Below, piece after piece: positions 1 through 64,000 of a stretch of DNA of 64,000 bases. Position 1 is the first letter of the stretch. The number at the start of each line of letters is the position of its first letter. Made by a program: the position numbers and the translations under genes. Source of the stretch: Chiloscyllium plagiosum (taxonomy: Eukaryota); NCBI RefSeq assembly GCF_004010195.1, contig NC_057757.1:8143051-8207050 (forward strand). Direction: 5' to 3'. Below the pieces are notes generated by a model that was not told the DNA's origin, did no database searches, and was given only the letters and a program-made list of their open reading frames with translations.

Positions 1-225
1 AAGTGATTCAGTTTGGAAGGATGAGTTGGAATACAGAATACAGGGTTAAAGGCAGGATTCTAAGCAGTGTGGAGGGACAGAGGGATCTTGGATTCCATGC
101 CCATCGATTCCTCAAGGTTGCCACCCAAGTTGTTAGGATTGTTAAGAAGGTGTATGGTGTGTTGGGTGTCATTAGCAGGGGGATTGAGTTTCAGAGCCAC
201 ACGGTTATGCCACAGCTCTATAGAG
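1..225 (+). mobile_element. CR1-clade LINE ORF2 fragment (C-terminal to RT), degenerate
   Basis: Translation IQFGR..Y.VKGRILSSVEGQRDLG...KVATQV..IVKKVYGVLG.ISRGIEF matches the CR1 ORF2 C-terminal segment repeated throughout the window. Confidence 0.85.
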
Positions 226-437
226 TTGGGGAGGGGTGTGCCAGTGCACCCCAGGGCCAGAGTTTGCAATTAATATAAATGAGCTGTTTGTAAGGGTTGT
301 GTCTTTAAAATTATACCCCTGCATGAGATTGTGTTCATAAGTACAAGCCTTCTTATCAGACATTTGTAAACTGGGAGCCCTTACACAACACAGTCTCTTT
401 ATAGCACCAGTTAAAAGATTACAGGATGAAGTATAAT

Positions 438-728
438 TCATGAAATATTTATTATATATCGAAATTTGAACACCTTTACAATGAAATTGAAGGAAAATAC
501 AATCCCACTCCTTAACTCATTTCTGAACTTACTCTGGGTCCCTGCATAAATAAATGGGTTTATACAGGAACTTAAGATCTGAAGCATATACCCACATTCT
601 TCCAGTTTGAAATTGGATTCAATGTAATTGGAACCTGAGAAATAATTTATGTTAGCAATTCGGACGTAGAGAAATGATAATAGAAACAGCAGCCATAACA
701 GGATGAAACTGCCTGAGATACAGAACAA
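438..728 (-). CDS. GPR139-like: GPR139-like class A GPCR, gene A: 3' part of exon 2 (TM6-ECL3-TM7-helix 8); 5' part lost in the N-gap
   Basis: LFCISGSFILLWL...GYMLQILSSCINPFIYAGTQSKFRNEL aligns to TM6/TM7 of genes B, C and E; NPxxY present; frame runs into gap 729-1228. Confidence 0.85.
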   Translation of the reverse strand: MFCISGSFILLWLLFLLSFLYVRIANINYFSGSNYIESNFKLEECGYMLQILSSCINPFIYAGTQSKFRNELRSGIVFSFNFIVKVFKFRYIINIS

Positions 729-1228
729 NNNNNNNNNNNNNNNNNNNNNNNNNNNNNNNNNNNNNNNNNNNNNNNNNNNNNNNNNNNNNNNNNNNNNNNN
801 NNNNNNNNNNNNNNNNNNNNNNNNNNNNNNNNNNNNNNNNNNNNNNNNNNNNNNNNNNNNNNNNNNNNNNNNNNNNNNNNNNNNNNNNNNNNNNNNNNNN
901 NNNNNNNNNNNNNNNNNNNNNNNNNNNNNNNNNNNNNNNNNNNNNNNNNNNNNNNNNNNNNNNNNNNNNNNNNNNNNNNNNNNNNNNNNNNNNNNNNNNN
1001 NNNNNNNNNNNNNNNNNNNNNNNNNNNNNNNNNNNNNNNNNNNNNNNNNNNNNNNNNNNNNNNNNNNNNNNNNNNNNNNNNNNNNNNNNNNNNNNNNNNN
1101 NNNNNNNNNNNNNNNNNNNNNNNNNNNNNNNNNNNNNNNNNNNNNNNNNNNNNNNNNNNNNNNNNNNNNNNNNNNNNNNNNNNNNNNNNNNNNNNNNNNN
1201 NNNNNNNNNNNNNNNNNNNNNNNNNNNN

Positions 1229-2409
1229 TAGATGTGATCTATATGGACTTCAGTAAGGCATTTGACAAGGTTCCCCATGGGAGACTGATTAGCAAGGTTA
1301 GATCTCATGGAATGCAGGGAAAACTAGCCAGTTGGATACAGAACTGGCTCAAAGGTAGAAGATAGAGGATGGTGATGGAGGGTTGTTTTTCAGACTGGAG
1401 GCCTGTGACCAGTGAAGTGCCACAAGAATCAGTGCTGTGTCCTCTACTTTTTGTCATTTACATAAATGATTTGGATGCGAGCAAAAGAGGTCAAGATAGT
1501 AAGTTTGCAGATGACACCAAAATTGGGGTGCAGTGGACAGCGAAGAGGGTTACCTCAGATTACAACAGGATCTGGACCAGATGGACAAATGGGCTGAGAA
1601 GTGGCAGAAGGAGTTTAATTCAGATAAATGCGAGGTGCTGCATTTTGGGAAAACAAATCTTAGCAGGACTTATACACTTTATGGTAAGGTCCGAGGGAGT
1701 GTTTCTGAACAAAGAGACCTCGGAGTGCAGGTTCCTAGCTCCTTGAAAGTGGAGTCACAGGTAGATAGTATCGTGAAGAAGGCATTTGTTATGCTTTCTT
1801 TTATTGGTCAGAGTATTGAGTGCAGGAGTTGGGACGTCATGTTGCGGATGTACAGGACATTGGTTAGGCCAGTGTTGGAATATTGCGTGCAATTCTAGTC
1901 CCCTTTCTGTCAGAAAGGCGTTGTGAAACTTGAAAGGGTTCAGAAAAAATTTACAAGGATGTTGCCAGGGTTAGAGGATTTGAGCTATAGGGTTGGAGCT
2001 GTTGTCCCTGGAACGTCGGAACCTGAGTGGTCACCTTATAGAGGTTTACAAAATTATGAGGGGCATGGATAGGGCAAATGGGGAAAGTCTTTTCCCTGGG
2101 GTTGGGGAGTCCAGATCTAGAGGGCATAGATTTAGGGTGAGAGGGGAAAGATATAAAAGAGATCTACGGTGCAATTTTTTCACACAGAGGGTGGTACGTG
2201 TATGGAATGAGCTGCTACAGGAAGTGGCGAAGGCTGATACAATTGCAACATTTAAGAGGCATTTGGATGGGTATATGAATAGGAAGGGCTTAGAGTGATA
2301 TGGGCCATGTGCTGGCAGGTGGGACTAGATTGAGTTGGGATATCTGGTCGGCATGGATGGGTTGGATCGAAGGGTCTGTTTCCATGCTGTACATCTCTAT
2401 GACTCTATG
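1229..2409 (+). mobile_element. CR1/HER1-type LINE, 5'-truncated (RT to 3' tail)
   Basis: DVIYMDFSKAFDKVPHGRL, SKFADDTKIG, LVRPVLEYCVQF; stops and frameshifts; ends in ctctatgactctatga tail. Confidence 0.92.
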
Positions 2410-2702
2410 AGCAGGAGATTTGACGTTTCGGGCATAAGCACTCATCATGAGTGAAGCCATATCCAGATATCATCTCCCTGCTACTCTCTTCATTGTTGTA
2501 GTTGAAGCAACATGACCAGCTATCTGGGGTTTTATTTTCAAAAATGCCTTACCTTAATAGTCATAGAAACAATCGGACACAGTTCTCCAACACAGTGTTG
2601 ATGATCCGATCTATCTTCCCTTGATGCAGTTCTTTTGGTCTCAGGAAAATTTCAACTTTATTGTCAGTTCATGAGATGCTCCTTTCGACAAATCTTTCGC
2701 AT

Positions 2703-3805
2703 AGACACCAAAACTGGAGGTGCAGTGGAAAGCAAAGAAGGTTACCTCAGATTACAACAGGATCTGGACTAGCTGGGCCAATTGGCTGAGGAGTGGCAGA
2801 TGGAGTTTAATTCAGATAAATGTGAGGTATTGTATTGTGGGAAAGCAAATCTTAACAGGACTTATACACTTAATGGTAAGGTCCTAGGGAATGTTGCTGA
2901 ACAAAGAGACCTTGGAGTGCCTGCTCATAGCTCCTTGAAAGTGGAGTCGCAGGTTAATAGTACCGTGAAGAAGGCATTTGTTATGCTTTCCTTTATAGTC
3001 AGGGTAATGAGTATAGGATGGAAATGTGTTGCTGGAAAAGCGCAGCAGGTCAGGCAGCATCTAGGGAACAGGAGAATCGACGTTTCGGGCATTAGCCCTT
3101 CCTGAAGAAGGGCTAATGCCCGAAACGTCGAGTCTCCTGTTCCCTAGATGCTGCCTGACCTGCTGCGCTTTTCCAGCAACACATTTCCATCTCTGATCTC
3201 CAGCATCTGCAGACCTCACTTTCTCCTTAATGAGTATAGGAGTTGGGAGGTCATATTCCGGTCGTACAGGGCATTGGTTGTGCCACTTTGGAAAATTGCG
3301 TGCAGTTTTGGACTTCCTATCAGAAAGGTATCGTGAAACTTGAAAGGGTTCAGAAAAGATTTACAAGGATGTTGCCAGGGTTGGAGGAATTGATTTATAG
3401 GGAAAGGTTGAAAAGGCTATGGCTGTTTTCCCTGGAGCGTCAGAGGCTGCAGGTTGACCTTATAGATGTTTATAAAATCATGAGGGGCATGGATAGTCTA
3501 AATAGACAAGATCTTTTCCCTCTTGTTAAGGGCATAGGTTTTGGGTGAGAGGGGAAAGAGATTTAAGGGGCAACTTTTTCACGCACCACATGGTGTGTGT
3601 ATGGAATGAACTGGCAGAGGAAGTGGTGGAGGCTGGTGCAATTGCAATATTGAAAAGGCATCTGGAAGGATATATGATTGGGAAGGGTTTGGAGGGATAT
3701 GGGCCAGGTGCTGGCAAGTGGGACTAGATTAGGTTGGGATATGTGGTTGGCATGGAGGAGTTTGACTGAAGGGTCTGTTTCCATGCTGCACATCTCTATG
3801 GCTCT
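2703..3805 (+). mobile_element. CR1/HER1-type LINE 3' fragment, interrupted by a hairpin mini-element
   Basis: WAEEWQMEFNSDKCEVL, LERVQKRFTRMLPGLE, FFTH.MV.VWNEL; same family as 1229-2409. Confidence 0.9.
3019..3227. mobile_element. Penelope-terminus-derived palindromic mini-element with a minimal hammerhead-like core
   Basis: Near-perfect inverted repeat 3018-3190; 14-bp TSD taatgagtatagga at 3005-3018 and 3228-3241; CTGAAGA-a-GGGC-taat-GCCC-GAAACGTC at 3102-3128. Confidence 0.8.
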
Positions 3806-4189
3806 GTTTGCCTGTACCAGACATCAAAGCTTTACCCTTGTTGTCTTTGTCTTGCTCCATATTTATGCTAAATGTAACTCTACTAATGTCACTGGCTCAA
3901 AAATATTTCCTCTCTGGCAATCCATCTATTAGCCCGTCTTCATTTCAGAAGATTACACCTAGAATTGCTGCCTGTATCATTGTGCTATTTTGAGCTGATG
4001 AGCTTGGTTAAATATGATTTGAGAATTTGGTGTTCTCAGCACCTTTCACTCAATTTATTTCCCAACCAATATTTGAGAGGTAAAATCCCCAACTACTCCT
4101 GCTCTATTATTTTAACGTTCAGAAATAACTTACACACTGCACTTTTATTTCCCTCAGAGAATTCTGTCATTGACAGTAAACTCTGGCAG

Positions 4190-5605
4190 GCCCATCCAGT
4201 TTTCTCAAAATATCTTTTGAGCATATTCACATGACACATTCGGTGAGATTTCTTTCTCTCTGGCATCCTTATCAAATAGGAATCGAGAGTGTAGTGCTTG
4301 AAAAGCACAACAGGGCAGACAGAATCCGAGGATCAGGAAAATCAATGTTTCAGGCATAATCTTTTCATCAGGAATCAGGCTTATGTGCCGGGAGAGCTAA
4401 ATGGAAGGAGGGTGGGGCTGGGGTGGGGTGGGTGGGGGGAGGGGGGGGAAGGTAGCTGGGAATGTGATAGGTAAATGATGGTGGGGGCGGTGAGGAAGTT
4501 GATGGCCTAATAGAGAGAGAAGGAGAACCTCTTCAAGGTAGTCATCCTTGGAAGAGGCTTCACAGTAAGTTTAAAATCAACTAGGAGAAAGTGAGGACTG
4601 CAGATGCTAGAGATCAGAGAACCGCACTCTCGATTCTGATCTCCAGCATCTGCAGTCCTCACTTTCTCCATTCTTATCAAATTATTCACCTCACTCAATT
4701 TTCTTTAGATTTGATAAGGTTCACTAAACCTTTCTAACAAAGGTTCACCTTTCAATGGAAGTAACACTAACCCTTTGTCTCCAGTAGAAAAATTGCAAAC
4801 TGTTGATTTCTTGTCTGTTTCATATTTCATCATGTGCTGCTGTGCTACTTTTAAATGATGTCTTGCACCCACTCCATTTAATTTTTTGTTAAAATTTGAC
4901 AAAAATCCAAATGTATGGAATTGAACTCTGACTCAACCATTTTTCCTTAATTAATTTCAGTGGTCCTCTCACCTCATGTCCAAAAACTAATAGAAATGGT
5001 CTGAATTTGGTAGATTCATTCTGCATATCCCACTTGCAAAATTTCCAATGGTATTCCTTTGTCGTAATCCTCTGGACAGTCTTGACTGCGAGCACTCAAC
5101 AAGATCATTAAAGTTTGATGCTAACATTCTAAACTTGCCTGCAATTCTGGATTTGAATTGCATTATTCCTAAGCTGTCCATAACTTCTTGGAATAATTTT
5201 GATGAACATTTGACACTTTATCTAATTATATTTCAAGTGTAGTCGTATCTAGTAAGACATTTGTGTAACTCGTCTATAACCCTTTTAGCCATGATAGAGC
5301 ACAATAGAATGGCTTCTCGAAATCGAGTGGACAATTACTTATGTTCAACAAATACTGATTCCCATTTTTTGCTTGAAGTAAGGGTTCTCCGCAATCAATC
5401 CGCAATCCCTTGTGAAAGGTTCCTGAAGTGCAGGAGTTAGGATGAAACCACACTGCATGAGGTTTTACAGTTGTCTATCTCATATGACATGTCCTACAAA
5501 ATTCAATTACATCCTGATGCAGTCCGTTAATAAAAATGTTTTTTTTAATTTTGTGTTGAGTTTTCCATACTACCCAAATGACCTCCTACTGCTAATTCAT
5601 CTTCT
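4190..5605 (-). mobile_element. Ty3/Gypsy-type LTR retrotransposon integrase remnant
   Basis: Broken frames give MDSLGIMQFKS, NESTKFRPFLLVFGHEVRGPLKLIKEKWL, GDKGLVLLP...RFSEPYQI and YLIRMPERKKSHRMCHVNMLKRY (integrase core and GPY/F-type C-terminus). Confidence 0.8.
4280..4670 (-). mobile_element. Penelope-terminus-derived insertion inside the Gypsy remnant
   Basis: TSD cttatcaaat at 4268 and 4673; shares the gatctccagcatctgcagtcctcactttctcc end with the 3019-3227 element; degenerate hammerhead-like core on the - strand at about 4345-4372. Confidence 0.7.
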
Positions 5606-5614
5606 ATTGGCAGT

Positions 5615-6405
5615 TGGGGAGGTATTATCACTGGACTGTTAATCCAGAAACCCAGATAATGATCTGAGGACCTGGGTTTGAATCCTGCCATGGCAGATGG
5701 TGGAATTTGAATTCAATTAAAATAAAAACTGGAATAAAAAAATCATAAATCCCATTGTTGATTGTTTGAAAAACCCATCCTCTAAACTAAAGCTCTTCAG
5801 GCAAGGAAGATGCCATCCTTACCTGGTCTGGCCTACATGCCTACAGGGTCAGCACGGTGGCTCAGTAGTTAGCACTGCTGCCTCACAGCTCCAGGGACCT
5901 GGGTTAAATTCCAGCCTTCGGTGACTGTCTCTGTGGAGTTTGCATATTCTCCCTTGTCTGTGGGGTTTCCACCCACAATCCAAAGATATGCAGGTCAGGT
6001 GGATTGGCCATGCTGAAGTGCCCATTGTATTTAAGTACATTTAAGTCATCATTGGACAAGCATATGGACGTACATGGAATAGTGTAGGTTAGATGGGCTT
6101 CAAATTGGTATGACAGGTCGGTGCAACATCGAGGGCTGAAGGGCCTGTACTGCACTGTAATGTTCTATGTTCTATGTATTAGGTGCAATAGTTAGAGGGA
6201 GAGCAATCTGGGTGGGTAGGCCTTTGGAGGGTCGGTGTGGACTTGCTGGACCAAAGGACCTGTTTCCACACTGTAGAGAATCTAATCTAATCATGTGAAT
6301 GCAGACTCACAGCAATGTGGTTGACCCTTAACTGCCCACAGTAGGGAGGGACAATAAATGCTGACCTATTCGATGATGCTCTCATCTCATGAATGAATTT
6401 AAAAA
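5615..6405 (+). mobile_element. Nested SINEs: an older tRNA-derived SINE interrupted by a V-SINE/HE1-type SINE (about 5850-6290), itself interrupted by a CR1 3' tail (about 6030-6175)
   Basis: A-box/B-box-like head gcacggtggctcagtagttagcactgctgcctcacag...gggttaaattcc; V-domain-like tccaaagatatgcaggtcaggtggattggccatgct; host resumes with catgtgaatgcagactcacagcaatgtggttgac. Confidence 0.75.
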
Positions 6406-6620
6406 GGACCTCCTTTCTATACCCCACCGGTAATACAACTTGATGACCTTTTGCCCACTTCCCATCTGCCTGAATATAAGATGATCTCCATTTTCTCAGG
6501 GAGACTTCATCTATAAAATAGTAACATTCTAGGATGCACTCAGATTCTGTATCCTACATTCTATGTTTTCTACTCTGGCTATTGAAGACTAGCAACTCTT
6601 ATACCTTCTTAACCATCCTG

Positions 6621-6748
6621 GAAGGAAGTGTGGTCTGCAGATGCTGGAGAGTGAGAATTGAAAGTGTGGCACTGAAAAATCACAGCGGTTGCTCCTCCAA
6701 TCCTGACTGACCTGCAGTGCTTTTTTCTTGTGCCACGCTTTTTGACTT
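6621..6748. mobile_element. Penelope-terminus-derived mini-insertion
   Basis: 15-bp TSD ttcttaaccatcctg at 6606-6620 and 6749-6763; the paralogous site near 34915 is empty. Confidence 0.75.
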
Positions 6749-6854
6749 TTCTTAACCATCCTGTCTACCCATGCTAACAATTTCATGGACCAATGGACTT
6801 CAGGTTGTTGTCCCAATACAGCTTCAATGGAGGCTCACTGATGATGTTACCTAG

Positions 6855-6970
6855 GAGGAGAAAGTGAGGTCTGCAGATGCCTGAAGAAGGGCCTGTGCCC
6901 GAAACGTCGAATCTCCTGTTCCCTGGATGCTGCCTGACCTGCTGTGCTGTTCCAGCAATAAAGTTTCAAC
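6855..6970 (+). mobile_element. 116-bp Penelope-derived mini-element with a minimal hammerhead-like core
   Basis: 15-bp TSD gatgatgttacctag at 6840-6854 and 6971-6985; CTGAAGA-a-GGGC-ctgt-GCCC-GAAACGTC at 6881-6908. Confidence 0.8.
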
Positions 6971-7879
6971 GATGATGTTACCTAGCATGGCGACAAAATA
7001 TCTTACAACAAACTTACCACCTCAGCGAGCAAAGTTACAATCTGAATCTCAACATGAGCTCAACATGAGCTTCAAATCTTCTCAGAAATCACTAATGGTC
7101 TTGTGCACCAGGCAACCTTTGTTCTTCAGGACACCCCTCAGACCGACCATGCATTTGGCCCCTCCAGTCGATCCCATCATTTAATAGGAACGTGGCTGAT
7201 CTGACATTCCTCACATCCACTTTCCTGCATTTTCCCTATAACCCTTGATTCACTACTTAGCAATGATTCACCTTTAATAAAGATAAGCTCAATTATTAGC
7301 TTGCCTCTCTCCATGGATGCTGCCCCACCCTTTGTGGTATGCACATTTTTTTTGTTTTCAGTACAGTTTCAAGTAATTAGCTCCTACGAGGATCTATCTC
7401 TCTCAGTAATAAGTACACGCAAGTATTCAGCTTCCACAGCTCTCCCTGTGGCAGTGCCTCCATTTCATTGCCCATGAAACAAATTTTAATTCCTCATTTT
7501 TTAATTCAAGTCAATGTGTAGTACCTACGTTTGTGATTTTGGGGCATAATTAGCCCTTGTCCGACGACCATTAGCCGATTTGTCGAAGAAGCAACCTTTT
7601 AGATCAGCTGCCAATCCCATTATTGTCATCTTTTCTTTGACACTTTTATTTCCCTTATTAACTGTTAACCTAACAATTCAATTTCTGTTTGAATTTTTGT
7701 ATCGTGTTCCTTATTCTAAATTCTAATGTTGACCCCCTCCCCCTCAGTTATTTTTACTTTATGTATGGAATGTGGGGATCTCTGAATAAAACTTCATTTA
7801 TGGCTCATCCCTAACATCCCCAGTGAAGACGGTGGTGAGCTGATCAGATTCACTGTGTTTCTGCATTTACCAGCATGCA

Positions 7880-8612
7880 CTTTTTCTTATTTGCTCACAG
7901 AACATGGTCATTGTTGGTCAGGTATTTATTGCCTGTTGCCAGTTTCTCCTTCATAAAGTGTGGGGGTGAGCTGCCTTGTTGAACCACTGTAGTCCGTGTG
8001 GTGTAGGTAAACCCACAATGCTGTTAGGGAGGGAGCTCCAGGATTTTGACCCAGCAACACAGAAGGAACAGTGACATGCTTCCAAGTCAGGATAGTGACT
8101 TCAGAAAAACAGGAAGAAAACTATCCATCTGACTTCACAAACACCAACTGGCAACTAACTGGCTAGACGCACTCTCCCTCATCTCTGTACACACAGACCA
8201 AGAGGGCCATCAATTTAATCTATTGCAAGTGAACCGAAGACACACAAGGCAGGTTGAGGGGTGCAGGGGTCAGAATGTTCATGCATATGTCACCCTTATC
8301 CTTCTGGATGGTAGAATTTGTGGGTTTGGAAGGTATGTCTAAGGACCTTTGGTGACTTTGGACAATGCATCTTGAAGATATTACACACTGTTCTACTGAG
8401 CTGTAGTGGAAGGAGTGGGTGTTTGTGAGTGCAATGTCAATTAAGCGGCTGTTTTGTCCTGGATGGTATCGAACTTCTTGAGTGTTTTTAGAACTACACT
8501 CATCCAAGCAAGTGGGGAGAATTCTGTCACGCTCTTGACTTGTGTTTTGGAGATGGTGGACAGCCTTTGGGGATTCAGGAGGTGAGTTACTCATAGCTGC
8601 ATTCCGAGCTTC
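7880..8612 (-). mobile_element. Old LINE (CR1/L2-like) 3' region
   Basis: Homologous to 35620-36050 (-) and 36580-36940 (+); minus-strand relic containing TPQRLSTISKTQVKSVTEFSPLAWM. Confidence 0.6.
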
Positions 8613-8659
8613 CACGAGATTCTGGAAGCCATAGTACCTAATTATTTTGTACAGTTTTC

Positions 8660-9440
8660 ACCAAGTTCTGTAGCTCGGGATCAGGTAGTTGGTTAGCTGC
8701 CGAAGCTGCTGGGTTACAATGCAGATGTTGCATCACCATGCTGGGCAACATCATCAGTGTGACTTCTGTGAAGCGCTATTGTTCTGTCCCAATTGGTTTT
8801 AATGTGGGTCCAGTCAGTTGGGGTGAGTGTCACTTCCAGGTCTTCTGTGCGGTTTGTACACTGGGTCTATCTCTGCCTATATTTAGACTGGGTCTATATC
8901 TGTGTGTTTGAACACTTGGTCTATCCCTGTGTGTGTATACTGGGTCTATAACTATGTTTTTGTTAATGGCCTTCTTTGACTGAAAGCCAGGCTTCCAAGA
9001 ACTGCCCTGTGTGCCTCCAGTTCACTTGAAATAGATTAAATTGATGGCCCTCTTAGTCTGTGTACAGAGATGATGGAGAGTGCATCCAGTCAGTTAGTTG
9101 CCAGTTGGTGTTCGTGAAGTCAGATGGGATAGTTTTCTTCCTGTTTTTCTGATGTCACATTTGCTGCAGTTGTTGCAAGGAATTTTGTGCACCACACTGG
9201 TCCTACATATTGTGGGTATGGGGCACTTGGTTCTGGTAAAGTAGTTGGCATAGTGTGGCTGTTGGTTGGTGTGCTACCATAATACCTATGGTTGTAACAG
9301 CCTGGTAGTTAATCCTGATATGCTCTTCACATATGGCAAGGTGGCCAGTGTGTTGGTAGGCACAGTTTCTTCTTAGCAATGTCTGTTGGACAGGCATTCG
9401 CAGACGAAGCTGACAGGGCATCCGTTGTTAACAATGGTGG
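8660..9440 (-). mobile_element. Penelope-like element remnant (GIY-YIG endonuclease region plus terminal motif)
   Basis: Minus-strand relics: IMVAHQPTATL, a KIPCNNCSKC...GRKL...LHEHQLA-like segment, FLEAWLS; degenerate hammerhead-like terminus at 8721-8760. Confidence 0.65.
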
Positions 9441-9446
9441 ATTAAT

Positions 9447-10910
9447 CCAAGAACCTGATCAGGTGTACCCGAGAACTCTGTGGGAAGCTAGAGAAGTGAT
9501 TGCTGGGCCTCTTGCTGAGATATTTGTATCATGGATAGTCACAGGTGAGGTGCCGGAAGACCGGAGGTTGGCAAACATGGTACCACTGTTTAAGAAGGGC
9601 GGTAAAGACAAGCCAGGGAACTATAGATTGGTGAGCATGACCTCAGTGGTGGGCAAGTTGATGGAGGGAATCCTGAGGGACAGGATGTACATGTATTTGG
9701 AAAGGCCATGACTGATTAGGGATAGACAACATGGCTTTGTGCATGGGAAATCATGTCTCACAAACTTGATTGAGTTTTTTGAAGAAGTAACAAAGATGAT
9801 TGATGAGGGCAGAGCAATAGATGTGATCTATATGGACTTCAGTAAGGCGTTCACTTGGTTCCCCATGGGAGACTGATGAACAAGGTTAGACCTCATGGAA
9901 TACAGGGAAAACTAGCCATTTGGATACAGAACTGGCTCAAAGGTAGAAGACAGAGGGTGGTGGTGGAGGGTCGTTTTACAGACTGGAGGCCTGTGACCAG
10001 TGGAGTGACACAAGGATTGGTGCTGGGTCCTCTACTTTTTGTCTGCAATTCTGGTCTCCTTCCTATCGGAAAGATGTTGTGAAACTTGAAAGGGTTCAGA
10101 AAAGATTTACAAGGATGTTGCCAGGGTTGGAGGATCTGAGCCACAGGGAGAGGCTGAGCAGGCTTGGGCTGTTTTCCCTGTAGCGTCGGAGGCTGAGGGG
10201 TGACCTTAGAGGTTTACAAAATTATGAGGGACATGGATAGAGTAAATAGACAAAGTCTTTTCCCTGGGGTCGGGGAGTCCAGAACTAGAGGGCATAGGTA
10301 TAGGGTGAGAGGGGAAAGATATAAAAGAGACCGAAGGGACAACCTTCTCATGCAGAGGGTGGTACATGTATGGAATGAGCTGCCGGAGGATGTGGTGGAG
10401 GCTGGTACAATTACAACATTTAAGAGGCATTTGGATGGGTATATGAATAGGAAGGGTTTGGAGGGATATGGACCGGGTGCTGGCAGGTGGGACTAGATTG
10501 GATTGGGATATGGAGAGGGTGGATGCTAGGAAATTGTTTCCGTTAGGCAAGGAGACTAGGACCCGTGGACACAGCCTTAGAATTAGAGAGGGTAAGCGGA
10601 GACATTTCTTCAGCCAGAGAGTGGTGGGCCTGTGGAATTCATTGCCACAGAGTGCAGTGAAGGCTGGGACGCTAAATGTCTTCAAGGCAGAAATTGGTAA
10701 ATTCTTGATGTCACAAGGAGTTAAGGGCTACGGGGAGAATGCGGGTAATTGGAGTTGAAATGCCCATCAGCCATCATCGAATGGCGGAGTGGACTCGATG
10801 GGCCGAATGGCCTTACTTCCGCTCCTATGTCTTATGGTCTTATGATATCTGGTCGGCAGGGACGGGTTGGACCGAAGGATCTGTTTCCATGCTGTACATC
10901 TCTATGACTC
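9447..10910 (+). mobile_element. CR1/HER1-type LINE with an internal deletion; a second CR1-family 3' tail is nested at about 10512-10843
   Basis: PDQVYPRTLWEARE, VPLFKKGGKDKPGNYR, DVIYMDFSKAF; nested tail ends in tcttatggtcttat. Confidence 0.9.
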
Positions 10911-11105
10911 AGCAATACCGTCTGGGACAGGGACACGGTATTTAATTCATTGACTTAGTAATAACATCTAGGACAGGGACCACTATTTAATTCACTGGCT
11001 CAGTAATACTGACTGGGACAGGTGCTCAGTATTTAATTCACTGACTCTGTTATACAGAATGGAGCAGTGACATGGTATTTAATTCACATGCTAAGTTAAA
11101 CAGAC
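10905..11105 (+). repeat. Degenerate ~44-bp tandem repeat, about 4-5 copies
   Basis: Recurring ctcagtaatactgactgggacagggacacggtatttaattcac-like units. Confidence 0.75.
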
Positions 11106-11327
11106 TGTTTTTCTAATACAGACCAAAGATGTGCAGGTTCACTTGAATGGCTACACTGAATTGACTAGTGACGTGGGACTTGCAGGCAAGGTGGGCCAGC
11201 TATGGGAAAGGCTTGGGTTATTGCGATACATTGGTGTTGGGGATACTCCTCAAAATGTCATTGTGACTCGATGGGCTGAATGACCTCCCTCCATATTGAC
11301 AGGATTCAGGGATTCATTAAACAGTGC

Positions 11328-13592
11328 GGTCAGTGATGTAATTGATGGACAATGACAGTAAGGGGAGGAGGTCAGTGATGTATCTGATGGACAGTGACAG
11401 TAAGGGGGAGGTCAGTGATGTATCTGATGGACAGTGACAGTAAGGGGTAGGTCAGTGATGTATCTGATGGACAGTGACAGTAAGAGTGAGATCAGTGATG
11501 TATCTGATGGACAGTGACAGTAAGGGGGAGGTCAGTGATGTATGTGATAGACAGTGACAGTAAGGGAGAGGTCAGTGATGTATCTGATGGACAGTGACAG
11601 TAAGGGGGAGGTCAGTGATGTATCTGATGGACAGTTACAGTAACGAGGCGGTCAGTGATGTATCTGATGGACAGTGACAGTAAGGGGGAGGTCAGTGATG
11701 TATCTGATGGACAGTGACAATAAGTGGGAGGTCAGTGATGTATCTGATGGACAGTGACAGTAAGGGGGAGGTCAGTGATGTATCTGATGGACAGTGACAG
11801 TAAGGGGGAGGTCAGTGATGTATCTGATGGACAGTGACAGTAAGGGGGAGGTCAGTGATGTATCTGATGGACAGTGACAGTAAGGGGGAGGTCAGTGATG
11901 TATCTGATGGACAGTGACAGTAAGGGGGAGGTCAGTGATGTATCTGGATGGACAGTGACAGTAAGGGGGAGGTCAGTGATGTATCTGGATGGACAGTGAC
12001 AGTAAGGGGGAGGTCAGTGATGTATCTGGATGGACAGTGACAGTAAGGGGGAGGTCAGTGATGTATGTGATAGACAGTGACAGTAAGGGAGAGGTCAGTG
12101 ATGTATCTGATGGACAGTGACAGTAAGGGGGAGGTCAGTGATGTATGTGATAGACAGTGACAGTAAGGGAGAGGTCAGTGATGTATCTGATGGACAGTGA
12201 CAGTAAGGGGGAGGTCAGTGATGTATGTGATAGACAGTGACAGTAAGGGAGAGGTCAGTGATGTATCTGATGGACAGTGACAGTAAGGGGGAGGTCAGTG
12301 ATGTATGTGATAGACAGTGACAGTAAGGGAGAGGTCAGTGATGTATCTGATGGACAGTGACAGTAAGGGGGAGGTCAGTGATGTATCTGATGGACAGTGA
12401 CAGTAAGGGGGAGGTCAGTGATGTATCTGATGGACAGTGACAGTAAGGGGGAGGTCAGTGATGTATCTGATGGACAGTGACAGTAAGGGGGAGGTCAGTG
12501 ATGTATCTGATGGACAGTGACAGTAAGGGGGAGGTCAGTGATGTATCTGATGGACAGTGACAGTAAGGGGGAGGTCAGTGATGTATCTGATGGACAGTGA
12601 CAGTAAGGGGGAGGTCAGTGATGTATCTGATGGACAGTGACAGTAAGGGGGAGGTCAGTGATGTATCTGATGGACAGTGACAGTAAGGGGGAGGTCAGTG
12701 ATGTATCTGATGGACAGTGACAGTAAGGGGGAGGTCAGTGATGTATCTGATGGACAGTGACAGTAAGGGGGAGGTCAGTGATGTATCTGATGGACAGTGA
12801 CAGTAAGGGGGAGGTCAGTGATGTATCTGATGGACAGTGACAGTAAGGGGGAGGTCAGTGATGTATCTGATGGACAGTGACAGTAAGGGGGAGGTCAGTG
12901 ATGTATCTGATGGACAGTGACAGTAAGGGGGAGGTCAGTGATGTATCTGATGGACAGTGACAGTAAGGGGGAGGTCAGTGATGTATCTGATGGACAGTGA
13001 CAGTAAGGGGGAGGTCAGTGATGTATCTGATGGACAGTGACAGTAAGGGGGAGGTCAGTGATGTATCTGATGGACAGTGACAGTAAGGGGGAGGTCAGTG
13101 ATGTATCTGATGGACAGTGACAGTAAGGGGGAGGTCAGTGATGTATCTGATGGACAGTGACAGTAAGGGGGAGGTCAGTGATGTATCTGATGGACAGTGA
13201 CAGTAAGGGGGAGGTCAGTGATGTATCTGATGGACAGTGACAGTAAGGGGGAGGTCAGTGATGTATCTGATGGACAGTGACAGTAAGGGGGAGGTCAGTG
13301 ATGTATCTGATGGACAGTGACAGTAAGGGGGAGGTCAGTGATGTATCTGATGGACAGTGACAGTAAGAGGGAGGTCAGTGATGTATCTCATGGACAGTAA
13401 CAGTAATGGGGAGGTCAGTGATGTATCTGATGGACATTGACAGTAAGTGGGAGGTCAGAGATGTATCTGGATGGACAGTGACTGTAAGGGAGCGGTCAGT
13501 GATGTATCTGATGGACAGTGACAGTAAGGGGGAGGTCAGTGATGTATCTGATGGACAGTGACAGTAAGGGTGAGATCCGTGATGCATCTGAT
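11328..13592 (+). repeat. 40-bp minisatellite, about 56 copies (GGTCAGTGATGTATCTGATGGACAGTGACAGTAAGGGGGA)
   Basis: Directly visible tandem array with a homogeneous core and no unique spacers. Confidence 0.98.
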
Positions 13593-14009
13593 GAACGGAT
13601 GTTTGTCAGTCTGATTGTAAGGTTTGATTGTGACTCTTACTGTTGATATGAGTTAAGAGTATATTTGTAGAATAGGTCTGTTATTCGGAGGTATCTGTTT
13701 TTCAGATGAGCCACATTGGTTTGAGAATTTACATCATGCATTGTGTTTTTAATCAGTTTAAATGATTCCCTGAATTTGATTTCAAATAAATACTGAAAGT
13801 GAACCTGTTTATGATATTGATGTCATGTGAGTAGCTGAATTGGATTTATGTTACAAAACGCAATTGCAAGCTATACAGACTGTGGCTTGATATTATCACT
13901 GAGCTCCTCCTGTGAGCTCAAGCCTAATGTTCAGTTGGCGTGGATCTCAAGTTAAAATCCATTCCAATTTGGAATTCTAATCCATGTCTCCATTGCTGGA
14001 AGTCCATTA

Positions 14010-14571
14010 TTGTTCACTGAGCCCTTTCCTTCAGGAAAGACAGTATGTTTTCCTCACTTGTTCCTTCATGTGACTCCAGGTCCTGGGAAATTGGGAATGG
14101 GGAATAAATGATGACCTCACAGTGATGTACACATTCAGTGTGTGAGAAGAATCACATTTCAATCAGTCAGTGAAATGTTCTTGTTTAAAGAGGGCAGCTC
14201 CGACTCACAATACAGAAGGACAGCTCGGAGACATATTTTCAATCCTGGAACAAACTGTCTTGATGCAGCATCGGTTGAACTAATTTGTGACCTTGGGATG
14301 AGGCTCATGATGTTTGAATGGACAATGTTATTGCTGGCAGATTGCAGATTCTGTTTTTGTTATTTCATTATAATGTACGGAGCAACAATGCTTCTTCATA
14401 ATCTGGATTACACTTGTTATTGTAATGGGTTTGTTCATTTCCAGAAATGTGAAAAACAGCAACAAAGCCGAGCAATGCTGTCACCTTGATCTCCCCAAGG
14501 AGCTTCTCTGGGAATGCATCAGCTCAGAGTCTCAAACAAGGAGCTTGTCAGCTACCTGAAGGGGCAGATCC
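14010..14571 (+). pseudogene. Promoter/5'-UTR relic of a C/D/E-type GPR139-like gene, truncated just before the start codon
   Basis: Colinear with 39360-40025 (-) and 61220-61511 (+); lacks the ~20-bp segment holding TATAAG; ends at ggggcagatcc with no exon 1 CDS. Confidence 0.85.
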
Positions 14572-16117
14572 TATTGTTTCCTGACCATGAATTTTTTTTA
14601 TTATTCACTCAAGAAATGTGAGAATCACTGGCTGGGCCCAGCATTTATTACCCATCCCTAATTGCCCCTTGAGAATGTTGTGCTGAGCTGCCTTCTTGAA
14701 CCACTGCAGTCTGATTTCCATTCAATACCCCGAAGCTTACCCCCTTGTCTTTAGCCACGAACAATATTTTACCCATCAAACTTTTCCCCATGCCCTGTGA
14801 AATCCCCCCCCCTATGCAGTGTCCTTTCTGCCCCTGACCCTTCATTACCCCGACATAAAAGCCCTTCTTTATCTCCCACCGTGTCCTATATAACCCCCTT
14901 GCTGAAGCCCAATCCCTCGGCCCTAAGGACTGACCTCCCTTTGTCTACCCGACATCATACACAGCAGGATCCCAAATCTCAAAATCGCTGAAGCTTCACG
15001 GCCCAGGAGGGGGATGTTCAGCCCATCGTGATCTAACCCATCATTAAATGGCCCAGGATCTGTCCGGCTCCTCAGGATTTGCGCCCAAATGGCCCTTATT
15101 AAACCCCCTTCCTGTGGAGGCAGTTCCTCCCTGATAGCCCACCCTACTGCACTCAGTGAGCATGTGCAGAGCTCACCAGCCTTTTGACTGACTGTGGTGA
15201 TGCACAACAAGATTCCACACTCAAGCCAATCCCTGTTACCCCCCTCAATGAGAACGGGACTTTATCTGACCCCCGCCCTCCAGTTTTCCCACCCAAACAT
15301 TTGCCAGCTCCACATGCACTAGAAGTTGCTTCTGTTCCCAATCTTACAGCTCCCTGGCAAATTTCCCCTGGGTTCCTTCTCAGTGTAGCTTTATTCCCCT
15401 CCACAAATGCCCCTAAATATACTCCCCATCTGACCAGATTTGTATCTCCCCAGGTTTTATGTCCCCCATTTCCCTGTGCCACTATTTTGCATTTGCAATA
15501 TAGCCCTCCACTCAACTTGTCCCCCCATTCTGCTTGCAGTGGAATGGTTGCATGCTTTCTTTTCCCCAGATACTGAAGGCCTGCATCAATGGCTCTGCAT
15601 TTCTGAAACTGTCTGCAAACTTTGAAACATCACAACACTGTGATGGATGAGGCATCCTCAACCCATCAAGCCATTCGTTAACAACACAGCTCAGCATCGG
15701 AGAAGTTCTGTGAAAAGATTAAATATATTGGGCATCCGGAATTTCAATGCATAACAAAAATCTGTACGCGACTTTGAAGGAGTGAATTGAATTTTGAATT
15801 AAGACATATTTACACAGAGATATATCAAGTGTCTAGGATGAGTTATCAAGGAACTTTAACAAAAATGTGGGTCATCTTAGAGAAAGAAAGAACAAACAAA
15901 GGATGTTTTGCCTGAATCAAACAGAAATGTTTGACTTCTGGTTTATTATTCAATGATGTTCCACAGACTGCAAATATCTCCAGAGTTCTGGAATTAGAAA
16001 GGGGCCAATAGTTAAATTGCAAAATTGGATGAGAGGAAGGAAGTAGGGATGGTGAGTTTTGACAGAAAAGAGACAAGTTAGAATAAAGGCGCTTGAAGTG
16101 ACCATGCAGTTTAGTGA

Positions 16118-16253
16118 AGGGAATTAAGGGCTATGGGGAGAATGCGGGTAAGTGGAGTTGAAATGCCCATCAGCCATGATTGAATGGCGGAGTGGACTCG
16201 ATGGGCCGAATGGCCTTACTTCCGCTCCTATGTCTTATGGTCTTATGGTCTTA
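16118..16253 (+). mobile_element. Short CR1-family 3' tail
   Basis: Nearly identical to 10718-10843; ends in (tcttatgg)n. Confidence 0.8.
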
Positions 16254-17189
16254 AGTTTAGGTGAGAGTATTAAACTGTTTGTTTCTCTTGGTGATGTTTG
16301 TGTTCTTGTCTTTCTTTTCAAGAAAATTGAATTTGAAAATCAAACCATTACCCGCTGCATCAGGACTACACTTAGACAGATACATACAATCTCATCAATC
16401 TTTTGATAAAATTATACAAGAAGCAAGAAGGTGTGACATGGTCTTGGGATGCTGATGTAAGTGTACGAAAGTGATTGCTACCTTAGAAGTACCAAACATG
16501 AGGCAATGCATGGGAAAAAAAGAAAATGCACTGGAAAATGGGTCTCAGACATGTACACCGACTTGACAAACAGATTAGTGTGGCTTGGAAGAGCACAAAA
16601 ACATAATTTAAATGATAAGACACTGACATTATCTGTTGAGAAACTAACTTTAAAACAGCGATAGTGAGCTGGAGTGAAAGGGCTCAAAATGTTGACATAC
16701 AGGCACCTCAGAAAAAGAGAGGGGAAGCATTATCTAAAGGGAAAGCCTGATGAACGCTCTGTTAGAACGATATTATTTGAGACCATGGACATTGCAGCTC
16801 TGAGGGGCTCCCTATAAATGGAGATAGTTGCCACTCAATGATACAATCACACATAACATTGGCAAAGAAAGAAAAATATTGAAGGAATATCCTCAAGATT
16901 GATGCAGATAAGGGAACTGGGGAATTTTGAGTCCATGCATGATGTTTATGAGCAACCAGTGACTGAACTTGAAGCTTGATAAGCACGATGACGCTTGATC
17001 CAAAACGGTAAATTAAAGATGCTCAGGACTTTAGCAAAGGACCGAAAGGATACGCAGAGTCAAAGATCCTGAGGGAAAAATAATGGGCTTGGATTGAAGC
17101 AGAAATGAAACTGTGTGACGCTAGGATCTGGAGATGAAGAGAGACTGACAAAACTGTCGCCCTTTAGGCATTTGCTGTACTTGGCAGAA

Positions 17190-18465
17190 CAGAGCCACTC
17201 ACGAGGTCATTCAGCTCCACAACAAATGGGGGCACGATTCCAAAGGAGCTGGTGGGGCTGGGTTTTACAAACCATGCCCAGGTGGTAGCGGATAGCTGTG
17301 TGCCCTGTGAAAAGAACAACCCCGGACCCATCACAGATATGTCCCAAATCAGACCCTCCTCCGCCCCCTGCAGGACTGTTCCATCATCTACAACTCGATA
17401 ACACATCCCTACCACCAGGTCGAAGTTGTACTGACGTCCTAGTTATTGTTAACATGTTCTCCAGATGGGTAGAAGCCTCTCCAACCCGAGAAACCACAGC
17501 CAATCATAAAGCTTTTGTGTTGGGATTACATTCCTCGATGGGGAGTCCTGCCCAGCAGAGACTCTGATCAAGGGATATACTTAACAGGGACTTTCTGCCA
17601 GTAAATGTGCAGGTTGCTCAACATTAAATAGACCCTCCACTGCCCTCATCTCCCCCAGACATCAGGGCAAGTGGAATGAATCAACCGACGGTAAAACAAA
17701 GATTTCCTAAGGAACCAACAAGAGGGAGTGTCTTGGAAAACAAGCCCTGTCAATAGAACTATGCAACATCCAAGCAACTCCCAGTCAGACAACAGGACCA
17801 AACCCTTTTAAAGTAATCACCGGAAGGCTTATGTCACTGCCAGGAACAATTGATTTTTGGAAAGTTGATTCACAACTAATTAATGGCACACTGTTGAAAT
17901 ATTGTCAAGCCTAACCAATTCTGACAAGTCTGCATCCCAAAAGCTATCGGCTGCTCAGAGTGACCTCCTGAAGGAGAAGATAATATTGTCTCGGAAACGT
18001 GGATCCATGTGATGAAAATCCATAAAGAACCCAGTGGGAAGCAAACTACCAAGTGCTGCTGATCACTACAACGGCGGTGATCTAAATTTTAAAGAAATAA
18101 AATTTAGTTCCGCATATCACATGTAAATAGAAACACAAATATTTAAAAACAAAGATGTAAGAACTGTTACATTTAGCCCAAGGTGGGGAATTTGATTGTA
18201 TTACTAACTGTCTGTATTTTGAGTGTCTAATAACTTGCCAATCCCGTACACCAGAAAGAAATGAAGGAAAAGGGAATGGCCTTCTTTGTATAATGATTCT
18301 TATCTTGTGTTGTCTCTTTTTATTAATCAAATGTTGCTGCCAACAGGTGACTTCTATCACAACCCCGCAGGTGAGGCTCTTGAAAATGAAGCAGCCAGTG
18401 AGGCAACCATTCTTGCAAACATTGGTGCGCTTTATGATTCACTTAAGAGGGAATCAAAGGGATAT
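17190..18465 (+). mobile_element. Decayed class I (gamma/epsilon-like) ERV: integrase, env TM-anchor relic and PPT
   Basis: SWWGLGFTNHAQVVADSCVPCEKNNP, PPAGLFHHLQLD...VLVIVNMFSRWVEASPTR, HCPHLPQTSGQVE, PFKVITGRLMSLPGTID; MILILCCLFLLIKCCCQQ; purine tract gagggaatcaaaggg. Confidence 0.8.
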
Positions 18466-18854
18466 TGTTAGGGATGCCCATGACTGAGCAACACAAAATG
18501 GCCGACAGCTGCCCATTGGTAATGCAGCAGAACAGGGCGGGCAGCAACATTTACTCAAGTTGCTGAATGTGCATCAGACATAGATAATAAATGTAACAAT
18601 TATTAATATAGTTTTCTCAAGTAGAACAGCAGCAGCTCTGTTAAACATAGATAATAATATTGCACATTTGGGAACAATAGCAGCTCAAGGTTGAAGATCA
18701 CACATAAGATAGATATAAGGACATCTCACACTGATGAGTTGTTTAGTCAACCATTATAAATATCGATTCTGTATTAATTATATCCATTAAAAATCATGAA
18801 TGGAAAAAGTTCAACGCAGTTTCAGACAGTAAACACAACCCCTTAAACCCTACA
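18466..18854 (+). mobile_element. Putative 3' LTR of the ERV (389 bp)
   Basis: Starts TGTTAGGG directly after the purine tract and ends CCCTACA (imperfect terminal inverted repeat); internal TATAAA (~18755) followed by ATTAAA (~18786). Confidence 0.65.
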
Positions 18855-21129
18855 GGGCGGAATGAATACAGAGATGAGCAGACACTGGAATGTAGATTGA
18901 ATTAGCACATTAAAACACGACATGTTAGCTAAAGGATTCTTACATTAGCTGTAACCAGATAACTTTGTTGGAACTGGACAAAGATCAACATTCCTTTACA
19001 TCTCCTGTAATGAGGAATTTAATAGATTGCTGAAGTAATAGACAATACCTAATTAATTAACAGTAAATATGGCACAGTTGGCACATGTTACTTGAATACA
19101 GTATCCATTGTGAAAAGCCTCAAGAAAGGAGATTAGATTCTGGAAAACATCATGAAGCCCCGGGATGGACCATAAGCCTCTCCATAACTCAGCTCTGCTG
19201 ACTAATAGTAATCCCAGGGTTGGGTGGGGTGGGGTGGGGGGGAAGACGGGACAAAGTTGTACTAAAATACAGTTTCACTTAAATCTACCACTGGACTCCG
19301 ACTGGCATCAGAAAATATAAGATTGAACAGGAAGTTAAACACAGACCACAATTTGCTTTTGGAAATGGGCAAGAGGCCTTTGGAGAATTGACGCTTTCGG
19401 AAGAGTATTGACAGGTTGAAAATACACGAGCAGAGAGTCTTTCATTTCTTGTCTGTTTAACACTCTGTAACAATCTTCAAAAGTAAGGAGATGGTTTGTC
19501 TGAACCACGAGGTCCTTCTTAATATGTGCACAATGCACGAGAGAGACAGAGATGCTGGTAGAGCAGCCTTTTACAATTGTACTCGGGTTACAGCTGGATA
19601 AACCTTTGGACACTACTTCTTCCTGTCATGGCTCCAAATTCTGAACAAGACAATCTTCAGAGAATTTATGTTTGCAATCTCCATGTAACCATGAATTCAC
19701 CTTAACTGTTTTAATACTGAATACCATCTTTCTGATTCCAACCTTCAGAGGTGTCCCTCAGTGAGCTCCTCCACCATTCCCTCTATTTCACTGGTGCCTT
19801 GTTACCCTCATTCCCCAATCAAATGACTTGGCCTCAGACACACAGAACTTTAACAGCGATAAAGCACAGTTAGAAAGTTTATTTCATTTCTGTCTCTGAG
19901 TACAGCCTTCATTCAGTGAGAGTCAACACTTCAAGGCTCCAACATGAGACATAACCTGTTTCTGGTGAGTGTCTTCATTCAGTGAGAAGGAGCAGTGTGG
20001 GCCAGTGGGACCTCATCACTGTATTTGGGATTTTCTGCTCAGTCTGCAGCATTCCAGCCCGTGGTAGTAGTGCAATGGGAAAGTCTCCTCTTGTGGATTA
20101 CAATAGTCCTTTCAACACACAGTTCCAGGCCAGTTTCAGAACTCCGAGAATTCGGAGTTAGACCCTGAAAACTACATTGATTAAAGGAGGAGGAACAAGA
20201 AAATAGTTTCAAGCTGATGAGGTCATCGGCGTCTCTGTGCCTCACTCTGCAGCACGTTTTATTTTCTGCTTCATAAAACCACAAACTGCAGCTCAACCCA
20301 ATCTTCCTGCCCCATCATACAAACTGGAGAATGGGACACTTTTCTCAGTAGTACAAGAGTACATTCCAGAGATTGTCAGTTTAACACCAGGGCTGTGTAT
20401 CCTTAGAATAACCTGGACCAGATCAACACAAATCCAATTGGGAAGGGTGGGTCTGTTTAAGGAGAGTCAGTGTGATTTTCAAATTAAACAAACGTGACTG
20501 TGCCTGATGAAATAAAATGACAGATTGATGAAGGGATGGTTTTCCAATGTGTTTTACAAATTATGACCTGAGAGTCGGGATAAAAACTGAAGCTATTGTA
20601 ATAAATGGCAGAAGATCACCATGGAGAAAGAATGTATTTGGACAGAAACATGCTGTGATGATAAATCACTGTAACTGGCAGACAGCAGAGAGGAAGCCAT
20701 GTTGTTTTTATTGCAAGGCTCAGTATTCTATTCTTGTATTTTATCAAGATACAAATGAGATAGACAAACTTGGATTTGACAGAGATGGTGAGAATGATCC
20801 AAGTCAACAGCATTGGGGCCCAGGCAGGCAATTATGAATATTGGCAGGAAGTAGCAAAAAATAGAAGATGGAATCGAACAGACTTAAGACTGAGTGGGGT
20901 CTGGCATAAAAGACTAATGAGAGGAAACATCGACCAAACGACAGAGTAGACGCTGGTGTCACTGAAAATTTGAAATATAACCTCAGTAGGTCTGGCAGCA
21001 TTCGTGATGACAGAATCAGAACCCAATTCTCCCACACCAGTCTTTGAGGAATCAATGGCTCTCCCTAATCTGATTGGCTCTGTGCCAATTAACACTTGGC
21101 ATCGATATTAATCCAGATATCTGAGGTTT

Positions 21130-21400
21130 CAGCTTCTTCATTCGACACCGAGCACTGGACAGTGACCAGGTTAAACCTTGTTTCTTGCCTGGTATATGTC
21201 ACTTGTACCGACATGGATCTTGCCCATCCCATTGCAGACTTGTCTTCAACCCTGATCATGGGCCCTGAACCCCAGCATGGGAAGGGAACACAGCCTCCTG
21301 GACTCACGTCCTGTGCTGCAGAAAAGGGTGTCGATCACTGTGAGCCCCTGACTACAATTCCATTGCTCTTAGCTTCTCCCACTTGTTTGGCTTTCTGTTC
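21130..21400 (-). mobile_element. Degenerate CR1 ORF1 (SGNH esterase region); paralog at about 50430-50710 (+)
   Basis: Minus-strand relic IVVRGS..IDTLFCSTGRESRRLCSL...HVGTSDI resembles the CR1 ORF1 GDSIVRG...CLPGA...HVGTND blocks. Confidence 0.6.
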
Positions 21401-21699
21401 CTCTGGTGTCACAGTCAAGTCTCTCTTGCCAAAGAATGTGGCTCCTGTTCTGCGGCTGTCTGTGTCGCTGTCCACACCTCAATCGTAATCACGCTCTCCT
21501 ATCTCTGCGTACTGACCAAAATCAGACAATCTAACCCTCCAAGTTGTACCAGCCTCCTGCTGCAAAGTATACAACGACTCTTTCCCCGAGCCAAGGCAGT
21601 GTCTGTATGTCAAGCTGCAGCTGTGACAGATTGTTCATGCTGTTGGCCTTAATGTGTTCCAAATAACTGGTTCTTTTTCACAAATTCAATCCATTGAAT

Positions 21700-24600
21700 C
21701 ATGGAGTCCGACAGAACAGAGAAAGGCCCTTTGGCCCAAACTGGTCCGTGCCGATCAAAATGTCCGTCCCTGCTAACCCCATTACCCTGCACTTGGCACA
21801 TATCCTTCTAATCCTTTCCTGTCCATACATTTGTCCAAACGCCTTTTAAATGCTGTTAATGTTCCGCCTCAAACACTGCTGCTGACAGCTCATTCCATAT
21901 GCGTACCACCCTCTGTGTAAAAACGTTAACCTTCAGTTTCCCTTTCATTCTTTCCCCATTAACCTTAAAGTGATGTCCTCTAATCCTCAATTTCCCAACC
22001 CTACCAAAAAAAGACTGTGTGCATTGACCCAATCCATGCCTGTCTGATCTTATATATCTCTACAACTCACCCCCTCCCCCTCAGTCTGCTATGCATTAAA
22101 GAATAAAGTTTGAGCTTGTCTAAACTCTTCCTATAACTCAGACTGTTGAGTCCAGGCAACATCCTTGTAAATTTTATCTGGACTCTTTCCAGTTTAATAA
22201 CATCCTTCCTATAGAAAGGTGACCAAAACTGAACACAATACTCAAATTGCTGCCTCACCAACGTCCTGTATAACTGCAACATAACTTCCCAACTTCTATA
22301 CCCAGTGCCCTGACTGATGAAGGCCAATGTGCCCAAAGCTTTGCCCTGTCTACCTCTGAGTCCACTTTCTAAGAACTGTGCACCTGAACTCCAAGGTCCC
22401 TCTGTCTCACTACAGTCCTTAAGGCCCTGCCATTCACCATGAATCTCCTCCCTTGATTTGACTTTCAAAAATGCAAGATCTTACAGTTATCAATATTAAA
22501 CACCATTTGCCATTTCTCAGCCCACTTCCCCAGCTGGTCAAGGTCCTGCTGCAACTTCTGATAACCTTCCTTACAATCCATGATACAGCCTATCTTACTG
22601 TCATCTGCAAACTTGCTAATCATGCCCTTGTACGTTCTCATCCAAAACATTGATATCGATAACAAAAAGCAATGGGCCTAGCTCTGACCCCTGAGGCATT
22701 CCAGTCTGACAAACATCCTTCCACTATTACCCTCTGCTCCCTGCCACCAAGCCAATTGTGTATCCAGCTCCCCCTGGATTCCATACAATCTAATCTTCCA
22801 GAGCACCCTCCCTTGTGGAACCTTACCAAAGGCCTTCCTGAAATCCATATGGACCACGTATTCTGCCCTGCCCTTGTCAACTTTCCTGGTCACTTCATCA
22901 AAGAGCTCTAACAAATCTGTGAGGCACGGTCTCCCATTCACAAAGCCGTGCTGACTACTCCAAATCAAACCCTGATTTCCCAAACGCATGTATTTCTTAT
23001 CTCTCAAAATCTTCTCAAGTAACTTACCCACCCCAGATGTTAGATTTACTGGCTGATAGTTGACACGTTTATCTTTGTAGCTGATCTTGAATAATGGCAC
23101 AATATTCGCTACCCTCCAGTTTTCAAGGACCTCACCCGTGGCTAACGATGATGCTAAAATATCAGCCAGGGCCCCTGCAATTTCTTCTCTCGCCTCTCGC
23201 AGTGTTTATAGATATATTTGTCAGGACCAGGAGATTTATTCACTTTTACACTTTCTAATACATCTAACTCCTCCTCTACTGAGATATGGACTGTCCGCAA
23301 GGTATCACCATTAACTTCTTCAAATTCCCAAGTCTTCATGTCTTTCTCCATGGTCAACACAGCGGAGAAATGTTCATTGAGGACCTCACCCATGTCCTGC
23401 AGTTCTACACAAACATGTCCACTTTGGTCCTTGAGGAGCCCTATTCTCTCTCGAGTTAGTCTTTCCCATTTAATACATTTAAAAGTACCTCTTTCAATTC
23501 ATCCTAATCATCTCAGCCCAGGCTAACTCCTGCTGTCTTTTGACCCTCCTGGTTTCCTTCTCCAGTAAACACCTGTATCCCCTTTGTACCTCCAGGGGTC
23601 CCTTGATCCCACCTGCCTCTATCTGAGCCACTCCAGGTGAAAGCCTCAATATCTCTTGTCATCCAGGATTCCCTATTCCTGCCAACCATGCCTTTCACCC
23701 TCACAGGAACATACACACCTTGTACTCCAGCAATCTCCCTTTTAAAGGCCTCCCACTTGCCGGAGTTCCCTGAACCTGCAAACAAACTGCTCCAGTCAAC
23801 CNNNNNNNNNNNNNNNNNNNNNNNNNNNNNNNNNNNNNNNNNNNNNNNNNNNNNNNNNNNNNNNNNNNNNNNNNNNNNNNNNNNNNNNNNNNNNNNNNNN
23901 NNNNNNNNNNNNNNNNNNNNNNNNNNNNNNNNNNNNNNNNNNNNNNNNCCTCCAGTTTTCAAGGACCTCACCCGTGGTTAACGATGATGCTAAAATATCA
24001 GCCAGGGCCCCTGAAATTTCTTCTCTCACCTCTCGCAGTGTTTATAGATATATTTGTCAGGACCAGGAGAATTATCCACTTTTACACTTTCTAATACATC
24101 TAACTCCTCCTCTACTGAGATATGGACTGTCCGCAAGGTATCACCACTAAATTCCTCAAATTCCCAAGTCTTCATGTCTTTCTCCATGGTCAACACAGAG
24201 GAGAAATGTTCATTGAGGACCTCACCCATGTCCTGCAGTTCTACACAGACATGTCCACTTTGGTACTTGAGGGGACCTATTCTCTCTCGAGTTAGTCTTT
24301 CCCATTTAATACATTTAAAAGTACCTCTTTCAATTCATCCTGATCATCTCAGCCCAGGCTAACTCCTGCTGTCTTTTGACCCTCCTGATTTCCTTCTCCA
24401 GTAAACACCTGTATCCCCTTTGTACCTCCAGCGGTCCCTTGATCCCACCTGCCTCTATCTGAGCCACTCCAGGTGAAAGCCTCAATATCTCTTGTCATCC
24501 AGGATTCCCTATTCCTGCCAACCATGCCTTTCACCTACACAGGAACATACACACCTTGTACTCCAGCAATCTCCCTTTTAAAGGCCTCCCACTTGCCGGA

Positions 24601-25850
24601 GTATCCTGAACCTGCAAACAAACTGCTCCAATCAACCCCTAGAAGCTCCTGTCCAATTCTATCAAAATTCGTCTTCCCTCAATTCAGAACTTGAACCTGT
24701 GGATCAGTTTGGTCCCTCTGCATAACTATCGTGAAATGAATGGAACGGTGGTCACTGGTCACAAAGTGTTTCCCCACTGTTTTATGTTCTGTGTCCCCTC
24801 TATGACCTGTCCTGCCCCATTTCCCAAAAGGAGATCGAGGTTTGTTCTTCCTGAGTAGAGCCCTCGATATACTGCTTGGGGAAACCTTCCTGAATGTACT
24901 TAACAAATCCCATCCCATCTCAGCCCTTAACGTTATGGCACTCCCAGTCTATGATAGGGGAAATTAAAATCTATCTCAACTCTATTGCTCCTGTAAGTCT
25001 CCCCATTCTCCCTTCATATTTATTCCTTCAATTCCCGTTGACTGTTTGGGGTCCTACAGTGCTACCCCAATAACATCACCATCCCCTTCTTATTTCTTGG
25101 CTCCACCCCCAAAGCCTCACTGGATGACCCTTCAGTTATTTCATCTCGGCTTAATCAAAAATGTGACTCCCCCTCCCCTCCTTACACTCCCGCTGTCCCA
25201 CCTAAAGCAACAGTACCCTGGTATGTTAATCTGCCAGACCTGTCCTTCTCTTAGCCATGTTTCTGTAACGGGTACAATCTACCAGACTCACATACCTATC
25301 CACTCCCTGAGTTCATCAGCCTTCCCGGTCAGCCTCTTGCATGGAAGTTGACGCAATTTAATCCACTAGGTATTCCTCGCTCCCTGTTATGTTCCAGTCT
25401 GACTTGCCCCTTAAATTCCCTCTTTCTGATTACTGTATCTCCTTGAGCCTCACACTTGCCTCCCTGCTGTTGGGGATCCCACCCCCCTGCCAATCTAGTT
25501 TATACCCTCCCTTGGAGCATGAGCAAACCTGGCCGCCAAGATATTGGTCCCCTTCCAGTTCAGGTGCAACCCGTCCCTCTTAGACAGTTCTCCTATGCCC
25601 CAGAATAGATTCCAATGATCTCAAAATCTGAATTACTGCCCCCTGTACCAATTCTTTAGCTACACATCCATCTGCTGTATCCTGCTGTTTTCCCCTCATC
25701 AGCGCTTGGCATTGGAAGTAAGTTGGAGATTATCACCAATGAGCTCCTGTTTTTTAACGTTCTTCCGAGCTCTCTGTAACCACTCTGCAGGACTTCATCG
25801 CTATTTTTGCCTCTGTCATTTGTGCCAACGTGAATAATGACGTCTGGCTG
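21700..25850 (-). mobile_element. Long decayed CR1 LINE (ORF1 end, APE endonuclease, RT, 3' tail)
   Basis: HFVTSDHRSIHF, VLNEHFS, KSPGPD, SQHGFVNGRPCLTDLLELFDEVT, ISKFADDSKIG; spans the gap at 23802-23948. Confidence 0.9.
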
Positions 25851-26510
25851 NNNNNNNNNNNNNNNNNNNNNNNNNNNNNNNNNNNNNNNNNNNNNNNNNN
25901 NNNNNNNNNNNNNNNNNNNNNNNNNNNNNNNNNNNNNNNNNNNNNNNNNNNNNNNNNNNNNNNNNNNNNNNNNNNNNNNNNNNNNNNNNNNNNNNNNNNN
26001 NNNNNNNNNNNNNNNNNNNNNNNNNNNNNNNNNNNNNNNNNNNNNNNNNNNNNNNNNNNNNNNNNNNNNNNNNNNNNNNNNNNNNNNNNNNNNNNNNNNN
26101 NNNNNNNNNNNNNNNNNNNNNNNNNNNNNNNNNNNNNNNNNNNNNNNNNNNNNNNNNNNNNNNNNNNNNNNNNNNNNNNNNNNNNNNNNNNNNNNNNNNN
26201 NNNNNNNNNNNNNNNNNNNNNNNNNNNNNNNNNNNNNNNNNNNNNNNNNNNNNNNNNNNNNNNNNNNNNNNNNNNNNNNNNNNNNNNNNNNNNNNNNNNN
26301 NNNNNNNNNNNNNNNNNNNNNNNNNNNNNNNNNNNNNNNNNNNNNNNNNNGATTGTAATTGGGGAGAAGAGATAGGGTTAACTAGTCAGGACATGTCCTG
26401 CTCATGTACACATTCCCTTTACAGTTTTTGATTTCATTACTTTTGTTTGTAGTTGTAATTAGGCTCATTAACTTGGGAATTGATTTTCTGATCTGATGAA
26501 TTCTGCCTCC

Positions 26511-26517
26511 TATAAAT
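26511..26517 (+). promoter_or_regulatory. TATA box candidate for gene B
   Basis: TATAAAT 96 bp upstream of the ATG at 26607; in-frame TAA upstream at 26556. Confidence 0.55.
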
Positions 26518-26606
26518 AATGGAAGTTTTCTCAATTTCTCAAAGAGAGAACTTGCTAATCCCTGACAAAAATCATCAAAATAACTGTAATTTACAAAAGG
26601 GAAACC

Positions 26607-26703
26607 ATGTCTCTTAGTTTTATGGTCAAGCTGAAGATTTTGTGGGCGATCACTGATATACAGAGGATTTACTACCCGGTCTTAGCTGCTGTTGGTGTCC
26701 CGG
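26607..26703 (+). CDS. GPR139-like: GPR139-like receptor B, coding exon 1 (MSLSFMVKLKILWAITDIQRIYYPVLAAVGVP plus phase-1 G)
   Basis: ACCATG start; TM1 start YYPVLAAVGVP; donor G|GTAAGT at 26704; joins exon 2 in frame as GVP-V-N. Confidence 0.9.
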
Positions 26704-27491
26704 GTAAGTTACACGCGAAGGATGATGTCTTAAGAAGCGGAGTATAACCATATGTGTTATCTTAATTATTGTGACACTTTTCTTTGATCTGTCTTGCGTT
26801 TCAGCAATGACCAGCCATCAATAAGAATTCCGTTTTTCAATAAGAATTCATTAACATCATACCATTTGTGAGGCAAAGAAACAGTCCCTGCTTTTCCTGC
26901 AATTAACCCCTTTCCTTCAGAACATTACTGCTGAATGCAGGTCTTCATCGCTCAGTTGGAAAGAGAGAGAGCAGATCATCAAGCAAGTGTTATGCCCTCT
27001 GACTGAGGGAGCTGATTGTTCACGTTGTTTCTGTAACTCCTTCCCAGGGATGATCAAAGCAGATGCTGTTGTAACAGCTATCGTAACAGTTTCTCATTGT
27101 CCCATTCATCCCAGGAAACAGTCTATTCGAGGGTCATCACTGCTTCTGTACGGGTGTGACAAGTTATTCTTTTTGATTCGTTCAATGCATGAGCAGCTGT
27201 GAAAGTGGTGAATTTTACATTGGTACACATGGCTTTCTGATTTTTGTTTGGCTGCACAGTTATCATTGCTTTTGACTGCAGTTTTTCCATTCTCTGACAA
27301 GCACCACATTTAGAATCCATCCAGATTAGAATGTTAACAGCGAATTTGTGAAAAAGTTTCAGTTTGATGCAAGAACATGGGATACCCATTAAGAATGAAT
27401 TTCAATATTGCACTTTAAATAAAGCAATGAAAAGCATTTCTTCATTATACCTGAGCAATAAATGAATTTTTTGTTATCTTCTTCTTTCAAG

Positions 27492-28384
27492 TTAATGTGA
27501 TTGCAATAACGATCCTCGTTCGGGGGAAATGTGGTCTTTCCAAATGTGTCACTCATTACCTGGTGGCTATGGCAACGGCAGATCTACTGGTCATTATCTT
27601 CGATCTGATACTACGACAAATTCCTATCACATATCGGGATGAGTTTCTTTTCCTACATTATGTCCCCTTGTGCAACATCCACGCTATTCTGCTTTATGCA
27701 GCCACAGACTGCTCTGTCTGGTTCACGGTCACGTTCACCTTTGATCGGTTTGTGGCCATATGTTGCCAAAAGCTGAGAAGTAAACATTGCACCAAGAAAA
27801 CAGCGGGTGTGGTTTTAGGAACAGTGACTGTGCTGAGTTGTTTGAAGAACATTTTCTGGTATTTCATGTATTCCTATCGATATTGGCTTTCTAATAGTCC
27901 ATGGTTTTGTCGAGTACATCCAAATGTAAGTGCATCAATTACCTGGACTATTGTTGAATTAATGCATTACATCATAACACCATTCATTCCATTTATTTTG
28001 ATTCTACTGTTAAACACATTGACAGTCAGAAACATTATATTAGCCAGCAGAGCTCGCAGGAGACTCCGGGCTCAGACGACTGGGGACAGTGTCAGTGACC
28101 CAGAGATGGGGAGTCGGAGGAAATCCATGATTATGTTATTTATTATATCTGGTAATTTCATCACGTTATGGGTGGTGTTCATTGCTTATTCCATACTGAA
28201 ACGATTTGATTACTTGGGATATCCAGTTCCTCTGCCAACATTTGTTAGTGAGATTGAGTTCATGCTCCCGCTCCTGAATTGCTGCACAAACACCTTTATT
28301 TATGCAGTTACCCAGAGGAAATTCAGGGAAGAGATGAAAAATGGAATAATATATCCCTTCACAATGTTTATCAAAATAATTTGA
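27492..28384 (+). CDS. GPR139-like: GPR139-like receptor B, coding exon 2 (spliced protein 329 aa, 7TM class A GPCR)
   Basis: Acceptor cttctttcaag|; YLVAMATADLLV (TM2), C3.25 in PLCNI, SVWFTVTFTFDRFVAIC (TM3), DPEMGSRRKS (ICL3), NTFIY (TM7); uninterrupted ORF. Confidence 0.93.
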
Positions 28385-28477
28385 TGATGTTTACTTGCCA
28401 ATGTTTGAAACACTAAATATATATTTTCTCTGGATTAAGATTCCAATCTGAGATCCAAGGTTTTATGTATGCTTGAG

Positions 28478-29160
28478 CTGAAAAATGTGTTGCTGGAAAA
28501 GCGCAGCAGGTCAGGCAGCATCCAAGGAGCAGGAGAANNNNNNNNNNNNNNNNNNNNNNNNNNNNNNNNNNNNNNNNNNNNNNNNNNNNNNNNNNNNNNN
28601 NNNNNNCGGAGAGGTCGGGAAGAAGATTGCAGGTCAAGAAGGCGGTGCTGAGTCCGAGGGTTGGGACTGAGATAAGATGGGGGGAGGGGAAATGAGGAAG
28701 CTGGAGAAATCTGCATTCATCCCTTGTGGTTGGAGGGTTCCTAGGCGGAAGATGGGGCGCTCTCCTCCAGGCGTCGTGTTGCCATGGTTTGGCGATGGAG
28801 GAAGCCAAGGACCTGCATGTACTTGGCGGAGTTGGACGGGGAGTTAAAGTGTTCAGCCACGGGGCGGTTGGGTTGGTTGGTGCGGATGTCCCAGAGGTGT
28901 TCTCTGAAACATTCCGCAAGTAGGCGGCCTGTCTCCCCAATGTAGAGGAGGCTACACTGAGTGCAGCGGATGCAGTAAATGATGTGTGCAGAGGTGCAGG
29001 TGAATTTGTGACGGATATGGAAGGATCCTTTGGAGCCTTGGAGGGAAGTGAGGGGGGAGGTGTGGGCACAAGTTTTGCATTTTTGCGGTTGCAGGGGAAG
29101 GTGCCGGCAGTAGAGGTCGGGTTGGTGGGGGGATGTGGACCTGACAAGGGAGTCGCAGAA
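28478..29160 (-). mobile_element. Penelope-like element: GIY-YIG endonuclease C-terminus and terminal repeat
   Basis: Minus strand reads TFPCNRKKCKTCAH...KFTCTSAHIIYCIRCTQCSLLYIGETGRLLAERFREHL...PVAEHFNS...GTLQPQGMN. Confidence 0.9.
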
Positions 29161-29674
29161 CGTTAAACCTCCCTGGAATTAGGGAATTGATCTCAATGAT
29201 CAGCTTGATTAGATCGAATGAGATAGCATGCTTGAGGGGCCAAATGGCCTATCTTTTATGTTTCTGTGTAATGTCTTCAGGGTCATTGACAAGACCCATG
29301 TTGGGTGGGAGAGAAAGCTGTGGGGGTGACCAAAGTGGCTGTGTCCCGATATGGGCAGCTTCACCGAGTAGGCAAGTCATTGGCAGATGAAAACTAATGT
29401 GGAGAAATCTCCATGTGCAGCACAGGTTTCCAAAATAACTCAGCGGCAGATTAAAAGCCCCGTTCCCTGCCCAGTCCCTACTTCCTGACCCAGGGAGGTT
29501 TTGTCCCTGATGAGGACAGGTTTCTGACTGGATATTATTACATTGCCACCTGATGGTGCTGAATGTAACAGAGTTTGCTACATCCCAACATATCATCCCC
29601 TTTGCTGTCTGTATCGGGTGAAGTATATTTCAAACACTGCCAGACTGAAATGAATGTGGTGACGTGATTCAGAG

Positions 29675-32600
29675 AACAGAAGAAGATAAAAACTAGGAGC
29701 AGGAGTGGGTCATCCGGCCCTTCGAGCCAGCTCCACCATTCAATATGGTCATGGCTGATCTTTTCAGGGCCTCAGCTCCACTTACCCGCCCTCTCACCAT
29801 ATCCCTTAATTCCTTTACTGTTCACAAATCTGTCTTTGTCTATAAAACACTCAACGAGGAAGCCTCAACCACTTCCCCGGGCAGGGAATCCCACACATTG
29901 CCAACACTCTGGGTGAAGACGTTTCTCTTCAACTCAGTCCGAAATCTGCTCCCCATCATTTTGAGGCCACACCCCTTGTTCTAGTTTCAACCGCCATGGA
30001 AACTATCTCCCTGCTTCTATCCGATCTATTCCCATCATCATTTTATATGTTTCTATAACATCCCCCCATTCTTCTAACAATATTCCAATTGCCTTCCTCA
30101 TCACCTGCTGGACCTGCAATCCAACATTTGTGATTCATGCACAAGGAGACCCAGTTCCCTCTGCACAGCAGCATGTTGCAATTATTCACCATTTAAATAA
30201 CCATCTATTTTGCCATTATTTCCATCAAAATGGATGACCTCACATTTACCCACACCGTACTGCATCTGCCAGCCCCTTACCCACTCACTGAACCTGTCTC
30301 TATCCCGTTGCAGATATTCAGTGTCCTCTGCACACTTTGCTGTCCCAGTGATCGTGGTGTCACCTGTGAACTTTAACACACTACACTTGGTCCCCAACTC
30401 TGAAACATCGATGTGAATTGTACGCATTCCAGTCCCAACACTGATCCCTGAGGCCGAGCACTAGCCCCTGATCACCAACCAGAAAAACACCCACTTATCC
30501 GCACACTTTGCTTTCTGTGAGTGAACCAATCTTCGATCCATGCTAATACAGGAACCAGAACACCGTGCACCTTGACCCTTTGGAGCAGCTCTTGTGTGGC
30601 ACCTTGTCAAATGCCTTGTGGAAATCCAGATACACCACATCCACCAGTTCCCCTTTACACCATAAGACCATAGGACAGAGGAGCAGAAATTAGGCCATTC
30701 AGCCCATCAAGTCTGCTCTGCCTTAGGTTTTACATCCCCATTCTCTCGCTTTCTTACTGTAACCCTTTATCCCCTTGGCAATCAAGAACTTATCTATCTC
30801 AGTTTTAAATAGCCTCAATGACCTGGCCTCTACAGCTTTGAATTCCAGAGATTCCCCACTCTCTGGCTGAAGACATTTCTCCGTACCTCCGTTCTAAAAG
30901 GTCTTTCCTTTACCTAAGGCTGTGCCCTTGGGTCCTCACTTCTCCTACCAATGGAAACATCTTCCCAATGCTCACTCTGTCCAGGCCGTTCAGTATTCTG
31001 AAAGCTTCAATCAGATTCCTCCCTTGTCCTTCTAAACTCCATCAAATATAGTCGCAGAGTCCTCAAACATTCCTCATTTGTTCAGACTGTCATTCCTGGG
31101 ATCATTCTCATGCACCTCCTCTGGACCCGCTCCAGAGCCAGTACATCCTTCCTGAGGTACGGGACCCAAAATTACTCACAATACCCGAAATATGGTCTGA
31201 CAAGAGCTTTTCAGAGCCTCAAAAGTACATCCCCTTTTTTATATTCAAGCCCTCTCGAGAGGAGTGACAACATTGTGTTTGCTTTCCCAACTACTGACTC
31301 AATCTGAACCTTTACCTGAACAGAAAACTGGACTAGGACTCCCAAGTCCCTCTGCACTTCTGATTTCTCAATTTCCTCCCCATTTAGTAAATAGTCCATG
31401 TCTCTGTTCTTCTGACCAAAGTGCATGACCTTGCACTTATCCACATTGTACTCCCATCTTCCACTTCTTTACCCACTCTCCTAACCTGTTCAAACCTTCC
31501 TGCAGCCTCCCCACCTCCTCAATGCTACCGGTCCCTCTACCTATCTTTACATTGTCTGCAAATCTAGCCAGAATGCTGTCAGTTCCTCCATCCAGATCAT
31601 TAATGTTTAAAGTGAAACGTTGTGGTCCCAACACTGACCCTTGTGGAACATCACTTGTCACCATCTACAATCCTGAGATGGCCCCTTTTATCCCCACTAT
31701 CTGCTTCCTGCCAGACAGCCAAGATTCTATCCATGCTAGTATCTGGACTCGAACACCATGGGCCCTTGTCTTCCTCACCAGTCTCCTGTGCAGCACCTGG
31801 TCAAAGGCCTTGTGGAAGTCCAGATAGATAACTTCCATTGGCTCTCATTGGTCTAATCAGCTCATTATTTCCACAAAGAATTCGAACAGATTTGTCAGAC
31901 ATGACCTTCCCCTGATGTAACCATGCTGACTTTGCCCTATTTTGTCATGCACTTCCAAGTATTCAGAAAGCTCATCCTTCCTAATGGACTCTAAAATCTA
32001 ACCATCACACGAGGTCAGGCTAATTGGCCTAGAGTATCCTCTCTTTTACCTTGCTTCATTCTTAAACTGGGGGTTACATGACAGTGATTTTCCAAACCCC
32101 TGCGACAGTTCCTGACTCCGGTGATACCTGATAGATCACCGTGAAAGCCTTCACTTTCTCTTCAGCACTCTCCTTCAGGGTGGAGCCTGTCACGTCCAGG
32201 GGATTTATCCATCATCAGAACTTCCAGATTTTCTAGCAACTTCTCATTAGTGATGGTCACCCCACTCATCTCTGCCAACCATCCCCTCCCCACCTGAACT
32301 TTTGGGATTTTACTCATGTCTTCCATCGCAAAAACTGATACAACGTACTTTTTCAGTTCCTCAGCTATTTCTTTGTTCCCCATGGATTTGGATCAGCACA
32401 GGCTTGGAGGGCTGAAAGGCCTGTTCCTGCGCTGTAAAGTTTCTTTGTTCTGTGTACAACTTCTCCTGCATCATTTTTCAGCAGCTCGATGGGCATTTTC
32501 TCCTCTCTGTTGCCCTTTGAATATTGAAAGAAACCTCTGCAATCTTTCCTAATATTAATGGCTAGCTCACCCTCATATTTAATCTTCTCTCTCCTTACAT

Positions 32601-32810
32601 CTTGCTTTGCCGCCCATTGTAAGCTTCCCAATCCTCTGGTTTCCCACTGCCCTTCCCCACATTATGTGCTTTCTCTTTTGCTTTTATACTACCCCTGCCT
32701 TCCCCAGTCAGCCATCGCTGCCTCATCTTCCCTGTCCCACGCTTCATTTCTCTCGGGATTAATCTCCTCTGTGTCTCCTGAATTACTCCCAGAGCTCTGT
32801 ATACTTTGTC
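29675..32810 (-). mobile_element. Stack of nested, decayed CR1-clade LINE fragments
   Basis: VTSDVPQGSVLGP, RFADNVKIG, KCKVMHFG, KCEVIHF, KSPGRD, FFQY.KG; several 3' tails, e.g. at 30660-30720. Confidence 0.88.
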
Positions 32811-33040
32811 CACTTACTGTTTAAAATAAATTAAGAGTGTGAGACTGAATATCTTCTCCTATTGCTTCATTTGAAGAACACGCAGGACTGGGCTCACACA
32901 TAGAAGAAAGTGAGTTGGTAGATTCAGCCAAAGTCCTACATGACACACCCACCTGTATTGACATGCGAGGGAAGGGGGAGTCTAGAAGCACTGGTCACAA
33001 CTGAAAAATATCCAAACATTGGTTGATCATCCTCACCCTC

Positions 33041-33789
33041 TGCTTTCTTTTCAGACTGACTCCTGTCGAGACCTGCTGACGATGTGTGTGTGTGCGCAGT
33101 TGTTGTGAACGGTCTGAGAATGTGGGCTGTTGTGTGCGGGCGGTACAGCCTTTGGCCCATTGTATAGCACCGCTCGGGAAGCTCCGAGATGGTCCTGTTT
33201 ATTGTTGCCTTCGCCCTTTGCCTGGTAGCCACTGGGGGGCAGCACCAAATGGATTGTGCAACCCTCGGTCCTGTTCACCGGAGTAGGCGCGGGGTTCCAT
33301 GTTAATACAGACCTGGCCATGTTCTGTCAGCACACACAGCAAAATAACATCTCGAAATGCTGGGTGTGTACTCGAATCCCTGCACACTCTATTGGGGGGA
33401 TTCCCCTGAGTCCCATTCCGTTTAATAAATCCAAAACGGTGGAATGGTGATTGGACCAGAACAGACCCTCACATTTATTCATTTGGGGGATGGGCGGGGG
33501 TTAGGTTTGACAGAGAATCTCTCGGGTCATTCATGCGAGGCCCTGACCAGACCATTTCTGCTGCCAATGATGAGGTCACCTGGGAGACCACGGGCTATAA
33601 CATGCAAAACTATCAAGGTTGGTTCCAGCCTCACTACATCCTTTAACATACACCCCTCTGGCTCTGACCCTCACAAACACCGCGGGTGAAGGAAGGCCCA
33701 CGGGGGCGATTTGTTTTAAATGTAATCGCACATCAGGGTGGAATGCCAGAACCAGCAAATGTTCCCGTTCCCTGCTCCTTACCCCGTCC
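33041..33789 (+). mobile_element. ERV envelope (SU) pseudogene, gamma-type CXXC
   Basis: Splice-acceptor-like tgctttcttttcag (ends 33054); ATG at 33189 gives MVLFIVAFALCLVATGG (signal-like)...HRSRR, then a frameshift into HVNTDLAMFCQHTQQNNISKCWVCTRIPAHSIGGIPLSPIPFN. Confidence 0.72.
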
Positions 33790-34195
33790 NNNNNNNNNNN
33801 NNNNNNNNNNNNNNNNNNNNNNNNNNNNNNNNNNNNNNNNNNNNNNNNNNNNNNNNNNNNNNNNNNNNNNNNNNNNNNNNNNNNNNNNNNNNNNNNNNNN
33901 NNNNNNNNNNNNNNNNNNNNNNNNNNNNNNNNNNNNNNNNNNNNNNNNNNNNNNNNNNNNNNNNNNNNNNNNNNNNNNNNNNNNNNNNNNNNNNNNNNNN
34001 NNNNNNNNNNNNNNNNNNNNNNNNNNNNNNNNNNNNNNNNNNNNNNNNNNNNNNNNNNNNNNNNNNNNNNNNNNNNNNNNNNNNNNNNNNNNNNNNNNNN
34101 NNNNNNNNNNNNNNNNNNNNNNNNNNNNNNNNNNNNNNNNCTGATTATTACTGGATGGTGGTGGTCTGTTCATCATGCTCCTGCATGTCTCGGAC

Positions 34196-34420
34196 CACAA
34201 GGGGGGAACTGAAAACAGGAACGAACTAAACAAGAAATACTTACAGAACACAATGGCGATCTCTGCGTGTGCATGGACAGAACACAAGACACCACCTTTT
34301 GCGGTCTTTTGTTGTCCGCGCCATCCAGACTATAAAAACTGCTGTACCTGATGTTCAAGGAGGGACGGCCTGGTCAAGTTCCACGGTTAGGGGCACAATC
34401 ACGCTGACCCTCCCAATAGG
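34196..34420 (+). mobile_element. Putative PPT and truncated 3' LTR of the env-bearing ERV
   Basis: acaaggggggaac followed by TG at 34210; TATAAAA at 34331. Confidence 0.45.
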
Positions 34421-34429
34421 TTTTGAATT

Positions 34430-34850
34430 AGTACATTTGATTTACTTACTTCCAACTGTGAATTTTATTAATTTTGGTACAACACTACCCAATCAATTAA
34501 CACCCTTGTAAAATGTTCCCCAAATGAGGGAATTGATATTAAAGTTGCTGACTTTATCACTGCCTGAAAGTTTCCAATTTCTCGACGCATATTAAACGTC
34601 TTCCAAAATTCGACTACATCTTTACACAGTCCAGGCCAATGAAAATGTTCTTGGATTTTGACATGAGTTCTCCTTACTCCCAAATAGCCTCCTCCTGCTA
34701 ATTTATATCTACAACATTTCCTTTCCAAATCACACCGGGAATACAACTTGACGACCTGCTGCCCATTTCCCATCCGCCTGAATGTGTGATGGTCTCCACT
34801 TCCTCAGGAAGGCCTCATTTAGAAGATAGGAACATTCTGGGGTCTCTTCA
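34430..34850 (-). mobile_element. Ty3/Gypsy integrase N-terminal (HHCC) remnant, same family as 4190-5605
   Basis: AGGGYLGVRRTHVKIQEHFHWPGLCKDVVEF...VIKSATLISIPSFGEHFTRVLID. Confidence 0.8.
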
Positions 34851-36119
34851 GATTCTGTGTTCTATATTCGATATTCTAATCACTGGCTAATGAAGACTAG
34901 CATCCCGTACACCTTCTTAACCATCCTGTCCACCTGTGCTAACAGCTTCAGGGATCTATGGACTTGTACACCAAGCTCCCTTTGCTCCTCAGTGCTCCCC
35001 TCGGACCTGCCATTTATTTGACCCCTCCAGCCTTTTCCACAATTCATGGTGATGTGGCTGATCCAACATCCCTCACGGCCACTTTCCTGCCCTTTCCCTG
35101 TAACCCTTGATTCCCTGACTGATCACCGATCTATCTCTGATGGAGATAAACTCAAAGCATTAGCCTGCCCTCTCTCCATGGATGCTGTCTGACCCGCTGT
35201 GATTTCCAGCATTTTTTGTTTTCAGTACAGATCCCAGCATCTGCAGTAATTAGCTCCCACAAGGATCTCTCTCTCCCACAGTCTTAAATATACACAGGGA
35301 CTCTGCTCCCACAGCTCTCCCTGCGGCCGTCCCACCTTATTGATCCCCCATAAAACAAATCTTAATTTTTCATTTATTACCTCAGCTCGGTGTGTACGAC
35401 CTACATTTGCAATTTTGGGACAGAATTAGTCCTTGTTTTATTACCATTATCTGATTTGCATAATCACCAAAGTTTTCCATCAGCTGCCAATCTATTATCA
35501 TTATCTATTCTTTGACACTCTTATTGACCTGATGCTCAATTTCAATTTTTTGATGATGTTCCTAATCCTAAATTCTACTGTCAATCTCAATTATTATTAC
35601 TTTGTACATGAGATGTGGGGATCTCTGACTAAAACAGCATTTCTGGCCCATCATATATTTCCAAGTCAGGATGGTGAGTGGCCTTGAGGTGAATGTGCAG
35701 GGATTTCCGTTCTCATCTATCTGCTGCTCCTGTGCTTCGGATGGTAGAGTTTGTGGGTTAGGATGATGCTGTCTGAGGACCTTTGGTGAATTTCTGCAGT
35801 GCATCTTGTAGCTGGTCCACACTGCTGCTGTTGAGAAACAGTGGTGGAGGGAGTGTGTGTTTGTGGATGTGGTGCCAACTAAGCAGCTGTTTTGTCCTGG
35901 ATGGTATCAAACTTACCAGCTGTTGTTGGAGTTGCAGTCATCCAGACAAGTGGGGAGCATTCTGTCACACTCTTGACTTGCGCTCTGTAGATGGTGGACA
36001 GGCTTTGGGGAGTCAGGAGGTGAGTTACTTGTCGCAACATTCCAAACCTCAAACAAATGTGGCCTTGATATTAAAGGTAGTCAGTCGCCCCTCACCTGTG
36101 GGAATCAATTCATTAGGGG

Positions 36120-36560
36120 GCAGCAGTTCTTTAATGCTGGTTTTGAGGAGCTGGAGTTGGGTGCACTTCCCGCAGATGCAGATCGCAGGGACACGAGTGG
36201 TGACCCTTACCTCCCACATTCTACAGGAGGTACATTCAACTGCCCTAATCTCCATTCCCACTGTTCTAAATTCCCGAGACTACTGAGAAACTAAAGGAAA
36301 ATACTGAAACCAGGCAACTTACCAATTGGGGCACAGACCCCTTTTGTTTTGGTGAGAGGAGGAAGACGTTTTGGAGACACTCCCGAGTAGTTATTGGGTG
36401 AAAGCAACTGCCCAAATATAAAGCCTTACTTACCCAGCAGTCCCGTGTCTGCTCGTGCTCAGTGTGCGCTCCGTCTATACAAGAGGTAAACCTTTATATC
36501 CGTTTAAATTGACCTTCCCGTCGGCCCTCTGGTCCTCACTGTCACTCCTCCCACTCCAAC
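36120..36560 (-). mobile_element. CR1 5' end: 5' UTR and ORF1 N-terminal Cys-rich (zinc finger/leucine zipper) segment
   Basis: MEIRAVECTSCRMWEV...CICGKCTQLQLLKTSIKEL. Confidence 0.75.
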
Positions 36561-36579
36561 TGCCACCAGAAAAACACCA

Positions 36580-36940
36580 TTCAGGATGAAACAGCCGCTT
36601 GGTTGGCAACACATCCCCAGACATCCCCTCCCTCAATCACTGATGCTCAGTAGCAGCAGTGTTTACCATCTACACGGTGCACTGCAGAAATTCACCAAAG
36701 ATCCTCAGACAGCACCTTCCAAACCCACAAGCACTTCCACCTCGAAGAACAAGGGCAGCAGATAGATGGGAACATCACCCCCTTCAAATTCCCCTCTGAG
36801 TCACTCACCATCCTGATTTAGAAATATATTGTCATTCCATCAGTGTTACAGGCAGCTCAGCATTACCTTCTCAGGGGCAATTCGGCACGGGGGATAACTA
36901 CAGACTCAGTCAGTGATACCCACATCCCACGAGTGAATAA
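36580..36940 (+). mobile_element. Old LINE 3' region (same family as 7880-8612 and 35620-36050)
   Basis: accatctacacggtgcactgcagaaattcaccaaagatcctcagacagcaccttccaaacccac matches the reverse complement of those copies. Confidence 0.65.
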
Positions 36941-37040
36941 AACAAAATCATTTCATGGTTTGGAAACAGTCGGACCCTCCTGTGGGGTTCACTGAGGAGT
37001 TTTATTTATTCACAATGCAATGAATCCGTGTAACCAGGTA

Positions 37041-37903
37041 TTATATTGCGTTACTGATCTTTGCTCTGAACCGGGACAATGTTGCTGCATAAATAAATGT
37101 GTTTGTGCAACAGCTTAGGTTCCGCAGCATGAAACCAACCGCACTGAAGTGATCTAGAAAAGGCAAGTAATCGCCAGGATGGATTCCTTGAATGATATAA
37201 AATAAGAAATTCACAACAACAATTAACCAGAGGACGATGAAGATCCCAGAGATGGTGAAGAGCAAAATCACAGCCTTCCTTCTGCTCTCCATCTCTGGGT
37301 CTCTGTGATTCTCTCCTTTCCTCTCAGCCTTCAGCCTCTTCCGGACTTGACTGGTCACTAAAATGTGTCTGACTGTCAGAGCATTGAGCAACAGAATTAA
37401 AGCGAATGGCAGTAAAGGGGTTAACACTGAATCAAGCCAATCTAATACCACCCACCAAGTCTCAGTAAAGTAGCTTAACTTTGTTATACAGTCGAATGGC
37501 ACATTGTTGATTATCCTCATAGGCTCATATTCAAAAGCGAAGGGGATATTTTTCAGACAGAACAATGTGCAGGTTGTTGCCAGAACCACAGTCGCTGCTT
37601 TCTCAGTGCAATATTTTGTTCTTAGCTTCTGACAACAAATGGTCACAAATCGGTCAAAGGAGAAAGTGATGGTGAACCAGACAGAGCAGTCCGTGGCTGC
37701 ACGAGATAGTGCCCCAATAACACTGTACACAGGAGTGATGTTCAGGAAAGACTGCGGGTAATAATAGAAAGGTAATCTCCTCAGTATAACCTCAGTAATA
37801 ATGACCATCAGATCGGCAGCTGCCATAAACACCAGGTAACGGGTAGTGCAAGGAGAAACACCACAGTTTTGCCTGGAAAGGACTGTAACTGCTAGCAAAT
37901 TTA
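37041..37903 (-). CDS. GPR139-like: GPR139-like receptor C, coding exon 2 (spliced 309 aa); possibly compromised
   Basis: Acceptor tgtctcccacag|TA AAT; full 7TM ORF with DRF and NTFIY; C3.25->Y; TAA at 37041-37043 lies 13 codons before a second TAA at 37002. Confidence 0.88.
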
Positions 37904-39279
37904 CTGTGGGAGACAAATGGGAAAAGAAACAACAAATTATTGATCAGAAATACCCCGTATCCATTCCAGAGAGCAACAACAAGGTTTAACCAACAAATTC
38001 CCATGCACTGTGTGACTGGGAGTGGTTGGGTGTGAGTGAGTTTGAGTTTCAGACTTTAACATTCACTCCAGATTGTCATCCACCCCAGTCACTCGCGGGA
38101 TTCTAGAGTTTAGACAGATATTGAGCTCACACCACTCCTAGGAGAGCAGAAGGAAGTTTATGATTTCCTTTGGTTGCATGGTAAGGGACAGAACCCCATG
38201 AGATTCCTCAATCCCGAGTCAGTTATAGGACTAGCAATTGGACTGTCAATAATCCAAACTCTCCCCTTCTCCAGAGAAACAGTTATCCCCTGATCCTGTC
38301 ATTGGACTTAATCCTGATCAGAGCCATGGCAGGATTATAAAACAGGTCACCAGAATCTGTGTGAGATTTCAAACACAACTACACCATGTATCTTAAACAA
38401 GGGCAGTACAGCAGAGCATGCAGGACTCCTTTCATGACAATGTGGGAGTTTTAGGTTTACTGTGATATTTACACTGTAAATAAACCCACCAACATCTCAA
38501 TGTGGAGGGACCAGGAGGGCAATCTGTCAACATTTCAATCTCCTGACCAAAGCGTGTGAGGAGGAGAGAATATCCGGAAGCGATGGTCGATGAAACTTTA
38601 CAAATCAGAACAAGGCGCAAATTCTCCAATTCCTTTGCTTTGCCAAAAAAGAACAATCTGAGATTGAAAATTCCCAACTGATGCAGCATCCATGACTGTG
38701 TGTGTAAGAGAGTTCCAAACCTTTCCCATCCTTTGTGCACAGAAGAGCTTTCTGACATCTCTCCTGAACGCTCTCTGCCCCATTCACAGACTCTGATCCT
38801 TTGTTCGAAATCTGCAACCAGTAGAAACAGTTCATCTTTTCCTTTTAATATTTTGTTGGACTTCATTCAGATCATCCCTTAACCTTCAAAATTCTCGACC
38901 AACCTGGCTTCATTTACGTAATGAAATCAGAAGAAGCGCAGCAGGTCTAGAGCATCTGTGGGAGAGAGCACAGAGTTCGGGTCGAGTGACCCTTCTTCAG
39001 AACTAACCTGCCTGATCTCTCCTCATACCTTGAAGCCATAACAAACTGGAATAGATGACACAACACTGAGAACAGAAAATGATGCAGCAGCAGTGAAGTT
39101 GGGAGTCTCTTACAGTGTGGGATTGTACCGAGAATGCTGCTCAGTGAATTGCTGACACTGTCCCGGGGTCTGGATAAGGGTGACCAGTTAGTGAGCTGGA
39201 GGTGTTATTGTTCAAACGGTAAAACCAGAGAGCAGATCAACAGCAGATTAAGACAAGTTCAATTGTCATAGCGCCATAC

Positions 39280-39346
39280 CTGGGATGCCAGTAACAGCAA
39301 GGATGGTGTAGAACACCTTCTGCACATGATCAATTGGTCGATGCAT
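39280..39346 (-). CDS. GPR139-like: GPR139-like receptor C, coding exon 1 (MHRPIDHVQKVFYTILAVTGIP plus G)
   Basis: AAAATGC start; donor G|GTATGG; phase 1, in frame with exon 2; same intron position as genes B and E. Confidence 0.88.
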
Positions 39347-39433
39347 TTTCCTGTGCGAGGTGATCTGTCCCTTCAGGTAGCTGTAAAGTTCCTCGTTTGA
39401 AACTCTGAGCTGATGCATTCCCAGAGACGCTGC

Positions 39434-39439
39434 CTTATA
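39434..39439 (-). promoter_or_regulatory. TATA-like TATAAG upstream of gene C
   Basis: About 90 bp upstream of the ATG; conserved in gene E at 61432-61437. Confidence 0.45.
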
Positions 39440-40050
39440 CTGTGTGGAAGCTCCTTGGGGAGATCGAGGTGACAGCATTGCTCGGCTTTGTTGCTATTTT
39501 CACATTTCTGGAAATGAACAAACCCATTACAATAACAAGTGTAATCCTGATTACAGAGGTGGGTGTACATGATAATGAAATAACAAAAGCAGAATCTGGA
39601 ATCTGCCAGCAATAATGCTGTCCACTCAAACACCATGAGCCCTATCCCGAGATCACACCGTATTTCATGATGTGAAGGTGCTGGTGTTTGAATGGGGTGG
39701 ACACGTTCAACCTGTTGAACGAGAACCTGGTGTTGTGTGATTTTTGACAAATTATTTCAAGTGATGCTGCATCGAGACAGTTCATTCCAAGTGTGAACAT
39801 ATGTCTCTGAGCTGTCCTTCTGTACTCTAGGGTAGGAGCTGCCCACTTTAAACAAGAACATTTTACTCACTAAGTGAAATGTGATTCCTCTCACACACTG
39901 AATGTGTACATCACTGCGAGGTCAGCATTTATTCCCCATTCCCAATTTTCCGGGATCTGGAGCCCCATGAAGGTTGAAGTAAGGACAACATACTGCCTTT
40001 CCTGAGGGAAGGGGTCTCAGTGAACAAGATGGACCTCCAACAATGGGGAC

Positions 40051-42145
40051 GTCACTGACCTCCCTCTTACTGTTACTGTCCATCAGACACATCAATGACC
40101 TCCCCCTTACTGTCACTGTCCATCAGATACATCACTGACCTCCCCCTTACTGTCACTGTCCATCAGATCCATCACTGACCTCCCTCTTACTGTCCCTCTC
40201 CATCAGATACATCACTGACCTCCCCCTTACTGTCACTGTCCACCAAATACATCACAGACCTCCCCCTTACTGTCACTGTCCATCAGATACATCACTGACC
40301 ACCCCTTTACTGTCACTGTCCATCAGATACATCACTGACCACCCCTTTACTGTCACTGTCCATCAGATACATCACTGACCACCCCTTTACTGTCACTGTC
40401 CATCAGATACATCACTGACCACCCCTTTACTGTCACTGTCCATCAGATACATCACTGACCACCCCTTTACTGTCACTGTCCATCAGATACATCACTGACC
40501 ACCCCTTTACTGTCACTGTCCATCAGATACATCACTGACCACCCCTTTACTGTCACTGTCCATCAGATACATCACTGACCACCCCTTTACTGTCACTGTC
40601 CATCAGATACATCACTGACCTCCCCCTTACTGTCACTGTCCATCAGATACATCACTGACCTCCCCCTTACTGTCACTGTCCATCAGATACATCACTGACC
40701 TCTCCCTCACTATTACTGTCCATCAGATCCATCACTGACTTCCCCCGTACTGTTACTCTCCATCAGATGCATCACGGACCTCCCCCTTACTGTCACTGTC
40801 CATCAGATACATCACTGACCTCCCACTTACTGTCACTGTCCATCAGATACATCACTGACCTCTCCCTCACTATTACTGTCCATCAGATCCATCACTGACA
40901 TCCCCCTGACTGTCACTGTCCCTCTACATACATCACTGACCTCCCTCTCACTGTCACAGTCCATGAGATACATCACTGACCTCCCCCTTACTATTACTCT
41001 CCATCAGATACATCACTGACCTCCCCCTTACTGTCACTGTCCATTAGATACATCACTGACCTCCCACTTACTGTCACTGCCCATCAGATACATTACTGAC
41101 CTCCCCCTCACTGTCACTGTCCATCAGATACATCACTGACATCCCCCTGACTGTCAATGTCCCTCTACATACATCACTGACATCCCCCTCACTGTCACAG
41201 TCCATCAGATACATCACTGACCTCCCCCTTACTGTCCCTCTCCATCAGAGACATCACTGACCTCCCCTTACTGTCACTGTCCATCAGACACATCACTGAC
41301 CTCCCCCTTACTGTCACTGTCCATCAGATGCATCACTGACCTCCCCTTACTGTTACTGTCCATCAGATACATCACTGACCTCCCCCTTACTGTCACTGTC
41401 CATCAGATACATCACTGACCTACCCCTTACTGTCACTGTCCATCCAGATACATTACTGACCTCCACCTTACTGTCACTGTCCATCAGATACTTCACTGAC
41501 CTCCCCCTTACTGTCACTGTCCATCAGTTACATCACTGACCTCCCCCTTACTGTCACTGTCCATCAGATACATCACTGACCTCCCCCTTACTGTCACTGT
41601 CCGTCAGGTACATCCCTGACCTCTCCCTCACTGTCACTGTCCATCAGATACATCACTGACCTCCCTCTCACTGTCACTGTCCATCAGATATATCACTGAC
41701 CTCCACCTTACAGACACTGTCTGTCAGATACATCACTGACCTCCCCCTTACTGTCATTGTCCATCAGATACATCACTGACCTCCAACTTACTGTCACAGT
41801 CCATCAGATACATCACTGACCTCCCCCTTACTGTCACTGTCCATCAGGTACATCCCTGACCTCCCCCTCACTGTCACTGTCCATCAGATACATCACTGAC
41901 CTCCCTCTTACTGTCACTGTCTGTCAGATACATCACTGACCTCCCCCTCACTGTCACTGTCCATCAGATATATCACTGACCTCCCCCTTACTGACACTCT
42001 CTGTCTGATACATCACTGACCTCCACCTTACTGTCACTGTCCATCAGATATATCACTGACCTCCCTCTTACTGTCACTGTCCATCAGATACATCACTGAC
42101 CTCCCCCTTACTGTCACTGTCCATCCAGATACATCACTGACCTTC
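40051..42145 (-). repeat. 40-bp minisatellite, about 52 copies, reverse complement of the 11328-13592 array
   Basis: Unit catcagatacatcactgacctcccccttactgtcactgtc; more degenerate than the left array. Confidence 0.98.
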
Positions 42146-42592
42146 CTCTGATCATTTCATCTACAGCAGCTAACAAGGAAGGCAAATGGAGTTTGGACAT
42201 TTATTATAAACAGAATAGAGTATAAAGGTCGGGGAGTGTTGCTGCAAGTGTAGAAGGCAGGAGAACAATCTCAGCTGGAGTTTTGCAAACAATTTTGGGA
42301 TATAATTGCTTTGGAGACAGCTCAGTGGAAGATCATGAGAGAATTCCAGAGATGAAGATGCTGTCTATTTCCTCCTTAAAACAAGTTCGACAACTCCAAC
42401 GGGAATGATCTGAATGAATGTGCCCAGGTGTCACCAATACTGAAACGGTCAAATCAGTACAAACATGAGCCAATTCCCATGTACACAGTCCCATCTTTAT
42501 CAGGAAACATGTTACAATACCCTTTAATTACAGGCATGCTTTCTGTAATCTTACTGGTGCTTTAAGTCCTGAGTCGCTTGGAGATATACGCA

Positions 42593-42825
42593 ATCTCTCT
42601 CTCTCTGCCTCTCACTCTCTCTGTCTCAGTGTCTCTATCTTTCTCTCTCTCTGTCTCTCTGGCTCTGTCTCTGTCTGTCTGGCCCTCTCTCTCACACACA
42701 CTCTGCCTCTCTCACTGTCTCTCTCTGTCTCTATCTCTCTGACTCTCTTTCTCTCCCTCTCTCTATGTGTCTCTCTCTCTCTGGGTCTGTGAAGCTGGTT
42801 TCTCTCTCCCTCACTCTCTCTCTGG
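42593..42825 (+). repeat. (CT)n-rich low-complexity tract
   Basis: Direct inspection. Confidence 0.9.
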
Positions 42826-43029
42826 GTGATCAGCTGGTCTCTGGTTGGTCAGCTGGTCTCTGACCCTTGCCGTGCTGGTCTCCTCAGAACGCCTCCAGAA
42901 GATTTAAGAAAACCGTCTGCAGGTGAACCCTGTGTTTGTGCCTTGGTCGATGGTTTTTCATAACGTTCTATAGTTCGGACCAATCCGGAATATCCGTTAA
43001 TCGTCTGAAACACTGTCAATCACAGACAT

Positions 43030-43400
43030 CGATGAGAGTGGTCCTGAGGGAAAAGTACGAAACTGGGCCAAGGCCAATTATATCAACATTTGACAGGAGG
43101 TGGGAAATGAGGATTGGGAGCAGCTATTTGAAGGGAAGTCCACATTTGCTGTGTGCGAGGCTTTCAAAGATAGGTTGAAGATAGTGTAGGATAGGCATGC
43201 CCCTTTGAAAACAAAGGATAGAAAATACAAGATTCCTGAACTGTGGATGACAGGAGAAATGGTGCGACTAGCCAAGAGGAAAAGGAAAGTGTACATAAGG
43301 TCCATGCGGCGAAGAACAGAATCGGCCTTGGAGGAATATCAGGAGGGTGGGACCAATCTTAAACGAGGAATCAATTGGGCGAAAAGGGCTCATGAAATTA
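43030..43400 (+). mobile_element. CR1 ORF2 fragment
   Basis: PELWMTGEMVRLAKRKRKVY...RGINWAKRAHE. Confidence 0.7.
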
Positions 43401-44771
43401 CTCCTCCCCCTCCCAGCTTGCTCTCTCTTCCCCACAATGTCCCCTCCCTGTGATCTCCTTTGCCCCCTCACCCTGCTGTCTGTCTCCCCTCCCCCATGTT
43501 CTCTTTATCCCATCATCCCTGTGTTCCCTCTCTCACCCAAGTTTCCTTCCCCCGCGATCTGTTTCTGCAATCCCCGCAGCCTCGTAATGCCCTGCTTCCC
43601 CCAAAAATGTTTACTCCCTCCCTCAAATTTATGTCCCTTCCTTCCCTCCCTCTGTAACTAAAGCATATAAGGAGTTGGGGGAGAGAGCCGTGCTGTTGTA
43701 CAATGTGTTGGCAGCAGTGTGAGCCGTAAGGCTTTGGTTCGGGAGGTTTCAGAGAGCAGCGGCTCAGTTAAAAATCCAGGGAAGCTCCGGTAATGTTCTT
43801 TTAACACTCCGTTTCAGTCTGGCAGCAGCTGAGATGGCAGTTAGGGCAGGAATCCCCTGTGGCCATTGCCCTCGCAAACAAGTATCCCGTTTGGGAACCT
43901 GTTGGGGGCGGGTGGGGTGGGTGTGTTACTGTTCAGGGGAAAGCAGCAGTATCCCGGATTTACACTGTAAATCTACCCACCAACATCTCAATGTGGAGGG
44001 ACCAGGAGGGCAATCTGTCAAAATTTCAGTCTCCTGACCAAAGCATGTGAGGAGGAGGAGAGAATTTCCAGGAGGGATGGTAGATGAAATTTTACAAATC
44101 AAAGCAAGGTGAAAATCTTTCAATTCCTTTGATTTGCAAAATAAAAAGAACAATTTCAGATTGAAAATTCCCAACTGATGTAGTGTCCATGACTGTGTGG
44201 AAGAGAGTTCCAAGTCTTTCCCATCTTCTGTGCATAGAACAGCTTCCAAACATCTCTCCTGAACACTCTCGGCCCTCAGTCTCAGACGATGGTGTTTCAT
44301 TCTGGAATGTCCAACCAGTGCAAATAGTTTATCTTTTCTTTTAATAGCTTGTCAGTCTTCACTCAGATCATCCCTTAACCTTTGAAATTCTCAATCAACC
44401 AGGCTTCATTTACAGAATGAAAGCAGAAATAGTTCAGCTGGTTTGGCAACATCTGTGGGAGAGAGCACAGAGCTAACGTTTCGGGTGAAGTGATCCTTCT
44501 TCAGAACTAACTTGCTGACCTCTCCTCATACCTTCAAGCCATATGAAACTGGAACAGATGATAGAACGCTGAGACCAGAAAATGCTGCAGCAGCAGTGAA
44601 GTTGGGAGTCTCTGTCAGTGTAGGATTGTACCGAGAATGCTGCTCAGTGAATTGCTGTCACTGTCCCGGGGTCTGGATAAGGGTGACCAGTTAGTGAGCT
44701 GGAGGTGTTATTGTTCAAAAGGTAAAACCAGAGAGCAGATCAAGACAAGTTCAATTGTCATAGCACCATAC

Positions 44772-44838
44772 CTGGGATGCCAGTAACAGCAAGGATGGTG
44801 TAGAACACCTTCTGCACGTGATCAATTGGTCGATGCAT
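44772..44838 (-). pseudogene. Gene D: duplicated exon 1 of receptor C with no exon 2 of its own (orphan or alternative first exon)
   Basis: Encodes the identical MHRPIDHVQKVFYTILAVTGIP with an intact GTATGG donor; intron homology to gene C ends at about 43960. Confidence 0.85.
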
Positions 44839-44927
44839 TTTTCTGTGCGAGGTGACCTGTCCCTTCAGGTAGCTGACAAGCTCCTTGTTTGAGACTCTGA
44901 GCTGATGCATTCCCAGAGACGCTGCCT

Positions 44928-45095
44928 TTTAGATTACTTACAGTGTGGAAACAGGCCCTTCGGCCCAACAAGTCCACACCGCCCCGCCGAAGCGCAACCC
45001 ACCCATTCCCCTACATCTACCCCTTACCTAACACTACGGGCAATTTAGCATGGCCAATTCACCTGACCTGCACATCTTTGGACTGTGGGAGGAAA
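44928..45095 (-). mobile_element. V-SINE/HE1-type SINE 3' part at the TATA-like site of promoter D
   Basis: ttagattacttacagtgtggaaacaggccc...gcatggccaattcacctgacctgcacatctttggactgtgggagga; runs into a gap. Confidence 0.8.
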
Positions 45096-45459
45096 NNNNN
45101 NNNNNNNNNNNNNGGGGGTTACATGATAATGAAATAACAAAAGCAGAATCTGGAATCTGCCAGCAATAACGCTGTCCACTCAAACACCATGAGCCCCATC
45201 CCGAGATCACACCCTATTTCATGAACAAAGGTGCTGGTGTGGGAGTGGGGTGGACAAGTTTAACCTGTTGGACTGGAACCTGGTGTTGTGTGATTTTTAA
45301 CAAATTATTTCAATTGATGCTGCATCGAGACAGTTAATTCCAAGTGTGAACATATGTCTCTGAGCTGTCCTTCTGTACTCTAGGGTAGGAGCTTCCCACT
45401 TTATACAAGAACATTTCACTCACTGATTGAAATGTGATTCTTCTCACACACTGAATTGT

Positions 45460-45968
45460 CTAAAGGTGGAAGATGAGGCGTTATTCCTCCAGGTATCAGG
45501 TGCTGAGGGAGTGGCGATAGATGAGGCCCAGGACCTGCATGTCCTCAGCAGAGTGTGACAGCGAATTGAAATGTTCAGCCACAGGATGAACTCTTCAACC
45601 CTATAGCATCAATGTGGACTTCACCAGTTTCCTCATTTCTCCTCCCCCTACCTAACCTCAGTTCCAACCTTCCAGCTCAGCACTGCCCTCATGACTTGTC
45701 AATCTTCCTTCCCACCTGTCCACTTCACCCTCCTCTCCGACCTATCACCTTTTCCCCCACCTCCGTCCAACTAGTGCACTCTCAGCTACCTTCTCCCTAG
45801 CCCCACACTCCTTTCATTTACCTCTACACTCCAAGGCTCCCATTTTCTTTCCTGATAATGGGCTTTTGCCTGAAATATCGATTTTCCTGCTCCTCGGGTG
45901 CTGCCTGTCCTGCTGTGCGTTTCCAGCATCACTCTAATCTTGACTCTAATCTCCAGCATCTGCAGTAC
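45460..45968. mobile_element. Penelope-like fragments in both orientations
   Basis: 45460-45585 matches the 28740-28865 GIY-YIG tail; 45590-45968 is the opposite-strand terminal region with a degenerate hammerhead-like core at about 45852-45880. Confidence 0.7.
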
Positions 45969-46704
45969 CCAGTTCCACCTGGTTCCTCCTTCAAACAAGT
46001 TCAACAATTCGAACCGGAATGTTCTGAATGCATGTGTCCAGGTGTTACCCAGTACTGAAAGAGTCAAATCAGTGCAAACATGAGCCAATACCAATATATA
46101 CAGTCCCTTCTTCATCAGGAAACATGTTACAACACCCTTTAATTACAGACATACTGTATTAGATTACAGACTAATCCTGTTTGACCCCTTAAGTCCTGAA
46201 TCCCTCGGCGATTTACGAAGTCTCTCTCTACCCCCTCTCTCTCTGGCTGTGTCTCGCGTTCTGCAAAGCTTCTTTCTCTCTCCCTCACTCATCAGCTGGT
46301 CTCTGGTTGGTCAGCTGGTCTCCGCCCCTTGCCACGCTGGTCTCCTTGGAACACCTCCAGAGGATTTCAGAAATCCATCTGCAGGTGAATCCTGTTTTTG
46401 TTTCTTTCTCAGAACGCTTGAGAGTTCTGACCACTCGGGAGAATCCATTAAAAGTCTGAGACATTGTCTGTCGTTTGGATGGCATGTTCCTGATGGTTTC
46501 GTTGTATCATAGGCCCCAGTGCCTTTCTGTCTGGGCCCTCCGTTGTTTGATGGGTAAGTTGTTGGGGATGTGTCTGTCAGTGTCCATCAATGTTTTAGCA
46601 GCCAAGTGGCCTGCTACATTTCCCCTCCCCACACTCTCCTTTCCCCCCCCTCCCCACACTCTCCTTAATCACCGCACTCTCCTTTCTCCCCCCTCCCCCC
46701 CCCC

Positions 46705-46737
<33 letters not shown>

Positions 46738-47026
46738 ACTCAACCACACACACACACTTTCCCCCAGCCAGCATGCTCTCACTTACCCACAATGTCTCCT
46801 ACCTGTGATCTCCCTTGCCCCATTTCCTCTGTTGTCCGTCTCCCCTCCCCCTTGTTCTCTTTATCCCAGCATCCCTGTGTTCTCTCTCTCCCCAAGTCTC
46901 CTTCCACCCGCGATCCCCGCAGCCTTGTAATGCCATGCTTTCCCCGAAACCGTATACCCCCCCTCAAATGTATGTCCCCTCCTTTCCCCTCTAACTAAAG
47001 TGGGGGAGCGAGCCGTGCTGTTGGAC

Positions 47027-50000
47027 GCAGGTGAGTGTATGGCTGAAGAGTTAGTGCAGGGTGCAGGGATTCAGATGGTGCGATCATTGGGATCTTTTCT
47101 GGGGCAGAGGAGAACTGTCTAAGAGGGACGGGTTACACCTGAACTGGAAGGGGACCAATATCTTGGCGGCCAGGTTTGCTCATGCTCCAAGGGAGGGTTT
47201 AAACTAGATTGGCAGGGGGGTGGGATCTTCAACAGCAGGGAGGCAAGTGTGAGGCTCAAGGAGATACAGTAATCAGAAAGAGGAAATTGAAGAGACAGGT
47301 CAGACTGGAACGTGACAGGGAGCGAGGAATACCTAGTGGATTAAATTGCATCTACTTCCATGTAAGAGGGCTGACAGGGAAGGCTGATGAACTCAGGGAG
47401 TGGGTAGGTACATGGAATTGGGAGATTGTACCCGTTACAGAAACATGGCTAAGGGAGGGACAGGACTGGCAGCTTAACGTACCAGGGTACAGAAGCATCA
47501 GGTGAGACAGAGGGGGTGGATGGAGGGGAGGGGGAGTTACATTTTTGATTAAGCTGAGTATCACAGCAGAAATCAGATGAAATAACTGAAGGGTCATCCA
47601 GTGAGGCTTTGTGGCTGGAGCCAAGAAATAAAAAGGGGATGGTGATGTTATTGGGGCTGTACTATATGATCCCAAATATTCAACGTGAATTGAAGGAACA
47701 AATATGCAGGGAGACTGGGGAGACTTGCAGGAGCAATAGAGTTGACATAGATTTTAATTTTCAGATCATAAACTGGGAATGCCATAACGTTAAGGGCTGA
47801 GATGGGGTGGAATTTGTTAAGTACATTCAGGAAGCTTTCCCCATGCAGTATATCAAGGGTTCTACTCAGGAAGGGACAAACCTCGATCTCCTTTTGGGAA
47901 ATGGGGCAGGACAGGTCACAGAGGGGACACAGAACATAGAGCAGTGGGGAAACACTTTGTGACCAGTGACCACCGTTCCATTCATTTCACAATAGTTATG
48001 CAGAGGGACCAAACTTGTCCTCCGGTTCAAGTTCTGAATTGGGCGAAGGTGAATTTTAATGGAATTAGACAGGAGCCTACAGGGGTTGACTGGAGCAGTT
48101 TGTTTTCAGGTTCAGGGAACTCCGGCAAGTGGGAGGCTTTTAAAAGCGAGATTGCGAGATTCCAGGGTCTGTCATGTTCCTGTGAGTTTGAAAGACATGA
48201 TTGGCAGGAATGAGGAACCCTGAATGACAAGAGATATTGAGGCTTTCACTTGAAAAAATGTCGGAGTGGCTCAGATAGAGGCAGGTGGGATCAAGGGACC
48301 CCTGGAGGTACAAAGGGGATACAGGAGTTTACTGGAGAAGGAAACCAGGAGGGTCAAAAGACAGCAGGAGATAGGCTGGGCTGAGATGATTAGGATGAAT
48401 TGAAAGAGGTACTTCAAGTGTATTAAATGGGAAAGACTAACTCGAGAGAGAATAGGGCCCCTCAAGGACCAAAGTGGTCATGTCTGTGTAGAACTGCAGG
48501 AGATGGGTGAGGTCCTCAATGAACATTTCTCCTCTGTGTTGACCATGGAGAAAGACATGAAGACTTGGGAATTTGAAGAAGTTAGTGGTGATACCTTGCG
48601 GACAGTCCAGATCTCAGTAGAGGAGGAGTTAGATGTATTAGAAAGTGTAAAAATGGATAAATCTCCTGGTCCTGACCATAAATCTATATATATGTTAAAA
48701 AAAACACTAAGAGGTGATAGAAGAAATTGCAGGGGCCCTGGCTGATATTTTTGCATCATCGTTAACCACGGGCGAGGTCCTTGAAAACTGGAGGGTAGCG
48801 AATATTGTGCCATTATTCAAGAAGGGCTACAGAAATAAACGTGTAAACTATCGGCCAGTAAACCTAACATCTGGGGTGGGTAAGTTACTTGAGAAGATTC
48901 TGAGGGATAAGAAATACATGCGTTTGGAAAATCAGAGTTTGATTTGGAGTAGTCAGCATGGCTTTGTGAATGGGAGACCGTGCCTCACAGATTTGTTGGT
49001 GTTCTTTGATGAAGTGACCAGGAAAGTTGACAAGGGCAGGGCAGAAGACATAGTCCATATGGATTTCAGGAAAGCCTTTGGAATCGAGAGGGAGCTGGAT
49101 AGACAATTAGCTTGATGGCAGGAAGCAGAGGATGCTTGTCAGACTGGAGTGCCTCAGGGATTGGTGCTGCACCCATTGCTGTTTGTTATTGATATCAATG
49201 TTTTGGATGAGAACGTACAAGGGCATAATTAGCAAGCTTGCAGATGACATTAAGATAGTCTATCATGGACTGTGAGGAAGGTTTTCAGAAATTGCAGCAG
49301 GACCTTGATCATCTGGGGAGTGGGCTGAGAAATGGCAAATAGAGTTTAATATAGATAACTGTGAGATCTTGCACTTTGGAAAGTCAAATCAAGAGAGGAG
49401 TTTCATGGTGAATGGCAGGGCCTTAAGGAGTGTAGTAGCACAGAGGTACTTTGGAGTTCAGGTACACTGTTCTGAGAAAGTGGACTCACAGGTAGACAGG
49501 GCAGTGAAGAAAACTTTGGACACACTGGCCTTCATCAGTCAGGAAACTGGGTATAGAAGTTGGGGAGTTACGTTGCAGTTATAAAGGACGTTGGTGAGGC
49601 TGCAATTGGAGTATTGTGTTCAGTTTTGATCACCTTGCTGTAAGAAGGATGTTATTCAGCTGGAAAGACTGTAGAAGAATTTTACAAGGATGTTGTCTGG
49701 ACACAACGGTCTGAGTTATAGGGAGAGGTTGGACAAGCTCAAACTTTATTCTTTAACGCGTAGCAGACTGAGGAGTTGGGGGGTGAGTTGTAGACATGTA
49801 TAAGATCATGACAGGCATGGATTGGGTCAATACCCACCGTCTTGTTTTGGGAGGGTTGGGAATTGTGGACAAGAGGACATCACTTTAAGGTTAATGGGGA
49901 AAGAATAAAAGGGAAACAGAGGGTTAACGTTTTTACACAGAGGGTGGTACGCATATGGAATTAGCTGTCAGCGGCAGTGTTTGAAGCGGGTACATTAACA

Positions 50001-50160
50001 ACATTTAAAAGCAATTTGGACAAATACATGGAGAGGGAAGGATTAGAAGGATGTGAGCCAAGTGCAGGGCAATGGGGTTAGCGGGGATGGACACTTTATT
50101 GGCACGGACCAGTTTGGGCCAAAGGCCCTGTCTCTGTGCTGTTGGACTCCATGATTCAAC
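47027..50160 (+). mobile_element. Long decayed CR1 LINE; inverted segmental-duplicate partner of 21700-25675
   Basis: Same internal junctions and the same unique 3' flank as the left copy; IVPVTETWLREGQDWQLNVPGY, SQHGFVNGRPCLTDLL. Confidence 0.9.
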
Positions 50161-53100
50161 AGATCGAATTTAAGAAAAAGAACCAGTTAATTGGAACACA
50201 TTAAGGCCAGCAGCATGAACCATTTGTCACAGCTGCTGCACATGAGCTGGAGGTTGGCATATAGACACTGCCTTGGCTCGGGGGGAAGAGTCGTTGGATA
50301 ATTTGCACCAAGAGGCCGTCGCAACTTGGAGGGTTAGATTGTCTGATTTTGGTCAGTGCTCAGAGACAGGAGAGTGTGATTACAAGTGAGGTATGGACAG
50401 GGATACAGACAGTAGGAGAGACTTGACTGTGACACCAGAGGAACAGAAAGCCAAACAAGTGGGAGAAACTAAGAGCAATGGAATTGTAGTCAGGGGCTCA
50501 CAGGGATAGACACCCTTTTCTGCAGCACAGGACGTGAGACAAGGAGGATGTGTTCCCCTCCCATGCTGGGGTTCAGGGCCTATGGTCAGGGCTAAAGACA
50601 AGTCTGCAATGGGATGGGCAGGATGCATGTAGGTACAAGCAACATATACCAGGCAAGAAACAAGGTTCAACCTGGTCACTCTCAGGAGCTCAGTGTCGAA
50701 TGAAGAAGCTGAAACCTCAGATATCTGGATTAATATCGATGCCAAGTGTTAATTGGCACAGAGCCAATCAGATTAGAGAGAGACATTGATGGCTCAAAGA
50801 CTGGTGTGGGAGAATTGGGTTTTGGTTCTCTCATCACAGATGCTGCCAGACCTACTGAGGTTATTATCATCCTCACTACCTCTGCCAAATCGAAGTTTCA
50901 TTTCAAAGAAAATGGTGACACTTTTTCTCGGAATTGAATGTCAATCGCAATCGTATATACTAAATAAAACAAGAATAAAATACTGAGCCTTGCAATAAAA
51001 ACAACATGACTTCCTCTCTGCTGTCGGCCAGTTGCAGTGATGTATGATCACAGCACGTTTCTGTCTGAATACGTTCTTTCTCCATAGTGACCTTCTGCCA
51101 TTTATTACAATAGTTTCAGTTTTTATCCTGACTCTCAGGTAATAATTTGTGAAACACTTTGGAAACCGTCCCTTCTTCAATCTTTTCTTTCATCAGGCAC
51201 AGTCACATTTGGTTAGTTTGAAATCCACTCTCCTTAAACAGACCCACCCTTCCCACTTGGATTTGTGTTGATCTGCTCCAGGTTATTCCAAGTGTACACA
51301 GCCCTGGTGTTAACCTGACCTGCCTGTAGTCTCTGGAATGTACGCCTGTACTATTGAGAAAGGTGTCCCAATCTCCAGTTTGTATGGTGGGGCAGGGGGA
51401 CTGGGTTGAGCTGCAGTTTGTGGTTTTATGAAGCAGAAAATAAAACGTGCTGCAGAGTGAGGCACAGAGACGCTGATGACCTCATCAGCTTGAAACTGTT
51501 TTCTTGTTCCTCTTCCTTTAATCAGTGTAGTTTTCAGGGTCTGATTCAGAATTCCTGGAGCTCTGTAACTTGCCTGGAACTGTGTGTTGAAAGGACTATT
51601 GTAATCCACAAGAGGAGTCTTTCCCACTGCACTGCTTCCACGGGCTGGAATGCTGCAGACTGAGCAGAAAATCTCTAATGCAATCCCAAAACCCACTGGG
51701 CCACACTGCTCCTTCTCACTGAATGAAGACACCCACCAGAAGCAAGTTATGTCTCATGTTCAAGACTTGAAACCCTGACTATCACTGAATAAATGCGATA
51801 CTCAGAGAGAGAAATGAAATAAACTTTCTAACTGCTTTATCGCTGTTAAAGATCCGTGTGTCCGAGTTCAAGTCATTTGACTGGGGAATGAGGGTAGCAG
51901 GACACCAGTGAAATGGAGGGAATGGTGGGGGACCTCACTGAGGGGCATCTCTGAAAGTTGGAATCAGAAAGATGCTATTCCGTATTGCAAAAGTTTAAGG
52001 TGAATTCATAGATACATGGAGATGGCAAACAGAAATTATTTCAAGAATGTCTTGTTTAGAATTTGGAGCCATAAAATGAAGAAGTAGTGTCCAAAGGCTT
52101 ATCTCGTTGTAACCCGAGTACGATTGTAAATGGCTGCTCCTCCAGCATATCTGACCCTCTAGGGCACATGTTAAGAAGAACCTCGTGGTTCAGACAAATT
52201 AGCTCCTTACATTTGAAGATTGTTACAGAGTGTCAAACAGACAAGAAATGAAAGACTCTCTGCTGATGCATTTTCAACCTGTNNNNNNNNNNNNNNNNNN
52301 NNNNNNNNNNNNNNNNNNNNNNNNNNNNNNNNNNNNNNNNNNNNNNNNNNNNNNNNNNNNNNNNNNNNNNNNNNNNNNNNNNNNNNNNNNNNNNNNNNNN
52401 NNNNNNNNNNNNNNNNNNNNNNNNNNNNNNNNNNNNNNNNNNNNNNNNNNNNNNNNNNNNNNNNNNNNNNNNNNNNNNNNNNNNNNNNNNNNNNNNNNNN
52501 NNNNNNNNNNNNNNNNNNNNNNNNNNNNNNNNNNNNNNNNNNNNNNNNNNNNNNNNNNNNNNNNNNNNNNNNNNNNNNNNNNNNNNNNNNNNNNNNNNNN
52601 NNNNNNNNNNNNNNNNNNNNNNNNNNNNNNNNNNNNNNNNNNNNNNNNNNNNNNNNNNNNNNNNNNNNNNNNNNNNNNNNNNNNNNNNNNNNNNNNNNNN
52701 NNNNNNNNNNNNNNNNNNNNNNNNNNNNNNNNNNNNNNNNNNNNNNNNNNNNNNNNNNNNNNNNNNNNNNNNNNNNNNNNNNNNNNNNNNNNNNNNNNNN
52801 NNNNNNNNNNNNNNNNNNNNNNNNNNNNNNNNNNNNNNNNNNNNNNNNNNNNNNNNNNNNNNNNNNNNNNNNNNNNNNNNNNNNNNNNNNNNNNNNNNNN
52901 NNNNNNNNNNNNNNNNNNNNNNNNNNNNNNNNNNNNNNNNNNNNNNNNNNNNNNNNNNNNNNNNNNNNNNNNNNNNNNNNNNNNNNNNNNNNNNNNNNNN
53001 NNNNNNNNNNNNNNNNNNNNNNNNNNNNNNNNNNNNNNTGAGGCCTGTGTTTAACTTCCTGCTCAATCTTGTATTTTCTGATGACAGTCGGAGTCCAGTG

Positions 53101-53519
53101 GTAGATTCGAGCATAACTTTATTTTTGTACAACTTCACACTGTTTAGCAGGCACAGCAATAAGGGACAGATTATCTTAAGTTGGCATTTAGAATGTAAGT
53201 GCACATACCCTCAACCCCTGCCCCTGCCCCAACCCCGGGATTACTATTAGTCAGAAGAGCTGAGTTATCGCTTTGAAATTGGCTCTGTAATTGGCGAAAC
53301 AACACTGATGTACAGGCTTGTGGTCCATCCCTGGGGCTTCATGATGTTTTCCAGAATCTAATCTCCTTTCTTGAGACTTTTCACAATGGATACTGCATTC
53401 AAGTAACATGTGCCAACTGTACCATGTTAACTGCCAATTAATTAGGTATTTGCCTATTACTTCTGGAACCTATTAAATTCCTCATTACAGAAAATGTAAA
53501 AGAGTGTTGATTTTTTGAG

Positions 53520-54845
53520 TCATCGAGTCATAGAGATATACAGCATGGAAAAAAAGCATTCGGTCCAACTCGTCCATGCTGACCAAATATCCTAACCTAA
53601 TCTAGTCCCATTTGCCAGCATTTGGCCCATATCGCTCTAAACCCTTCCTTTTCATGTAACCATCCAGATGCCTTTTAAATGCTGTATTTGTGCCAGCCTC
53701 CACCACTTCCTCTGACAGCTCATTTCACACACGCACCACTCTCTGTGTGAAAAAGTTGCCCCTTAGGTCTCTTTTATATTTTACCCCTCTCACCCTAAAC
53801 TCATGCCCTCTAGTTCTGGATTCCCCTGCACCAGGGAAAAGACCTTGTATATTTACCTTATCAATGCCCCTCATGACTTTATAAACATCTATAAGGTCAC
53901 CTCTCAGCCTCCGACACTTCAGCGAAAACAGTCCCAGTTTATTCGGCCTCTCCCTATAGCTCAAGCCCTCGAACCCTGGTAACAAGCTTGTAAATCTTTT
54001 CTGAACCCTTTCACGGACACCCCCACCGATAGGAAGGAGAACAGAATTGCACTCAAATTAACTGATATAATCTCCTGTGCAGCCGCAACATGACCTCTTA
54101 ATTCCTAGATTCAATACTCTGACCAATAAAGGAAAGCATACCAAACACCTTCTTCTATATCCTATCTACCTGCTAAGGAACTATGAACTTGCACTCCAAG
54201 GTCTCTTTGTTCAGCAACACTCCATAGGACCTTACCATAAAGTGTATAAGTCCTGCTCTGATTTGCTTTTCCAAAATGCAGCACCTCTAAATAATACTCC
54301 ATCTATCACTTTTCAGCCCATTGGCCCACCTGAACAAAATCCCGTTGAAATCTGAGGTAACCTTCTTCATTACCCAGTCTACCTCCAATTTTGGTGTCAT
54401 CTGCAAACTTGCTAACTAATACCCCCTAATACATCCAAATCATTTATATAAATGACGAAAAGCAGTGGACCCAGCACTGATTCTTGCGGCACACCACTGG
54501 TCATAGGTCTCCAGTCTGAAAAGCAACCCTCCACCACCACCCTCTGTCTTCTACCTTCGAGCCAGTTCTGTATCCAAGCCTAATGCTCCCTGTATTCGAT
54601 GAGACCTAACCTTGTTAACCAGTCTGCCATGGGGAACCTTGTCGAATGCCTTACTGATGTACATATAGATCACATCTACTGCTCTGCCCTCGTAAATCCT
54701 CTTAGTTACTTCTTCAAAAAACTCAATTAAGTTTGTGAGACATGATTTCCCACGCACAAAGCCATGTTGACAATCCCTAATCAGTCCTTGCCTTTCCAAA
54801 TACATGTACATCCTGTCCCTCAAGATTCCCTCCAACAACTTGCCC
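53520..54845 (-). mobile_element. CR1/HER1-type LINE (RT to 3' tail)
   Basis: QHGFVRGKSCLTNLIEFFEEVT...KAFDKVPHGRL; LFSLKCRRLRGDLI; absent from the paralogous left block. Confidence 0.9.
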
Positions 54846-55384
54846 CTAGGCCCAACATTCCTCAGCTCCTTCATCAATGATCTTTCCTCTCTCATAAGGT
54901 CAGAAGTGGGAATGTTCGTCGATAATTGTATAGTGTTCCCCTCTCCTTTTCCGAGGTGTCTGAATGTCAGCATTTTGATACCTTCCACTCCAGCTCACTA
55001 TCACTGTTTTAAAGTTAATTTCTCGAGGGATCATGTGTTAGTGTCTTATCATTTAAACTATGTTTTTATGCTCTTCCAAGCCCCACTCATCTGTTTGTCA
55101 CAGTCTGTCATTTTCCCTGGAGCAAATGGATCATAGCTGCCTTCTCCTGACCAGGGGGATGTCTCCTCCAGGATTCAGGCAGTAGCCGCAGCAGCAGTGG
55201 GTGATGTTTGGCGGGAAGAATCGATAAAGAGACTTAAATTTAAATAGCGAGATGTGTCAGAACTGTTTGAGCTTCTGTGTGTAAAATTTACAGACTCCCA
55301 GAGGGGGATGATGCTGTGACTGTCTGTGTGTATGTGACTGTATTTAGCACTTACTCTCCCCAGCAGAGGGGGATATTGCTGTGA

Positions 55385-55522
55385 TTGCTTGTGTGTCTGC
55401 GTATGTGTGTCTGTCTGTGTGTGTGTGTGTGTGTCTGTGTGTCTCTGTATGTGTGTGTGTCTCTATGTGCCTGTGTGTGTGTGTGTCTGTGTTTGTGTGT
55501 GCACGTGTGTTTGTTTGTCTGT
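55385..55522 (+). repeat. (TG)n-rich microsatellite
   Basis: Direct inspection. Confidence 0.9.
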
Positions 55523-55799
55523 CTTTAACATTGACAGTCCCCAGCTGTGACTGTCTGTCTGTGAGGGAGTGATTTCACAGAGTCCAGCAGAAGAATATTC
55601 CTGTTGGTGCTGTGTGTGCAGAAACTGACACTGTCCAATTTATAAACTTCACCAACACAATTTGTGCCAAGCAGCAATTTACTAACATTGGCTGTGTAAA
55701 CCGTTGGTGAAAATGTGGAACCGCATTGTCATGTTTCTTGTTGCTGGGAACAAAGTATATTTGTTTCATAATCTTATGTTCAATTCTGTCATAAACCCA

Positions 55800-56022
55800 G
55801 AGTCACAGAGATATAAAGCACAGAACCGGACCCTTCAATCCAACCTGGCCATGCCAACCAGATATCCGAAATAAATCTAGTCCCATTTGCCACCATTTTG
55901 CTCATAGGCCTCCAAACCCTTTCTGTTCATATACCTACCCAGATGCTTTTTAAATGTTATACCAAATTCCACCACCTTCTCTGGCAGCTCATTCCATTCA
56001 CGCACCACCCTCTGCGTGAAAT
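55800..56022 (-). mobile_element. CR1 3' tail fragment
   Basis: atctagtcccatttgccacca...ggcagctcattccattcacgcaccaccctctgcgtgaaa. Confidence 0.75.
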
Positions 56023-56364
56023 CTGCTAACTGTTTTCAGCCTTTATTAAACTGATGTGCGGTCTCAGGGGAAATAACTCAAATGGTCTCTCTTTTTAGCT
56101 GCCATGGATTCTTTGACTACCTTACCTCAAGGCAGCTTCAGCTGAGGAGGTGAAGGACTAGGAAAGGAAGAAAAGGTTGTTCTCCCCCCTCGATTAGTTA
56201 GTCACCCCCAGAAGAGATTTAACACTGACACATCTTTCCACTGTTTGTTTTAAGTTTGGTCAATGCTGATTACAATGGATTATTGTTAACCTTTTCCTGA
56301 TTTCTTATGTCTGATGACCAATATGGAAATGTGCAGCTTTTTTGCACCAGAGAGAGAGCAGAAT

Positions 56365-57145
56365 GAATAACTCTGGTATTATCCACAGTGTTCTCCAAAG
56401 AGCTGTGTTAAATATCACAGATTGGCATCATGTCTGTGTTGCTGCTGTTATTTGTGACAGATACTCCCCTCCCTCTTATCGAATCATAAATTCCCCACAG
56501 TGTGGAAAAAGGCCCTTCGGCCCAACATGTCCACACCAACCCTCCAAAGAGGAACCCACCAAGACCCATTCCCCCCATCTAATACACCTGACCTACGCAT
56601 CCCAAAGTACTATGGGCAATTTACCATGGCAAATCCATCTAACATGTTCATCTTTGGATTGTGGGAGGAGACTGGAGAAAACCCAGGGGAGGATATGCAA
56701 ATTCCACACAGTCACCTGAGGCTGGAATCGAACCTGGGACCCTGGTGTTGTGAGGCAGCAGTGGTAACCACTGAGCCACCATGGCACCCCATCTTGATTC
56801 CGTCCCAGCCCGTCTGCCTGTGCAGTCACATTGATCCACCAGCAGAGGGTGGCATCGCATCACATTCATCACAAGAGACAGAAACAGGGACAGGGACTTT
56901 GACCCTGTTTTAGTTCATCCCCACCTTCCCAGATAAAATATTCCCAATTATAGGGGGGAGCTGCTTCCGAAACTTATTTATATAACCCGGTGTTTGTGTG
57001 TTTGGGACTGTATCGAATTTGTAAGATGATTTTTGCCTGAGCATTTAGGTTTGCGAGTGACAGAATGTGTGTGATTTTGTGTGAGTGTTTTTGTTTCAGT
57101 GTCTGCCACAGTGTCCGAGGGTTTACTTGTGTTGGTGTGTGTACG
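56365..57145 (+). repeat. Left arm of a diverged inverted repeat (partner 59525-60020); contains a V-SINE on the - strand at about 56497-56787
   Basis: For example ttgatccaccagcagagggtggcatcgcatcacattcatc versus the reverse complement of 59797-59836; agagctgtgttaaatatcaca versus 59963-59983. Confidence 0.8.
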
Positions 57146-57169
57146 TGTGTGTGATAGATGGAGTTTGAG

Positions 57170-57775
57170 GCCCTAAACCTACGCCCTCTAATTTTGGACT
57201 CTTCCACCACAACGGAACAGATCTTGTCTAATTATCCTATCCATACCTTTAATGATTTTATAAAACTCTTTGAGGTCACTCCAGGGAAAATAGTCCCAAT
57301 CTATTCAGCCTCTCTCTATAGCTTAAAACTCCAACCCCAGCAACATAATTTAAAATCTTTTCTAAACCCTTTCAAGTTTCATACCATTTTGCCTATAGCA
57401 GGGAGACCAGAATTACACACAGTATTCCAGTAATGGCCGAACCAATGTCCTGTGCAGCTGCAATATAACCTCCCAACTCCTATGCTCAGTGCTCTGCCCA
57501 CTAAAGGGAAGCATACCAAATGCTTTCTTCACAACCCTATCTACCTGTGATTCCACTTTCAAGGAACCATGAACCTGTACTTTGTTCAGCAACACTCCTC
57601 AGAACCTTACCATTAAGTGTATAAGTCCTGCTCTGATTTGCTTTTCAAAAATGCAACACCTCACATTCATCTAAATTAAATCCTATTTGCCAATCCTTGG
57701 CCCATTGGCCAATCTGATCATGATCCCGTTGTACTCTGAGGTAACCATCTGTGCTGTCCATGACACCTCCAATTC
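57170..57775 (-). mobile_element. CR1 fragment
   Basis: VHGSLKVESQVDRVVKKAFGML...LVRPLLEYCV. Confidence 0.85.
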
Positions 57776-58056
57776 AATTTCTGTTCAATTCTGCAATAAT
57801 CTTCCCTTCATTTGTATAAATCTTGTGTGAAATTGTAAATCCAGCCTTGTTAATTGTATAATGCATTATCATCATTTGTATAAATCCCAGGATCATTAAG
57901 CTTGCTGACTAAATATTTACCTTAGTTTTATTAAATTTGTGCAGAAATCTTGTGTTCATTTGTGCAGTACTCTTGTATACATTAGTACAAACATCTTGTG
58001 TTCTTTGGTGGCATAAACTGGCACTAATTTGTCCAAAGATCTTGTGTTAATTTGAG

Positions 58057-58263
58057 CTGGAACTGTATGTTCTGGCTGCTCCTGCTTTGTGCCTGTGTGT
58101 ATTCCAAGTCTGGGTGCAATGGGGGTGGGTGGACAGACAGGGTTAGACCTGGGCTAAACCACTGGAACTGTATGTTCTGGCTGCTCCTGCTTTGTGTCTG
58201 TGTGTATTCCAAGTCTGGGTGCAATGGGTGGACAGACAGGGTTAGACCTGGGCTAAACCACTG
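58057..58263 (+). repeat. Two-copy tandem duplication (105 and 99 bp)
   Basis: ctggaactgtatgttctggctgctcc...gggctaaacca occurs twice; the second copy has a 6-bp deletion. Confidence 0.95.
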
Positions 58264-58604
58264 ACCTGTTCCTTTTTCCCACACATCCCTCTAATTTCAC
58301 AAAGATGAGTGTTGGTATGTTCTATACCTGGGGGAGGTGAGCTGGGACAACGCCACCTCCCAACATTTCTTATGAAGAAATTATGCTCAAAAAGTCGACT
58401 CTCCTGCTCCTCGGATGCTGCCTGACCAGCTGTGATTTTCCAGCACCACACATTTTGAGAGGGAGCTGAGGGCTGACTACATGAACTGGGATTTGGAATG
58501 AGATAGATTTTGAGTGAGGGAGCCTTGGGGTATTTAAGTCGAACATTAGCCTTTTACCATGCGGACTGGCCAGATGTGATTATCTTAGACTGTGAGACCT
58601 AGTA

Positions 58605-58940
58605 CTGGACTTCTCCAACATGAGAACATTCTTCCCACATCCACCCTGTCCAGTCCCATCAAGATTTGATGGTTCTATGAGATGCCCCCTCATTCTTGTA
58701 AATTCCAGTGAGTACAAAACCAGTCGATCCAGTCTTTCCTCATATGTCAATCCTCCCATCTTGGGAATCAGTCTGGTGAACCTTCGCTAGACTCTCTCAA
58801 TAACAAGACTGTCCTTCCTCAGACTAGGAGACTAAAACTGCGCATAATACCCAAGGAGTGTGGTCTCACCAAGGCTCTGTCTAACTGCAGCAAGATATGC
58901 CTACTCCTATATTCAAACCCTCTATGAAAGCCAGCTTGCC
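58605..58940 (-). mobile_element. CR1 3' fragment
   Basis: Similar to the 30950-31260 CR1 fragment. Confidence 0.7.
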
Positions 58941-59039
58941 TTATTCAAACATATGTGTAGGTGTGTGTGCATACGTATAGGTATGTGTGGGTTGGTCAGA
59001 CTGTATTTTTTATTGTGTGTGTCTCTTTGCATATGTCTC

Positions 59040-59520
59040 TGAGAGACCCCATACACTCTCACATACTCTCCCACTCACACACCCGTACTTCATACATGCA
59101 CTCACTCTGTTGACACACTCGAACATCTTCAAAGCCCTCACTCTCACCTATTTACACAAATACTCTCACAATCATACATTCTTACAAGTTCACTCCCTAA
59201 TGCAGTTTTGTGCACACATCAAACCACACTGTCAGGCAACCTCTCTCTCTCTCTCTCTCTCACTGGCAGAGAAACAGACATGCAGCCACAATCACACTCA
59301 TACATACACTCGCACTCTCGCATGCCATTACACATGTACACACTCAACCTCACAAACACACTCACAACCTCACACACATGCACACTTCCAATCTTGCACT
59401 CACAACCTCACATTCACATTTGCAACCACACACACACTTGCACATACACACACATGTTCGCATATACGCACATACACATGTGCACACACACATAGGGCCT
59501 CACACTGCATCTACCACAAT
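59040..59520 (+). repeat. (CA)/(CT)-rich low-complexity tract
   Basis: Direct inspection; source of spurious His/Thr-rich ORFs. Confidence 0.9.
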
Positions 59521-59524
59521 CACG

Positions 59525-60020
59525 GACACTCTCCAACACATTTAAACCCTCACACACTCCGGCAGACGCTGAAACAAACAAACTCACATCAGCTCACACA
59601 TGTTTTCTCACTCAAATACCTGAACGCTCAGACACAAAAATCTTTACAAACTCACATACAGTCCCTTACACACAAACACAGAGTCACGTATACATGTTTA
59701 AGGAGCAGCTGTCCCCTGTAATGGGGGGTATTTTGAATGGAGAGGTGGGGATGAACTAAAACCCTTCAAAATCCTTCTCCATATTCTGAGTCTTCTGATG
59801 AATGTGATATGATGCTACCCTCTGCTGGTGGATCAATGCGACTGCGCAGGCAGAAATTCTGGGGTTGAATCATCAATGAGTCAGTAAGAGAGAGGGCAGC
59901 ATCACAAAGCATCGATCAAACATAACAGCATCAGCAGCGGTAGCACAGACACGATGCTAATGTGTGATGTTTAACACAGCTCTTTAAGATAAAATACTGT
60001 GGATAATGCCAGAGCTATTA
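59525..60020 (-). repeat. Right arm of the inverted repeat (partner 56365-57145)
   Basis: Colinear reverse-complement similarity across about 500 bp once the SINE in the left arm is removed. Confidence 0.8.
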
Positions 60021-60767
60021 ATAATACCAGGAAAACCTCACCCATATAGGACTGTTCCAGTTCTAATCGGAAAGAGTACATCCTTGTGGGATGGGCTATT
60101 GGGGAACCAGGCGGGCAGCCTCAGTATGCATTGACAAGCTGGACAGACACTGTCGGGAGATGCAAGCAGCAGTCCATGCCCTGTAAGCCTGCAACACTGA
60201 GCAATGTACATTGGGCACGAGTAGGAAGTGTTCAACATGCCAAGACCAAATACAATCCCGAGGGAACCTGGCCTCTGACCACAATGGGATAATGTGCACC
60301 TTCGGGGTCCTTTCACCCCAAAGAGACCCCACATTGACACATCTACAGCCGCCCACAGTTGGGGAGCCCCCAGCCTTTCTCCCAAGGGAGCACACCTTTA
60401 GCACACACCCCTGACTCACAGCTGATAGAAGATCCCATGAATCCTGTGGTTACCCAGTGTCAAACAGCGAATGGTCATACACTGTACACAGCCCCCATTG
60501 CAGCCACCCAGCTGGTGGGCAACACCAAAAAGGGGATTCTCTTTGATTCCACCTCAGACCCAGACCCTTTTTGGATGAGATCTCCGGACAGTCTGTCATA
60601 CACGGACTGGACGCTGAAGAACAAACCAAATTAATCTCAAGGGTGCTTTAGTTCAGGGGGCCATTCAGATATCCCCAAGGACCCAACAGCTCGGGGGAGA
60701 GAGACCCTTGATGAAATGAAGCCAGTGGTCTTCACTGCAGTAGGGCAGCATAAGACAGACTCCATTG

Positions 60768-61112
60768 AGGCACAGTGGCTCAATGGTTAGCTCTGCAACC
60801 GCACAGTGCCAGGGACCAGAGTTTGATTCTAGTCTGGGGCAACTGTCTATGTGGAGTTTGCACATTCTCCCCATGTCTGCATGTGTTTCCTCCGGGTGCT
60901 CTGGTTTCCTCCCACAGTCCAAAAGTGTGCAGGTCAGGTGAAATGGCCAAGCTAAGTTGCCCCTAGTGTTCAGGGATGTGTAGCTTAGCTGCATTAGTCA
61001 GGGGAAGTGTTGGGTTATAAGGTAAGGGATGAGTCTGGGCGGGATACTCTTTGGAGGGTCGGTATGGACTTGTTGGGCCAACTGGCCTGTTTCCACACTA
61101 TCGGGGTTCTAT
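60768..61112 (+). mobile_element. Full-length V-SINE/HE1-type tRNA-derived SINE
   Basis: ggcacagtggctcaatggttagctctgc head, V-domain-like core, gcctgtttccacact tail. Confidence 0.85.
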
Positions 61113-61431
61113 GAAATAATTTTTCAAAAATCACACAACACCAGGTTCTAGTCCAACAGGTTGAACTAGTCCACCCCGATTCAATACCAGCACCTTCACA
61201 TCATGAAATAGGGTGTGATCTCGGGATGGGGCTCATGGTGTTTGAGTGGACAGCGTTATTGCTAGTAGATTCCAGATTCTGTCTTTGTTAGTTTATTATC
61301 ATGTAACCCCCCTCTGTAATCAGGATTACACTTGTTATTGTAATGGGTTTGTTCATTTCCAGAAATGTGAAAAACAGCAGCAAAGCCGAGCAATGCTGTC
61401 ACCTCGATCTCCCCAAGGAGCTTCCACACAG

Positions 61432-61437
61432 TATAAG
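61432..61437 (+). promoter_or_regulatory. TATA-like TATAAG upstream of gene E
   Basis: Conserved with the gene C promoter; about 90 bp upstream of the ATG. Confidence 0.45.
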
Positions 61438-61524
61438 GCAGCGTCTCTGGGAATGCATCAGCTCAGAGTTTCAAACAAGGAGCTTGTCAGCTGCCTGAAG
61501 GGACAGATCCCCTCACACAGAAAA

Positions 61525-61591
61525 ATGCTTCAACCAATTGATCACGTGAAGAAGGTGTTCTACTCAATCCTTGCTTTTATTGGCATTCCAG
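61525..61591 (+). CDS. GPR139-like: GPR139-like receptor E, coding exon 1 (MLQPIDHVKKVFYSILAFIGIP plus G)
   Basis: AAAATGC start; donor G|GTATGG at 61592; paralog of exon 1 of C and D. Confidence 0.9.
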
Positions 61592-63152
61592 GTATGGCAT
61601 TGTGACAATTGAAGTTGTTTTAATCTGCTGCTGATCTGCTCTTTGGTTTTACCATTTGAACAATAACATCTCCAGCTCATTGACTGGTCAGCCTTATCCA
61701 GACCCCGGGACAGTGACAGCAGTTCACTGAGCAGCATTTTCGGTACAATTCTCCACTGACATAGACTCCCAACTTCACTGCTGCTGCAGCATTTTCTGGT
61801 CTCAGCGTTCTGTGATCTGTTCCAGTTTCATGTGGTTTGAAGGCGTGAGGAGAGATCAGGCAGGTTAGTTCTGAAGAAGGGTCACTGCACCCGAGACATT
61901 AACTCTGTGGTCTCTCCCCCAGATGCTGCCAGACGTAATGAGCAATTTCTAGTTTTGTTATGCAAGTGAGGCATATTATCAGCAGAGGTTTGAAGGTTAA
62001 GACGTGATCTGTGCGATTTTCTACAAGATATTGCTCAGAAACAACAGGACAGATAAAGATAAACAGTTTCCATTCACACCTAGTTCCACGAGAATTTTAA
62101 AGCTTTAAGAGGCGATTTCAGCAAAATCATGCAAGATATTGAAAGGAAAAGGCAGGCTAGGATTAACAATTGCCTTTGGTTGGGCATTCTAGCACGAGGG
62201 AGCATAGTCTGACAATGAGGTCCTGTGTGCTTATGAGAGATGTTCGGAAGCACTTCTACACACAATGGGTGGGAGAGCTTTGGAAATATCTTCCACAAAT
62301 GGCAATGGGTACTGGAGCAGTTGGTCAGTTTGAATGAGGTAAGTCTTTTTTATGAAGAAAAGGAATTGAGTGGTATGGACCTGTTTTGAATTTTAAAAGC
62401 TTCATGTAACTATCATCCCTTCTGGAAATTCTTTGCTCATCACCATCTCTGGTCAGGATGTTCAAATCAAGACAGATTGCCCACCTGATCCCTGCAGGTT
62501 GAGATATTTGTCATGTACATATTAACAATGTAACTATCACAGCAGTCCTAACATCCACATGTTATCACTAAGGGAGCAATGCATACTCTTTTATGCTACG
62601 CTTGTGTAGGACAGAAGGAGTAGTCTTGTTTGAAATCTACTGCAGGTTCTAATGATCTGTTTCCTAGTCATGTTGTGGCTCCTATCAGGTTTTGGTCTAA
62701 TGCTAAGAGCAGGGGATGCTCTCCTTCCTGGAAAAGGGGAGAATTTGGTTTATCAACAGTGCAAGCGCCAGTCCTATATCTGGGTTGGGAGTGAGGTTTA
62801 CTCATGGGGATCTGCACCTGCCAAAGTTGGAGCTGAGAACATTAAGAATCGATGACAGACGTTCAAATAGTCACCTTGCAACCAACCAAAACTACACAAT
62901 CTCTTCTGCTCTCTTAAGAGGGACTGTGGGGTAAGTCTCTTCCAAAATCCATAAACTCTGGAGTGATTAGGCTGGAGGACAGTCTGAGGTGGTTGTGAGA
63001 GTCTTAAAATTTAAACTCACTTGATGCAAAACAATTCAACTTACACGGTGTGCCAGTTCTGATGGTAAAAATGTATTGTTGCTCTCTGGAATAGATAATG
63101 GGAATTTCCAATCAATAATTCACTGTTTTTTTTTCTCATATGTCTCCCACAG

Positions 63153-64000
63153 TTAATTTGCTGGCGATTACAATCCTTGCCTGGGGAAAGTGTGGTGTTT
63201 CGTCTTGCACGACTCGCTACCTGGTGGTTATGGCAGCTGCTGATCTAATGGTTATTATCACTGAGATTATACTGTGGAGATTTCCCTTGTATTATTACAG
63301 GTGGTCTTTCTTGGATATCACTCCTGTGTGCAGTGTTATTGGGGTCCTGTTACGTACTGCCATAGATTGCTCTGTCTGGTTCACCGTCACTTTTTCCTTT
63401 GACCGACTTGTGACCATTTGTTGTCAGAAGTTGAGAATAAAATATTGTACTGAGAAAACTGCGTCTGTGGTTCTGGCAACAACCTGCACGCTGTTCTGGC
63501 TGAAAAACATCCCCTTCTATTTTTCAAATGAACCTCTGAGGATAATCAAAAATGTGCCATATGACTGTATTACAAAATCAAGCTACTTTACTGAGACTTG
63601 GTGGGTGGTATTAGATTGGCTTGATACAGTTTTGACCCCTTTACTGCCATTCGCTTTAATTCTGTTTATCAATGCTATGACAGTCAGACACATTTTAGTG
63701 ACCAGTCGAGTCCGGAAGAGGCTGAAAGGTGAGAGCAAAGGAGAGAAGCATAGAGACCCAGAGATGGAGAGCAGAAGGAAGTCTGTGATTTTGCTCTTCA
63801 CCATCTCTGGGAGCCTCATCCTCCTGTGGTTAATCATTGTTGTAGATTTCTTATATTATGCCATTCAAGGAATCAATCCTGACGATTACTCACCTTTTCT
63901 ATATCACTTCAGTGCGGTTGGTTTCATGCTGCAGAACCTAAGCTGTTGCACAAACACATTTATTTATGCAGCAACATTGCCCCGGTTCAGAGCGAAGATC
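63153..64000 (+). CDS. GPR139-like: GPR139-like receptor E, coding exon 2, 3'-partial (runs off the window)
   Basis: Acceptor tgtctcccacag|TT AAT; manual translation is open: VNLLAITILAWGKCGVSSCTTRYLVVMAAADLMV...TPVCSV...FSFDRLVTICCQKLR...DPEMESRRKS...MLQNLSCCTNTFIYAATLPRFRAKI. Confidence 0.93.

What the first reader, a model, noticed from the sequence alone, without database searches (positions are those of the whole stretch)
438..64000. Birth-and-death cluster of divergent GPR139-like receptors: candidate chemosensory-type repertoire
Seen: four receptor coding loci (A, B, C, E), an orphan exon 1 and a promoter-only relic in 64 kb. B, C and E share one phase-1 intron in TM1 (GxP|V-N). Intracellular motifs are conserved (ICCQKLR, DPEMxSRRK) while ECL1, the top of TM3, ECL2 and ECL3 vary. 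C and E are roughly 80% identical by eye; A and B are far more distant. Established: mammalian GPR139 and GPR142 are single-copy class A receptors activated by aromatic amino acids (L-Trp; GPR139 also L-Phe), and sharks have few canonical OR genes. Inference: tandem expansion, pseudogene debris and ligand-face diversification match the pattern of chemosensory or immune-sensing receptor families, so this may be an uncharacterised sensory repertoire rather than GPR139 orthologs.
Basis: partly seen in the sequence, partly recalled or inferred. Interest (0 to 1): 0.85.

Follow-up and report, generated by a model that had tools for sequence, protein, structure and literature searches.

The report
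Giant shark GPR139-related receptor family
These genes are a small piece of a family of at least 1,700 receptor gene copies in one shark genome, whose predicted ligand-binding face is being diversified by selection, so they likely form a large, apparently undescribed set of chemical sensors in animals thought to have only a few dozen.

Summary
B, C and E are two-exon class A GPCR genes. A is only a 96-codon 3' fragment beside an assembly gap. The orphan exon 1 and the promoter relic are real. One exact 20-nt motif occurs 1,743 times genome-wide (control 1); about 2,600-3,000 exon-2 loci are estimated, and 9 of 31 sampled are open. Homologues are listed in sharks and rays. They are not GPR139 orthologues: GPR139 and GPR142 each exist separately. 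The family's sister is a little-known vertebrate orphan lineage (probably 'GPR210'), and the tryptophan pocket is not kept. Site models show positive selection on the extracellular face: omega 3.1 in the C/E clade, in predicted pocket positions, and 9.8 in a dispersed clade, in outer loops. That clade gives rare polyadenylated RNA in an unlabelled tissue. Sensory expression is untested, so chemosensory (about 0.5) versus immune (about 0.25) stays open. Ten literature searches found no description; RefSeq labels the genes 'probable GPR139'. This scan noted the family before, in a ray genome and elsewhere in this genome.

The parts
438..728 (-). Locus A: last 96 codons (TM6, TM7, helix 8) of an A-type receptor; the 5' part is missing at the N gap 729-1228
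   Evidence: window 1-728 is 94.7% identical to the intact A-type neighbour at G000:C48:8.11 Mb, with no matching exon 1 or intron right of the gap
11328..13593 (+). 40-nt tandem array (56 copies) upstream of the promoter relic
   Evidence: inverted paralogue of the 40052-42143 array
13986..14570 (+). Promoter/5' UTR relic of C/E type; TATA region deleted, ends just before the ATG
   Evidence: 81-86% identical to the C and E upstream regions; sequence read
26509..26703 (+). Gene B: TATA-like box (about 26511) and exon 1 (coding 26607-26703, 32 codons plus one base)
   Evidence: 25 of 32 residues identical to the annotated zebra shark protein P0001
27492..28384 (+). Gene B exon 2 (rest of TM1 to stop); spliced protein 329 aa; rare TM7 residues
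   Evidence: 83.9% identical to P0001
37041..37903 (-). Gene C exon 2; spliced protein 309 aa; Tyr at 3.25 and an early stop in helix 8; AATAAA at 37010
39280..39442 (-). Gene C exon 1 (coding 39346-39280) and TATA-like box (about 39440)
40052..42143 (-). 40-nt tandem array (52 copies) upstream of the C promoter
43958..45456 (-). Orphan copy of C: promoter interrupted by an insertion and a small gap, exon 1 (44838-44772) and part of the intron; no exon 2
   Evidence: 86-93% identical to the C region
61429..61591 (+). Gene E: TATA-like box and exon 1 (coding 61525-61591)
63153..64000 (+). Gene E exon 2, completed just beyond the window; spliced protein 322 aa with canonical residues
   Evidence: (L051)

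Best explanation
The window holds three two-exon class A GPCR genes plus debris from an elasmobranch family of at least 1,700 copies that likely acts as a chemosensory receptor repertoire. Shown: the copies arise by gene and half-gene duplication, many die, the G-protein-facing half is under purifying selection (omega 0.2-0.3), and selection repeatedly changes the extracellular half. Inferred: each receptor would couple a different ligand to a shared signalling route. The C/E clade varies predicted deep pocket positions (2.61, 3.32, 3.36, 45.51, 6.51, 7.36), as expected for small ligands; the dispersed clade varies the pocket rim and loops, as expected for peptides or proteins. Inferred and untested: expression in sparse sensory cells (nose, skin or mouth/gill epithelium) and amino-acid- or peptide-type ligands, suggested only by kinship to GPR139/142 and invertebrate peptide receptors.
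For: Size: 1,743 exact TM3-motif hits (control 1); 1,570 TM7-motif hits (control 14); 2,424 exon-1 donor-motif hits (control 9); capture-recapture gives about 2,600-3,000. Birth-and-death: 8 exon-2 loci in 244 kb around the window, 5 of them open; 9 of 31 gap-free sampled exons open. Selection: C/E clade n=31, LRT 89, omega2 3.15, 9 of 10 sites extracellular (p 0.001), 6 of 10 in a 28-position pocket set (p 8e-5); dispersed clade n=24, LRT 426, omega2 9.75, 14 of 14 sites extracellular (p 1e-6). Null simulations gave LRT at most 0.1 (4 plain) and at most 23 (4 with extreme mosaicism). Old and shared: homologues in 7 shark genera and 6 ray genera. RNA: 9 reads with a poly(A) tail 251 nt after the stop and a 3' read pile on the sense strand; the genomic site is not A-rich and follows an ATTAAA hexamer. 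Known olfactory repertoires of cartilaginous fishes are only 20-62 genes (PMC10869828).
Against: No tissue evidence: run labels are coded. RNA is rare (423 of 12.96 million reads laid, many on repeats) and no splice joint was seen. Contig-level signal in guessed-RNA runs cannot be separated from DNA carry-over. The B clade shows only weak positive selection (n=10, LRT 12, 1 site, pocket omega 0.19). The dispersed clade's sites are not enriched in the pocket set (3 of 14, p 0.15), and omega near 10 on surface loops fits a pathogen arms race as well. Catshark olfactory neurons are nearly all Go/TRPC2 microvillous cells that match V2R use (PMC10116579). About 70% of sampled copies are broken, 9 of 10 dispersed-clade exon 2s had no exon 1 within 26 kb, and counts include unplaced contigs that may be allelic. 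The pocket set and helix numbering are recalled conventions placed by motif and by a model of the zebra shark orthologue; the set was fixed after I had seen the C/E site list once.
Confidence: 0.5

Rival explanations
1. Innate immune sensing repertoire (like FPR or MRGPR expansions) on leukocytes or barrier epithelia, diversified by microbial or parasite ligands.
For: Omega 9.75 on outer loops in the 649-hit dispersed clade. Family words are held by 14 guessed-RNA runs from 5 studies (share about 0.3, only two laid), which would fit a cell type present in many tissues.
Against: No 'GPR139' or 'receptor 139' string in 4 supplement files of a shark immune-cell atlas (PMC11372145), though its gene names may hide the family. 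C/E selection falls on deep pocket sites. The signal in those runs may be DNA.
Confidence: 0.25
2. Receptors for endogenous or conspecific peptides in reproduction or neuroendocrine signalling (gamete or mate recognition).
For: GPR139 relatives are tied to invertebrate allatostatin-B/MIP peptide receptors (PMC12208981 passages). The family keeps the TM3-ECL2 cysteine pair that GPR139/142 lack.
Against: No matching large ligand family was looked for or is known to me. Thousands of copies with about 70% broken is unlike hormone receptors, whose nearest singleton (L098) stays conserved across jawed vertebrates.
Confidence: 0.12
3. Mostly neutral amplification by segmental duplication or a mobile unit; few copies matter.
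For: Many broken and half genes; satellite- and retroelement-rich introns; dispersed copies 91-94% alike.
Against: Inner-half omega 0.21-0.32 and positive selection confined to the extracellular side. Coding exon about 93% alike versus 80-86% for flanks, and no transposase-length ORF or inverted ends appeared in the shared unit. Subfamilies are shared across sharks and rays.
Confidence: 0.08

Closest known systems
GPR139 and GPR142 (L-Trp/L-Phe-activated class A orphans; PDB 7vug, 9m42)
   Same: Best solved-structure match by sequence (37 bits) and first by fold, narrowly; same phase-1 intron in TM1.
   Different: Only 23-35% identical. Each exists as its own single gene here. Separate clade; AU test rejects family+GPR139/142 (p 0.032). 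Pocket residues F3x33, H5x43, W6x48, N7x38 kept in 8, 46, 89 and 0 of 91 members.
'GPR210A/B' orphan subtypes of Rinne et al. 2019 (PMC6504862)
   Same: Described as three orphan gene sets next to GPR139/142 in coelacanth, gar and fishes. The family's sister L098 has orthologues in coelacanth, sturgeon, bowfin, teleosts, amphibians, turtles and squamates; L087 has bichir and lamprey relatives.
   Different: That paper has no shark data (0 occurrences of 'shark') and reports no expansion. I could not compare its Ensembl sequences, so the identity is inferred.
RefSeq/UniRef models named 'probable G-protein coupled receptor 139' in sharks and rays
   Same: These are the same family: 2,106 clusters at E<=1e-10, and 118 of the 120 listed are named shark proteins.
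   Different: Automatic label only; no paper describing the family was found.
Vertebrate chemoreceptor repertoires (OR, TAAR, V1R, T2R) and FPR/MRGPR expansions
   Same: Large clustered family, many pseudogenes, almost all coding sequence in one exon, diversified ligand face (general features recalled).
   Different: Independent origin; Pfam gives only 7tm_1; one coding intron; sensory expression untested.

Membership tests
Class A (rhodopsin-like) GPCR | 7tm_1 domain and seven-helix fold with D2.50, DR3.50, W6.48, NxxY7.53 | tested here: met
   Pfam 7tm_1 69-73 bits for B, C, E; model of the zebra shark orthologue has 7 helices plus helix 8, pLDDT 74.5; motif columns
GPR139/GPR142 | Groups with GPR139/142 in a tree | tested here: not met
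   family 100/100; with L098, L087, bichir and lamprey proteins 98/96; AU p 0.032 against family+GPR139/142
GPR139/GPR142 | Trp/Phe pocket residues F3x33, H5x43, W6x48, N7x38 | tested here: not met
   8, 46, 89 and 0 of 91 (residues from the PMC5430874 abstract)
GPR139/GPR142 | Phase-1 intron in TM1 | tested here: met
   acceptor AG at the same place in GPR139, GPR142, L087, L098 and every family locus that could be aligned; shows deeper kinship only
GPR139/GPR142 | Activation by L-Trp or L-Phe | not testable with these tools
   needs a cell assay
GPR210 (Rinne et al. 2019) | Orphan lineage beside GPR139/142 present in coelacanth, gar and fishes | tested here: inconclusive
Canonical odorant receptors (OR) | OR-type Pfam domain and intronless coding region (recalled) | tested here: not met
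   only 7tm_1; coding intron present
Chemosensory receptor repertoire (functional class) | Large birth-and-death family with diversified ligand face | tested here: met
Chemosensory receptor repertoire (functional class) | Sparse expression in sensory neurons or cells | not testable with these tools
   tissue labels coded; no usable supplement found

The most novel reading that the evidence does not exclude
Sharks and rays carry a further, independently evolved vertebrate chemoreceptor family. It was built from an orphan sister lineage of GPR139/142, has several hundred to over a thousand intact genes, and is far larger than their known 20-62 olfactory receptors. It would explain the long-standing mismatch between sharks' reputed sense of smell and their tiny known repertoire.
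Probability: 0.4. Interest if true: 0.95.

Novelty: new variant of a known kind. Interest (0 to 1): 0.82.

Why it matters
Published surveys credit cartilaginous fishes with 20-62 olfactory receptor genes (PMC10869828) and a 'relative paucity' of GPCRs (PMC8455134). A selected, ligand-face-diversified GPCR family of this size contradicts the paucity view whatever it senses. It makes the question directly testable: existing shark tissue and single-cell RNA data only need re-counting with family-aware mapping. If it is immune rather than sensory, it is a major unrecognised innate receptor system in the oldest living jawed-vertebrate lineage.

Tried and rejected
Expression: no RNA holder on record was listed, and tissues are coded. 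Exon/intron depth in the two contig runs did not clearly separate from the DNA control. Supplements: PMC11979771 unreadable; 12 of 24 files of PMC8455134 searched, 0 hits; PMC11372145 and PMC13188829 0 hits; PMC13689627 and PMC13200729 showed only canonical GPR139/142 orthologue rows in the places displayed. Unseen supplements, including closed bioRxiv ones, may bear on the novelty and tissue claims. Mobile-element carrier: no transposase-length ORF, inverted ends or sharp 5' border seen; rejected. Intronless start from an ATG 8-10 codons before the acceptor in 21 of 24 dispersed copies: explicable by common descent, not adopted. Promoter motif search: TATA-like boxes and a TGTTTGT-like element in several clades, but it was not found by pattern in C or E; not used. 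Origin by local duplication from GPR139 (family copies lie near it on C21): rejected by the tree. The careful 88-row tree did not finish and the quick tree was used; the 31-row careful tree left out 57-60 of those rows for time and added three. The atlas search only returned the 'probable GPR139' label. Chimaera or bony-fish members were not seen among 240 listed rows, but those lists stop at about 47% identity, so absence is not shown. No complex prediction was run.
Full report
Observation. The window is G000:C48:8143051-8207050 in a 3.56-Gb assembly of 101,977 contigs. The nearest named proteins are zebra shark (85%), so it is a shark. B (+), C (-) and E (+) have a short exon 1, a phase-1 intron in TM1 and an open exon 2, giving 329, 309 and 322 aa. 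B's exon 1 matches an annotated zebra shark protein at 25 of 32 residues, which supports the splice. All three hit Pfam 7tm_1 only. A is a 96-codon 3' fragment beside a 500-N gap, with no 5' part to its right. The orphan exon 1 at 44.8 kb and the promoter relic at 14 kb are real, and 40-nt arrays sit upstream of both the relic and C. C has lost the 3.25 cysteine (kept in 90 of 91 aligned members) and stops 13 codons early; B has rare TM7 residues; E is canonical. In the 244 kb around the window there are 8 exon-2 loci: 5 open, 2 frameshifted or partial on the right plus 1 frameshifted on the left counted among the rest, and A (one search lists nine aligned places if A is counted separately from the partial copy).

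Scale. Protein B gave 8,347 first-look candidates in the genome; 132 were scored and all were 60% identical or more, on many large scaffolds and unplaced contigs. Exact motif counts are 1,743 for TM3 (control 1), 1,570 for TM7 (control 14), 2,424 for the exon-1 donor (control 9) and 649 for one dispersed clade (control 0). Of the first 100 TM3 and 99 TM7 hits listed, 58 pair up, which scales to about 2,600-3,000 exon-2 loci (the listed part covers only large scaffolds). In 40 motif hits sampled from that list, 9 touched gaps and 9 of the other 31 had an open exon 2 (one search counted 7; one search showed two more were open). So several hundred to about a thousand or more open copies is the defensible range; allelic contigs and assembly errors are not removed. 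Public proteins: 2,106 clusters at E<=1e-10 for B, 118 of the 120 listed being named shark proteins. A basal member returns sharks and six ray genera.

Ancestry. A GPR139 motif found one gene on C21. Searching with it gave GPR142 on C24 (56%) and then only 23-35% matches. All aligned loci share the TM1 acceptor. In the careful 31-row tree the family is one clade (100/100), sister to L098 (90/90), then L087 with bichir and lamprey proteins (98/96), then amphioxus proteins (93/88); GPR139/142 with their own lamprey gene are separate, and forcing family+GPR139/142 is rejected (p-AU 0.032) (names; quick 88-row tree concordant). L098 has orthologues from coelacanth to squamates. This fits the 'GPR210' orphans of PMC6504862 (section 45 read), but I could not compare sequences. 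The GPR139 pocket (PMC5430874 abstract) is not kept: 8, 46, 89 and 0 of 91. The family keeps a TM3-ECL2 cysteine pair that GPR139/142 lack. An AlphaFold model of the zebra shark orthologue is a 7-helix bundle whose first PDB match is GPR139, only narrowly ahead of peptide receptors.

Selection. I used my own M1a/M2a codon models on open exon 2s. C/E clade (31 sequences): LRT 89, 6% of sites at omega 3.15; 9 of 10 sites with posterior above 0.95 are extracellular and 6 of 10 fall in a 28-position pocket set (2.61, 3.32, 3.36, 45.51, 6.51, 7.36); omega is 1.15 in the pocket, 0.56 in other extracellular sites and 0.32 in the inner half. Dispersed clade (24): LRT 426, omega 9.75, 14 of 14 sites extracellular, mostly loops and rim, inner half 0.28. 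B clade (10): LRT 12, one site, mainly purifying. Null simulations gave LRT 0-0.1 (4 plain) and 1.6-23 (4 with extreme block mosaicism), so recombination can inflate the test but not to the C/E or dispersed-clade values, and it would not place sites on one face. Helix numbering and the pocket set are recalled conventions; the set was written after I had seen the first site list. Sequences were best-score hits, not a random sample.

Expression. No listed holder was on record as RNA; 14 guessed-RNA contig sets held about 30-36% of the words. On a dispersed-clade copy, a poly(A) single-cell run gave 423 laid reads of 12.96 million. There was a sense 3' pile and 9 reads with a poly(A) tail 251 nt past the stop, at a site that is not A-rich. 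There were also opposite-strand reads over the start of exon 2, and no splice joint. The tissue is unknown, and the window's own genes were not tested.

Mechanism. Shown: duplication of whole and half genes, frequent death, a conserved cytoplasmic half and a diversified extracellular half. Inferred: many ligands funnelled into one signalling route. Most likely this is external chemosensation (0.5), next innate immune sensing (0.25), peptide or reproductive signalling (0.12) and neutral amplification (0.08). Against the nose specifically, catshark olfactory neurons are nearly all Go/TRPC2 cells matching V2R use (PMC10116579 abstract and section 6).

Novelty. Ten searches (listings seen) found no description of the family; the library lacks most subscription papers. 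Seen as passages: PMC11979771 (0 'GPR' hits), PMC12208981 (0 'shark'), PMC6504862, PMC8455134 (states GPCR paucity), PMC10869828 (20-62 olfactory receptor genes), PMC13113109 (nothing relevant). Supplement searches are listed under Tried and rejected. The genes are in RefSeq under an automatic name. Two earlier notes of this scan report the same family; they are not independent support, and the sister lineage, AU test and site-level selection were tested here.

Verdict: a real, very large, selected GPCR family that is apparently undescribed; function open; interest 0.82.

Noticed in passing
G000:C8:1.83-3.28 Mb; L155-L157; L112-L151: Exon-1 motifs cluster without exon-2 motifs (15 listed here). 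One exon 1 plus an intron collinear with the dispersed clade to about 900 nt before the acceptor has no exon 2 in 29 kb of gapless sequence, while 9 of 10 dispersed-clade exon 2s have no exon 1 within 26 kb. Long introns, half-gene debris or misassembly are all open.
   Followed up: partly
L129, L161, L163, L164, L166, L168 exon 1: Dispersed-type exon 1s carry a variable number of 42-nt (14-residue) N-terminal repeats, also seen in horn shark proteins, so N-terminal length varies by tandem repeat.
   Followed up: partly
L124:5750-6290: Opposite-strand RNA reads over the acceptor and the first third of exon 2, with a poly(T) loose end at 5872 and a shared loose end at 6286: possibly an antisense spliced transcript from some copy, or internal priming.
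   Followed up: no
L098 (G000:C26:36.60 Mb) and L087 (G000:C98156): Two further conserved GPR139-related singletons. L098 orthologues span coelacanth to squamates, none mammalian or avian among the 120 listed, and two are annotated as TMEM183A isoforms.
   Followed up: partly
window 19411-25675 and 52282-47027: Inverted duplication of about 6 kb of LINE-rich sequence, 87-89% alike.
   Followed up: no
promoters of B, L012, L152, L170, E: A TGTTTGT-like (forkhead-like, recalled) element 60-90 nt before the TATA-like box in several divergent clades; seen by eye, not tested statistically.
   Followed up: partly
G000:C48:8104581 (+) and 8227508 (+ frame): Long open frames of 1,484 and 1,026 codons near the cluster; the first reads like a LINE endonuclease/reverse transcriptase ORF.
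   Followed up: no
L125, about 0.1-3.5 kb past the receptor stop: An insertion with a retroviral-env-like fragment interrupts the 3' UTR of this copy.
   Followed up: no
G000:C21:58.7-60.2 Mb: Family copies lie within 0.5-1.5 Mb of canonical GPR139 near the scaffold end; probably coincidence, since the tree separates them.
   Followed up: partly
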